A stretch of DNA of 62,591 nt, counting the filler, from Stramenopiles sp. TOSAG23-3 (taxonomy: Eukaryota): the NCBI GenBank assembly GCA_900128585.1. It is 4 parts of 4 records of this genome, joined end to end, with 100 filler letters (N's around TTAATTAATTAA, not from the genome) between each part and the next. Parts side by side here need not be neighbours in the genome. Positions count along the whole stretch, not along the records: positions 1 to 15,668 come from LT642515.1; positions 15,769 to 31,372 come from LT642516.1; positions 31,473 to 46,982 come from LT642518.1; positions 47,083 to 62,591 come from LT642519.1. The stretch is one strand, 5' to 3'. The translations under genes and the position numbers were made by a program. Below are positions 1 through 62,591 of this stretch, piece after piece; the stretch's first letter is position 1, and every line of letters starts with the position of its first letter. Below the pieces are notes generated by a model. The model saw only the letters and a list, made by a program, of their open reading frames with translations, was not told the origin of the DNA and ran no database searches.

Positions 1-131
1 AAAGAAAGAAGTGACACAACAAGACATAAACGATTGAATGTACATACATAAATATATAAAAACGATCAATTCGATAAGCAAAGCAACAAACCATACTATA
101 CTTTAAGAACAATTTTAAACGAATAAGAACA

Positions 132-680
132 ATGCTGTCTTCTTCCACACGACGAAACCTCTTCATGGCCGCGACGGCGGTCCTTCTGCTGGCGTCCTTT
201 GCCGTAGCAAAAGAAGACGACCATCCCGAGTGCCAAGGCCCGTGCAATTGCCACGGTGGGTACAAATCCAATACATTTGAGAACGGGGTACTTACCTGTA
301 AGTGTGGTAACGGTAAAGAGTACCCTCCGCGCTCCAAGTTCAAGAACTGCTGCAAAAGCCTTTGTGCCGGAAGGAGGATGGTCTCCTCTTGGTGCGAATC
401 CGACGTAGACGCTCATTACAAGAATCCCACCACCCTCATACACCCCTTCTCGTGCAGGTGCGACGGCAACGGGGATGTAAGTGCCAACTTCTGCGCCACG
501 GCAGGCTATATCAAGTATGGAGCCATCGGCGGCTTCGCATTGCTTCTTCTCTGCATCGGGGGGTGCGTCTGGGCGTGCTTCTTCAAGAAAAAAAAGGCAG
601 CGGTCATCAAATCGTACACGCAACTTTCTTCCACCGCCACCCAGGACCCAATGGCTTACATTGCCCCTGGAAAGGTTTAA
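132..680 (+). CDS. Small Cys-rich single-pass membrane protein
   Basis: 182-aa ORF: signal-like hydrophobic stretch (LFMAATAVLLLASFAVA), Cys-rich ectodomain, TM helix (YGAIGGFALLLLCIGGCVWACFF) followed by KKKK; AT-rich flanks. Confidence 0.75.
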   Translation: MLSSSTRRNLFMAATAVLLLASFAVAKEDDHPECQGPCNCHGGYKSNTFENGVLTCKCGNGKEYPPRSKFKNCCKSLCAGRRMVSSWCESDVDAHYKNPTTLIHPFSCRCDGNGDVSANFCATAGYIKYGAIGGFALLLLCIGGCVWACFFKKKKAAVIKSYTQLSSTATQDPMAYIAPGKV

Positions 681-1264
681 GCGGATTGGTACGAAAAGGA
701 TTTCACGTTTGTGTCAATGCAAAACAACACTCTGACAAACCATGAGAGAACGGGGGGGGGGGGAGAAAAATGTGACAAACATTTTACGTCCTTACAAAGT
801 TTCAATCAAAAAAAAAAACAAATAATATCTTCTCTATAATATATAAACACAGGCATATAACTAAATAATCTAATTAATAAAAAATATGAATACTCCTCCT
901 TCCTCTTCCTCTTCTCCCTTCCTCTTCCTCTCTCTTCTTCTGCCCTCTGTTCGTTCATCATATTCTTCTCATTCACTCATACTATACTACCTTGGTATCT
1001 TCTTTCTTCAACTGCTACTCTTATAAACAATGACTTCTTTCCACCACATGCATGATCTTTTTATAGAATTGAAAATGATTATATAACAAAATTGTTTCAA
1101 TTCAATTCCACCTCTTGCAACTACTCCGCGATCTTTTCACCACTTAGAAATATATAGTCATTGCATTCGTTGGGGTCCACCCGTGCTTGCTTTGCCTACA
1201 TCTATTTACCAACCCGCCCGCACTGCTGACCGGCCACATTGCCCATAAACACCCACCCATCATC

Positions 1265-2752
1265 ATGGCCGGGAGGAGATGGAAAGCAGTTTTGCGATTG
1301 GTACGAACAATTGTAGCGTTTGAGAAATTTGACACGCTCGTCGACATGTCCGAAAGCCAAGAGTGCATTTTAAGGGACATGTTTTACTCCTTTGAACACA
1401 ATGGGGAGGGGAGGATTTCGTACGAATCGTTGTTTGAGTTGCTGGACCTCGTTCGGTTTGCAAGGGAGGGCGAGGAGGCATCGGGAGAAGGAAAAAACTG
1501 GGGCGACGACGCAGAGAAGGAGGAAAAGTTTGAAAACCTCTGCAACGAAGAGATCATGCAAATGCTCCCTGGCGTTCTTCCGAATTACGTCGAAGCGGGC
1601 GTGTCGTTCAACCAGTTCGTTTACATTTACAACAACATAATGGACCTTGCGAACAAGGCAAAGGTTAGGGTGGCGCAGAGGCGGGGCAACAAGGAGCTCC
1701 AGAAGCGCCGGAAAAGGGAAAGCACTTCGGAAAAGAAGAACCCCGCGCTACTTTCACGCGTTGCCAGAAAAGAAGCGCTCAAAACAATCAATCGGCTCTA
1801 CTTCAGGCACAAGATTACAGAGAACCAGCGCTTGCTGCTGGAAACTATAGTGGAGCCTACCAAAATACACAGTGACTATTTCGACCATTTTGAAAACCTG
1901 CAAAAGCACATCGTGCTTTACCGGCAATTAAAGGAAGAGTACGACGCCATCTACGCACACCACCAAAAAGTGAAGGGGAACAAAGGTTTCCTGCACGACC
2001 AACTCAACAAATACAAAACGACCCACACCGAACTTCTGCCGAAAATTATGTCTCCTCCTTCCGATGACAGAGCGGTGGCCGAGGACGCGATTGACTACAT
2101 TGGCCTGGCAAAGGCCGCAGGCTCCTTCAAGGGGCAAATATACAACGACGGCGAACAGGAGGACTGTGAGGAAGATCCCCTCCCCGAACGATTCACCGTG
2201 AAGCTCGTCCCCGAACTGAAAGAGGCGCTCCTGGACCACATTCAAGACTTGCACTCCTTCAAAGTGCTCTCCGACCGCCTACGCGGTTTTGCCGTGGAGC
2301 TCATTGAGGCGGAAGACATGTACGCCGTCTTTGCATTTTACAAGTTCGCAGACCACGATGCGTCCTTGGTCACGTATTTGAAGCAACGCGACGGGACATC
2401 GGTCGAGGAGCAGAACATCGCTCGAAAAAAGCAGGAGAAAAACTTTCGCACGCGGTCCAAGTCTATCAAAATGTTCATGGACGAGCGGGAGATCATTTAC
2501 AAGCTCCTGCGAGAGGAGGCTGAAGAACGAAAACGAAGAGAACGGCTAGCAGCAGAGGAAGAAGCACAGCTGAACGCGGCACAGAAGAAGACAAAGAAGA
2601 AGAAGAAAAAGAAAGGGAAGAAGAAACGCCCCAAGCCGCGGTGGATGAAAATGTACGAAGACGCGACCAAGAAACAAAGACGCGCCAACGCGACAGAACC
2701 AAAAGAAAAGTTTGGAGTGGCCCTCTTGACACGTTCGGGGCACTGCTATTGA
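1265..2752 (+). CDS. Hypothetical protein with degenerate EF-hand-like N-terminus and Lys-rich C-terminus
   Basis: First ATG at 1265 in a long ORF; LRDMFYSFEHNGEGRISYESLFELL resembles an EF-hand; coiled-coil and poly-K tail. Confidence 0.65.
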   Translation: MAGRRWKAVLRLVRTIVAFEKFDTLVDMSESQECILRDMFYSFEHNGEGRISYESLFELLDLVRFAREGEEASGEGKNWGDDAEKEEKFENLCNEEIMQMLPGVLPNYVEAGVSFNQFVYIYNNIMDLANKAKVRVAQRRGNKELQKRRKRESTSEKKNPALLSRVARKEALKTINRLYFRHKITENQRLLLETIVEPTKIHSDYFDHFENLQKHIVLYRQLKEEYDAIYAHHQKVKGNKGFLHDQLNKYKTTHTELLPKIMSPPSDDRAVAEDAIDYIGLAKAAGSFKGQIYNDGEQEDCEEDPLPERFTVKLVPELKEALLDHIQDLHSFKVLSDRLRGFAVELIEAEDMYAVFAFYKFADHDASLVTYLKQRDGTSVEEQNIARKKQEKNFRTRSKSIKMFMDEREIIYKLLREEAEERKRRERLAAEEEAQLNAAQKKTKKKKKKKGKKKRPKPRWMKMYEDATKKQRRANATEPKEKFGVALLTRSGHCY

Positions 2753-3098
2753 GAAGAGCAAGAGCAAGAGCCTGTTTTATATACGGGTAGGTATAATAGT
2801 ATAAGTACCGGTACAGGTATTGAATATTAATATAAATATTACCCACCACTCACCACACCTCCTCTCTCCTTTCTTCTTTCTTCGTCGTCTTCGTTCGTCG
2901 TCGCGTCGGCGACGAAAAAATAATAATATTCTCATCTTATTAATTGTAAAATCACACTGTCTAACCCTACCTATTTCGTTCATAATGAAAACAAACTCCA
3001 CGGGAGCATCTCTGTTATAAGAAAGAGTGTAAAGAAGTAGCCGTTTTCAATGTACACCGGGGTTGTTTACAAAGAGCGCACTGTGAAAGAGAGAAGAG

Positions 3099-4175
3099 AT
3101 GGCCTTAAGAACGTTTGTCACGCTGCGCAGCGGGCTGGGGGGGCGAGCTCGGCATTCCATGCGAGCAGTGAACCCCCACGCGAGAGTTCGAGAATTCAAT
3201 AGAATAGGACAAAGATCTCATGCGCCGCGGTACTGGTTCTTCGGAAAACAGAATGCAGGCTTTGCCGCGGCTGCTTTCGGTGGTGCTGCGTGCATGTTGG
3301 CAGCAGCGGAGACCACCAGGAACCCATCGCTGGGCGAGTGCAAGGCCACCGAGACGGAGCCGCCGAGTGCACTTCGAGCGCCGGTGAAGACGGTAGTGAT
3401 TCTGATGGCAATGAGGCAGGAGGCAGAGCCATTTATCGAACGGCATGGCTTGAAACAAATTCGTATTCCTGGAATGGACCAAAAACTTCCGTTCGTGGCG
3501 TACGAAGGTCGCCTGTTCCAGGGAGATGGCGCGGAGGAAGGGTTGCAAGTGTACTTGGTCTGGACGGGTAATGACAAACGGTTTGGGAGGGACGTAAACA
3601 ATGTCGCGACCACCGCGTCGACGCTGTCGGCGTACGTGAGCATACAGGCCTTTCGCCCGAACCTTTTGCTGAGCTGTGGCACTGCGGGAGGGTTCAAAGG
3701 TTTTGGCGGGAAAATTGGCGACGTGTACGTGTCCTCAAAGTGCGTGTTTCACTCGAGAAGGATTCCGGCATCTGGGAACGAATACATGGAATATTCCTAC
3801 GGTCATTACAGGTCTCCTCCTGTTCCATTACTCGCCAAGAAAACTGGGTGCAAGATTGGGGTTGTCTCCACCAGCGACTCGCTGGATTGCACGGGCCGTG
3901 ATCTTGAAATTATGGCACAGGAAGGCGCGGCTGTGAAAGAGATGGAGGCCGCGTCCATCGCATGGGTTGCCCGTGAGCTTCAAGTTCCCTTCTTCGCTGT
4001 GAAATCTATCACGGACATTGTAGACGATAAGACAGTCGGCGCGCAAGGGCAAGACACACTGGCCCAGTTTGAAGAAAACTTGAAGACAGCAAGTGCCAGC
4101 CTTCAAACAAAGCTGAGCTTGTTGCTCGAATCGCTGCACGGCACTTCCCTGAGCGATTGGAGGGGGAAAGGGTAG
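3099..4175 (+). CDS. MTN: 5'-methylthioadenosine/S-adenosylhomocysteine nucleosidase (PNP_UDP_1 family) with N-terminal extension
   Basis: Motifs ILMAMRQEA, SCGTAGGF, IGDVY, STSDSLD, VKEMEAASIAWVA, KSITDIVD match plant-type MTA nucleosidases. Confidence 0.9.
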   Translation: MALRTFVTLRSGLGGRARHSMRAVNPHARVREFNRIGQRSHAPRYWFFGKQNAGFAAAAFGGAACMLAAAETTRNPSLGECKATETEPPSALRAPVKTVVILMAMRQEAEPFIERHGLKQIRIPGMDQKLPFVAYEGRLFQGDGAEEGLQVYLVWTGNDKRFGRDVNNVATTASTLSAYVSIQAFRPNLLLSCGTAGGFKGFGGKIGDVYVSSKCVFHSRRIPASGNEYMEYSYGHYRSPPVPLLAKKTGCKIGVVSTSDSLDCTGRDLEIMAQEGAAVKEMEAASIAWVARELQVPFFAVKSITDIVDDKTVGAQGQDTLAQFEENLKTASASLQTKLSLLLESLHGTSLSDWRGKG

Positions 4176-4320
4176 AGGTTTGCGTGAGGGGTTGACCCTA
4201 ATTTTTTTATTTTTAAGATTCATTTTTTATAACGTTGTAAAATGTATGTGAATGATATGATATTTGAGACTGATAGTCCAGACTAAGTGACACCGGTATA
4301 TATCATATGTTGAATTAGTA

Positions 4321-4415
4321 AAATCTCAGAGGAGCAGGAGATAAGTTCGCAGTATATGAAGAGACGATAAATTTTAAACCACTAAAACTTAAATAACAGG
4401 CAATGTTTTGCTTTT
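4321..4415 (+). repeat. Degenerate copy of the convergent-intergenic repeat
   Basis: ttcgcagtatatgaaga...taaattttaa...acttaaataacaggcaatgttttgctttt aligns by eye with 54559-54656. Confidence 0.6.
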
Positions 4416-4559
4416 AATTAACGATATGATGTCTGATTAAACGTTAATTTAAATTCTGAAAGATATTACGTAATATTTCTTAACTCCTCTAAAACTACTC
4501 CTTTGCAACTCCGCAACAACTAATATATTTCGGTAATAGTTTTTGATCATTTTAAAACT

Positions 4560-7500
4560 TTAGCTCTCTCCGCCATCAATTTTCGCGCGATAAACGCTCA
4601 ACTCTTGGCGTGTCTGCTCGATCCTGTCATAAATGGATTTCTGTCCGTTGTACGCCTCGTTTGAATCCACGTTACAGCTTAAGGCGGGGTGAAGTGTCGA
4701 GGACACCCATTTTTGACCCTGGCCAAACGTGGCCGACATGGACGCAACCCCAGTGGTGAGGGATGGTGTGTGCGTTTTCCAGGATGGGATTGGCGGGTTG
4801 GCGCTTCGCCCGTCTTCAAAGAGAGTGTTGTAATGTTCGCTTCGTCCTTTTGTCGTATGCCCGACCATAGCGGCGAGGGTCGCACCGGAGGGGTGGTTTG
4901 TATCGATGTGGAACTCTGTCATGGTCAGTTCGAGCTCACGGACCCGTTGCAGCCTTAACTCCACTTCCCTCTCCAAGGCAGCGTTCTTTTCGCTCAAAGT
5001 CTGGGTGATGGCCTCTGCGTCTACGAGCTTCTTCTCCAATACTTCCTTTTCAGAAAGCGCCTTTTTAAACGCAGGCTGGATCTGACGCGCGCGATCTCCG
5101 CTGCTTTTCATTCGTTGCGCCATGGCTTGGAATTTCCCCTCAAATTTGCTGGTTGTTAGTCGCAACAGTGCTTCTGTCTCCGCGGCCCGGCGCTCGCTTT
5201 CGTCGGCGCGCTGAAGCGCCGCTACCAAGCTCTTTCGTACGTCTTTCTCTGCAGCATTTGCGGTAAGCGATATTGTTTTCAGTCGTTCTTCGGACAGCGA
5301 CGCTCGCTTTAGTGCTGCGGCCAGTTTGGTCGCCAGCTCGTTTCGTCGCAGCTCCGATTTCCCCCGGATTTGACCGATGCGTTTCTCAGCCTTTTGTAAA
5401 CGGTCCAAGGCCACTGCTAGTTCGCCCTGAAACTTTGTCTCTGCGTCTTGCAGAGCCTGCTCTGCTTCCACCGCTCGGGCCTCGGTTGCACCAGCATTTT
5501 CCAGCGCTTCCTGCAGCGCCGATTCACCTTGAGAAAACGTTGCTTCCATTTTCTTTACCTGCACCTTCAGGGAATGCTCGCGTTCCATCACAGTAACCAT
5601 TTCTTGCTCCATCGTGCCCATTGCATCGGTCAAATCATCCAGCCCTTTCTCTGCGGCCTCCGCTCGTGCGTGCAGCGAAGCGTTTTCGGCCAAAAGCTCT
5701 TGGTACGCTTTCGTCTGCTGTTTCTGGTCCTGCAGCTCACTGGTCAAATCGCCGACTTCCTTCTTAAGGTCGTTTATTTTTTTTACATGCTGCCGGACTT
5801 GGGTGTTGCTCTCGCTTCGGTACTTTAGGACTTGTGCTTGCCGCCGCAAGCGGTCGATCGAACAGGCTACTGCCGTCCCTATATCGACCAAGTCGTCGAC
5901 CAGGTTGTCATCAAATTCCAACTTCATGTTGGCGATTTCTATGGCACCCAAAACGTTGTCAATTAATTTACTTCTTGGGTCCAAATCGTTCTGTGTCCCT
6001 TTCACTTTTGATCGATCCCGATCTTGGCCGTGAAAGGCCCCTTTCTTCTCCGTCTGGAGGTCCACCCCCACCCGAAAGGATACGAGGCTGTCTAAAATAT
6101 TGTTGTAATTGTTGCCCAGAGTCTCTTTCAAGGCAGGCGAAGCCCCGAAGAAGTTGGCCGCTACATCGCCACGATCGTCCGCGCCTACAACTGCCTGGGG
6201 CTGCGTGGGGTTGCAAATTCGAAGTATATATGGATAAAATACGCTGCGGGATATGGTTGTGGTCGCATCGGGGTCTACATTAATGCGCATGTCGTTGTCC
6301 AAGTTGACGAGCTGCTGCTTCATTGCATCGTACAAAAATATGTGAATTGCGTCTGCTTGGAGTATGCGGATCAGCCGCTCGCACACGTAGTGCAGCGCCG
6401 AGTGTATGGTCCGACAGTTGGACAGCCCGACAATCATGCGCAAAATGTCTTGGTGGCGTTTGGACCGCTGGCTCGCTTGATGCTGCGTCTGGATGCGGCG
6501 GTTGGCCCGAAGTGCCATGGCACTTGCTTTTTTGTTAAGATTTTCCAGCGTACGCTGGTAAAACAAACCGTTCAGGGAGAGCCGGGCAAAGAGGTCCATC
6601 ATGTCCATGTCTGTTTTTTGGAAAGGGGTCGAACTCCTGTTGCCCGCTCGAATGACCAAAAGTACCCCAAAAGCAGGGCCGTTGTTCGGGGTCAGCATTG
6701 GCACCCCTAAAATTTGCATCGGCGTTTTTTGCGTAAATTTTTCGACATCAATATTTGATAAATTTTGATGATTCCTCAGTCCTCGAGATTGAAAGACCAG
6801 GCCCATCCGCTTCGATAAGCCCAAATCCTTCATGCCCCTGCCGGCTTTTCTGCGGAGCATTTTGCCCTGTTTTAATACTTGAAAAACAAAAGGGGCGTCG
6901 TTCTCGTCCAGCACAACTGGCTGCAGTGCCAAGCCCCGGGCGTCTACGGCGGCGTCCTCAATCGGGGCGCTACTGGCGTTTGCAATTTCGTCGAATTCCA
7001 CCTGATCGTCACCTTTCTCTTCGTACAAGGTGGTACTCCCAAACCCGATCCCGCTGTCGGCAAGGCCGTCCCGGGTGGTGCCCCATCCGTCTGCCCCTGC
7101 ATTGCTCGCGTTCAGTACAGACGCGTCGACGACAGTGACCATTTTCTTTAAGGACCCCAAGCTACCCGGGCCGCGCAAAAGAACGATCGCGGTCGTAGCC
7201 GCCATTAGCGTTATGGCGTTGCTCTCAATTTTACGAATCAGCTCCAGACCGTCGGTGTTTGTTTTGTTGAGGGCCCCAATGTTGTTGATCGTTTCGTCGT
7301 ACACATTGTCGTGGAACAAAGACGCGCACACGTCCGCCCCCGCCGTTGCGGCAGTGTGGTACCGGTGTATTGCGAGCATCCTCTCCTTGCTGTGGCTTCG
7401 GCTTTCCTGAAGCTGCTCTTGCAACGTGGCCAATGCTTCCGATGCTTCCGCCATGCCGTCGCAGCACGTGCGCAGGGTTTCAAAGTGGGACACTGCGTTT

Positions 7501-9456
7501 GCTGTGTGCTTCAGCCATACCGAAACAAGCGCTTCTTCTTCGACCGTCATAACATGTTTTGGCGCTCTGTGCGTGTCGTTCTTTGTCCCATCTGTTGCTA
7601 CAGCGTCCATCTCCTGGACAGTGGCACATTCGATAATGCCAACGGCCACGACCTGGCCGCTATCCGATCGTGCCACTACGCAAACATGCCTTCCCACGCG
7701 CTGGGGTTCGCCAGTAGCCGCCGTGTTCCCCACGAGCCCATGGCCGACTTTGCACACTATTTTTCCGGGCAGTTCATTCTGCGAAACCAGCTGCGCCTTT
7801 GTTAAGGCGCCAGGGGACTCCACTACGCCGTCGCTGGGCGAGGGCGGTTTCGGGCGCCGTACGCTCCACAGCTTCCGCCCCCCGCGCTGGACAATGTACA
7901 ACTGCCCGCTGATGACGTTGGTGCTGCGAAGCAGGGTCTTGCACTCGTTGTCAAAAATACGAAATACGTCTTCAGTGGAGGTCGCGGAATTCCAAAGCTT
8001 CTCAATGCTGTGCAATATTCCGGCTCGTCTTCTCGTGCTGTTGAGCCTTCGCCGCAGTCCAAAGATCCCTACCCGGCCAGCGTGCCGCTGATACACGCCC
8101 AGGGTTGCGAGCGCGACGTGCGCCGCAAAATCTCGCAGCAGCGACATAAGCTTCGACAGGCTAATGGCATCCTCCCCGGTACCGCTCAGGACCAACATCC
8201 CAACAACTTTTCCGCCGGGTGACTGCGCCGGAACTAACAGAAATGGGGTCCTCCCGTCGTCCACGCTCTCGTGGCGCGTGGGGGCCGGGGTCAGCATATT
8301 TACATCCAGTCGGCCGTCCGAAAGCTCGGCCTCCGTGGGCTCGCCAGCGCCGTCTTCGGCTCCCCCCCCCCGTTGTCCCATTCAACAGAGAGACGAACGT
8401 TTTGTTGTCCATTTGAGTGGGCTCCCCACTCTCAACGATGCGTTTGATCGATCCCGTAAGGGGTAAAATAGATTTCTCTTCCGGTCGCGCCCGATCTAAC
8501 GTCCACAGGTATGGCATTCCGGGGCCGGGATTCCCATCCACGTGCGAACTGCGGCGCCCACCACTGCCATTGAATGATACCGATTCTAGTGGCGTATCGT
8601 TCGCGTTCAAAACATACCACACGGCGAATTCTGCTGTCCCACTGATAACTTGGGCTGCCGTAGGAACCAAAGAAAAAAGATCCGAAAAATCATGGTCCAT
8701 TGCTCGGTCTCCGCCACGATGGCCCCCAGCCGGCGAGCCGGCCTCCATCCTCTCGGCGCTTTGCACTTCCGGGTCCCTCGTGCTCTTGCAGGACCACGCC
8801 GCGAGCGACGATATGCATCGGACCAGGCGCCGTTCGTACTCCAGTTCTAACTGTACCTCTTTCTGGCGCACTTTTGCCATCTCTTGCTTTTCCCCAATTT
8901 GTGACAAGTGCAAAGTGTTCTCGGCCAACTTGCTGCAGTAGTTGAAGCAAAACGCAATGTGGACGCACACGGATCGCAAGAGGAGTATTTCGTCGGTCGA
9001 GAACGGGGGAAGAAACTTTCCGTAACTATCCCGTTGCATCGGCACGGAGTTTACTTCCAGGACGCCGAGGACCGTGTCGTCTCCGCCAGCGTCAAAGACC
9101 ACAGGAAGCAGCACCGCGCGGTTCCCGTGCCGGACGACCCGGTTCGTTCTCACTGTAACGCCAACGTGCCCGGCGTCCAAGCTCGTCCACACCCGCCCTT
9201 GCTCGTCGGGGGCACTGCGAGTCCCATCCCCATCGACGTGGACCGTCCACGTCATTTGTTTGCTATGATCGGCTACATGAAGTTTTGAACTTGACCCGTT
9301 GTTGCAAAGGCTGTAGACTTGGGCGTGCACAACACCACACAAGAACCCTAACCCCCGAGAGGGCTGGAGTGACTCGACCACGTGGAGCAAACGCTTCATG
9401 TGAGACGATACGGTCGACGAATCGACGGACCGATTGGATTCCGAGTACAACGACAT
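4560..9456 (-). CDS. Large multi-GAF-domain coiled-coil protein (ORFs 8161-9456 and 4560-8381 joined by a 1-nt frameshift at a G homopolymer, about 8362-8371)
   Basis: GAF-like segments (GHVGVTVRT...LLPVV...VLGVLEVN...FSTDEILLLRSVC; ILGVPMLTP...FGVLLVIR...FQKTDMDMM) in both ORFs; long C-terminal coiled coil; removing one G from the run fuses the frames. Confidence 0.75.
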
Positions 9457-10210
9457 GAGACAATGACAATATTTAATAAATAAATAAACAAATCAACCCT
9501 GTATAAACACGTTCTCCAGGGAAGCTGGGGAGGATTACACCTACAACAATAGGACGCGTGCAAATGCAAACGCAGAGACCTTGCACTTTTCAATAAAAAC
9601 ACCCTTCCGTCCGTCCGTCGGTCCGTCGATTGTCAATTTCAAACACAAATATTACCAACCCCAAAAACCAAAACAAATACAAACGAAGAAGCAACACACT
9701 GAAACAAACAACAATTTAATTCTTCTTCAACCAATCATGATTCGTTCAACCCATTCTTCTTCTGTGAAATTCAAACATTTCAACTTCAATTTCAATCCTC
9801 CTTTTGATGATAATAAAGAAAGAATTGAATTTAATTTTTTATTATTTTATTATTTTTTTTAAATTTCAAAAAATCGTAATAATTCTTAGTATACATAATT
9901 AATATACTTATATTTATTAAATCCCTATTATGTTTGTGATTTTTAAAATCTTCCGGATGATTGTTTGATTGTTGGTTGTTCTTCTTTACTATACCGGTCG
10001 GTGGTTCGGTTTTCTTTTTCATTGATTTGTTGTCTATATGATATAGTGATGGACAAAGAAAGAATTGAATTGGATTGAATTAAATGGAGGAGAAGAAATG
10101 AGCAAAAAAGGTTTTGTGGTTGTGTGTTTCAACTTAACGTCGTGGATTTTTATCTGCTCCAAACTGTATTCATTTGGCTGGGTTGTTGGAGGGGGTGCGC
10201 GTTTTTCAGT

Positions 10211-12157
10211 ATGAGGGTTTCCTCGGTTGCCTTGTGGGTTTTGTTGTTGCAACTTGGGGTTCTACGTCCTGTCGTTCCGAAACCAGCGAAACGGGGAAAG
10301 AAGAAGATTAAATTTCGGTCCCTGCCGAAAGAAGGAAAGTGCACGGAGGGGAAGTGCATTGATTCGGTCGGAACGTGGACGTGGCCTACGGCGGACCAGT
10401 ACAAGGGTAACTTCGACGCTGATGGGGTGCGCAGTGGCCCGGGACTGTTTCAATGGAACCAAACGAAAGACATCTACGAAGGAACCTTCAAAAATGGCCT
10501 GCCCTCAGGTGTAGGTTTGTACATGTGGGGTACAGATACCCAACGATACATCGGGCAGTTTGAAAAGGGCCGCAAGAGTGGGCTCGGGGTGTACCGAAAT
10601 GTAGAAACAGGGGAAACGTACGCTGGCGAATTCAAGAACGGGTTGTTCTCGGGGTACGGGCGTTTAATTTTTGACAATGGAACTATCCTCGAAGGAAAGT
10701 TTTTGAAGGGGTGGCCGGATGGGGTAGGAAAACGCGCAGTGAGAAAGAAGCATAAAACGGGGGGGGAGAAAGAAAGCTTCCAAGAAACGGGCGTGTACTA
10801 CGGCCAATTCTCCCGTGGCCGACGGCATGGGTATGGAGTCTCGCTCGGCGACAACGATGCCACGCATTCGGGCCGTTTCAACGAAGGCGCGCCATTTCGG
10901 TATGCCGTGTACAAGACGGTCAACACGAGGGGGGGGGCGGGGGGGGAACAGGACTACAAAACGTACATGGGAACGTATTCCCACGGATTTCACGGCCACG
11001 CCGCATTGAACTTTACCGACTTGAGCGGCGAAGGGGAGGGGGAGGCTTACCACGTGTACTACGGGGAAGCTAGCAGTGGTATGTCAAACGGTTACGGTCA
11101 ATGGGAGTACTCCAATGGGGAAGTGTACATTGGAGAAACAAAAGATGGAATGCGGCATGGCCAAGGCGTTCTCACATCTTGGTATGGGGACCGGCTTTCT
11201 GGAAACTGGAGCCAAGATAGTTTCGTGTTCGGTACAAAATCGGGGCCAACGTATGCCATGGGGAGCTTTGCTGGAGAATTCAATGGCTCGGGGCAGTTCC
11301 AGTTCGGGAAAGCAGTGACCAGCGACGGAAATGTTTACGAAGGGGAGTATTATAGCGGTTCTCCGAGCGGCTTTGGTGTCGCAACAAGCATCGATGGAAC
11401 CAAGTACTGTGGCGAGTTCAAAACTGGGCAACGCGACGGTTATGGGGTGTTCTATGAAAAACGGGAGAGGGACGTTCCCACGGTACCGCCCGTTCCAGAT
11501 CGGGCGGAAAGCCAGTCTCAGACCATACCGTACTATGCCCCCCTGTATGCAGGGCTGTGGTACCAAAATAAATTCGTGGAGGTGACCGAACCCCGAGGTG
11601 AGGATGATGGCGCCGACGGCGGTGCGGGGCCTCTAGAAGGAGACGTGCAGGGCAAAACAGAAGATTTGAGTGCCAAAGACATAGCAGACATGAAGCAACG
11701 CGCCCACGATACTGGGTTTCAGGCGCAACAGATACAGCAACGATCCCGATCCCTGGCGACGGGCGCAATCGAGGCGAGCCGGCGAGCGCAGTACGTTGTT
11801 GCAAACAATGAGAGCAAGCTACACGTTGAGTTGGGCCGTAACATGTCACGGCTTGCAAAAATAAGCCACAGCCAAGCCAGCCAAGTGATGGCAAAGGCGG
11901 AAAAACAAATGAGTGTGATCGCAAAAGTAGTCCAGAGCGCGAAAAAAATCGAGCGAATGGTGGCAAAGGCCAGCAAACTGCTGACGAGAAAGCAGCGAGC
12001 AATGGAACGAAAGAAAAAGGCTCTTGAAAAGAAGCGCGAAGAAGAAGAATCTGAGAAAAAGGCGATTGAGGAAATGGGGAAAGAGGGGGTGAAGAAGCGA
12101 AAGAAAAACAAAATGAAGGGAAAACGAAAGAAACAGTCGGGGAAGAAGGCCCCGTAG
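10211..12157 (+). CDS. MORN-repeat protein with N-terminal signal peptide and basic coiled-coil tail
   Basis: Many YxGxFxxGxxxGxG repeats; ATG at 10211 starts MRVSSVALWVLLLQLGVL. Confidence 0.85.
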   Translation: MRVSSVALWVLLLQLGVLRPVVPKPAKRGKKKIKFRSLPKEGKCTEGKCIDSVGTWTWPTADQYKGNFDADGVRSGPGLFQWNQTKDIYEGTFKNGLPSGVGLYMWGTDTQRYIGQFEKGRKSGLGVYRNVETGETYAGEFKNGLFSGYGRLIFDNGTILEGKFLKGWPDGVGKRAVRKKHKTGGEKESFQETGVYYGQFSRGRRHGYGVSLGDNDATHSGRFNEGAPFRYAVYKTVNTRGGAGGEQDYKTYMGTYSHGFHGHAALNFTDLSGEGEGEAYHVYYGEASSGMSNGYGQWEYSNGEVYIGETKDGMRHGQGVLTSWYGDRLSGNWSQDSFVFGTKSGPTYAMGSFAGEFNGSGQFQFGKAVTSDGNVYEGEYYSGSPSGFGVATSIDGTKYCGEFKTGQRDGYGVFYEKRERDVPTVPPVPDRAESQSQTIPYYAPLYAGLWYQNKFVEVTEPRGEDDGADGGAGPLEGDVQGKTEDLSAKDIADMKQRAHDTGFQAQQIQQRSRSLATGAIEASRRAQYVVANNESKLHVELGRNMSRLAKISHSQASQVMAKAEKQMSVIAKVVQSAKKIERMVAKASKLLTRKQRAMERKKKALEKKREEEESEKKAIEEMGKEGVKKRKKNKMKGKRKKQSGKKAP

Positions 12158-12309
12158 ATTACGTTTGCGTTTCTCAGCCCCGCATAGTGTTTAACAACAT
12201 AAAAACTTAAGACACTTTTCTACTAGTGTTGTGTGTGTGTAAAAACTTTTCTTCAGTGGCTCTTGCCTACCACGCGCACGCCGCAATCTCGGCCTCCATC
12301 CGCCCCCTA

Positions 12310-12864
12310 TTACGCCTGAAGGAGGTCGTAATCGTCCAGTCTATCGTTGTATTTGTCTACTGTACGTTTGACCTTGGAACTATCGACCCACGCAACGTGG
12401 TCCTCCATGCTTCGCGTCACTAAAAACCCTGGGTCTTTTACCGTCACAGGGCCGACGCGGAAGTGGCCGTGCTCGATAAACGTCACCGCCTCCTTCAACG
12501 TTTCGCAGAACTTTAAGCGCACTACCACTACGCTAAAGCGGCGCCGGCACAGCGCGGACGCCGGTAGCTTTTCACACACGCTCAGACTCTTCTTCGTCGT
12601 GGTCAGCCCCATAAAGTACAGCTTGTCCAGCAAAAAGTTGGTTATCTGAATGCGCTTTTCGTCCGCTTTGTCCATCGACTTTAGTTTGTTGACAAGCTTT
12701 GTTATCATACCGCACACTTTGTTGTACTCGTGATAGTCCTGCCGATTGTTTATGTGGTACCGTCGCATTACTTGTATCTCTCTCAAATTGTTTTCCCGCT
12801 GCCACAGAAAATCAACCTTTTTCAGAAGCTTTTTCTCATGATGCTTCAGTTTACGCATCGACAT
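12310..12864 (-). CDS. IMP3: U3 snoRNP protein IMP3 (S4-domain SSU processome factor)
   Basis: MRKLKHHEKKLLKKVDF...DYHEYNKVCG...SALCRRR...EHGHFRVGP...DPGFLVTRSMED...DDYDL; start at 12864 or 12858. Confidence 0.95.
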   Translation of the reverse strand: MSMRKLKHHEKKLLKKVDFLWQRENNLREIQVMRRYHINNRQDYHEYNKVCGMITKLVNKLKSMDKADEKRIQITNFLLDKLYFMGLTTTKKSLSVCEKLPASALCRRRFSVVVVRLKFCETLKEAVTFIEHGHFRVGPVTVKDPGFLVTRSMEDHVAWVDSSKVKRTVDKYNDRLDDYDLLQA

Positions 12865-14279
12865 GTTGCTGACTATAAAGGTGAAGGAAACGTATTTACA
12901 GACAATTGCTACCAAACGATAAAAAAAAACGACGACCTTGCTATTTGCGTAGAACGGCGAAGTACTTACAGAGTCTACGTATTTATCCTCACGACGACAA
13001 CAGTGGTAAAACCCTTCCAACACTATTCCTTCGTACTTATAAATTTAAACACAAACAATGGATCAATTTCGTTCCTCTTTTATTACCTCCCTCCTTCTGT
13101 TTCTACCTTTTACTTCCCGTTCACACACGTTACAATGTTTCCATTCACCATGTCATTCAATTCACTTTATTACTTCTTCCTTTCGGGCAAACAAAACAAA
13201 ACAAAACAAAACAATAATCGTCTTTTCTTCTTCTTTCTTCTTCGCGGAAAAATGTATATAATTTAAGGATATATGTTATATAAAATATATAAATACCATG
13301 TATTAAAAACTTAAATAGCCTTAATTTTAAATGGAAGGAAAGGCACCACAAATTGATGTATACATTACACAGCATAAGAAACTTCCAAACTTACGTATTT
13401 ATGCTGTGACCTGTATGTTAAGTGCTGTGTCCATATAAATAGAGAATACAAGTTTTAATTTAGGAATATATATATAGACATAGCATTGTAGTTTAACCTA
13501 ATACATGGAATACCATTGTAGTAAAAGACCTAATCCTAACCGTAGGTTCGAGGCTCTCTAAAAAAATCTTTCGAATAGTATACGATGAAATTGTACTTAA
13601 ATATTTTATTGACCTATATAATCCATAACAAACCTAAAAAAATTATTATCCAAAAATAAAAAAATTATCCAAAAATTCAAACCAATAATATTGTACATTA
13701 CTTATTAGATGATTAATAATAGAAATCAATACCAATTTAAGACTTAGTATTTTCTCAGTAAAAAACAACATAACATATCAAAACTTGAAAAGAAGTGGAA
13801 AAAAGATAATTTTTTTTAGAAAAGAAGTTTTATAAAAGAAGAAAAAGAAGTTTTAATGGATTTAAGTTTCTAATTAATTAATACTAAATAGCAAAGGAGA
13901 AGAAGTCTAAAGACTGGCTTGGCTGGTTGGTGGTGTGACGAATGATAACTTAATTAATACTAAATACAATGGAATATAAATAATGGATATTTATTGGATA
14001 TTTAGATATTATTATTATTATTATTGTTATTTTTAGTCTGGAATTTTTTATTAAACAAACTATTATATAACTAACACAACAAACAAAAAAGAAAGAAAGA
14101 AAGAAAGAACAATGGAGAAGAACAAGTATGTATATACCTCCGGATTCACAAGATCCAAAGTAAAAGTAAAAAATATAATTGATTAAACGGGACGTTTTAT
14201 TGTTAATCTTTAGATATTTAAAACTATCACTAGAACAAAACCATTTTGCAACGAACTGAATCGTTTTGTAATCATCATC

Positions 14280-15668
14280 ATGGCGGAAGTGAAACCAAAA
14301 GAGCGGTCATTGGTAAGGAGGGCGTCCAAGGCACTGATTCGAAGGGCCTCGAAGAGTTTTCACGAATCGTCTGGTTTGGAGGACTTGGAAGCAACCATTG
14401 CGTCCCTGGGCGAAAGAACTGAGCTTTACAAACTCGACGGTGAGTACAACATTCACTTTCACAACGAAAAAGTTGAACAAGAGTTTCGCACGGAGTGGCG
14501 CAGGCTTGGTATTTTCCAAAGCATCGTTACGATTATTGTCCTTTTTATGGCGTGGAAAGCCGTCTCAATTAACACGGGGGTGCTGACCGACGCAGAAAAC
14601 TGGGGGACGACTGCTATAGTGATGGTGTTCGGCATTGCGATTCTTGTTTTGACAGTCGTCGCTCCAAATGTTGTTAAACGGCACTACGATACGATCGTTG
14701 TCTCGTACCTGACCCTCGAGTGCACCATCGTCATGATGCAACTCTTATTAATGTCACGGGGGACTATTGCGGACACTTTCTCGGACACTAACTTTGCCTG
14801 CCTGGCGCCGGCGTGTGAAGCGGTCTCGGGGAATCCGTCCGTAATCGTGATGAGTCTGCTGTTCATCGGGACGACGACGCTTCGACTACGGTTTGTGCCT
14901 GCAACAATGTTCTCCTTCATGGTCGTATTGGTAGAAGAAATCACGCTGAACATTGACGGGCAACCGGATGCCCTTGATATTATCAACCAAGTTATTGCCC
15001 TCCTTCTGGTCATCTACGAAGGTTTGCTCGCTGCCCATCAATTGGAAGTTACCCACCGCAAAATATTTGTACTGCAACGGTATGATCACAAGTCAAGCGA
15101 CCAAATTCATAATGAGATTGTCAGCAAAATATACCCGTGCTGCCCCAGAAAAAACATAAAGAACGGTTGCTTGAGGTTTAAGAGTAAAAAGGACGAGGAA
15201 AAGTTTCTCACTGAGCAATACGCTGTAAAGTTCGAAGAGGGCGTGGGGCTCTGGGGGCTTTGTACCGCCACCGTCATGACAGTGTTTTTCTACTTGCTTG
15301 AGCTTCCGGCTGCGGGTGGGCTAGAAATTCAAGTTGATGCCGGCCTGCGGGACTTTGGTTTGCCCGAAAACTCGGACTACGATTGGAGGCTGGACTATAC
15401 ATATAGTTTTATACCACTGTTTATTCTTCTGCCATTTCTACTTGCAGGAGCAGCGTTCGAAGCATACATTCAGAAGAAAGCGTTGCAAACGTACAAAAAG
15501 CGGAGCGCCAAAAGCAGGCGAGTCGGATTTCTGCTGTTTGCAGCTCTTCCTGTGTTTTTCGGGTTCATGTGGAACAATGCCGTGTCGGCAAATTACGGGA
15601 ACGCCTTAAATCACTTGTATGTGGATTCTCCCATGGAAAAGGCGAAATGTTTGTCCCAGAGCGATTGG
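14280..15668 (+). CDS. Multi-pass membrane protein, 3'-truncated by a gap; resembles the membrane region of class III nucleotidyl cyclases
   Basis: About 6 TM segments followed by a LEVTHRKIF linker and a second TM block; no catalytic domain is visible before the gap. Confidence 0.55.
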
Positions 15669-15768
15669 NNNNNNNNNNNNNNNNNNNNNNNNNNNNNNNN
15701 NNNNNNNNNNNNTTAATTAATTAANNNNNNNNNNNNNNNNNNNNNNNNNNNNNNNNNNNNNNNNNNNN
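15669..15768. other. Artificial contig spacer N44-TTAATTAATTAA-N44
   Basis: 100-nt spacer with stops in all six frames, identical to the other two. Confidence 0.95.
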
Positions 15769-15998
15769 ATTATATATTTATATCTTCTTTTGAGCTGAAG
15801 CAAAAGATATTCTGTAGGGATTTTCTTTAAAGGTATACGAAACGACAGTTTAAGAATTAACAGTAAAAAGAAGCAAGTGAACGTCGTTTAGGGCATGTTT
15901 TGTTTTGCATCTGAATAACTTGTTTACTTTTTCTACCTCCCTTTCTTTCCTCTTTTCTTTCTCTACCTTTTTCTTCCCGTTATCTACCAGCCGGCAGA

Positions 15999-17855
15999 AT
16001 GATTCGTGGAGGTGCTATCCAAAATGGGCAGAGAGTTCGGGTGCGAGGAAAGGAGGCTGTGCACGACGGGGTGTGCCGGTTCTTCGGGACTACCCTTTTT
16101 AGAGAAGGAGTTTGGGTCGGGGTGGAGCTTGATTTGCCGAATGGGAAGAACGATGGGAGCGTTTCGGGAACGAGGTATTTCAGCTGCCCTCACCGCTACG
16201 GGCTCTTTGCGCGGGCGGAGGTGGTAGAAGTTCTCCAAGACAGGCTAACGTCCGGGCAAAGGTCGCCCCAGGCCCGCCAATACCGCCCCGCGGCCAGCCC
16301 AAGCAGCCCGGCGCAAGAAGCCGTTCTTGGGCGCACCTTGAAAGTAGAAACGAGCGTTTTTGAGTTTGAAAAGGTGAGGAATGAATGGACGGAACTGTGC
16401 TCCGAGCAGGTGTCTCTCTTTGTCGGTAAGGTCGGCGGCGGCCAAAGGCCCCTCATACGCCTGCGAAGTGTACGCAACCCGAACACCCCAGTAAACCATT
16501 ACATAGAGCTCGATACCAAACTGGAACCGAACGTGGGCAGTGACCGCGCGTGGGTCTTTCGGGCGAAGAACATGAAGACAAAGATAGGAAGTGTGTTGGC
16601 GTTGCAGTTTGTGACCCCCAAAGACGCCATGATGTTTTCGTCCCAATATGCGATATGCAGCCAAGTAGTCAGAGAGGAGAATCGTCGAAGCGCAGGGGCC
16701 AACGAGGGGGCAAATAGGCAGAATGAAACGTACATGACTCCGAAGGCACCATCCGCGAACGGATCGGTCGCCCCCCCTCCTCCCCCCGAACCCCCCGCGG
16801 AGGAACTGCAACGAGCGATCGTGGAGAAGGCAAACGGGAAGAAGACATCACCTTCGGTGTCCCAACAGCGACGCCGGCTGAGCATTGCGGGAAGCGACAC
16901 AAACATGGACGGGCGGCGAAACTCGACCATGCCCGCTCCCGCCGCCCAGAGCAAGGTAAAGTCGCCGTCGCCCCCGGGCGGTGCTGTCAAGGGGACCGTA
17001 GTGAGAAGCTACGTCGGGATGTCGAAGAAAGGTTATGCGCCGTACAACATCAAGAAGGAAAACCAGGATTCCTGCTTTATGCACGAGGATCCAAAAACTG
17101 AGTCCTTGATGCTTGGCGTGTTTGACGGCCACGGGGAACACGGGCACCACGTGTCAAGGTTTATGGAGATTAAATTGCCCCCTGCGGTACTCATGCACCC
17201 GAGCTGGGCAACGAGCCCAAAGACGGCAATTTCAGAGATGCTCGTTGCGGAAGAGAAAAAAATTTTGAAGTCCCGGCAGATCAACACGTCCCTTAGCGGC
17301 ACGACGGCGGTCGTCGCCGCCATCCGCGGGAGCGCTTTGACGGTTGCTAACATCGGCGACTCCAGGTTAATTATCGCGCTTCGTGGTGAAGACGGTACTA
17401 CCTTGAAGCCCTACAGCGTAACCGAAGATCACAAGCCGGACACCCCGAAAGAGCAGGCCCGCATTGAGCGGTCCGGTGGGCGGGTGTGGGCGATGACGTA
17501 TGAAGACGGCGTGGCTGGTCCCGCCCGAGTGTGGCTGAAGAACCAGGATTTGCCCGGGCTTGCAATGTCCCGCTCTATTGGCGATGAAGTTGCAAAACGC
17601 GCCGGGGTAGTTTCTACGCCAGAGATGTTCGAATATGAGATACCGCCACAAACTGAATTTTTATGCATGGCCACGGATGGGCTGTGGGAGTTTATGTCAA
17701 ACCAAGATGTCGTCCAAATTATTCAGCGTGCGAAAGGGAACGGACGTTTGGCAGTAGAAAATCTTATGGCAGAATCGGAACGACGGTGGAAAAAAGAAGA
17801 GCCCGTTGTTGACGATACGACCATTGTGTTGGCGTATTTCGATTTTTCAAGCTAG
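15999..17855 (+). CDS. CAP-Gly + RanBD/EVH1-like + PP2C (PPM) phosphatase fusion protein
   Basis: [19 protein letters not shown] (CAP-Gly); [13 protein letters not shown] (RanBP1-like); [46 protein letters not shown] (PP2C). Confidence 0.9.
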
Positions 17856-18761
17856 AAGCCCGTAAAAAAGAATAAAAGTTATTCGTTGTTGTTGACTCTG
17901 TCTGGTTTTATTGCATCATCAATCACAAACGAGTACGAACTAAACCTCTTCAGTAAAATTTACTAGAGTATATTGTATACGTTTGAATAAATTCGAAGTA
18001 AAACATAAAACATACTATGATACATTAAAAAAAAGAAGAAAAGAGAAAAAAGTTATTTAATGCAGTACGTTATACGTAGACTACTAGGAGTAATTTTAAT
18101 AAGAAGAGGAAATAACCCACAATAACTTTGGAATGATTATATTATTTACATTATTAATTATATTATTTTATTATTATCTCCCCCCACAGCCCAACTACAG
18201 AAGAAGAAGGAATTAAAAAAAATCGTCAGAAAATAATTTATTCGTTCACAACAAGAAGAAGAGGAATGGAAGAACCGTACGGTAGTTGATGATTTGAGAT
18301 AACAATCTAATGTTGTGTGCCTTTTATTTGAAACTTAAACCCTCTTCTTCTCCTCCTCCAACATTGTTTTTTCTTATTCTTCAAGACAACCACATTATAG
18401 AAATAGCAGCAGGACATATGAAGATGTTCGATTCTTCTTCTTCTTCTCGCTCTTCTCTGAAACGACACACAACAACACACCACAGCAGTACGACCACCGG
18501 TGTAGTATTTCTTCTTCTTTTATTTATTATTATAATAAATATACTGAATAATATTTATTAGCGCACACGACCCGCAGTCAACACAAAACGGGTAAAAGTG
18601 TACGACGAAAAAGCTTTAGAAATGGTTTTAGAAATGCACGGCAGAATTTTAAAAGGCACAGGAACTTCATAACAAAAGTAGGATTGACACCGTAGTCTAA
18701 TTTCAATCTTGTGCAATCAGTTATACCTTGGGTGGCGCTCACGTTTTTTTCAGGTCTCCCG

Positions 18762-21700
18762 ATGGAAGTTACTGCTCTCGACATCAGTCCGACTGAAGCC
18801 GGGGAAACGAAAACTGGCAACGCCGGTCCAGAGGTTGGGTCTGCAGTTTATACTCGGGGAGACGAAGCGCATGCTATAACAAAAACATACAATTTAAAAA
18901 CTGCGTGTGCATCAGAACAAAATGCGATCAATAATAGGGGTACGATAAAACGAATATCATGGCGCCGCCCAGGGCGGTACTTTTTGCGCACGAACAAGCC
19001 GGAACTGTTATCGTTTTGTGGAACCGGGGAGCAGGGGAATTTATTAGAACTGGCCTCTGGGTTTAAAGATGAAAAAACGCACATGAGGCTATGCTTTGCT
19101 CCGATACAAAGCTTTATTAGGGCGCAAATATTGGTTTTTGTGCACAGCGGTGTTCCGCCTGAACGGCCAGCAGGACTAACTGAAAACGCTGTGTGGACAC
19201 CAAAATTCTACACTCCCGTGGAAACGCTGCTGTTCAACGTGAGTTACACTGCCCCTGAATGTTTGCGTCGACCAAGCATTTCATGGAAACGGCTCGTTGA
19301 TGCTACAAAATTTAGCAATCCACAGTTAAAGGTCATGTATGAGCAATTTTGGCACGATACGATACAGGCGGGTAATCCAGGCATCTTAGAGCGGTGTTCG
19401 TTTCGGCCTTTCTTGGCAAATTTGGGATTAAAGGGGTTAGAAGATGGGGACGCAGACGTAGACCGGTTGTGGGCGTGGTTTGATAGAGAGGAAAACAATG
19501 TATTAGATTTTGAAGCATTTATTTTAGGCCTTGGAAAGACTTGGCAAGACGTTCAATTCTTTGGTCTCTCTACACACGCCCGTAAGGCCCTTGAGACTGA
19601 AGCAAAGTATTCGGAGATCGATGAGCAAGACAAAGCAGCAAAGCACAAGGCCGTTTTAGATGCACAACTAGAAGATGTAAATACAGCGTACACCCGCTTG
19701 ACCGGATCCCCAATACCGGGATCCCCAATATCAAGTCGCAACTCTTCCAACCAAAATCAAACACCGGAGAAAAACCGTTCTCAAGTAAGCCAAGTAAAAG
19801 TGAAGCGAGTGGCATTTTCTCCTTCGACAAAAAGTCCGGGTGGGACGACACCATTCACGAGATCGTTTGTGAGCATTTCCGCCACAAACGATTCGCTGGT
19901 TGATGCAGCTCAAAACAAAGACAGCAGCACTGCAGCTAGCAAAGGATTGCTGAAGACTCCACCAAATATACAACGACACGCATCGTTCTCGCCAATTCAC
20001 GAAGGAAAAATTGATCAAACTACAGAAAATAAAACCGAAAATGTCATCGAAGAGCTTGACATTCAGGTAAGCGATGATTCGAACGAAGCTGTGAATATGA
20101 AAACCCCTGAAGCCAAAAGCCAAGTTGAAAATGTTTCTTCGGTTCGTTCGATGACGGAGGAAGAACTAGCCTCAAGGTTACAAGATGCTTTCGACCAGGT
20201 TATCAGTGCTGGTGGACTCAAATCCCCAGACACTTCGCTTCAAAATCATCCATTGGCCCGATCTTTCGTGCGAGCATGCGGCACGTCACCGATGGATGAT
20301 GACGTCCTTAATTCATTGGCCAGCGCGTTTGCAAATGAACTGGTGGAATCTTCTATGTTTGTCGGAGAGGATGGTGCGCCGACGTCTCCCGTGGTTCCTG
20401 TTCTGGACCTTACAAGTGCCATTAATTCAGATGAAGATGCGAGCAAAGAAAACTTTTCTGACGGGGATGGCTCTTCGTCTTCTGCAATTGATGGAGAAGA
20501 CCCCGAGGACCACAAAGGAATGTACTTTTCTAAGATTATGAAGGCTGGTAATGTGGACGACAGCAACATCAGCATGGACGATTTGATGAAGAAGGCGGAA
20601 AATAGCAAAGTAGATGCCCTGTTTAACTGGGAAGTCGAACTTCAAATTACCGTCCATGGTGCAAGTGAACTGGCAATTATGCCAGACGATCATCCGTTCG
20701 TCGAAGTTACGTTTGTAGACTTACCGAACATGTTGGGGGCCGCCCACATACATACAGAGAGTAACTTTAAAACATTGCCAGCAGCAGACGCCATTGACGT
20801 CAAGTGGCCGGAGAGTACATCCACCTTTGTCGCCAATCATTTCTTCCAAATCGATGGATTGAAGATAAATGAAAAGCCCAGTGACTCGAACGACGGCCTC
20901 CCCATGTATGGGGCTGCGAACATACTTTTCACTGTCCGACGGGGTGTCAAAGAGGGGAAAGTCGGCGCTGACATGATTGGAAAAACTTCTCTTTCCGTTG
21001 CCCCTCTGCATGCAAAGGTCTGCAACGTCTCTGAGAACTCCGAGGAAGCCGAGCACCATGGAATTCAAAAGACGAGTTTGTCCCTGCGAGCAAAAGGTCA
21101 CAGTGGACTGGGCAGCGGCGATTTAGGAAACCTGGAAGTTTCTGCCGTGCTTGTGTACAGAAGGGTGGAAGTTATGACTGCTGGTGAAGCAGAGCAAGGT
21201 GAAATAAAGAAATCGACAAGACTAAATCGGCAAGGAGTTCGAGATAATTTTGGAGACGAAGATTTTCGGCAAGCTGCTCAAAAGCTTCGTGTAGCCCGAA
21301 GAAAAAGCGGCGTTAAGCTGCTGGAACTATTCCATACACTCAGCGGTGGTGGCGCCTCCGGGTTCATCGAGCGCGAACAATGTTCGCAGGCTTTGATAAC
21401 ACTTGGGGCAGACATTAGTATCGAAGAGGCCCGGCTAGTATTCGATCACTTCGATAGAGAAATGGACGGTAAATTGTCCTACGAAGAGTACGTGGAAATG
21501 ATGATGTCGGGGGGGAAACTGTCGCCGAAAGAGCAGCAAGAGATGGCAAAAGATAAACAAAGAAAAAAGGAAGAAAAGGAGAAGATGGATAAAGATCTAC
21601 TGCGTCGAACAAACTTAGATGCTGTTGTGTGGAGGGTGCGGGACGAACGCAAGCGGCGACAGATAACCCCTCAGACCCTTTTTGACATGTTTGACGATGA

Positions 21701-22493
21701 CAATAACGGAAGTTTGACAAAAGATGAATTAAAAGAGGCGTTCGACCGGTGGTCCTTTAAATACACGGAAGATGACATCGATGCCATATACATAGAATAT
21801 GCGGATGAAGACAGCCTTATGGATTACCGTGACTTTCTTCGTTTTCTTATGGGTGGAAAAAGTGAGAGCGGAAAGCGCGTCGATCAATCTGGGGGGGCGG
21901 GCATATACGACCTGGTGTACAGTGAGGACGAGAGCGATGCTCACGTTGATGACGAAAATGCAAGCAGCGGTGGTGAAGGGAACAAGGAACCAAAGGAAGT
22001 AAGCGCAAAGGAAAGGGCGAGAAAGGCCTTTACCAGACAGCGCAGCATCGGGTTCGCGGATCCTGCGAAGAGTTACTTGGCCGTGACGGTGTACAGTGCA
22101 GAAGGTTTGTTAAAGGGGAAGAACGACAAAATGCCAAAAGCCCAGGTCCACATGAAGACTAAAAAGAATGGAAAACGGTACCGCACGAAGCTTTTGAAAC
22201 AGGCCACATCTGATCCTAAATTTGGCGACAAGTTCGAAATCGGGAAAGGCTCTGACAATGGACTATTGAAGGTCAAAGAACTTTTGCTGACCGTCAAGAA
22301 CAAGCAGAACAGCAGTATTATCGGCGGCTTAACGGTCCCGTTTAACATCCAAAGCTTCAGCAAATCCTCGGAGGTACGAATCAAATACCCCCTGGTTTGC
22401 CACGAAAAGCAAACCCCGGTCGAACATGGGCAATACGGTATGCTTGATATTGGCCTTCGCGTTTTCGAAAGTGACGAGGGGGACGAGGGCTGA
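18762..22493 (+). CDS. EF-hand and C2-domain protein
   Basis: EF-hands (FDREENNVLDFE, FDREMDGKLSYEE, FDDDNNGSLTKDE) and two C2-like domains (LQITVHGASEL..., LAVTVYSAEGL...DPKF); first ATG at 18762. Confidence 0.8.
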   Translation: MEVTALDISPTEAGETKTGNAGPEVGSAVYTRGDEAHAITKTYNLKTACASEQNAINNRGTIKRISWRRPGRYFLRTNKPELLSFCGTGEQGNLLELASGFKDEKTHMRLCFAPIQSFIRAQILVFVHSGVPPERPAGLTENAVWTPKFYTPVETLLFNVSYTAPECLRRPSISWKRLVDATKFSNPQLKVMYEQFWHDTIQAGNPGILERCSFRPFLANLGLKGLEDGDADVDRLWAWFDREENNVLDFEAFILGLGKTWQDVQFFGLSTHARKALETEAKYSEIDEQDKAAKHKAVLDAQLEDVNTAYTRLTGSPIPGSPISSRNSSNQNQTPEKNRSQVSQVKVKRVAFSPSTKSPGGTTPFTRSFVSISATNDSLVDAAQNKDSSTAASKGLLKTPPNIQRHASFSPIHEGKIDQTTENKTENVIEELDIQVSDDSNEAVNMKTPEAKSQVENVSSVRSMTEEELASRLQDAFDQVISAGGLKSPDTSLQNHPLARSFVRACGTSPMDDDVLNSLASAFANELVESSMFVGEDGAPTSPVVPVLDLTSAINSDEDASKENFSDGDGSSSSAIDGEDPEDHKGMYFSKIMKAGNVDDSNISMDDLMKKAENSKVDALFNWEVELQITVHGASELAIMPDDHPFVEVTFVDLPNMLGAAHIHTESNFKTLPAADAIDVKWPESTSTFVANHFFQIDGLKINEKPSDSNDGLPMYGAANILFTVRRGVKEGKVGADMIGKTSLSVAPLHAKVCNVSENSEEAEHHGIQKTSLSLRAKGHSGLGSGDLGNLEVSAVLVYRRVEVMTAGEAEQGEIKKSTRLNRQGVRDNFGDEDFRQAAQKLRVARRKSGVKLLELFHTLSGGGASGFIEREQCSQALITLGADISIEEARLVFDHFDREMDGKLSYEEYVEMMMSGGKLSPKEQQEMAKDKQRKKEEKEKMDKDLLRRTNLDAVVWRVRDERKRRQITPQTLFDMFDDDNNGSLTKDELKEAFDRWSFKYTEDDIDAIYIEYADEDSLMDYRDFLRFLMGGKSESGKRVDQSGGAGIYDLVYSEDESDAHVDDENASSGGEGNKEPKEVSAKERARKAFTRQRSIGFADPAKSYLAVTVYSAEGLLKGKNDKMPKAQVHMKTKKNGKRYRTKLLKQATSDPKFGDKFEIGKGSDNGLLKVKELLLTVKNKQNSSIIGGLTVPFNIQSFSKSSEVRIKYPLVCHEKQTPVEHGQYGMLDIGLRVFESDEGDEG

Positions 22494-22527
22494 TGGAACG
22501 AGGGCTGATGGATGGTGGAACAGTTAC

Positions 22528-22568
22528 AAAAACAAGAAAAATTGGCTGTTATTTTCTAGTAATTAAAA
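22528..22568 (-). repeat. Convergent-intergenic repeat core
   Basis: aaaaacaagaaaaattggctgttattttctagtaattaaaa is the reverse complement of the core. Confidence 0.85.
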
Positions 22569-22684
22569 AAACAAATTCTATGATAGTAATTAAAATTAAA
22601 GAAAAAAGAAGGTTGAAATTGTACAAATGTAACGAAGTACTTTAGTTTATCTAGTATATATGTAGATTATATAAAGCGTAATAT

Positions 22685-23734
22685 TTATTCCTCACTCTTC
22701 AAGTACAAGTCAACACGACTCACACCCCACGATGCACCACCTAGATTAGTATCTGCATTCTTTCCTAACTTTGTGCCAAAACTAACCTTTAATGTGTCCT
22801 TGGAGTGCCTTGCCGACACGTCTATTGCGGCAGTAAACTCCATTTCTACTACTTGCTCGTCCCCACAGACATTGAGCCCACTTGCTTTGGTGCTGGAAGA
22901 TGCGGCGGCGCTGTAAGATTTCGTCCATACATACTCTGGCTGTTCGATTCCATTTCCATTAACGGCCCCGGTGCTCAACGTCATGTAGGCATACTCTCCC
23001 ATCCACAAGTCAACCATGTGAAACGTGGCTACGACGCGAACGGAGGTATGCTTGCGCAAACCGGTATAAGTTTTGGAGATTTCTCCGGTCGTGAACAAAC
23101 CTGGACCACCCAACATGGTCACCCCCCCGCACGACGTCAAGTCCATCTCGATGCTCGGGGTGTCTGCGATCCAACCACGAGTACTATTTTTATTCCCTTT
23201 ATCACTGGCAGAGAACGTGTCCGACACTGCCATACCCCACTGCAAAACTTTCCCTACGCGGAAACCGTCCATAGCGTTTACCTTCTTCGCTTGCAGAACT
23301 TTCGTGTTCGTCTTCACGTCGTCCCCTTTAATGCTCAAGAATGCGCTCTCTTCGGAACCCTGGCGAATGGCAAATTCACCGTCGCCATCAACACCAACGG
23401 AGTAGGACAGCTTCGGGTCGCGGCCAAGGTGCACGGTTGCAGCTTTGCCAAGCGCCGCCGCAAGCCTCAACTCTCCGTTTCCAGCGACGTTCTGCTTCTC
23501 GTCCACCTTCTTTGCCTCCTCGACCTCAATGAACGAAGTAGCGGCGGTCAAATCTCCAATCGATTTACCTGTGCATATGCCCTGGACAATACTAGCTTTT
23601 CCCGCATTCCCCTGGGCCAGAAAGCAGTGTTCCTGCAGCCCACAGTCGCTATGGTGGGCGCACGGAGCAAGCTCGGTCGCAGAGCCAACAACCGCCAGCA
23701 CTGGCAATACGACAGCTAGAAACTTCGACAACAT
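22685..23734 (-). CDS. Secreted protein with short Cys motif, SFIE motif and beta-rich C-terminal domain
   Basis: Signal peptide MLSKFLAVVLPVLAVVGSA; CxxHxDC...HC...C; C-terminal CGG..MLGG...H...DLWMGE...W...VCG segment. Confidence 0.8.
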   Translation of the reverse strand: MLSKFLAVVLPVLAVVGSATELAPCAHHSDCGLQEHCFLAQGNAGKASIVQGICTGKSIGDLTAATSFIEVEEAKKVDEKQNVAGNGELRLAAALGKAATVHLGRDPKLSYSVGVDGDGEFAIRQGSEESAFLSIKGDDVKTNTKVLQAKKVNAMDGFRVGKVLQWGMAVSDTFSASDKGNKNSTRGWIADTPSIEMDLTSCGGVTMLGGPGLFTTGEISKTYTGLRKHTSVRVVATFHMVDLWMGEYAYMTLSTGAVNGNGIEQPEYVWTKSYSAAASSSTKASGLNVCGDEQVVEMEFTAAIDVSARHSKDTLKVSFGTKLGKNADTNLGGASWGVSRVDLYLKSEE

Positions 23735-25895
23735 CTTTAAACGTAACTTAGAATTGTTCGTAGGAATAAATTATAGTCTCCGAATCCCTTTCTTTCTCAC
23801 TGACAATCTGCCTGCGTCTCTCTTTTCTACCACTCCCGCACACACACACTTGTTACAATCTAAAGTTTCCTCCGTCTGCCCGTACCTTCCCTCCTTCAGT
23901 ACGCCTCCTCCATTTTTTTCTTTTTCTGTAGTTACTCTAGATAGTATTAATTATTATCAACGAAGATGTCAACTCACTCTTTAATTAGTAATTAAATAGG
24001 AAGTTAAAAATCCTCTTTTCTTCCTTTTCCCTCCCTCCCTTCTTCCTTTAGTAGTACTTAATGAAATGAATTACAGTATAATATATAAATAGGAAATAAA
24101 AGTAATAATATTATGTACTATTATTATATTGTATTACAAATGTATAGATTTATATTACATAAAGTATAATAATAATACAATTGTAACTACGTTGTATTAT
24201 CTACACAGCATTATTTTTTATATTTATTCTTATGATGTAACAATGGTAATTAAAGTATTCTATACGCACAGCATTGAATTATTAGTATTGTCCCTTCTAT
24301 TCTAATATACGATCTCCCTCCCCTCTTTTTTAAAATTCTAGTTTCGGTTGAAAGTCATTTGGATTCCTCAAAAATTAAGATTACATTGAATAGCACTTTT
24401 CTTAAATAATTAAGGATTTGTTGTTAATAATTTAAATACACTCAACTCAAACAGCAATTATACATTTAAATTGAGATATACAATTCGAGAAAATAACATA
24501 AGGATACTTTATTATAATACTTACTTAATCCTTAATATAATAATAAAAACATATACATATTTCATCATTTACAATTTCATGTTAATGACTCCTCTAACTA
24601 GAAGTAAAAGAATGGACAATAAAAGCAATATACATTATTATGTACCATTACCATAACCCTAATATTTGATCCTGGAATTTAAAGAACTCCATCCAGCACA
24701 GCGCAGCTAAGTATCAAAAGTTATAATGCAATTGGAACTCTTCTATATCTCTATTTCTCTATATTTTATTAGTGATTATTACATCATCTTTTAGTTTTAT
24801 TAATAGGGTATATAACTTAATAGAAGAATCCCTCCCTTCCTATCTCCTTTCTAGTCTTTTTCTATTTTCCCTATTTAATAATTAGCTATTTAAACTAAGC
24901 TACAAGTACAGTTAAAATAGATGACGACAATGTACACTATATAGTATGGACATAACTTTTACATTTTCATCTTTTTTTTTTTTTTACTCCTTCATCTTGT
25001 TCATACAATTATTAACTTAGTTAATTTGTTTATTCGTTTCTCTATGGAATAATGTACACACTTCACTCACTTATTTTACTTACTGTACCTTGTTTCTTTT
25101 TTGGAATTTCAGAAAGGAAGGATTAGGTAAGGTAGGTTTGGTAGGTTTGACAATTAAGGATATGTGTTTGTAGGGAGAATGGTCATGAGAAAGCTATTCT
25201 GTGTCTATCTATATAGAGATTTAGATTAAATCACTTATTCACCTTTAATTATAACTAAAAATAGAATTAAAAAGTGATAAAGTATACCTATTTATATACA
25301 CATAACATATATACTATTTATAAATACATATCCTTAATTGTAAGTGGATTATTTTCTCACTTTCCAGTTCTAAGTTAGGAAGTTAGGAAGGAAGGAAGGA
25401 AGGAATTGATTTTTATTATTATTATTTCAAGATAAAAAAAAAGGGGGGAGGAGGTCTTAGTGCATAGAAGGCATTTACAATTAATTGTAAAAAGAGTTTA
25501 AAGTATACAATTGTATAAGACCCCCTTCCCTATCCAAATACATACTATTTATAAATAATATAGAAATAGTATGAAGAACTATACTATTTAAATAATTATA
25601 AGAGAATATAGATGATATTTACATAAATATAGAGAAGAAGTAAATGGTAAAAGAAAGTATAAGAAAAAGAGAAGAAAAAACAATAAGAGTAAGTTGTTTT
25701 GTATGAACGGAAGGAATCGGAGAAAGAGAAAAAGGAAGGAAAGGTAGTGGTTCTGTTCCTTGCGTAAGAGTTTGTGTGTGCGTTTAGAAATTCCCATATA
25801 CGTGTGTAGGTTTTTTTTGTTGTTGTTATTGAGATAATTGGTTTGTCGATAGTCAGTTTCTTGTAGAATAAAAAACACATACGATAGTGTAGACG

Positions 25896-28800
25896 ATGAG
25901 TGTTCGGAATTTAGCGCTCCTTTTTTGTCTCTTTCTAGCGACAGTTGTTCTCGTCCATGGGATCGATTCGACGAAGCGATCGGGTGGGGAACATGCGAAC
26001 GGGGGAAAAGTTTTGGCCCCAAGTGTAGTTGCTACTGCAGCGGTTGCAGACGACCTGCCCCGGGATATGAGAGAACCGAATCCAAACGATGGGAGTATGC
26101 TTGTGGACAACTCCGACCNNNNNNNNNNNNNNNNNNNNNNNNNNNNNNNNNNNNNNNNNNNNNNNNNNNNNNNNNNNNNNNNNNNNNNNNNNNNNNNNNN
26201 NNNNNNNNNNNNNNNNNNNNNNNNNNNNNNNNNNNNNNNCGTACTGCGGGTGGTGCCCTGGAGGCGAGGACGAGCGAGGCACCTGCATGGAAGGCAGTGG
26301 GGGAGGCCCAAGCGACGGGCAATGCGACAGCCAGTGGGCCCACTCCCCGGTGCGCAAAGGCACGAACTACAAGACTGCCTCGATGCTAGATGCAACCCAT
26401 AAAGCGTATTTGCGGGAAGTGTGCGAAAGCCCAGAAAAGAAAATTTCCTACGCAAAGCCGCCGCCTGATAACTCAAAGCCACCGGGCGTAAAGAAGCCTG
26501 AAATACTGAGCATTTCGCCCCGCTTTGGCCCGAACTTTGGGTCCACGGTGGTTACGATAACGGGGTTGTGGTACGGCTACGTTGCAAATAACCAGACAGT
26601 CTACCTAGGCGATCGTCCGTGCAAGACGACCACGTGGAGATCGGAGAGTGTCCTCGAATGCGTGACTCCGCCAGCAACGAAAATGCACGAGCGTGAGCTC
26701 GTCCAGGTGTACGTAGAAAATGATGGTCTTTTCAGCGGCGAAGGTGCTGATGCACACTCGGCAACGTTCGAATTTAGACCAATGCGAATCGACTCCATTT
26801 CCGCCTTGTCGGGCCCAACGGAGGGGGGAACCATAATGAACATCAAAGGGGAAAACTTTGGCTACAAAGACCATTCCCCGGAAGTCACCGTCGGGGGGTT
26901 TCCGTGTCTTGGCATTCAATGGATGTCCTCGACGGAGATCCAGTGCGCGTCGCCCGCTGGTGCCGGCGATGCCAACGTGGTAGTTCTCGAAGTGCTTGGC
27001 GTGGCTTCTTTCAACAGAAAGTTTACCTTTGTCTACGACCTGCCAGTAATTTTGGGAATCTCAGCTGACACGAGTCCCACCATTGGAAACCGAACTTTTA
27101 CCATTCAGGGGAAGAATTTTGGAACTGCCCTGTCGCGCCCGGTCGTTACCATCGGTGGGGTGCCGTGCATGTTCCAAAACCGAATTTCCCACAGCGAAAT
27201 GACCTGCTCGACCCCACCAAACGTTGGGCGAAACAAAAGGGTCGTCGTCGCGGTGGGCCACCGCTTTAGCGAGGAAGTCGGCTTCGTTATCCACTACAAC
27301 CCGCCTGTGATTGCGTCCATATCGCCCGTCCATGGAACTACCCCAGGAGGCTACTTGATTTCGATTGTTGGTTCCGACTTTGGCACGGGCGCCTACAGTC
27401 CGTTGATGACGTTTAGACCAGATACGTGGCTTTTGGACGTTTTGGGCAAAGCAGCAGCAACATACACCCCGTTCTCGAATCCGGCGTGGGGGTCGTGGGC
27501 GAACACGACCGGTGCTGCCGGCGTCGCACAGGCGCACCACAACACCAGTGTGTACAAGCTTTTGCCCCGAAAATCAGCCATTGAGACTCTGAATGCCTCT
27601 GCAGATGAGCTTAATGTTTCTGCAATCTTGAATGAAACTAATCAGACCCTGCTTCAGGACGATACCGTCAAGACGGAAGTCAAGGAGGTCGTTCGTTCCG
27701 GTGCGGAGGGAAGCCCCGTGGGCGTGCTCCAAGCCGTTGCCCGAGCCGCGGTCAAAATGACAGCGAAAGATGGTAGCGAATCAAGCAATCGTGATGGGAA
27801 GAAAGACATCACAGGGATGATAGCAGCAGCTGTCGGGGCCTTGCAGGGCGTCAAGAACAAGCAAAAGGATGGTGCTACGGTCGATTCTCGGTTGGTTGCA
27901 GACACGGTCGGTCAGACCGTTGGTGGTGGCGGGTACGGCGACGGGAATGGGGGAGTCAAGAACGGGCAACGAAGGCGTTTGCTGGCGATGGAGAAGAGCG
28001 TGAAACAATCTCCAAAATTCCATCGTCTGCATTCCGTACTTCAGCACGTCGAACAGAGCGCCCCGACGAGTCATTACGCTCGTCTCGCTAAAGCACTAAT
28101 TTTTATGCAAATGGATGCCGCGAGTGGCGGAGAAGGCGGGTACGGGGCCGCGGCTCCAAACGCAGGGGGGTACGGGGCCGCGGCGCCAAACGCGGGGGGG
28201 TACGGGGCAGCAAGTGAAGTCGAAGAAGAGGCTACCAACCGCACCAAAAACGTTAGTACTGAATTGCAGCCGCAAATTGCTACCGTTTCAAATGTCACGA
28301 ACAAAACGCAAGCAATTCCTGCCAATATTGTTCCCGTGGAATCTACCGAGGAGTTCTCGAAAGTTTGCCCGATCGGCCAAGGGCAGGATTATACGGCTGC
28401 CGGCCTTGAATGCATTGAAGTGCTTGTTGGCGGGCGCCCCTGTGTTGCTGTCAAGATGCTTTCGGACGATAACTTGGTTTGCACGGCTCCCGATTACATT
28501 GGTGCGAATCACTCAGTTGTTGTCGTTGCTGGGAACCAATCCTCCATGCTTGTGTCTCCTGCTGAACGCTTACGCAAATTGATGGAACTTCCAAGCAACG
28601 TCAAGAAAGTTACGGACGTTCGCTTTAGTTTCGACCCTCCTGTCGTAACACACATGTATCCCGACGTAGGTCCCACAAGTGGAAATATCACGGTCACCTT
28701 CAAAGGGTTTAACTTTGGAACCCGGGATTGGAGGAAGGACTTCGGCGATGCAACGCTGGGAATCACTGTTGGTGGGCAGCCATGCCTTGCTTCTCAATGG

Positions 28801-31372
28801 GTCGACGATAGTACCGTAGAGTGCCTGGTTCCTCCGGGCTCCGGAACGAAGCATAAGGTATTTCTCACCGTTGCGGGGCAAACTTACCCTCCTGAAGGTG
28901 TAGAGCCTTTGTTGTTTAGCTACCAAGGCCCTGAAGTTATAAGCGTATTTCCAGCGCATGGATCCACCGAAGGTATGTACGACCTGGTACTAACCGGTCG
29001 AAACTTTGGAACCACGTACCACTTGCCAAATGTTTTTGTCGATGGTGTTCCATGCACGTCTGTGAAGTGGGTGTCAAACACGGTCATCAAGTGCCTTGCG
29101 CCGGCAGGGCACGGAAAAGACAAAAGTGTCGTGGTATGGACCGGAGACCAACACAGTCGACTTGACAACACTGATTTTAGTTACGACAGTCCTATCGTAG
29201 AGAGCATCACGCCCGCTAAATGCCCAACGTATGGAGGCTGTAAAGTCACCATCAAAGGACGCAATTTTGGCCACGAGCAAGGCCAGCATATGCAAGTCAA
29301 GGTTGGAAACTATTTGTGCAAAACACTTGGCAGAGGAGACCAACCGCTTTGGTTGAACCAACGCACGCTAGAATGTTTTGTTGAGCCTGGTGTAGGAGGG
29401 AAACTGAATGTGCAAGTCACTATCAGCGGATTGGTCTCTGTTCCTAATGACTATTTCAGTTACGATCTACCGACTGTGAACTCAATATTACCACGGCATG
29501 GTACTTGCGAGGGGGGGGCAATTGTCAACATTACAGGGACAAATTTTGGAACCTTCGACTCTGCCCCTACTGTTTTTATCAAAGGAAAGAAATGCCAATG
29601 GACTCAATGGATATCAGACAATAAGCTTGTATGCAAAACTCCATCCGGTTATGGATCTGATGTCAAAACGACGGTTCAAGTGGCCAACCAGTATTCTGCA
29701 GACACGCTGCTTAAACAAGAGGCGCACTTTGAGTACGATCCCCCTGAAATCCATTCTGTATCTGCCCATAATGGACCTGCCATCGGTGGTGCCAGTCTGT
29801 ATTTGACGGGTGTTAACTTTGCTCCAGACGCCCAGGTGGTGTTTAACGATATGGAAGCCGTCGGAAGTAAATACGTGCCGTGCAAGAGCACCAAATGGAT
29901 ATCCTACGAAGAACTTCTTTGTTCGACTCCCGGGGGCATTTCGGTAAACCATACTATTCACATCGTTTCTGGTGGAAAAAGATTCTTCCAAACCAAAGTC
30001 GCTGGTGCTAGGTTTATCCAAGAGTGTGGAGAACCAGAAATTCCTAAGGACGGGTCCATGGATGGAACTAACCGTAAAGAAGGCGGTCGTGTAGTTTACA
30101 CTTGCAAAACCGGATATACACTAGTTGGAGATGCTGTGCGCGAATGTAAAAGAGGGAAATGGACTGGGTTTTTGCCCATCTGCAACCCTCCACCGACCAA
30201 AAAACCAACTGCAATGTATTTTGAAACAGATCGGAGTGGTCAGCAAAACGAATCCAAGTATGATGTGGCGCCTGAAAAGGAGCCCGGGTACGATGAATTG
30301 AATGTGGCACAAAAAATTGCCAAAGCTGGCATTGAGAAACAAGAATCTGACAAGCAGCTTTTGGCAAAAAAATCGCACCATGAAGAGGAAGTGAAAGCAG
30401 CAGAAAAGGATGCGGAAGCCGCCAACAAGCGGGTTGAGCGTGCAAAGCAGGCAATGGACCTGGCGGTCAAGGATAACGATAAGATTCAAGAGAAGCTTAC
30501 TAACTTTACCGAGACAGCTCGTCTGAAAATGGAAGAAGACTTCAAGAAAAGGTCTGAAGAAGCCAAAAAGGACGAAGAAAAGTTGCGAGCCGCGAAAAAG
30601 AAAAGAAATTCGGAAAGTCAGCCAGCTAACAGTGCACAACCAGAAAACTTGGGAGAACCAGATTTGAAACCCGCCGAAGCTAGTGTCGAGGAAAAACGTG
30701 CTGCGATTTTATCGGGAGTCGAATCAAATGCGCGCCAGTTGGCAGGTGATTACACGATAATTGACAAAGGTACAAAAACCGTTGCGACTCTCACTGCAGA
30801 CTTGAAGAATGCCGAAAAGCTTCTTTCCGACCTGAAAGCGAAGAGCGCTAGCAGCTCCTCCATTTACGAAGCCGAAAATACCCTACGCAAAACGAAATAC
30901 GATAAAAACGAAGGAGAACTTAGGATCAAACAAGCAGAAACGGACGCTAAGGCGATTGAAAAGAAAGCCCGTGAGGACTTGCCGTATGTAAAACGCCAAG
31001 GAGACGCAATGTTCTTGAGAGGTGACTTGGTCCCTATCCTCTTCGCGCCTTCCGGCCAGTTGAAACCAAACCGTTACGAAATTTTTAATGTACGCAAATA
31101 CAGCCCTGACAGCGATAGCTCGGAAGGGTCCCTATTGTTTTCTGAAGCGGAAGGTGCATGCAAAGCCTTTGGCTCCTCAGTAGCTTTTCCTTCGATGATG
31201 GGCGCAGCTCGAATTGCTGGTTACCATCGTTGTTCGCCGGCATGGGTAGCAAATGGCGATGCTTACACCGTCACACGCGTTGCCAGGCGCGGCGGGCAAA
31301 ATGAAAGCGTGTTTTCTATAAACATAATGATATTGATAAACAAAAATATAACTCTAAATTTTTTAAAAACTC
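25896..31372 (+). CDS. Secreted PSI + IPT/TIG-repeat + Sushi + coiled-coil + Link-like protein (internal N gap; 3' end open at spacer)
   Basis: Signal peptide at 25896; YCGWC PSI motif after the gap; repeated P.I..I.P..GP..GG..I.I.G.NFG IPT units; CCP module CGEPEIP...YTC..GY.L.G...REC..GKW...P.C; frames differ across the 26119-26239 gap. Confidence 0.85.
26119..26239. other. Scaffold N gap inside the IPT gene
   Basis: 121 Ns; length is not frame-consistent with the flanking ORFs. Confidence 0.9.
28135..28210 (+). repeat. 30-nt coding tandem repeat (GGYGAAAPNA x2.5)
   Basis: gggtacggggccgcggc(t/g)ccaaacgc repeated. Confidence 0.9.
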
Positions 31373-31472
31373 NNNNNNNNNNNNNNNNNNNNNNNNNNNN
31401 NNNNNNNNNNNNNNNNTTAATTAATTAANNNNNNNNNNNNNNNNNNNNNNNNNNNNNNNNNNNNNNNNNNNN
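31373..31472. other. Artificial contig spacer
   Basis: N44-TTAATTAATTAA-N44. Confidence 0.95.
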
Positions 31473-31841
31473 TTCCTTTACAATGATTGCTTTCTCCGCA
31501 CCACGTCTTATTGCGTGCGGGCGAGACGCTGGTGTTGTACCGTTTAGTCTTAGCGGTTGGACCCTCGCTGGTGTTGTATGGGATAACTGGGGCGTTTGTG
31601 CAACCGCGATGCGATTTACCGCCTTTATAGAGCTAGGTTTTGCAGGAGGCTGAGGTGCCGACAGCGACGCCAGGTTTTCCCGCATACTGATATCACATGG
31701 GCGGTTAGAGTCACGAAAACCACTTTCCCTAGAACGTCTGGGGCTTACCTCATTTTCGACAAATACTGATGGTCCTGCGAACCAACACAACAAGGTTTTC
31801 ACCGCAAACCCTAGTAAAAACGCAACAAATAAACGAAACAT
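31473..31841 (-). CDS. 5' fragment of a signal-anchored/secreted protein, truncated by spacer
   Basis: ATG at 31841, hydrophobic N-terminus (FRLFVAFLLGFAVKTLLCWF), Pro/Ala/Thr-rich stem, ORF open to the gap. Confidence 0.55.
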
Positions 31842-32908
31842 TTTCACCCTAAAAGACTGCTCTTAACCTACTCTCTGTGTTGTGTCAGTCTGGTCTCTAC
31901 TTTTAGTTTTCAATAAGGAGAAGACAAGATGAGTACTTTCACGAGTAAATTAGACGCCCTTTTTGTTTTGTTGTTTAACGTCGTGTCGTAGTAGTAAGTC
32001 ACTCACACAATCGAAAAATAAAAAATAATACTACATGAATATTTGGATTTACAGTACTGTCTCTATACTATATGTAATTATGAAATTGCTGCACCACCAA
32101 GAATCCTATTTACACCGTATACCGTTGGCGAAATTGGTGCACCAAGAGATACATCACGTAGCATAGAAAATAATAGAAAATCTGAATATTTCACTAAAAA
32201 AACAAAAAGTAAAATAAAAAACTTTAAAATACAAAGAAGCCCATTCTTCTTAAATTTGATTCTATTACTAGCCTATTAAATACAGACTACAGTACAGTAT
32301 TCTACAATACAATAAATAATTTAAAAAATTTATACTTTTCTTCTTCTTTCTTTTTCTTTTTCTTCTTCTGTTCTTCTCTCTTTTTTTATTATTGTATTAC
32401 ACTGTGAGAATCGGAAAGTTCGAGTCTACGGATGCTGGAAAGTTCGTGAAGGAATTCGCAAGAATTCTCAGGACACGACACATTTCAAGTTCTTAGTTTT
32501 CTAGCATCTACAGAGCAGGCGAAATGCGAAGGATGGAGGAAGAGCTGGAAAGTAAGTCCGACAACAGGCTTGTAGCATGAAGATCTGAAGTCTTCCGAAA
32601 CATCAAGATAAAAATCATGATGAGAGAGGAAGAAATAATAGTACAGGTACGTACCGTACCGGTACCTGTACCGATCGAGCGTTCCCGAAATTATCGGGAA
32701 TGTCGGAGAGAGAGTTTCTAGAGTTCAAATCTCATAAGTCTTATACTTTTCTGTGCTACAGTTCTATTGTATACTTATACGTCTTTACAGAAATCACAAC
32801 ACGTAATAAAAAAAAATAACAGTCAAGTCTTCTAGTAGTAGAGTGACTAATAAACAAATCAACGAAATAAAAACGAAGAGTCCCTACATTTTATTCTTTT
32901 GTTCGTGC

Positions 32909-35343
32909 ATGGTAAAGCATCGTCTGTTGCAAACTAAAGCTGGCGCCTGTTCCTATTTCGTTGACTTTTACGCAGGGCCAGGATGGACAGTTCGTGGCCC
33001 CCCTTCAACGGTGTATAAAGCTGGGGAGTTGCACCGTAAACACCCCCTGTTAAGAACCTGGCGGAAACACTTCGTAGTACTTGATCAGTTTTCTATGAGA
33101 TATTTTGAAGACCAGCAGTCGTTTGTCGCGGAAAAGAGGGCGCTTGGACCAATACCTGTAAATGGCACCGTTGTCTTCGATGGTGGAAATAGGGCTACCA
33201 TAGGGTCCCCAGATTCATGTAGTTGTGGACCAGAAGCACGATCAACGTTTTGATAGGCGTTTGACCTGCTTTAGCCACCCAAACAAAATCACAGCAATCA
33301 GTTGGATGCTAGCGCTGCAAAACTTGATGAGTAAGCGCTCAAGTATATCCAAGCCTCCCCCGAATTATGAGGGCCCAGCTCCAGCAGCTAGGGCGACGTC
33401 CCTCTCCTCTCCGCCCGGCCTGGATTCTGCTGCGAAAGCGCACAGGTATGCCCGCGAAGGAAGTTTATCGGGATCGAACGATGCGCCTGGTGAGAAATTT
33501 GGGAAGATGATTTTGAATGGACGAAATTCGTCAAGGTGGTTAGAGAAGATTATGCCCGAAGAGCCGTTGCTCTTTTCTGACGCCGTACAGACGCTTCCGC
33601 GGGAGTGTAAAAGTCAGGTAATGCGTTTGGTTGAGTCTCAAAGGAAAAATGTGCGAAGAAGGAATAAGCTTTAGGATGTGCAAGCCCCAACCAATTGGGT
33701 ATTATTGTGCAACGTGGACGGCATCAAAGCGTACGAAAGTGAACGCACCGGTAGCAAGCCAGCGTTCCAAACTGTTTGTGCAGTGCCAGCACGCCCAAAG
33801 GCCGTCGCAGCGATTATCGACGACCCAAAGACACGCCCGGCATGGGACATTGGCTTTCCCATTGCAAATATTGTGGACGATGTGGGACCATCAACAAAAA
33901 TATTGCATCTGCACGGCGAAATAAAATGGGACGGTGTTTCTGCATGTGGTGTTGGTGTCTTTCGAGATGTTGTCGCGCAGGCGCTGAAATCTCGTTCGAT
34001 AAAAATACGAAAGAGGGGTTTGGCCCTTCAGAAGCATTCCTAGTTTGCATTTTCTTCGTTTTAATGACACCAGTAGTAATCCGGGAAGTAGTAGCTCTGT
34101 CTCCGTTTCGGAATGATTATGCTTCAAACCTGAAGCCAATGGTGCTGCACATAGTTGGGGCCGTCCTTGGGGGGACAATCATTGGGGTTAGTGTGGGGAA
34201 CATCACTATTGCCGAGCAATCGATCGATAGTGTGAGATGTTCCAAAATGGAAGATTGCGCGCGAGCAAAAGATCTGGGGGGGGGTGCTTCATTTCGCTAG
34301 TTAGTAAGGGGCAATGGCCAGTGTCGCAAGTAACTTATGTCGTCAATACCGATTTTTGTTGAAGTGCAAATTTTCCGGAGTTGAATGTAGCACGGCAAAT
34401 ACAAAGGATAAAGGTAATAATAGCCCTCCGAAAACTTGTTCGTCAGACCGTCCAGTTGGTAACGTACAGGGAAAGTCCTACATGGGATGCATCTGGGCAA
34501 ATTCTACGCCCCTTGTACATTCTCGAACGGCCCATGGGCGATTGTGAAAATGCGTCTCGGTCACCTGTGATCAATTGCGTTGGGTTTCAAAGATATTGGT
34601 GCAGGGCTACCCATCGAAGTTGCTGGTTGCCCTCTCCATTACAATTTGAAGCGCAGACCGTCTCGAAGTTTAAGCCATGTCTGTGGAAGTGAGAATACTA
34701 GAAACAGCGCAGATGAAGTGGATGGGTTGGCATCATCACCTCGATTTCAGGCGTGGGACCCGGAAGAGTGGATGGGAGGCATGACACGGGTCCCTACGGG
34801 AGGTCTCAAGGGTATACAACATGAAAAACTCGACTCGTCTCGAAAAGGCTGTTAGTCGATGTGTTATCCGACCTGATCCAACACCGTAGATACCAAATGC
34901 GTTAACAAACATTTTGTAAAATTCCGATTTAATTAAGATAACTTGGGTTAATAACTTTAACATTTTAAAAATTACGAACACCAGTACTTTTTGAAATGAT
35001 AACAGCATATCACGTAAACCAATTCTAATTTAAAAACAAAATTAATTGCTCGCCTCTCCGCTTCGGTTTGAGCCGGCTTGCTCACATGCTCTCTACCAAC
35101 CTGAACTACTGTCCCCCGCCACCCCAACCCACAAATGACAACCTCTTGTCTGATTTAAAAGACATACAAAGAGCACCTCTAAAACATTTACGCCGCTGCT
35201 TGGAAAATCACACAAGGTTAGAGTTATCTATGAGTGAGACATCGGACGAGGAAGTTGACGACGGGCCATTTGAAAGCATTGCTAATCCACCTACCGATTT
35301 GGATCAAGCATGGAGTACATCGGAGAATGATAGTCAAGACTAA
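32909..35343 (+). pseudogene. Disrupted PH + START-like lipid-binding gene
   Basis: PH motif (VYKAGELHRK...TWRKHFVVL...YFED...SWMLALQ) split by a frameshift near 33210; in-frame TAG at 33672; START-like segment (WVLL...DGIKAY...RPAWD); further frameshifts and stops to 35343. Confidence 0.7.
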
Positions 35344-35365
35344 ATGACAAGGGTGTATTGATTAG

Positions 35366-35513
35366 AATGGGCAAAAGCAGCAAATTCATTTTTTCGCGGT
35401 AAATGAGGAAGATAATTTTTCGTTATTAGTACTTAAATAACGCCAGTTTTTTGTTTTTTTATATTAACGCCAATTTTTTGTTTACTTAAATAACAGCCAA
35501 TTTTCTTGTTTTT
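35366..35513 (+). repeat. Convergent-intergenic repeat: long form plus tandem cores
   Basis: aatgg...attcattttttcgcggtaaatgaggaag followed by three taac(a)gcca(a/g)tttt..tgttt units. Confidence 0.85.
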
Positions 35514-35545
35514 ATTTTATAATTGAGAAACCTGAGTTAAAATTT

Positions 35546-38500
35546 CTAACGACCAACAGTTTCTGAACTCCTTCGGGCGCGGGACGTTGGGCCTCTATCT
35601 TCAGAAGACTCCGAGGACTTTCGGCTTCGCCGACGTTCCGCTTTCTTCAAAAGGTACCTTCTGCGTAAATATTTTTTAACTCTCCACATGACTATCAACG
35701 CTATTGTACCCACTATACTGACTGCGACAATATAGTTTATCGTGTTTCTCTCAAAATCAGTGGGCACTTTGATCTTTAAATGGCACGTGTAGAAATTTTC
35801 TTTTTCATCAATCATGCCCATGAAGCCATCTTCACAAGTTCCCTCGGGCCCAAATTCAAACCCTGGCGCAAGTGGCCTTTCTAAGTCATCTTGCCACGGA
35901 ACATGTCGAGGCTCGCTCTCGAAACACAAGCATGTGCAGTAATTTGGTTTTGTACAATTTCCCTGACCTATTTTAAACTTCCCCCATTCCCGGGGAGCAT
36001 CGTCTTGCACGTTAGTACGGCACGGGTCCAGCTCAAAGTCTAATACTCTTTGGGGATCGATTGTCTGCAAATCTTCTACCATCTCCGCATCGGCCATGGC
36101 AGTACATATCGGCGTCATGCAATCAAAGCCTTCCCAACCCTCCGCGCACGTGCAGTAATCTGGGGCAGTGCAATTTCCAGCATTGGCACAGCGATAGCAC
36201 CCTTGGCCACCCGCCGCGACACCGAGGCATTCTGGATCGAAAAACCCCTGGGCACAGATAGGCATGGAGCAATCGCTTCCACCGTAACCAGTCAAGGGCT
36301 GGTATGGTGGGAAAATTGGGAAGTCTTTCACATCAGAATTCACAGTGTACAATATTGATTCGGTTGTAATGCAGCCGCAATCGTCTTTTCCCTTACAAAT
36401 TCCGCCATTTAGACAGCCGACAACTTCACCAGTAGACACATATTTGTCTGTCTGGATGTGCCGGCAAAGCGGAGTGTTGCAGTCAATGCCACCAAACCCA
36501 TCCGCACAAATGCATAAATCCGGGTGAATACAGGATCCTCTGTTGTAACAAGCATACACCCCTTCTCCTTTCGGGTCCCCCTTGGGATCCTTGATGTAAT
36601 CTTCCGGCGGTACCTTTACATAAGCCTTGTGATTCACCCTGATGCGACGCCCGCTTCGCCTGTTCGGGTTTGACTGCGTGTAAGGATTTTCTTCAAACTT
36701 AATGGACATGTTCTGCTCTTTGAAATCCCCTTCTTGCCATGCCAGAACACGGCACAAATGTTGCGAATCTGTCCGTTCCCACGAATTGTGGTATTTCAGT
36801 CCCGACGCGTAGCCTTTAATCCTGTGCGCCCTTCCAGTACCCGCGAACCGGTATACGTGCCCGGGGGGCGACGTGCCCAATGTGGGCTTGATGGTTTCTT
36901 CCGCACAACCGGCCTGAAACGAGCCACCGTCGTTTGATATCACATCCCCATCACCGATGGCCCACTGACCGCCTTTGGACAATGCATCCAGAATGGCGCC
37001 ATACACGCCCTCCCCTAGAATCTTCTTCTCGCTCATAAGCACTAAATTATTAACGGGCTCATTCCCATATATGACTCCATACAACGGAATTGCCATAAAC
37101 TGGTTGATCATTTTTAATTCAGCAGCCGTTTTTCCAGCTTTATATTCGTTGCATATGGAACTGGTGCACACAGCTGGATCCAGGTAGCAGGTAAACGATG
37201 AAGCTGCGTTGTCAGGGTAAACGCAGTCGTTAATATTGTTGGGATAATTATAGTCCCGCCCACCAAGACGCGTTAATTCCTGCCCAGCCTGAACATTCAA
37301 AATAAATTCCTTCGCTTGAACGCATATTGGAGTAGCGCAATCATACCCGGTCCACCCGGTGTATTGGGGATCGCCTGTTTCTTGCCGGTATATAGGACGC
37401 CCCCCGCCTTCTCTGGCATCACGCCAGAGGTTCCACCACTGAGAGCACTGGCAAACGTCTGGTGCCACACATTCTCCGCCATTTGCACATTCTTGCGCAC
37501 ACAGAGGTTTCCCGCAATCATGACCTGACCAGCCCTTTTCACAAGTGCACAAATTAGGAGCGGTACAGTTCCCGTTGTTTTTGCAAGGCTGCACACAAAC
37601 CGGCACGCTGCAATCAAAACCGGTGTAGCCCGGGGCACACAAGCATCTTCCTGGGGCGATGCACGTGCCATTGTTGTAACAACCCCGAATGACGAAGTCT
37701 AGGCATTGGCCTCCAGCATCGTTCCAGCGGCCAATTGCTCGTTGAAACTGGTTTGTACTTGCTGCTCGGGGGCGAAATGCAGCATCGGTATTTTTTACGG
37801 GGATACCGTACCTTCTTGTTCGAGAATCAATGGCTTTTGCATGATCAACGCTTCCCTGCTGCTTTGTGTAAACGGACAGAGTTGTTCCCGGCCCCGTGTA
37901 TACTGGCGGCGACCCTGCTGTTTTCCCGCCAGTCAACGTGCACACAATTTTACGGTCGTCGTCGCAAGCTATGGCCTTTGGACCATACGTAAAACCATTG
38001 TAGTAATCTGCCGAAACCTCCAGAGGCACTAAATTTCCAAAATTAGACAAAAAAGTTATTTTCCAAATATGCCCGTAGCACCCAGAGGAATCGCAACCTT
38101 CAAAGGGGAACGGGTACGTAGACGGGATATCTGACAGGGTAGATATGTCATCTTTTGTTACTTCTACTCCGCCAATGGAATACAGTTCTTCTAGTTCAGT
38201 TCGTAAGGCTCGCGCGGTCGTGAGTGCGCTGATGTCACCGGATACGTGCCCACGATTCAGCAAATACCCAGAAAATGCTTTCCCATCAACATACGGAGCC
38301 TTCAGCCTGTAGTACAGGTTCAAAAAGTTCTGTTTTCGAACTGTATCGTCCGGCTGCTCTGTTGACTCGTCCTTGCTGAGCGGGTTCTCGTACAGGAGAG
38401 GCAACAATATTGTGGGTATTGCCGTCTTCGCGGCATCTATGTCGCGTTGTCGCAGTTGCCCAGAATCCAAATAATGAACAATAGCCGCACCTGCAGTCCC

Positions 38501-41500
38501 TATTACCATTTTCGTAATTCCCGAACAGGTGGGGTGTGAGATGCAAACCTGCATGTGCGTCTCAGGCCACCCACTCAAATCCCAATATGTATTGTACATA
38601 GCGAGTGTGTAGGGGGAAACATGGCCAGCACCAGTGTAGTAATACGGCAGCGCGTACTCATGGGTCCCCGTAGTGAACCCAAAAGTGCCTTTTGTCCCTG
38701 GGAACATTTTGCACATCGCAAAAGCCATGCACGCTGGCTTGTGAGGGTTCGGGTACCGCACCGGATCGTTGAAGATAGTCAACATTTGATGATGTATGGG
38801 AATGTTTTGTACATAAAGGTTTTCTAACGCTTCTTCGCTCCAGGCGTCGTACTCTACCCGGAACGTACCCCCAATATTAGGGGCATTTGCCGTCATAATT
38901 AGCCATTGGATTTCTTGTGTTCCACAATTTCTCATGTACTCAACATCACATTTTCCTTTTCGCCACACAGTATCCCCGTGCCATTCCCAAATTCCACGGC
39001 GCAAATATCCAATATCCGTATTGTCTAAACTATTTGGCTCGCCCGTTACCATATGTAATCGAGGGAACCCTCGGTTGTCCCAGTAGTAAACGTGGTCGTC
39101 TTCCCCTCGTGACTTTATCTGCTTTAGCTGACCTTTTGTGTTAATTTGTGCTGCTCCTTCAAGTTTCAATTGCGGCCCATCCATGTACCGTGAGTAGTAG
39201 TTTGGGTGCGAATGTATGTATGAAGCGTTCTCCCATTGTGTGATAATACGTGCAGAACAGCTGTACCACCCTTGGGGCACAAACGTATTCACGGGGTCAC
39301 TGGGATCGGCTGGGAACCCGTAGCGCTCGGACCACACTGGGGCTTGATTGTCGGGGTGCTCTGGACGCTGGTCTTCTGCAGTTAAGTCCGGAAATCTCTC
39401 AGAGAAGCGCGGCTCGTAATACCCCTGTGCACAAACGGGGATTCTACAATCGAAACCAATGTACAAATCTTTCCCGTTCTCATCCTTTGCACAACTGCAT
39501 TTCCCAGGCTCTACACAACTACCACCGTTCGAACACCCGTAGACGCCTTGGACAATTTCACGTAATTCCACAAACACAACAACTCGGTCAGCGTCGGACG
39601 CTAACGGCGAAGACCATTCGTTGTCTCCCATGAATTGATACGACGTGCGTGGAGGCTTTCGCCAATGCGGCGTAACTCGGTGGAAGTGATCAAGGTATTG
39701 ATAAGAAGCGTCAGTCGTTATGGCAAGTTCCATCGGGAGGCATTTGCTCACGGAAGCTCTTAGACGACCGGTGGCGTTACCCGCTAGTGGGCCAGTTTTC
39801 GGTCGTATCACTGTAGACAACCGTTCGGTTTGGTTACAATCAAAACCGTTTGTTTCGCGGCACCATTCATCCCATTGGCACGGGACATACGTTTGCCACG
39901 TGTATGCAACACCACCGGCGTTGGCTCTATTGGAAGGGTCGGCCACAAACGCCCCTTGCGTACAGACAGGCTTCGAACAGTCATATGACGACCAGTCATC
40001 GGTGCACTGGCAAGTGTTTGGAGCAACACATTTCCCGCCATTGAAGCAGGTCTGATCACACACGGGCGTGCGACAGGCGTTCCCTTGCCACTCCTTTGGG
40101 CATGTGCAAGTGTCAGGACCAGTACAATTTCCACCGTTCCCGCAAGTTTGGTAGCATGTTGGGGTCGTACAATTTGGATCAAACCATCCGTAGGCACACG
40201 TGCAAGTGTCGGGAGAAGAGCAACTCCCGCCATGTTCACATTCTTGGACGCACAATGGCGTCATGCAGTCGTTCCCAGTATAACCGGGAATGCATGCAAA
40301 CTCGTCGGGCCCCACACAAACCTTGCGGTCTGGGGGTGTAGAGGTACATATAGGAGAACTGCAATCTTCTGCGCCCCAGCCAGTCGGGCATTCACAAAAG
40401 TTTTCCATCAGGCATACTCCTCCATTCTCACACACTTTCGTGCAAACCGCAGTAATGGTGCGTATTGCATGATTGTTTTGATCCACTAAATACAAAAGCG
40501 ATTCGTTCGAAAGTGCAGCTCCGGGGGGAACAGCTACATCTATCAGCCCATTAAATTTCGTTTCAGTCGGAGGGCGGCCATCTTTGTAGCCGCGCACGTC
40601 GTCTAAAATGGCTCCGGGCATGCCAGCAACACTTTCTACAACTACTCTTGCTTCTGGTAATTGGAATGTTTGAAACGTGCTAGGCCACGGAAGTGCACGG
40701 GCAGTGGATACGATTCCATTTTTGGTGGTAGAGGCAAAGGACAATTTTTCGCCAACAGTGTTTACGGCAACGTTCCCACCTATATCGTTGTCAACCTGGC
40801 CGTCATGGGTCGCCGCGGTGCACACTGAAGAAAAATCAGTGTACAAAACGTCGCCTACAACGAGCGCACTTTGCGAAGCGCAGCCTTTGGGGCAATTCAC
40901 AATGAATTGCGTATTGAAACCAGACTCTTCCATTGCATACGTTTTTCTACCCGTGATCTCATCTCGAAAGTATCCGGTGCCACCATCATGTGCGATGGTT
41001 TTCGAATCACTTGTGGGCCCATAGTCTGGGGGTTTAGGACCCTGGCAGTTCATGATTCGTTTTCCTAAAGGCTCGCCACCAGCATCGGCCGAAACCATGT
41101 CATTGGTAGTCAAGTACATCCCAAGATTATAATAAATGTTGCCCGCTGTTGGGGTACCTTTCAAATACATGGCATCTTCAGGAGGGTCATAACTTGCGCA
41201 GCCGGAGGGGCGCTTTAAGTTGAACGCCGAGGTAAAACAATCCAACTTCGGTGCCAGCTGCAACGATCTTCCTATTCTGCGCAATCTTGACCCAACGTAA
41301 TCAGCGACGTAGATAGTTCCAGCATGTGTCATTGCAATGCCCCTCGGATTGTTAAATGAAGTTAACGGGCCAGAACCATCTTGCTTTCCTGCCGCCATTT
41401 GTCCGGCAACCGTACTTACCCGATTGTAAGACTTGATATTCTGTACAAAGCTAAATCCTTCTGTGGTTATGCGGCGCACACGATGTCCGTCGGTAATCAA

Positions 41501-43111
41501 AACTGTATTGTTCAGACCAATTGTAACATCTCGTGGGTACGCGAATTGTGCATAATACAACGACCCATCTCGGTGCCCTTGAACTCCATGCAAACACGGG
41601 GGAGGGCATCCGTAAGTATCATCCATGTCATCACCGTTGAAAAAATGTGTGGTATTACCAGCTGCAGTGCTCGTTGTTCCATCTTTCTCCACCCGCCGAA
41701 TTAGATGATTGATTGTGTCGGCTACGAACGAAATTCCCGTGGCAGTTGTTGCTATTCCGGACGGACTATCAAAGCGCGCTTCGACAGGGCTGCCGTCTCG
41801 GTACCCTTGCATGGGGGCCATATTCTTGTGCCCACTTAATGTGGAGACTTGCCCATTTCTAATCTCTCGGATTCTATGGTTTGCGGTGTCCGCAACGTAA
41901 ACCACCAGCGTCGCGTTGTCATACCACATGGATATTCCCTGCGGCTTGTTAAACGTTGCCGATAGTGCAGGACCGTTGTCATACCCTCCTTCATGAGTAC
42001 AAATCCCAGCGAAGGTTGAGACAATACCGTCTTTGTCAACTCTTCTGATGCAGTTGTTCCCCATGTCGCAAACATATACATTTAAGTCCTCGTCAACAAC
42101 GGCAGCAGATGGAAGGTTAAATTTTGCAACGTTTCCTGGGCCATTTTGAAACCCTTTGCCGTTGCCCCCGGCCAGAGTTGCAACTATACCTTGGGCATTA
42201 CCACTTTCTTTTGACCAAGACCAGCGGACCCCGAAGGGTCCGGCAGGGTAGGGCTGCGGCGGGGGCTGATTATATCCCCAGCATCGAGTAGCACATTTTG
42301 AATAATCAACTGCGTCTGGTTTTGGGTCCGTGCACACACCACCAGAAAGCATCAAACACACACGGGACGTCTGTGAATTCCCAAAGTCATTCCTGTGAAG
42401 GCCACCTACTGCCCATGGAGTGTCTGACAGACTGGGTATATTTTTCGGGAGTTTGTTCCAGTCAACTCCTTGCAATTGCATTTGGCACTTTTTATCTAAA
42501 TTGGAACCGCAGAGTATTTCCATGCAAATGTGACACTTACTTCGGGTTCCAAACGCGCCACAAACATGCCCTAAGTTTTGAAAATTGTTCATCGTACGGC
42601 CCTTAAACGCAAGGCCTTGGGCCGCCATTCCTCCCGACCCAACGTTGGCCTCACCGCTAGTGTCAACAGGCGTGTAAGGGTCAGTGTTGCCCGCAATGCT
42701 TACGTCATATTTCCTAATTTTGAATGCATTTTCGGTGCGGTCTCGGACTTGATAAATTACGTTATTGATCGATGGCATTCCAGTTTCTCCAGTGAGGATC
42801 ACAAAATCACCATCTAAAAACCCGTGCTTTGCTGAATGCACCATTGCTTCTGTTGACTTGGTTACATTCTGGTACGGGTGAAGATTTCGTTGGTAGGAAA
42901 AAGGCCAGTGCGGCTTTGTAACGCTCTTGCACCAGTGTTGTACGATCCAGGCTTTGTGGAGGGTCATGCCCTGCACCACTTCGGGCGCAAAAATATACAT
43001 GGCAAAAATTAGGAATAGAATTTTGACAAAGAATCGGTCATTTCTATAACTGTGAGGCACCTTACGGTGGGAACATTTTATAACGTTCCTTTGCAGAACT
43101 CCCCGCTGCAT
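35546..43111 (-). CDS. Large type I membrane protein: FCCH-like, NHL repeats, LCCL, many EGF-like repeats, C-terminal TM
   Basis: 2521-aa ORF; hydrophobic N-terminal signal; NHL units (FNxPxGI...YVADTANHRIR); LCCL (CPKGC...G...YTDFSSVCTAATHDG...GG...NGIVS); C.NGG.C..P..C.C..GW.G.DC repeats; TM YIVAVSIVGTIALIVMW then basic tail. Confidence 0.9.
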   Translation of the reverse strand: MQRGVLQRNVIKCSHRKVPHSYRNDRFFVKILFLIFAMYIFAPEVVQGMTLHKAWIVQHWCKSVTKPHWPFSYQRNLHPYQNVTKSTEAMVHSAKHGFLDGDFVILTGETGMPSINNVIYQVRDRTENAFKIRKYDVSIAGNTDPYTPVDTSGEANVGSGGMAAQGLAFKGRTMNNFQNLGHVCGAFGTRSKCHICMEILCGSNLDKKCQMQLQGVDWNKLPKNIPSLSDTPWAVGGLHRNDFGNSQTSRVCLMLSGGVCTDPKPDAVDYSKCATRCWGYNQPPPQPYPAGPFGVRWSWSKESGNAQGIVATLAGGNGKGFQNGPGNVAKFNLPSAAVVDEDLNVYVCDMGNNCIRRVDKDGIVSTFAGICTHEGGYDNGPALSATFNKPQGISMWYDNATLVVYVADTANHRIREIRNGQVSTLSGHKNMAPMQGYRDGSPVEARFDSPSGIATTATGISFVADTINHLIRRVEKDGTTSTAAGNTTHFFNGDDMDDTYGCPPPCLHGVQGHRDGSLYYAQFAYPRDVTIGLNNTVLITDGHRVRRITTEGFSFVQNIKSYNRVSTVAGQMAAGKQDGSGPLTSFNNPRGIAMTHAGTIYVADYVGSRLRRIGRSLQLAPKLDCFTSAFNLKRPSGCASYDPPEDAMYLKGTPTAGNIYYNLGMYLTTNDMVSADAGGEPLGKRIMNCQGPKPPDYGPTSDSKTIAHDGGTGYFRDEITGRKTYAMEESGFNTQFIVNCPKGCASQSALVVGDVLYTDFSSVCTAATHDGQVDNDIGGNVAVNTVGEKLSFASTTKNGIVSTARALPWPSTFQTFQLPEARVVVESVAGMPGAILDDVRGYKDGRPPTETKFNGLIDVAVPPGAALSNESLLYLVDQNNHAIRTITAVCTKVCENGGVCLMENFCECPTGWGAEDCSSPICTSTPPDRKVCVGPDEFACIPGYTGNDCMTPLCVQECEHGGSCSSPDTCTCAYGWFDPNCTTPTCYQTCGNGGNCTGPDTCTCPKEWQGNACRTPVCDQTCFNGGKCVAPNTCQCTDDWSSYDCSKPVCTQGAFVADPSNRANAGGVAYTWQTYVPCQWDEWCRETNGFDCNQTERLSTVIRPKTGPLAGNATGRLRASVSKCLPMELAITTDASYQYLDHFHRVTPHWRKPPRTSYQFMGDNEWSSPLASDADRVVVFVELREIVQGVYGCSNGGSCVEPGKCSCAKDENGKDLYIGFDCRIPVCAQGYYEPRFSERFPDLTAEDQRPEHPDNQAPVWSERYGFPADPSDPVNTFVPQGWYSCSARIITQWENASYIHSHPNYYSRYMDGPQLKLEGAAQINTKGQLKQIKSRGEDDHVYYWDNRGFPRLHMVTGEPNSLDNTDIGYLRRGIWEWHGDTVWRKGKCDVEYMRNCGTQEIQWLIMTANAPNIGGTFRVEYDAWSEEALENLYVQNIPIHHQMLTIFNDPVRYPNPHKPACMAFAMCKMFPGTKGTFGFTTGTHEYALPYYYTGAGHVSPYTLAMYNTYWDLSGWPETHMQVCISHPTCSGITKMVIGTAGAAIVHYLDSGQLRQRDIDAAKTAIPTILLPLLYENPLSKDESTEQPDDTVRKQNFLNLYYRLKAPYVDGKAFSGYLLNRGHVSGDISALTTARALRTELEELYSIGGVEVTKDDISTLSDIPSTYPFPFEGCDSSGCYGHIWKITFLSNFGNLVPLEVSADYYNGFTYGPKAIACDDDRKIVCTLTGGKTAGSPPVYTGPGTTLSVYTKQQGSVDHAKAIDSRTRRYGIPVKNTDAAFRPRAASTNQFQRAIGRWNDAGGQCLDFVIRGCYNNGTCIAPGRCLCAPGYTGFDCSVPVCVQPCKNNGNCTAPNLCTCEKGWSGHDCGKPLCAQECANGGECVAPDVCQCSQWWNLWRDAREGGGRPIYRQETGDPQYTGWTGYDCATPICVQAKEFILNVQAGQELTRLGGRDYNYPNNINDCVYPDNAASSFTCYLDPAVCTSSICNEYKAGKTAAELKMINQFMAIPLYGVIYGNEPVNNLVLMSEKKILGEGVYGAILDALSKGGQWAIGDGDVISNDGGSFQAGCAEETIKPTLGTSPPGHVYRFAGTGRAHRIKGYASGLKYHNSWERTDSQHLCRVLAWQEGDFKEQNMSIKFEENPYTQSNPNRRSGRRIRVNHKAYVKVPPEDYIKDPKGDPKGEGVYACYNRGSCIHPDLCICADGFGGIDCNTPLCRHIQTDKYVSTGEVVGCLNGGICKGKDDCGCITTESILYTVNSDVKDFPIFPPYQPLTGYGGSDCSMPICAQGFFDPECLGVAAGGQGCYRCANAGNCTAPDYCTCAEGWEGFDCMTPICTAMADAEMVEDLQTIDPQRVLDFELDPCRTNVQDDAPREWGKFKIGQGNCTKPNYCTCLCFESEPRHVPWQDDLERPLAPGFEFGPEGTCEDGFMGMIDEKENFYTCHLKIKVPTDFERNTINYIVAVSIVGTIALIVMWRVKKYLRRRYLLKKAERRRSRKSSESSEDRGPTSRARRSSETVGR

Positions 43112-44786
43112 AGTGCTTCCGAACGTATTCGTTACAAATTCTTTACAATACTTACTGGTGCAAGCGTGGACCGAAAAGCTAAATGTGAATCCTCCTTTTT
43201 CAACAGTTTGGCAAGTGCTCCACTCTATTTCTGGGGGCCAAAATCTGTGAGTAGCGTATGCCGTATGTGATTCGTTCGAACATGGTGGTTTGACCCCTTC
43301 GGTTACAAAATACCACCAAATTGTAGAGTTGTACGAAAAATAAAGAACGGAAGAAAAAATAGATTACTTCTGTATAAATTCGAAATTTATTAATAATAAA
43401 AAAATAATATTATTATTATTACTGTGTTTAGTACACACACTACTTCCGCATTATTTGTGTTTTTGTCATCAAATATTATCATTAGTACACTGTTGTAGCT
43501 ACTACTTTTTATTACTTTTATTTTTTGACGACTACTTAGTACTATTACTACTATTTATTGTAGTTAAACACTGCTGTATGTACTATACATTAGGAATACT
43601 AGACCTACTAGTATGAGGACTACTTCCTTCACGTACGTAATAAAGTGACTGCTCACAGTTTGTAGCCACAACAGCAGCATATATCCAGTTTTCCCGACAT
43701 TTCTTTTTGTATACTTACAGTAAAATTAACTACGAAATGGGTTTGATTTATTACACTCTGTCAACTTGACAGCAAAACCTCGCTTCTTTCAAATTGCCAA
43801 GCGATCAATAACGACATTCATTGTACTGCTTGGTTCGAATATGCAGAAAGTCTACAGTATTCGTACTTACTTCATCGCGACGGCATTTTGATAGGTAAAT
43901 ATTAGTAGACAAAAATGGGATTTTTTATTTCCAGAGCGTTTGATTGGTCGAACCAAGTGCTTTTTGTCGCATTTAAAAAAAAGGTGATTTGGAAATCTGT
44001 CGAATGATATGCCTATGTATTTAATTATCCTATCAAGACACATTAGAATACAAAACGCATAGAAAAATGGTAGGTTTCCAAATTCAAGGACAAAAAGCAC
44101 TTGGAATAATCACTCTGTAGCTGCACTGTAGTATTTAATAGGAATTCTAAAGGCTGATCGAATTCAAATCACCCTTTTGGAAGCTTTCTGGTGTATTATT
44201 CCAATTATTAGAGTCCCAAAGGGGGTATTTGTAGGTCTAAAATGATAAAATAATAAAAAGTGGAAACATTGATTACTTTACTCAACGTGGACTCTATTGT
44301 TTTATCTGTACTTTTATAATGAAAAAAAGTATTCTACAGTCTACAGTCTACACAGTACCGGTACAAAAAAAAATGGTTTTTGTACAGTAAACTTCTCAGT
44401 AGTAGTTAGGCTAATACAATAAAAATTTTATTACTTAAAAAATATTTGTTGATGAAATTATATTATATTAATAATGATATACCTCCTCCTCCTCTACCTC
44501 CTACCTCTTCCTTCTCTTCCTCATTGTGTTGTGTTATTTGTTATTGTTGAAAGAAATGAAATGGTAGTAAAATTATCGTTATTAGGATAAAAGTCGTTTA
44601 TTGGTTTTTGTGTTTGCTGTTTCGCTGCAAGTTGATCGAAAATCCATTTACAGTTCAATCTCTCCTTTTTCCTTGGGTAGAAAAGATAAACATGCATCAT
44701 CCTGCCCTTAAGTAGTATCTGCGACTAGGGTAGTGGAAATTCGTGGAAATAACTCTAGTGTGCGTTTTTTTTTCATTTTGCTTGCC

Positions 44787-46010
44787 ATGGCGGCACGTGT
44801 CAGGACGTCACGCAAACTCAGTGCTTTGCGAAGCCCGCCTTACTGTTTGCCGTGTTTTTTGTTTGTGGGCCTTCTCTTTGTTGTCGGAGGCGATTTTATT
44901 TACGACGATTTTGAATCCACAATTGGGATAGATTTCAATGGCGCAGCTTCAACTTCATCCTGTGATGAAGGGAAGCGTCTGGCGTACCAAACACAGCATG
45001 GGAGTGCAGACCAGAATATTGAGATACCACCGTCCACGTCAGAGGAGGATACCAATCAAGCAAAGTTTCAAGAGGTAGTGATGGACGACAAAACTGTCAA
45101 AACGTCTACAGTTGCAAAAGAGACATCGATTCTGGGCCATCGGGAAACATGGGGGAAATCGTTTTATACAGGCTGCCGGGTGCGACTTCGCTTGACCCCG
45201 TCTGAGCCGGGAAAAGTTGGATCTGTGTGGCACGCGAGACCGGTGGCCGTGTACCTAGGATTTGAAACAAAGTTTAAGTTTCAGATCGTCGATCCGTCGC
45301 GCACCTGCACATTAGTTAAAGATCGACAATTTAGTACACAACATCACCAAAGCTGTATGATACACGGAGGGGACGGTTTCGCTTTCGTGTTGCACGGAAA
45401 TCCTGACCGTACACGGACGCTGGGAAACCCTGGAATGGATATGGGATACGGTGGAATTGTCAATTCGATAGCGTTTGAGTTCGATACCTGGTGGAACCCA
45501 GTCAATGGCGACTTGTTTGACGATCACGTAAGCATTCAAGCGCGTGGACCAAAACTCGGAAATCACCCGGGCGAGATCGCCCGTCTCGTTATTGCTAAGA
45601 ATATATCTTTGGCAGATGGAAAAGAGCATGTCGCAAAGATTGTTTACTTTCCATACATTAATTATGATTATGCAGAATACTTCACTGCAGTCGACAACCT
45701 TCGGGAGTTTATCTTGGACAATGAAGAAAATCGGCGGGTTGGCACTTTATTGCTATTTTTAGACGACATACCGGACAATTCGACAGATTTGCGTGCAAAG
45801 CCAGTTCTGGCGATACCAATTAACTTAAGTGCTGTGTTAGAACTGCGCGAGGGAACTGCGTGGGCAGGGTTTACCGCTAGCACCGGGCGCCAATTTCAAA
45901 AGCACGACATTATCAGTTGGCAGTTTTGCGAGGATTACAAGCAATGCGGGTTTAACCTGAAAAATACATTCGATTATCACCAGACAGATATGGAGTACCA
46001 CCATCGTTAG
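44787..46010 (+). CDS. Secreted L-type (legume-like) lectin domain protein
   Basis: RLTP...VGSVW, GFETKFKF, GGDGFAFVL, SIAFEFDTW, AWAGFTASTG, HDIISW; hydrophobic N-terminal segment; first ATG at 44787. Confidence 0.88.
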   Translation: MAARVRTSRKLSALRSPPYCLPCFLFVGLLFVVGGDFIYDDFESTIGIDFNGAASTSSCDEGKRLAYQTQHGSADQNIEIPPSTSEEDTNQAKFQEVVMDDKTVKTSTVAKETSILGHRETWGKSFYTGCRVRLRLTPSEPGKVGSVWHARPVAVYLGFETKFKFQIVDPSRTCTLVKDRQFSTQHHQSCMIHGGDGFAFVLHGNPDRTRTLGNPGMDMGYGGIVNSIAFEFDTWWNPVNGDLFDDHVSIQARGPKLGNHPGEIARLVIAKNISLADGKEHVAKIVYFPYINYDYAEYFTAVDNLREFILDNEENRRVGTLLLFLDDIPDNSTDLRAKPVLAIPINLSAVLELREGTAWAGFTASTGRQFQKHDIISWQFCEDYKQCGFNLKNTFDYHQTDMEYHHR

Positions 46011-46982
46011 CGCCGCACGTGCATAATGTTTATACTTTAAAGTATTAATTTCGTATGATACATACATTAATTATGACAAAAGCATTTTGAAAAACAAAAT
46101 TAAATAGTAGTAGTTAATTATTTAAAATAAAAGAATACAGCAGTAGTAATTTTAATACTGTAGTATTTGATTGATTATTATCATTAATATTTATAATTAT
46201 TATTAATACAATGTACTGCAGTACAGTACACCAATCGATATTTTAATATTTATTATAAAATATTATTTAAAATAAACAGAACAAAACAAAGGAATAAAAA
46301 GAAATAACCTGCCAATAATAAAAATATTGTTTCTTCTTCTTCTTCCGACTTATAATTGCTTATACCACCCCGTTCTTCGGATACTCACCTGTAGTGATAT
46401 TATAACTACAGTATTATAATACAACTACCGATGTAAAAAAAATAATACCACCAAGAAAAAGAAGAACCTGGTGGTGGTTTTATTTATTTTACCTGTACTT
46501 CATAGGCGAGGGGAAATTTCCAGAATCCTTTAAATTGAAATAATACCATTTTAACACTAATACAGCATTAATGGTATTACAATATATAAAACAGCCTTAA
46601 TACAGTGCTTGGATAATGTACTTATACGTATTCTTACACATCTCTGTACCTATATCTGATCGACCCAGTCGTGATGAAAAAAATATAGTCAGTAAAATCA
46701 ATTATCCAATATAAACCAACAATTGCTCTTGACTTTGCATATGCACTATATGTTCAACTATATAAACAAATAAGCGTTTTACAAGATTTTAACCATGCAT
46801 GTACTCATTTCAATTCCTAATATTTCCTTTTGTATCATTCTTAGTTTACAATTTTATTCCATTTTACTTCCTGTACCCCCCTATTTTCTGCCCACTGCTT
46901 GCCAGGCCATCAGACCACACGCCAACTAGGACATTTTTCATTGCACAGCGCATTGTCCAAATGTTAACAAAATGGTCTCCGT

Positions 46983-47082
46983 NNNNNNNNNNNNNNNNNN
47001 NNNNNNNNNNNNNNNNNNNNNNNNNNTTAATTAATTAANNNNNNNNNNNNNNNNNNNNNNNNNNNNNNNNNNNNNNNNNNNN
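46983..47082. other. Artificial contig spacer
   Basis: N44-TTAATTAATTAA-N44. Confidence 0.95.
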
Positions 47083-47152
47083 AGAGGGGTACCGTAGTAT
47101 TATTAATTGAGATGATAGATAAGATTAAATTTTTGATTTTAACGTGTAGCTT

Positions 47153-47977
47153 TTACACAAGTTTCCAACCTTCCAATCGGAGCAAAGAACGCAAGATCAG
47201 AATGTTATTTACCCATATGGCACCACCACCAAGTGTGCCCATAACACCCACCGTTCGAGTGTCGAGGCGGTTGTTCGATTCCTTCTTCTCTTCCCCTTTC
47301 TTGCGTTTCGGCAAGTCCTTGGTGATCAAGCGATAGGATTGCCGCAGCGCAAGCCCGTGGATAAAAATCCTTGTGTACACAAACGTCAACAAAAGGTTCG
47401 GAAACACAAAGAACCGGTAAAACTTTCCGCTCTTGGACCTATTCAGGTGAGAAATCGCGCGCAAGGCAAGGAATACACTGTTCAACTCTGCAAAAATGGC
47501 ACTGAACGCGTAAATGGAACATTTCTTGGTGGCCATGACAAAGACGGCACCAGCGGAAGCGACCGCGTGGTGCATCAGGTTTGTAACGGAAAACCCAGCC
47601 CCGGACAGCGGCATGTCTATAGCGTCCCACAAAAAATATCCAAGGCTCCACGGAAGGGAGACTTCCCTGAACCCTTTGATTGCGTAGTCGACCGTGTGCC
47701 TTTCGTCGAAAGACAACAGGGACGGGTCCTCCACTAAGGATGCTATGCTGTGGTGGGAGCTGCGAAGGGCGTGGACTAAGGAGACCGTCCAATTCACGAG
47801 CTTCGCCGCTGTCCCTTCAGAAAACCTCGATGCACTCTCACAGGTCCACGTAAAAGCATAAGAAAGGGATTTATTTAAGGCTGCAAAAAACAAAAAGTTC
47901 ATGAAAGCTTTTCTGTACAGCGCCGACGCATCCTCCGGCAGATCCCCCTTTCTCGTTTCCCGCCCCGTCTCCTCCAT
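47153..47977 (-). CDS. TLC (TRAM/LAG1/CLN8) domain membrane protein
   Basis: VSLVHA, SLGYFLWD, MHHA, ELNSVFL, TFVYTRI motifs. Confidence 0.85.
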   Translation of the reverse strand: MEETGRETRKGDLPEDASALYRKAFMNFLFFAALNKSLSYAFTWTCESASRFSEGTAAKLVNWTVSLVHALRSSHHSIASLVEDPSLLSFDERHTVDYAIKGFREVSLPWSLGYFLWDAIDMPLSGAGFSVTNLMHHAVASAGAVFVMATKKCSIYAFSAIFAELNSVFLALRAISHLNRSKSGKFYRFFVFPNLLLTFVYTRIFIHGLALRQSYRLITKDLPKRKKGEEKKESNNRLDTRTVGVMGTLGGGAIWVNNILILRSLLRLEGWKLV

Positions 47978-49004
47978 AAACCAATGTGAATTTTTACAAC
48001 GAAGGTGCCGTGTCGAACCTGTACTTTTCTTTCCAAATCAGCACTGCAGAACACTACAATTTGACCATAACGTTTTTCTTCGGAACCATACGATAATGCT
48101 TCGTTGTCTTTTTCAGTTGTTTTTTCAATGGGTATATTTCACATCGTCTGGAACGAATTAATGTTTGTTTCTTGCAACCGAAAACCAACTTAGAATGAAC
48201 TGCAACAATTAAAAACTACAAAGAAGTACCGACGAAGAGAAGAACGAAGGAACTTCTTTTCGCGCCGTTCGTTCGTTCGTAGCAATACAAATATTAGTAT
48301 TTAATACAGTCCAGGAGTAGGAAATATATTATAATAATAATAATAAAAAAAAAAAATAATTTTTTTTTAAAAATGGAGGAGCAGCGAGCAGCAGCCGACA
48401 AGAAGATCATGCTGTGAATCAAATCAATCAATTTCAAAATGATGCTATGAGTATGAGTATCTCTATATAAAAATTAAATACAATAAACTAGTACTAGTCG
48501 TCTTTCTATTTATTATTTGAGGAACACTTCCTCCAATTGTATTAATATGTACACTTGGCAGCTGTTATTCTTATATCGATATATTAATTTAAATTATTTA
48601 TTCTTTTAATGAAAGGAAAAAATAACCGCCGTCGTTTTAGTACAATAAGATAGTATTATAGTGTTATTAATAGCAGTCTTCAATTGGCCTGGCCTCCTGC
48701 TGCCTGATACCGTACTGTCTAATATTCGTATAGTTAACAAACAACTACGGTAAAAATAATAACAACACGGGTGGTGGTAGTAATAATAATAATGATAGAA
48801 TGTTTTTTCTTTATTAATTATTAGACTCTATAGATCCAATAGAGGACATGTAGTTTCAAGTTGGTAAATTTGTTTCTTACAATAGTCGATTGTTAGCTGT
48901 TGTTATATGTGAGCATTCACGATAAGGCGTATTGTGGATTGGTTTGTTCTGGGTAAATTTTGAACATCCGTTGCTGCGAGTGTGTCGAACTAGCTCTGTG
49001 AAAA

Positions 49005-51029
49005 ATGGCGGACGACGCGAAAGGTGACGGTGAAGTGCCTGTGGTGGAGGCGAGTATGGAAGACGCCATAGCGGCTGCGCTAGCGGCGATGAGCACGACA
49101 ATGACCGTTGCCGCGAGTGCCGTGAAGTTGAAGGAAAAGAAGACTAGGGGAGATGGAAATGTCGCGAAAGACGAGGGTGACCCGCGCCCCGCTGCAAAAC
49201 CGGAAGGGGCCCTTGGCGTGGCCGCGGAGAAGCCCAAAGAATCGGAAAAAATAGTCCCAACCAGACCGAAAGAGTTTCGCAAACCTGTAAATAGTGTTAC
49301 TCCGAAAGCCAGTAGAATCAGCAACCAAGCGCATGAACAGACCAAAGAGAAAATAAATGTGAAGAGGACCCAGCCAAACGCGTCCTCCAAACCGGCCCTA
49401 AAGCCGCCCATCGATGCGACGAGTGAACCTGCGTGTGCTACGGAGACGGTTGCGGCCGCCGTGGGGGGTGGACAGCGGGAGGCCAAGAAAGCCTCGCGGC
49501 CGTTGGACCGGAAACAGCGGGTGCTTCCCAAGCCTCAATCGAAAACTAGCCTTCAGCAGCAGCAGCAGAAAAAATCTAAGAACATTTTGATCACGAAAGA
49601 AACGTACGCAAACATGCCCGCAAGGCAAGAGGGGGAACGAACGAAGAAGATGAACGATTACCAACTGAAAGAGTACAAGAAGCAGCTGGAGCGTTTGACA
49701 AAGCTGAAAGACGAGAACAGCACCCTGCAGGCGTTGATTCGGGAAGAAAAAATAATAGACAAGCAGCTCAAGAAAACTGTGCTTGAAATTTCCAAGCTAA
49801 TTGACGCGAGCACGGATGCCATAGAGAATGCAGGCGTGCAGAACAAAGCAAAGTCGGACTTGGGAGAAAGCATTACTGACATTGAGCAGAAAAGTAGGGA
49901 ACAGCTTCACTACCACAAAGTGCTGAATCGAATGAACGCCCGTCTTATCGTGGAGCTGAAGACAAACCATGCGAAAAGCTACACCTTGGCGGAGGAAGAA
50001 AAGGAAGCTGGCAAAGAGTTGGCATACTTGTCGTTGCAGCGCAGTAGGCTGATGAACGTGGCGGAAGTAGCCGAGTTCGAGCTTGTCAAACAGCGAGAGG
50101 AAAATGCTGAAAAACGGCGGCTTCAGAAAGAGAAAATGCGGCAAATTAAAGTAGAAATAGATGATTTGGAAAGCATGGTTGAATTGCATAGAAAAATGGA
50201 GAAAAGATTAGAAGAGACGCGCAAGCAGGCGCTTGGAGACCTTACAGCAGACGCGGAGATTGCCCTGGTCCAAGCAGCGACGGGCAGTAGATTTAAATCG
50301 TCCTACCTGACGATAACAAACGAGTACGAAAAGAAGTTGTTGACCGAATCCCGGAGGGTCTTTGCAAAGTTCCAGAAAGCCTGCGGCCTATCGACGACCA
50401 AGGATATATTGGCACTTGATGAATCCTTCAGAAGGCACCTCAAAACGTTGCCCGAGCGCTTGAAAGAGACGCAAAAGAAAATTAAAAACGAACAGTCAAT
50501 GCTGAACCTTCACAACAGCGACTTGGACTTTTTGTCAAAGCACAAGGACAACTCGAAGGCTGGCAAGGAGGAGATGAGACTGCTGCTAGACAAGGAAATA
50601 AATGTTTTGAAAACGAAGAAGTCCACGTTAAAAGAGTTGCAGGGTGAGACAGATTATATCCGGAACATAATGTTAAAGGTCTTTCGCAGCATGCGTGCGC
50701 TCACTACAAAACTGGGCTCCATGCGCAGTAAAGTTTACAAAGATGAGGAAGTCTTAAAGAATGTACTGCCCCCCTACAGCGACGAACAGGTTAAGCAATT
50801 CTTCAAGAATTTTGAGACGGAATGCACTCTGATGGAAAGGAAACTTCCTCCAACACTTCCCCTGGACCGTACCGTAGAAGATTCGAAACAGCACTGGAAC
50901 AAGACATTGGACGAATGTTTGAATCCGTTTCAAGCCACAGCAGCAAACGATTCAGAAGAAATAAATGAATGCATCAAGTCCATGTTGAAGATGGGCAACG
51001 ACGCTCTAAAAAAATCGTTAGAGCAATGA
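49005..51029 (+). CDS. Coiled-coil protein with disordered N-terminus
   Basis: 674-aa ORF, extended E/K/Q-rich heptads; family not recognised with confidence. Confidence 0.7.
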   Translation: MADDAKGDGEVPVVEASMEDAIAAALAAMSTTMTVAASAVKLKEKKTRGDGNVAKDEGDPRPAAKPEGALGVAAEKPKESEKIVPTRPKEFRKPVNSVTPKASRISNQAHEQTKEKINVKRTQPNASSKPALKPPIDATSEPACATETVAAAVGGGQREAKKASRPLDRKQRVLPKPQSKTSLQQQQQKKSKNILITKETYANMPARQEGERTKKMNDYQLKEYKKQLERLTKLKDENSTLQALIREEKIIDKQLKKTVLEISKLIDASTDAIENAGVQNKAKSDLGESITDIEQKSREQLHYHKVLNRMNARLIVELKTNHAKSYTLAEEEKEAGKELAYLSLQRSRLMNVAEVAEFELVKQREENAEKRRLQKEKMRQIKVEIDDLESMVELHRKMEKRLEETRKQALGDLTADAEIALVQAATGSRFKSSYLTITNEYEKKLLTESRRVFAKFQKACGLSTTKDILALDESFRRHLKTLPERLKETQKKIKNEQSMLNLHNSDLDFLSKHKDNSKAGKEEMRLLLDKEINVLKTKKSTLKELQGETDYIRNIMLKVFRSMRALTTKLGSMRSKVYKDEEVLKNVLPPYSDEQVKQFFKNFETECTLMERKLPPTLPLDRTVEDSKQHWNKTLDECLNPFQATAANDSEEINECIKSMLKMGNDALKKSLEQ

Positions 51030-51088
51030 GCTAGCATGAATAAACAGGCAGCGCGTAGATACGCTTTCAGATAATTTAATATTCTAAA

Positions 51089-51122
51089 TTAATTACTGAA
51101 ATAACAGCCAATTTTCTTGTTT
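51089..51122 (+). repeat. Convergent-intergenic repeat core
   Basis: ttaattactgaaataacagccaattttcttgttt. Confidence 0.85.
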
Positions 51123-51157
51123 ATTAACAGGATGTTAAAATATGTAATAACTTATGA

Positions 51158-51200
51158 NNNNNNNNNNNNNNNNNNNNNNNNNNNNNNNNNNNNNNNNNNN
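51158..51200. other. Scaffold N gap
   Basis: 43 Ns without the TTAA linker. Confidence 0.9.
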
Positions 51201-51421
51201 CAAGAACAATGTCTCCTCCTATTACGGATCCTCCCCAAGTTCTGGTCAAGATTCCAACTGGCAAGTAAACAGCGGCTTACTTTTTTTTGAGGTGCTCGTT
51301 GTCTGTTGTACTGCTCTATGAAATAATGATCGGTATTGAGTTTGATCGTTTCGGGTGCAATAGATATATCGAGCGAGACCCATTTCCGGCAAAACCACCC
51401 TAACCCAAAAACACTTTCTTT

Positions 51422-51521
51422 AAAAACAAAAAATTGTCTGTTATTTAAAGTAATTAAAATTTAGCTTCCTCATATACTGGTACCACGAAAATGAATCTAC
51501 TCCTTTTGTCCATTAAAGGTT
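51422..51521 (-). repeat. Convergent-intergenic repeat, long form
   Basis: Reverse complement reads aaacctttaatggacaaaaggagtagattcattttcgtggtaccagtatatgaggaagctaaattttaattactttaaataacagacaattttttgttttt, closely matching 54559-54656. Confidence 0.9.
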
Positions 51522-51634
51522 TACGTTCCTTCATGTACTACGAATTTATCTCTACAGTTGTGATTTTAGTATGATAATCAACATTTTCTTTAACGCACAA
51601 TTTTGCTTTTTATCTCTCCCCCCCCGTTTTTTTT

Positions 51635-52545
51635 TCACAAAATACCAAGGGATGCCAGAGTTTCCTGTAATCGGCCGTACTGTTTCCATACCATTGTACA
51701 AAGAATACCACAACCTGGTGGGGGGTGCTCTTTCGGGTCGTATCGTATGATCAGAACGGGACGATCGGCGTCTGGGTGTCGATTCGCTCCACCGCGGTGT
51801 AGCGTTCGAGAGTCAAAACAAAACATTTCGCCGAGCTGCAGCGTGGCATGGACCGGTTTGTGGCGAACCTTCACCGAATTGCGAAAAAAATAGTCAAAGA
51901 CTCTGGACTGCCCGTGTTTGTCATGGAGACGATACGAGCCTTCCAAGATCTCCGTGGGGCCATGGTCCATCGCAACGTCGTCCAGGGCGACTACAAAGGT
52001 CAAGCTGGCAGCGGTATTGTCGACATGAAAAAATTGATTTTCGCTACCAGGTCGGCTCACAAGCAATTGGAGTTGCGTGACGTTGAACTTATCACCAAAC
52101 CCGTGATGTTCAAAGTAAGGCTTTGCGTACTCACGAAGTTGGGTTTCTATGGTTTTGACGACACCCTGCCAAGATTGATCGCAGTGATTTTGCCGCTGGG
52201 CTGCCGTCGTAAAATTGTATTTTGCGTATTCATCGTTCAGCCACAAGTGAAACCGCCCACGCGTGACTTCTATGGGCGCCCTGGACCGCACTTCAACAGC
52301 TTTCAAGCACTCCGCGTCTTTCGCGTTAATAATTGGCCCTTGAAAAAAATAGCCATTACCTAACAAATTCGCCATCTTCCCGCCCAATTTATTCCTGTTT
52401 TCTGCTGGTGTCCTTGGAGTCCCCCCCGCCCCCCCCCCCCAACGCTTTCCGCCTTGTTACCCCCATCCTTGCATTCCACAAACAACCGCAAACCTCCGAA
52501 CGCTACAACGCCACCTCCGAAGACCCTCCAACCATTTCGGATCAT
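51635..52545 (-). CDS. Phytanoyl-CoA dioxygenase (PhyH)-family Fe(II)/2OG oxygenase; frameshift at G-run 52421-52440
   Basis: QFFHVD, GPTEILEGS, FDSRTLHRGGAN, RPVL; ORF 52360-52545 supplies an ATG and a targeting-like N-terminus if one G is added to the run. Confidence 0.8.
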
Positions 52546-52952
52546 CTCTATCCTCTTCTTAGTAAAACTTATGTTTGTACAATTTTTTGGTTAACTTAAA
52601 AAATAAAACAATCGTTTCAAAAATTATCTTTAAATGGATGCAAGAACATAGGCATCGATATCTTTAAAACAATCATTCTTCTTATTACTTGTTTTAAAGA
52701 CAAAAAAAAACAAATAAAAAAATTATTATTAGCAATTATTATTTTTTTTTTCCACGACGAGAAGAAGAAAAGAAGAAGAAGAGGAGGACTACTACCCCCC
52801 GCCGTACCGTACTGGTACCGTATCTTATTACATAACATAGGTAGGGTACAGCGTTGAGATAGAAATCCCAAATATATTTGGCGGATTTTCAATAATCGAT
52901 TTGGGATTTTCAATCGATTAATTTGGAGGAGAGGGAGAACAAAAGCTTCTTT

Positions 52953-52995
52953 CTTCAGTTCTCTTCTCCTCTTCAGTTCTCTTCTCCTCTTCAGT
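52953..52995. repeat. 18-nt tandem repeat
   Basis: cttcagttctcttctcct x2 plus a partial third unit. Confidence 0.85.
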
Positions 52996-53247
52996 CCTCA
53001 CTTATTATATAATAAAATACATAAGAGATATACAGTTCTTGACCGCACTTCCTAGACTACGTTTGTTTCTGATTTGTTCAATAAATCCATGAATGAAGCA
53101 GCCAATCCATTGAGTTGGCACTGCAAATGTACAGCAATTCATTCTCCAGCGGTCGAAATAAAACGAATGCGCACTATTGAAATTGTCAACCTTTCTTTCT
53201 AATCGTGTCTCATAAAAAATACATATATTTCACACAAGAAAGCAAAT

Positions 53248-54534
53248 ATGTCTTCGTGGGCAGCCGCCGTTGCTTCCGTGGAGAGCAAACTAGTAAGCTT
53301 TGTTAAATTTGCGATCGCAAAACTTGACGCAGCGACGGAGGAACTGACAGACGAGGATCCTGAAGACAACTACCAAGAATTGTGCACCTTTGCTTACGGC
53401 ATGTCTAGGAACCTGAAAGCGACAGGCGCAGGGGCTTCTGCTCCCCTGAAAGCCGCCGTCCGCGCTGGGCTTCTTGAAGCTTGGGACATTGGAGCAGAAA
53501 AACCTGGCGTATCTTTGCGAGAAACCGGGGTGCCGGGCCTCAGAGCAGCGCTCGAAGGGCTTCTTAAAGCTGGCGGTGCGTTGGGAGAAACCGCAGCCAA
53601 GCACGAGGAAGCAGAAGCCGCACATATGGCAGCCGCGGAGGAAAACGCGTCGCAAGACACAAAGCCGTCCAACATCAAGGATATGAGCATGCAAGAGGCG
53701 TTCACCCACCTGTGGGACGTCCTGGACAAGGGAAACCGGCTGGAGTGGGGCGACGAAGGGTTTACCCTTCATTTGCAGTCAAAGGGTAGGTACAATTCGA
53801 TCCAGGACAGGTGCTCCGATCCTCTGTTTTCTTATGTGAACAAAAGTCACCCGTTTTGGAGCTCCAATGTCACAAAGGCATTTATCAACCTGCTCGACAA
53901 CTACGAAAGGGAGACGGGTAAAACAGAGAGTTTTTCGAATACAGAAAAGCGAGAAATGAGCGTTTTCATGGATGCATTCTGTGCAACGGACATCGCTCGC
54001 TTCGTTTTCAATTACTTGAAGATTCACGGAAAAGACAGGCGGACCAAGAGGATGCGCTCCATGAACGATTTCAAAAATATCATTTACGACATTTGGTTCG
54101 CACCGTACCGGCGTTTTCGTCGGAACGATTCGTCGGGGTTTGAGCACGTCTTTGTGGGGGAGGAGAAGAAAGGACAAATTATCGGGCTTCACAACTGGTT
54201 ACAATTTTACCTTGAAGAAAAGAAGGGAAACGTCAATTACCTCGGTTGGGCAGGAAAACAAGACCGCGATTACTCGGACGATTGCAACATTGTGTCCGTC
54301 AAATTCACGTGGGACGATGATGACGAAGCGGTTGAAACCAAACCAATCAGCACTATGTTGTGCGGGTCTACCGTTGAGTTTGAAATTGCAATTTTGACCC
54401 TGACCTTTTTGGGGGGCGATCAGAATGGCGACACACCGTGCATACTTGGCTCCGAGAGGTGCAAGATCACTTGCCACCCACAGCGTGCGATGGGCGGTCC
54501 AAAAATCGGGACGGCCTATATAGAGATTGCGTAG
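53248..54534 (+). CDS. ENDOU: EndoU/XendoU-family poly(U)-specific endoribonuclease with N-terminal helical extension
   Basis: LLDNYE, SSGFEHVFVGE, GLHNWLQFYLEE, KPIS...GS..EFE.A, IGTAY. Confidence 0.92.
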   Translation: MSSWAAAVASVESKLVSFVKFAIAKLDAATEELTDEDPEDNYQELCTFAYGMSRNLKATGAGASAPLKAAVRAGLLEAWDIGAEKPGVSLRETGVPGLRAALEGLLKAGGALGETAAKHEEAEAAHMAAAEENASQDTKPSNIKDMSMQEAFTHLWDVLDKGNRLEWGDEGFTLHLQSKGRYNSIQDRCSDPLFSYVNKSHPFWSSNVTKAFINLLDNYERETGKTESFSNTEKREMSVFMDAFCATDIARFVFNYLKIHGKDRRTKRMRSMNDFKNIIYDIWFAPYRRFRRNDSSGFEHVFVGEEKKGQIIGLHNWLQFYLEEKKGNVNYLGWAGKQDRDYSDDCNIVSVKFTWDDDDEAVETKPISTMLCGSTVEFEIAILTLTFLGGDQNGDTPCILGSERCKITCHPQRAMGGPKIGTAYIEIA

Positions 54535-54558
54535 CGGAGAGATCAGTAATGTAAAAGC

Positions 54559-54821
54559 AAACCTCAAATGGACCAAAGCTGAGTAGATTCATTTTCGCGG
54601 TATATGAGGAAGCCTAATTTTAATTAACTTAAAATAACAGCCAATTTTTTGTTTTTAAATAAAACAAGAAAATTGGCTGTTATTATAAGAACAAGAAAAT
54701 TGGCTGTTATTTAAGTAATTAAATTTAGCTTCCTCATAGGTGGCTGTTATAGTGCTATTAAGTAATTAAATAAAAACACCATCATAAAATTACTTAAAAA
54801 TAACAGCCAATTTTTTGTTTT
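54559..54821. repeat. Fold-back array of the convergent-intergenic repeat (5 units, both orientations)
   Basis: Forward 54559-54656, reverse 54661-54684 and 54690-54738, partial reverse 54741-54770, forward 54788-54821. Confidence 0.92.
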
Positions 54822-54917
54822 AAAAATCCTGAATGAAAAATACTACTCGTAAGTTAAGATGCTATGATACGCGCTATTCGCTCGCGCACACGAGTTTTTT
54901 CTCTCTTTTTTTCTCAA

Positions 54918-56294
54918 TTAATCTTCCTTGCCCTTCTCCTTCTCCCTTTTATAATTCTTTTCAAAGAACGCAAAAAGAACCATTAATGCGATGGCACACG
55001 AAAGAGAACAGTACGTGAACAGCTGAATTAGTTTTTTCATAGGGTTCCCTTCCTCGGTTCCCCCACTTTGTTGAAGGTATAAAACCAACACAGAACCGCC
55101 GTACCCAAATACATCCACAAAAGAATTCGACGTGGCCATGACTCGTCTTGTCGAATGCCTCATTGTCCATGTGCCCATGCACAAATAGAATGCCGGTGCT
55201 ACGGTGAAGCCTAACAAGAATGTAACCCCCACTTTCATGAGCGGGCCGGCAACCATGTGATCCTGACTACTCTCCGTCTCAAAATCCTTCAACAGTATCG
55301 AAAACAGCACGTAATTACAAAGCATTGGTGCTGCTAGCAACAGCCCTTTGTGGACATCCGATGTCACTTTGTCGAAAAAAACACCGAATATCAAAACAGA
55401 AACTAAAATACCAGCGTGCCACGCAGTTACGCCAACATTGATGTCGGTTAAATTGAGCGTTTTGTCCATGCTTAGCCAAATTGGAACTTGGCTTTGAAAC
55501 TCGGCTATTGGAGTCGTCGATGCTTGCACGAGTGCTGCCAAATAAAACGTTGGTTCGAAAATGGTGCAATCAAAAAGTTCGTTCCAAAACCTTTTCCTCT
55601 TTCCCTTCCTCTGTTCTGGCGCGTCTTTGTCAATTGTTTGGTCACTTGGCACTCCGGCCCGTCCGCTTTCCTCTCTTTTTTCCGGCTCATTTTCCAGATT
55701 CAAGCTTAGAATAATGCCGTACAAACACAACGCTATCCCACAACCTAAAAAGTTCATCTGAACGGTCGTTTTAGCGTTTAAATAGGCAATTGCGAAACTA
55801 ACTATCATCACGCCAATTCTGGACGCGGTAGACATTGCCCCCCAAGCACGGCCGTGCTCGTTTGTCGGGAACCACGCGTCAAACAAGAGATTAGACGCTG
55901 GCCAAGTAGCTGTTTGAAAAAATCGTATTAAATTCCAACCAAGAAAAATTGAGACCAGCGGAGTGTTGCTGATTGGTGTTATTATCCCACAACCAATAAT
56001 AACTACACCACAACACAACAGACTGGCCACACCGACACCGTATGGGGTTAACGCGGCAATAACTGGTCCGCTCGAAAACTTCCCAACAATAGTTACCATT
56101 GTTCCTACTGATAATAGTAAAGGAACGTCGTCCCCTTTGAAGTTTCGATACTCGTTTGTGTTGGAAATTATATTCGGTAAATTTGCCTCAAAAATCACCC
56201 GAGCAGAGCCGCTGACTAACGCGTGACAAAACCACCAAAATAGGAGAATCCTCCACCGCTTTTCGTTGGGTTCAGTTGCTACTCCACCAGTCAT
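54918..56294 (-). CDS. MFS transporter (GlpT/sugar-phosphate exchanger-like)
   Basis: About 12 TM segments; GKFSSG, FFQTATWP...WFPTNEHGRAWGAMSTASRIG. Confidence 0.88.
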   Translation of the reverse strand: MTGGVATEPNEKRWRILLFWWFCHALVSGSARVIFEANLPNIISNTNEYRNFKGDDVPLLLSVGTMVTIVGKFSSGPVIAALTPYGVGVASLLCCGVVIIGCGIITPISNTPLVSIFLGWNLIRFFQTATWPASNLLFDAWFPTNEHGRAWGAMSTASRIGVMIVSFAIAYLNAKTTVQMNFLGCGIALCLYGIILSLNLENEPEKREESGRAGVPSDQTIDKDAPEQRKGKRKRFWNELFDCTIFEPTFYLAALVQASTTPIAEFQSQVPIWLSMDKTLNLTDINVGVTAWHAGILVSVLIFGVFFDKVTSDVHKGLLLAAPMLCNYVLFSILLKDFETESSQDHMVAGPLMKVGVTFLLGFTVAPAFYLCMGTWTMRHSTRRVMATSNSFVDVFGYGGSVLVLYLQQSGGTEEGNPMKKLIQLFTYCSLSCAIALMVLFAFFEKNYKREKEKGKED

Positions 56295-57018
56295 TTTTAA
56301 CCCTCACGAAAAATAATGATACTAATCCACTCAAAACCCTTCCGCACGAACTCACTCACCGTTTATATATTTTCATCAGGTATGTTGATTATACAAAGTA
56401 CACAAAATAGTACCCACGCTTTTAAATTTGAATTATTCTCCAATCTATACTAAGAAGAAATCAATAATATATAGTTAAAATAATTTGTAAAAAGAGTTTC
56501 AAATGCAATATAATCAATTTGATTCCAAAAAAAGGGAGGCGCGTACACAAAATCAAAATCATACATAATACACTCCATCCGCGGCGGGATTTCCAATGCT
56601 AAATTTACGAAAGTGTTTTTTTGGAATCAGATCTTCTTCTTCTTCTATTTTTTTCTTTTTTTTTTTTCTTCTTTTTTCTTCTTTGTTTTATCTTACAGTC
56701 GTCTTCCTTCTCTCTGTTGTTCTGCTGCTGCTGCTTTGGTGATGTTCGTTTTAGGAGATGCGGTGGTTGTGATACTCCTAAAAAATAATAAAAAATTATT
56801 ATTAATTAGAACGAACGAAAGAAGAATTGTTGTTGAACTTGCCATTATTATTATTAGTGCCAATTATAGACGACGAGTAGTTTAAGTACACGCCGGCATT
56901 TTTGTAAGCAGTAAGTAAAAGACTAACGTAATAATTATAAAATCATGTTCAACAAATTCGGTTCTTCTATTTACTGTGAGGATTAAGAAACAAAGAAAGA
57001 GCCAGAGTCACTACAAAC

Positions 57019-58362
57019 ATGCAAAAAACTACTTTCGATGTTGCAGTTATTGGGGCGGGCGTCATTGGCACGTCCACGGCCCTTTCTTTGGCGCGACTTG
57101 GGTATCGCGTGGGCGTGTTTGATTCAAAGTCGGGAGCTGGGACTGGGACGACATCATATTCTTCAGGCATATGCCGCATGTTTTATTCTATTCCAGACAG
57201 CGTAAAGTTTGCATGGGAAGGGTACCATTATTGGAGGGAATGGGAGGATTTTGTTGCAATAAAGACTGAAGCGCACGCAAGGTTGCGAGAGTGTGGGGGG
57301 ATCCTGGTCGTTTCCGAGAACTCTCAATCGTTTATCGACAAAACTGTTCCTTGCATGGAGCAAGCAGGAGTGCCCGTAGAAGTTTGGGATCTAAACACAT
57401 CTCAAAAGAGACTGAAGAAATTAGGCGTTGATTTGTCGAAATCATTCAACCCAGCAAGGATCGACGACGCGGATTTTGGAGTGCCAAATGGGAAGCAAAT
57501 TAAAGGCGCAGTTTATTGTCCTGCAACCGGGTACGTATCAGATCCCACATTGGCAGTGCAAAATTTGATGCAAGCTGCTGGGGAGCAGGGGGCAGAGTTT
57601 TTGTTCAATAGTAAAGTGATGAGTATAAATCAAAATCAATCACGAGTGTCAGGTATAACGCTGGAAAATGGCCAGACTGTCGAAGCACCGGTGGTGTTGA
57701 ACGCAGCGGGGCCACATTCTTCCTTCATAAATGCCCTTGCTTTCCCCGGAACCGGTGATGCCGTCCCGAACGATATGTTGGTTCCAACACGCGCAATGCG
57801 GCAAGAAGTTGCATACGCAGCGCCCCCTCCCGGAGTTGACATGGACAAGGATGGAATGGTTATCACAGACTTAGATATCGGGGCGTACTGGAGACCAGAG
57901 GTTGGAAACAAAATTTTAATTGGGGGTATTGAACCGGAGTGCGACCCAGAAGAGTGGGTAGACGATATCGACGACATGAACATGGGGTTGACAGAGAATT
58001 GGACGAACTACATTTACCGTGTTGCGTTGAGGATGCCTGAAATGCCCCTCCCTACTGGCATGGGGACTCAGGGAATCGTAAGTGCGTATGATGTTACGCC
58101 GGACTGGACCCCAATATACGACAAGTCGGCACTCGGTGGCTATTACATGGCATGCGGTACAAGCGGCAATCAATTTAAAAACGCCGGTGTGGCTGGGGTT
58201 CTGATGGCAACATTGATTGACAAATGCGAGAACGGCTATGACCACGATAAAGAACCTTTGCAGTTCGAGCTCACAAAGTCAAACAGTGGAAAGTTCCTGG
58301 ACACGAAGTGTTTTTCAAGACTGCGCGATTTGAGTAATACGAGCGGCAGCGTGTTGGGATAA
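57019..58362 (+). CDS. FAD-dependent oxidoreductase, DAO/sarcosine oxidase beta-like
   Basis: VIGAGVIG Rossmann motif, GTTSYSSG, VLNAAGP, YDVTPDWTPIYD, GTSGNQFK. Confidence 0.9.
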   Translation: MQKTTFDVAVIGAGVIGTSTALSLARLGYRVGVFDSKSGAGTGTTSYSSGICRMFYSIPDSVKFAWEGYHYWREWEDFVAIKTEAHARLRECGGILVVSENSQSFIDKTVPCMEQAGVPVEVWDLNTSQKRLKKLGVDLSKSFNPARIDDADFGVPNGKQIKGAVYCPATGYVSDPTLAVQNLMQAAGEQGAEFLFNSKVMSINQNQSRVSGITLENGQTVEAPVVLNAAGPHSSFINALAFPGTGDAVPNDMLVPTRAMRQEVAYAAPPPGVDMDKDGMVITDLDIGAYWRPEVGNKILIGGIEPECDPEEWVDDIDDMNMGLTENWTNYIYRVALRMPEMPLPTGMGTQGIVSAYDVTPDWTPIYDKSALGGYYMACGTSGNQFKNAGVAGVLMATLIDKCENGYDHDKEPLQFELTKSNSGKFLDTKCFSRLRDLSNTSGSVLG

Positions 58363-58442
58363 CCCTCAGAATAATACTCAAAGCTTTAAATTAATACTTG
58401 GGAGTATGAATATTTTGATAGACTTACTCCGGTAAGAGTTAT

Positions 58443-58465
58443 AAAAACAAGAAAATTGGCTGTTA
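58443..58465 (-). repeat. Convergent-intergenic repeat core
   Basis: aaaaacaagaaaattggctgtta. Confidence 0.85.
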
Positions 58466-58657
58466 CTTCGTTTACTAAGTACGAAAGTATTTACTTTTTT
58501 ATTACACTCGTGGTTCAAAAGTAGAGAGTGTGTTAATTAAATTTACTAAGACTAGATGACTACAAAATGTGTGTATTATGCTCTCTTAAGAGATATCTTT
58601 ATTTTTTCTCTCTCTCTTCGTTTGATAAAAGGGCAATGTCAACAGCACCACTTTTTT

Positions 58658-61600
58658 TTAAGTGCTTTGGTTCTTATTCACTTCAATGTCTTCCCGGTGA
58701 ATGCCTTCATGAACGTCGCCGTCGTCAAAATGGATGACGTACGTGCCGTTGTTGTTGTATTTGTAAATCTCCCCCGGGAAACTGCCATCTGACCTCCATT
58801 CATCGGCGACGGCTAAAACTTTCAACCCCTCCATCAGCACCCCTTCCACACAGGATTCTTTGACGTGTTCATGGATTTCCCCATCGTCAAAAGCGACCGT
58901 AAACAGCCTTTCTCCGTCGCCTTCCTCTACGGCTGTTATGTATCCTGGATAGTAACCACCCCACTCCCCATCTTCAGAGATCACTTCTACCCTAGTGTCT
59001 ACCTTCAGCTCGCTATTGTCCTGGTTGTTGCCGTTGTCTATTTCCGCGTGTGGCAATCGCATCCACTTGGTAGAAACGACTGCTACATCACCATCGTTGA
59101 AGTGTACCGAATAGTAGTGGTGGTTGTCCTTCGTGTGAACTTCCTTCTCTACCTTGCCGGGATAGTAAACCGTGGAACCTTCCTCATATATTGCCTCCAC
59201 GAGTTCCTCTTCATGGAAACTCGCCATTTCAACGTCAATATGGTCTACTACGTGAACCTCTTCATCGTCAAAGTAAACTTCAAAAGACCCATCGTCCATC
59301 TCTCGCCGCACAACCCCAAGAAACCATTGCCCATCCTCATGATGCAACGATGCAATGACTCTGTCGCCATCGGAAAATTTCGATTTTTTTACGGGTTCTT
59401 CTTTTTCCGCGTTTTGTTCTCTCAGCTTTCTCACAAGCTGTTTTGCAAGGTACCCTCGAACTATCGCTTGCATTTTCGTGGCAGCAGCGATCTTGGCCAA
59501 TTTGTTAGAGGCTACTTTGGCCTTGTACTTCGATTTTTGGCGAAACATTCGCCAACACGCCTGCCCTTTTATTAATCCTCTTCTAAATTCAAAATAGGAA
59601 CGTCTTGCCACTGCCATTCTATACATGGACTGTATTTTTACAGAGGCATATACTTTCGCTACATTTTCCGACTCCTCCTTGATTTTGAGGAACGACTTTT
59701 TTGCTAAAATAAAGCGGAAAAATGACTGGATCTTTACGACACCCCGCAGGCAGGATTTGTAATTTGATTTTTCGTAGGCCATTCTACAAAATGCTTGAAT
59801 TTTTGTAACCGATAGTTTAGCCTGTAAAAACCGAGACCTGTGCATCACCATCCTGCCAAACGCTTGGAGCTTGAAAATGCAATGCCTGGTATCTAGGTAG
59901 GCCTTTTTGTCAAGCAACATTCGCATAAAGGCTTGGATTTTTACGATACGTATTTGATCTACTCCGTAAGAAGCTCTCTTCGGTACCATTCTGAGGAACG
60001 CTTGGATTTTCTTTATGCTCAGTCTAATTTTACAAACATAACCAAATGCCACGACCATTCTGCAGAAACTTTGAGCCTTTATTATTTTTGTGTACTTGGT
60101 TTTGTATTGAATCCTGCACAGACACCTTCGTGCAATTTTTTGAATCACAATGGCGCTGCTTCGCTTTTTGGCGTACAAATTAACGGCCCCGATTCTTTTC
60201 AAACAAAGCATCATTCGAGCCGCAGCTTGAATTTTCATAGCTGCACAATACTTTTCAATTTTTTCTTGGCCAATCAGTGCGTGCTCGTGGGAGCGCAACC
60301 ACGCAGACCCACTCGAAACAATCTCGTCTTGCATTGCTTTGGAGAGAGACTTCCTTCGACTTCGTTTCTTCGCAGCAGCTAAATCCCATGACTTAGCTTT
60401 GTCCGACAGCTGCGCGAAAGAGGTGCGATAGTGGGATTTCCATGCATCTTGCCTTTTCTTTTCTTTGGCTATTTCTTTTCTGTTCACGTAATCACGGAAG
60501 GTGCTTTGTACCAGCATTACTTTTTTTTGATTTCGAATGAAATGCAAAGACCTGTAAAGTGCTAGTTTACCTTTGCGTGCCTTGAAATACTGTTGCAGCC
60601 GCGTTGCCATTTTAGTCTTTTTTTCACGCCCTCTTTTAACCAACTGCCGCCTCCAAACGGACTGCACTATTATGTACCTACGCAAATCTTCTTTGTCTCG
60701 GATTTTTCTCTGCAAAACATTGCATGCTAGTTTCTGTCGCATGAAACTTTGGATTCGAATGTACGCTTTCATGCAAAAAAGTTGCCTTAAATTGTTTTTG
60801 GCAAGCAACACACGAGAGAATGATTGCAGCGTCCGAGTGGCTTGCTGTTTCGATTTGTAAGCCCCTGAATCGCGATGCATTCTCCATATACTTTGGAAGA
60901 CAATAGAGTGGTCTCGCTTCCGTTGAAACTGCTTTCTTGCGAATTTACAACGAGTGTACGCTTGGATCCTAACAACGTTCCTTTGGTACTTGTATTTATT
61001 TTCTTCCAGGCGACAGCGGATAAATGCCTGGATCTTTACAGCATTAATCCTGCGATTGTATTTCTTTCTTTGCAATTCACAGCGAACAAATGCCTGGATC
61101 AGAACAGCTTTTTTCCTGCGATTGTATTTCTTGCTTTGTAATTTACCGCGGACAAATGCCTGGATCAGAACAGCTTTTTTCCTGCGATTGTACTTTCGTT
61201 TTAGTTGTTCACATCGCACAAAAGCCTGGACCAGAACGATATTTTCCTTAGCCAAAAGATAGTTTTGTCGCTGCCGGAGTGCCCTGAACCATTCTTGAAT
61301 TGTTTTCGCGTTAGCATGCTTGCCCTGTAAGATTTTTCTGTATTGATTCCCTCGCGCGACGGCTTGTAAGGATCTAATTTTTATGGCTCCGACTATTTGC
61401 ATACAACGTTTACGAAATAAATGCTTCCTTATGGCACGTTGGATCACCGTAATGCTTTGTACCATCACATCATACATCGATTTTCGTCTTTTGCGATTGG
61501 GAGGGTTTATTGTTCCATCACGCAGTTTCTTATTGACAAGGTAACGACGGGCGTACCTTTGTATACAAACAGTCGCCAACAGAATGCGCACAAAATGGCC

Positions 61601-62590
61601 ACGAAAAATCTTCTGTATAAGTGTAGCGGCATTAAATACTTCATCAAGAATTGAAAAACCAGTTTTTTTCATCCGTTTGGTTATTTCTTTTCCTCGTATC
61701 ATATTTTTGTGGCTGCGCTCTTCTTTCCAAGCCTTTATCCACGGTCGCATGTATCGTTGAATTTCAATGGTGGCCCAAACAACCTTCGTGTATTCCTTAG
61801 TTGCCTTGCGGGCTCGAAAGCACGATTGAATAACTGCAACGGCTTTCTCTGCGGCGGCCTTCTCTGCTGCGGCTTGTTCCGCGGCGGCCTTCTCTGCTGC
61901 GGCCTGTTCCGCGGCAGCCTTCTCTGCAGCGGCTTGTTCCGCGGCGGCCTTCTCTGCTGCAGCTTCTTCCGCGGCAGCCTTCTCTGCAACGGCTTGTTCC
62001 GCGGCGGCCTTCTCTGCAACGGCTTGTTCCGCGGCGGCGTTCTCTGCAGCGGCGTTCTCTGCAGCGGCGTTCTCTGCTGCGGCCTGTTCCGCGGCAGCCT
62101 TCTCCGCAGCGGCTTGTTCCGCGGCGGCCTTCTCTACAGCGGCTTGTTCTGCGGGGGCCTTCTCTGCAATTCCCTGTTCCGCAGCGGCGGGTTGTTCTGC
62201 GACAACTTTTTCTGTGGTGGCCTTCTCCACGATGAGTTGTTTTGCGGGCGCTTCTTTACCGGCAGCCTGCTCGTTCCTAGCTTCTCGAACACCTTCTATT
62301 ATCGTAATGCTTTTAAAACCCCCAGATTCACCATTGGGGGGGGCAAGTGTTTCAGGAGCACTTTCTGATTCGACTTTTTTTGGCTTTGATGTGTTGGAAT
62401 CATTACTTGCGGCTTTCGAGGCTTCCTGAATCTGCTTCGAGCTTACTGGACGATCAAGTTTTTTTTTGCCATCTCCCTCTTCACTTTTTAGCACTGGTGT
62501 GGTACTTGGCGCTCCATTTATTTTGTGCTTTCCAGTTTGTTGATGGGGCAAGCTGTCTGAGACTATAATTTCTTCGTCTACTTCAATTTC
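58658..62590 (-). CDS. IQ-motif-rich protein with Ala/Glu helical repeat and C-terminal Tudor-like repeats (5'-partial)
   Basis: Frame is open to the window edge; many IQxxxR motifs; four units like W/Y(F/Y)PG.I......Y.V.FDDG. Confidence 0.85.
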   Translation of the reverse strand, partial: EIEVDEEIIVSDSLPHQQTGKHKINGAPSTTPVLKSEEGDGKKKLDRPVSSKQIQEASKAASNDSNTSKPKKVESESAPETLAPPNGESGGFKSITIIEGVREARNEQAAGKEAPAKQLIVEKATTEKVVAEQPAAAEQGIAEKAPAEQAAVEKAAAEQAAAEKAAAEQAAAENAAAENAAAENAAAEQAVAEKAAAEQAVAEKAAAEEAAAEKAAAEQAAAEKAAAEQAAAEKAAAEQAAAEKAAAEKAVAVIQSCFRARKATKEYTKVVWATIEIQRYMRPWIKAWKEERSHKNMIRGKEITKRMKKTGFSILDEVFNAATLIQKIFRGHFVRILLATVCIQRYARRYLVNKKLRDGTINPPNRKRRKSMYDVMVQSITVIQRAIRKHLFRKRCMQIVGAIKIRSLQAVARGNQYRKILQGKHANAKTIQEWFRALRQRQNYLLAKENIVLVQAFVRCEQLKRKYNRRKKAVLIQAFVRGKLQSKKYNRRKKAVLIQAFVRCELQRKKYNRRINAVKIQAFIRCRLEENKYKYQRNVVRIQAYTRCKFARKQFQRKRDHSIVFQSIWRMHRDSGAYKSKQQATRTLQSFSRVLLAKNNLRQLFCMKAYIRIQSFMRQKLACNVLQRKIRDKEDLRRYIIVQSVWRRQLVKRGREKKTKMATRLQQYFKARKGKLALYRSLHFIRNQKKVMLVQSTFRDYVNRKEIAKEKKRQDAWKSHYRTSFAQLSDKAKSWDLAAAKKRSRRKSLSKAMQDEIVSSGSAWLRSHEHALIGQEKIEKYCAAMKIQAAARMMLCLKRIGAVNLYAKKRSSAIVIQKIARRCLCRIQYKTKYTKIIKAQSFCRMVVAFGYVCKIRLSIKKIQAFLRMVPKRASYGVDQIRIVKIQAFMRMLLDKKAYLDTRHCIFKLQAFGRMVMHRSRFLQAKLSVTKIQAFCRMAYEKSNYKSCLRGVVKIQSFFRFILAKKSFLKIKEESENVAKVYASVKIQSMYRMAVARRSYFEFRRGLIKGQACWRMFRQKSKYKAKVASNKLAKIAAATKMQAIVRGYLAKQLVRKLREQNAEKEEPVKKSKFSDGDRVIASLHHEDGQWFLGVVRREMDDGSFEVYFDDEEVHVVDHIDVEMASFHEEELVEAIYEEGSTVYYPGKVEKEVHTKDNHHYYSVHFNDGDVAVVSTKWMRLPHAEIDNGNNQDNSELKVDTRVEVISEDGEWGGYYPGYITAVEEGDGERLFTVAFDDGEIHEHVKESCVEGVLMEGLKVLAVADEWRSDGSFPGEIYKYNNNGTYVIHFDDGDVHEGIHREDIEVNKNQST
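61835..62190 (-). repeat. 15/30-nt coding minisatellite encoding (E[KQN]AAA)n
   Basis: gcggcggccttctctgc / gcggcttgttcc units repeated. Confidence 0.92.
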
Positions 62591-62591
62591 T

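Follow-up and report, generated by a model that had tools for sequence, protein, structure and literature searches.

The window analysed here is a stretch of 62,591 nucleotides from Stramenopiles sp. TOSAG23-3, which consists of four contig pieces with N spacers between them. Genes were called by a crude ORF-based procedure in which introns and small genes were left out. The gene products included an IMP3-like protein, whose named matches in green algae and other organisms showed at most 69% identity, and a DnaJ protein, whose named matches in scattered eukaryotes showed at most 45% identity. A short core repeat, placed at seven sites by the first-pass annotation, was found at all seven: the core pattern gave nine matches with at most three mismatches in the window, against none in 100 dinucleotide shuffles, and a search with a longer profile detected 12 copies.

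The copies in the window ranged from bare tails to a long element. A 5′-truncated copy with a diverged tail lay at 4262-4422(+) (profile positions 421-603, E 6e-24) in the convergent spacer 4176-4559. The convergent spacers 22494-22684 and 58363-58657 contained tail-only copies at 22524-22568(-) (profile 559-600, E 9.5e-05) and 58441-58480(-) (E 2.8e-05), respectively, both of which also matched the core pattern. An RNA-library contig (X19 record 20) corresponded to 58287-58524 and bridged the latter copy. In the 3′ flank of the gene at 35546-43111(-), a long copy with a mutated tail occupied 35091-35466(+) (profile 195-604, E 5.7e-98). It contained a decayed ORF end, ...AWSTSENDSQD, with the stop at 35343, and a Pfam scan of this 104-aa ORF remnant showed no domain. 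Copies such as this one extend further than originally assigned. A tail-only copy with an exact core (0 mismatches) followed directly behind it at 35478-35518(+) (E 2.1e-08). Further downstream, a tail-only copy at 51089-51128(+) (E 6.5e-08, with the core pattern) lay 60 nt past the stop of the gene at 49005-51029(+). A body fragment of the long element was located at 51267-51306(-) (profile 264-303, E 1.2e-06, with a protein-level match to L025), within a high-depth repeat at approximately 51233-51356; the depth in DNA run X5 was 890 at position 51280, as against about 4-8 on genes. Next to it, a 5′-truncated copy at 51415-51581(-) (profile 460-603, E 1.6e-31) was flanked by a target-site duplication. 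Four copies were crowded behind the gene at 53248-54534(+): a 5′-truncated copy at 54555-54663(+) (profile 510-603, E 1.9e-17) that started about 20 nt past the stop, a tail-only copy at 54658-54684(-) (core pattern and profile) head-to-head with it, a short copy at 54686-54736(-) (profile 547-597, E 1.1e-12, core pattern), and a tail-only copy at 54788-54827(+) (E 5.8e-07, core pattern). The depth at position 54685 in the DNA metagenome run X5 reached 8587, whereas that on the flanking genes was about 4-8. The alignment showed that the tails of the longer window copies carried mutations.

Beyond the window, at least 132 stretches in the metagenome matched the core, and 131 loci were fetched with an exact 24-mer of the core. 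The window and 118 metagenome loci together gave a wider sample of 574 kb, in which the profile search detected 243 copies; a search of a viral collection for the repeat gave no match. The 3′ end was constant, with 206 of the 243 profile matches ending at profile position 590 or later in ...CCAATTTTCTTG(T)n. The 5′ starts formed a continuum from profile position 2 to 573, and copy lengths ran from 22 to more than 600 nt, with 111 copies of at most 60 nt. The common 3′ tail of about 40 nt, ...AATTACTTAAATAACAGCCAATTTTCTTG(T)n, was shared by at least three different upstream sequences, referred to here as heads, and a second family with another tail also terminated in TTGTTTTT. The 15-nt core showed very little variation, with 189 sites deviating by no more than one mismatch in loci that had been fetched by an exact 24-mer of the core, and this uniformity could alternatively mean that the core itself is under selection. 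Single tails from four copies folded no better than their shuffles (z 0.69, 1.45, -0.55, and 1.29). The inverted copies in 54560-54825 folded together with -78.1 kcal/mol (z -8.4), and long hairpins arose only from head-to-head pairs, such as that at 54586-54745.

Long copies ran into the end of an ORF, ...SDEEVDYGS..TDSDHAWSTSENDSQD, directly followed by the stop. The 280-aa element ORF matched 152 database clusters, and all but one of the 150 matches listed were fragments of at most 270 aa. The 16 of these 152 relatives that were scanned had no Pfam domain of their own, and a 419-aa relative had only a host-type condensing-enzyme domain. A protein atlas returned only weak virus-labelled clusters for the element ORF (0.90, with low recognition), which was uninformative. 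Pfam detected no reverse transcriptase in 15 ORFs upstream of long copies, 12 repeated ORFs, and 16 database relatives, and a crude motif screen also gave none. No autonomous partner, in the sense of a reverse transcriptase or endonuclease ORF carrying the same tail, was found in the sequence searched, whose 574 kb represent a small portion of the genome selected by the tail. The copies present in this DNA would accordingly be either non-autonomous or dead.

Although the first-pass annotation had recognised no target duplication, direct repeats of 9-14 nt were found around many copies, including two in the window. The test was anchored at both boundaries of a copy, with the expectation taken from shuffled flank pairs, and it could be applied to 186 copies whose 3′ end was intact and whose flanks were long enough. 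Exact direct repeats of at least 9 nt flanked 43 of the 186 copies against 4.1 expected; the corresponding numbers were 32 against 1.8 for at least 10 nt, and 14 against 0.8 for at least 12 nt. After the removal of 10 copies that abutted another copy, 33 clean duplications of 9-14 nt were left, and the inserts that they bounded, 22-335 nt in length, all terminated in the tail. Of these 33 duplications, 21 began with T and 12 with A, and none with G or C. In the window, the copy at 51415-51581(-) had a 14-nt direct repeat (TTAAAGAAAATGTT / TTAAAGAAAGTGTT) and that at 4262-4422(+) an 11-nt repeat (AATGATATGAT / AACGATATGAT), each with one mismatch. Copies without an exact duplication of at least 9 nt may be old, or their boundaries may have been misplaced by the local alignment. 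Contig joints were also considered as evidence for empty sites and were set aside, because they connect different repeat copies.

With regard to the genes, copies were present in five of the six called convergent spacers of the window, and two copies lay in the 3′ flank of the gene at 35546-43111(-). The convergent spacer 12158-12309 had none, in agreement with the first-pass annotation, which had described copies at convergent gene pairs with the pair 12157/12310 as the exception. It had also described divergent and tandem spacers as lacking a clear copy. This held in the window, where none of the 7 divergent and none of the 3 tandem spacers had one, but not in the wider sample, where a minority of copies lay in tandem spacers, close to the stop of the upstream gene; conversely, 13 of 53 convergent spacers in the wider sample were without a copy. 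Since the metagenome loci had been selected for the core, an unbiased count was restricted to spacers without the seed word, and it gave copies in 7 of the 19 convergent spacers and in 4 of the 45 tandem ones, against none of the 34 divergent ones. Profile matches from the window and the metagenome loci, tabulated by spacer orientation, were thus biased to 3′ flanks and not independent of gene orientation. The median distance from a copy to the nearest stop was 93.5 nt, with copies piling up 60-200 nt past stops, chiefly in convergent spacers. For the 16 copies that had duplications and could be assigned a context, this was a 3′ context in every case. In contrast to this bias in position, the orientation of the copies to the genes was random: in tandem spacers, 12 copies were sense and 12 antisense to the upstream gene, and in convergent spacers 32 of 68 were nearer to their own gene, showing no proximity bias. 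Composition was rejected as the cause of the positional bias because convergent spacers had target-like words only about 1.5 times as often as divergent ones, the GC content being 0.36 and 0.34, respectively. The copies are virtually absent from promoter-side spacers whose composition is similar to that of the spacers in which they crowd.

From these results, we consider it highly probable that the copies form a family of short retroposons of the non-LTR type and that the repeat is the 3′ tail common to its members. The combination of a constant 3′ end with a 5′ end truncated to varying degrees and the target-site duplications of variable length are both features of such elements. The copies finish in ...CTTG(T)n directly at the duplication and not in a poly(A) or simple-repeat terminus, which is common but not universal among non-LTR retroposons. 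We infer an RNA intermediate from the graded truncation and the duplications. An RNA ending in the tail would undergo target-primed reverse transcription, being copied directly where a T/A-rich target is nicked. The copying would often halt early, so that new copies would keep the tail and have the 5′ end cut to any length between 22 and more than 600 nt, and they would end up between target duplications of 9-14 nt. Several different heads stand on the one tail, and one long form carries a decayed ORF of no recognised family. The first-pass suggestion of a non-autonomous mobile element that targets these sites was thus borne out with respect to mobility by the variable 5′ truncation, the constant 3′ end, and the 9-14 nt duplications. 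Its targeting part is one of two candidate explanations of the bias, namely that integration is drawn to termination zones or that insertions are lost from promoter-bearing spacers, and the odds between them appear roughly even. Copies are depleted more than 60-fold in divergent spacers, which exceeds what we would expect from tolerance alone. A bolder possibility, to which we give only limited credence, is that the machinery integrates specifically at transcription-termination zones, chiefly convergent ones. Tails residing in 3′ UTRs would then lead to the copying and pasting of host mRNA 3′ ends that read into the tail, which would account for the many heads; the family might be a self-reinforcing builder of gene 3′ regions, with some copies co-opted for 3′-end formation.

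The confinement of copies to gene 3′ flanks (convergent 7/19, tandem 4/45, and divergent 0/34 in the unbiased count) and the median of 93.5 nt to the nearest stop could also suggest that the core is primarily a functional 3′-end or termination module, such as a poly(A)-type signal or the site of a roadblock protein, which was selected, spread secondarily, and resolves convergent transcription. The similarity of target-like words and GC content across spacer classes and the high uniformity of the core on different heads are consistent with this. Contigs from RNA libraries also pile up there, one of them spanning a whole copy, but such libraries can hold DNA. These contigs show neither transcript ends nor strand, and stretches that they leave uncovered say as little as the high summed depth on the repeat. 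A portable directional signal, as proposed in the first-pass annotation, should however be oriented, whereas the copies were 12 sense to 12 antisense in tandem spacers and only 32 of 68 were nearer to their own gene in convergent ones. Moreover, the duplications and graded 5′ truncation mark insertion events, single tails lack a fold better than that of shuffles, the tails of longer window copies are mutated, and 13 of 53 convergent spacers as well as the window spacer 12158-12309 manage without a copy. We therefore regard a termination module as improbable.

Two further explanations are weaker still. The long copies that run into an ORF end and the 152 database clusters matching the 280-aa ORF might indicate a large gene family whose C-terminal exon and 3′ UTR are conserved, with gene conversion having homogenised them and gene decay having produced the fragments. 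This seems very improbable, because all but one of the 150 matches listed are fragments of at most 270 aa, the 16 scanned have no Pfam domain of their own, 111 of the 243 copies are at most 60 nt long, copies lie behind unrelated genes with duplications of their own, and other heads carry the same tail. An equally slight chance is left for a DNA element with a preference for these spacers, either of cut-and-paste (MITE-like) or of rolling-circle type, as might be thought from the short, abundant, non-coding copies near genes and the long hairpins made by head-to-head pairs (54586-54745). These hairpins are separate copies inserted in opposite orientation; terminal inverted repeats are lacking, the 5′ ends vary by copy with a fixed 3′ end, and the duplications vary in length from 9 to 14 nt. 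Rolling-circle elements are not known to make duplications, which counts against them here. A SINE in the strict sense was likewise not supported, as no tRNA, 7SL, or 5S head was found: ARAGORN predicted no tRNA gene in the window, Rfam gave no window match at the gathering score, and at E values up to 0.1 it gave nothing relevant in five loci with long copies, out of the 131.

What appeared to be a eukaryotic REP element is thus recast as a retroposon family, which is very abundant in a marine protist of uncultured type with a compact genome. If targeting is the true cause of its distribution, the family would be one of few examples of non-LTR integration directed to gene ends; if selection is, the distribution would measure how little spare room is left in the promoter spacers of streamlined genomes. 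In practical terms, the family breaks assemblies, inflates coverage about a thousand-fold at its copies, and seeds spurious short gene predictions, and it can be used to flag mis-binned contigs of this eukaryote.

Among known systems, SIDER1/2 of Leishmania resemble the present family in being short and degenerate remnants of non-autonomous retroposons, present in large numbers and located mainly behind coding regions (PMC2323293, PMC2689281, PMC5689007). SIDERs lie inside the 3′ UTRs of polycistronic units and have been shown to regulate mRNA stability. The present family differs in that numerous copies are young and have exact duplications, and in its random orientation; leaving aside the 79-nt trypanosomatid signature, it has no sequence relation to SIDERs. 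Bacterial REP/BIME elements are likewise short and dispersed and occupy spacers where genes end, but the analogy drawn in the first-pass annotation fails, as REP units are imperfect palindromes and a single unit here has no fold; the host here is a eukaryote, and the copies show insertion duplications and 5′ truncation. The sharing of a tail is the principle of SINE/LINE pairs of the stringent type, and L1-like endonucleases nick TTTT/AA-type sites. Unlike such pairs, the present family had no reverse transcriptase LINE partner in the sequence searched and no polymerase III-type head, and its tail, which has no stem-loop, ends in a T run and not in poly(A); some plant SINEs also have T-rich ends. 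Like them, it combines different heads with one tail, 5′ truncation, duplications of variable length, and a T/A-rich nick site.

The core pattern of the dispersed repeat matched the window nine times with up to three mismatches, against no match in 100 shuffles, and a profile built from the window gave four ~90-nt copies along with seven that were shorter, all with a common 3' part. A longer profile gave 12 hits in the window, covering all seven places listed in the first-pass annotation, which indicated that the repeat is real. The window consists of four contig pieces (1–15668, 15769–31372, 31473–46982, and 47083–62591) joined by N spacers, and has two inner N gaps. Among its ORFs are long, intron-poor ones with eukaryotic domains (MORN; EF-hand with C2; teneurin-type EGF with NHL and LCCL; XendoU; IQ with Tudor). 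Two ORFs, 4560–8381 (−) and 8161–9456 (−), overlap by 220 nt on the same strand in different frames, suggesting a single gene interrupted by a short intron or a frameshift. The stretch 51201–61200 was present, whole or in part, in 20 of the 24 runs listed (12 studies), mostly marine metagenomes where an organism was recorded. Since no close named relative was found for two conserved window proteins, the host is termed here simply a marine protist whose genome is compact.

Scanning of metagenome contigs with a 24-letter core pattern gave at least 132 stretches in 131 loci (565,319 bases); after overlap merging, the working set of 118 loci and the four window pieces amounted to 574 kb. No fetched locus overlapped the window at ≥90% identity, and the loci therefore lie elsewhere in this genome or in a closely related one. 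In the 574 kb, an iterated 612-column profile found 243 copies at E ≤0.001, 206 of which had their 3' end at profile position 590 or beyond, and the 5' starts of the 243 were spread continuously over positions 2–573. Copy length was at most 60 nt in 111 cases, 61–150 nt in 84, 151–400 nt in 42, and longer in 6. Many copies consisted of the tail alone, and the same last ~40 nt were reached from at least three unrelated upstream sequences. In copies aligned with longer flanks, similarity extended far upstream of the 65-nt unit of the first pass and took in the last part of an ORF (...TDSDHAWSTSENDSQD and stop). A second, retroposon-like family of 18 copies (e.g., at loci L005, L012, L018, L037, and L092, fetched via the core) had a different tail (...GAGAGTCTTAAAACATACTATATAATTTGTTTTTT) with the same terminal TTGTTTTT. 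First-family copies often lay directly behind the T run of this second family, an arrangement suggestive of nesting, with insertion at the ends of elements. Single tails folded no better than shuffles; the strong hairpin predicted for a 266-nt transcript of 54560–54825 (−78.1 kcal/mol, z −8.4), where four copies alternate in orientation, results from separate copies inserted in opposite orientation.

Although no target duplication had been recognized earlier, duplications were detected. In 186 copies whose 3' end was intact and whose flanks extended 45 nt to either side, we looked for boundary-anchored exact direct repeats, with each upstream flank paired with the downstream flank of another copy as the null. 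Repeats of ≥9 nt were observed in 43 copies (4.1 expected), of ≥10 nt in 32 (1.8 expected), and of ≥12 nt in 14 (0.8 expected). When 10 of the 43 that abutted another copy were dropped, the 33 kept had duplications of 9–14 nt around inserts of 22–335 nt, and all 33 inserts terminated in ...CTTG(T)n, flush with the downstream repeat. The first base of the duplication was T in 21 and A in 12, never G or C, and the second was A in 20, T in 11, and G in 2. Two window copies, 51415–51581 (−) and 4262–4422 (+), had duplications of 14 and 11 nt, respectively, each with one mismatch. Target-primed reverse transcription, as in non-LTR retrotransposons, characteristically leaves copies with a fixed 3' end and 5' ends truncated to varying degrees, set between duplications of variable length at a T/A junction. 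Given this pattern of 3' end, truncation, and duplication, the present copies would arise by the same process, and the repeat is the tail of a retroposon.

The depth of X5, a DNA metagenome run, was about 4–8 on window genes and 8587 at position 54685 in the repeat, with bin means on the repeat of up to 2995 and 10104. If all reads came from this organism, the copy number would be on the order of a thousand per genome equivalent, an upper bound because relatives contribute to the depth. A further high-copy stretch, 51233–51356, reached a depth of 890 at 51280 in this run; it matches locus L025 at the protein level, and 51267–51306 within it aligns with the long element's body. The N gap at 51158–51200 probably hides another, inverted copy, because, immediately before 51202, an RNA-library contig has a loose end resembling a diverged core in reverse orientation. 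One 24.5-kb metagenome contig (loci L018, L019, and L024) carried at least six long copies clustered in both orientations between host genes, together with repeated ORFs of unknown kind, such as L019:7661–9265 (535 aa; 74% identical to L015:300–968), and may be a repeat-rich island. A typical copy with head and exact tail (L132:200–330) lay on a 4.1-kb contig from a bin labelled Dehalococcoidia bacterium; this contig most probably belongs to the eukaryote and was mis-binned.

By crude ORF-based gene calls, copies lay in five of six convergent spacers of the window and in none of its seven divergent and three tandem spacers; the 3' flank of the gene 35546–43111 (−) also held copies. In the wider sample, genes were called by a codon-bias score (214 calls on 538 kb, in 68 loci or window pieces at least 1500 nt long, four of them without a call). 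Copies occupied 40 of 53 convergent spacers (68 copies in 33.9 kb), 17 of 62 tandem spacers (24 copies in 47.9 kb), and 1 of 35 divergent spacers (1 copy in 39.2 kb), and contig-end 3' and 5' flanks held 34 and 4 copies, respectively. Outside these classes were 93 copies in loci <1500 nt, 16 in the four loci without a called gene, and three within "genes" that were the element's own ORF. The proposed restriction to tail-to-tail spacers did not extend to this sample, in which a minority of copies lay in tandem spacers. Because the loci had been fetched via the core, we recounted on spacers without the seed word, plus the window, and found copies in 7 of 19 convergent, 4 of 45 tandem, and 0 of 34 divergent spacers (Fisher test: convergent versus divergent, p = 3e-4; convergent versus tandem, p = 0.012). 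Within tandem spacers, the upstream stop was closer than the next start for 21 of 24 copies (median 148.5 versus 726 nt); in convergent spacers, copies lay a median of 93.5 nt from the nearest stop. Copy orientation relative to genes was random: the tandem-spacer copies were divided evenly between sense and antisense to the upstream gene (12 each), and 32 of 68 convergent copies were closer to the gene to which they were sense.

The first-pass annotation, which had read the repeat as either a terminator module or a non-autonomous mobile element, was confirmed in its observation and half right in its interpretation. Mobility is borne out by the constant 3' end, the variable 5' truncation, and the flanking duplications. 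A terminator module is not supported, given the random orientation, the insertion signatures, the unstructured tail, and the decayed tails of the longer window copies. The main question posed by the element is the cause of its positional bias. Composition was rejected as this cause, since convergent spacers exceeded divergent ones just ~1.5-fold in target-like words and differed little from them in GC (0.36 versus 0.34). The bias fits integration drawn to termination zones, and it also fits selection, with insertions quickly lost from promoter-bearing spacers. Of the duplication-flanked, and hence young, copies, 16 had an assignable context, which was 3' in every case (convergent spacers, 7; tandem spacers, 2; contig-end 3' flanks, 7), so we lean slightly to targeting, although strongly harmful insertions would never be sampled. 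Some copies may have been co-opted in 3' UTRs; one RNA-library contig spans a copy, although DNA can be present in such libraries and their contigs reveal no transcript ends.

Neither a reverse transcriptase nor an endonuclease was found in the ORFs and database relatives examined, and the ORFs upstream of long copies had no Pfam domain. The longest element ORF (280 aa, serine-rich) had 152 database cluster representatives at E ≤0.001; all but one of the 150 matches listed were fragments of ≤270 aa, and 16 scanned relatives had no domain of their own. In P0204, a predicted protein of 419 aa among these 16, the element ORF follows a condensing enzyme domain of host type, fatty-acid-elongase-like and truncated at profile position 205 of 290; either an element has inserted into the gene, or the gene prediction continues into an element. 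Repeated ORFs in the 574 kb were host families or unknown. Scans of the window and of five loci holding long copies gave no head resembling tRNA, 7SL RNA, or 5S RNA.

A 13-letter piece of the core had a sole match in the literature searched, by chance, in a human clinical paper, and no such family appeared in the titles and abstract openings of the matches listed for retroposons of marine protists or close to convergent genes. SINE/LINE pairs with a common tail are a known principle, and such tail sharing is the closest mechanistic analogue. The closest functional analogue is the SIDER families of Leishmania, degenerate retroposons located mainly in 3' UTRs (PMC2323293, PMC2689281, PMC5689007).
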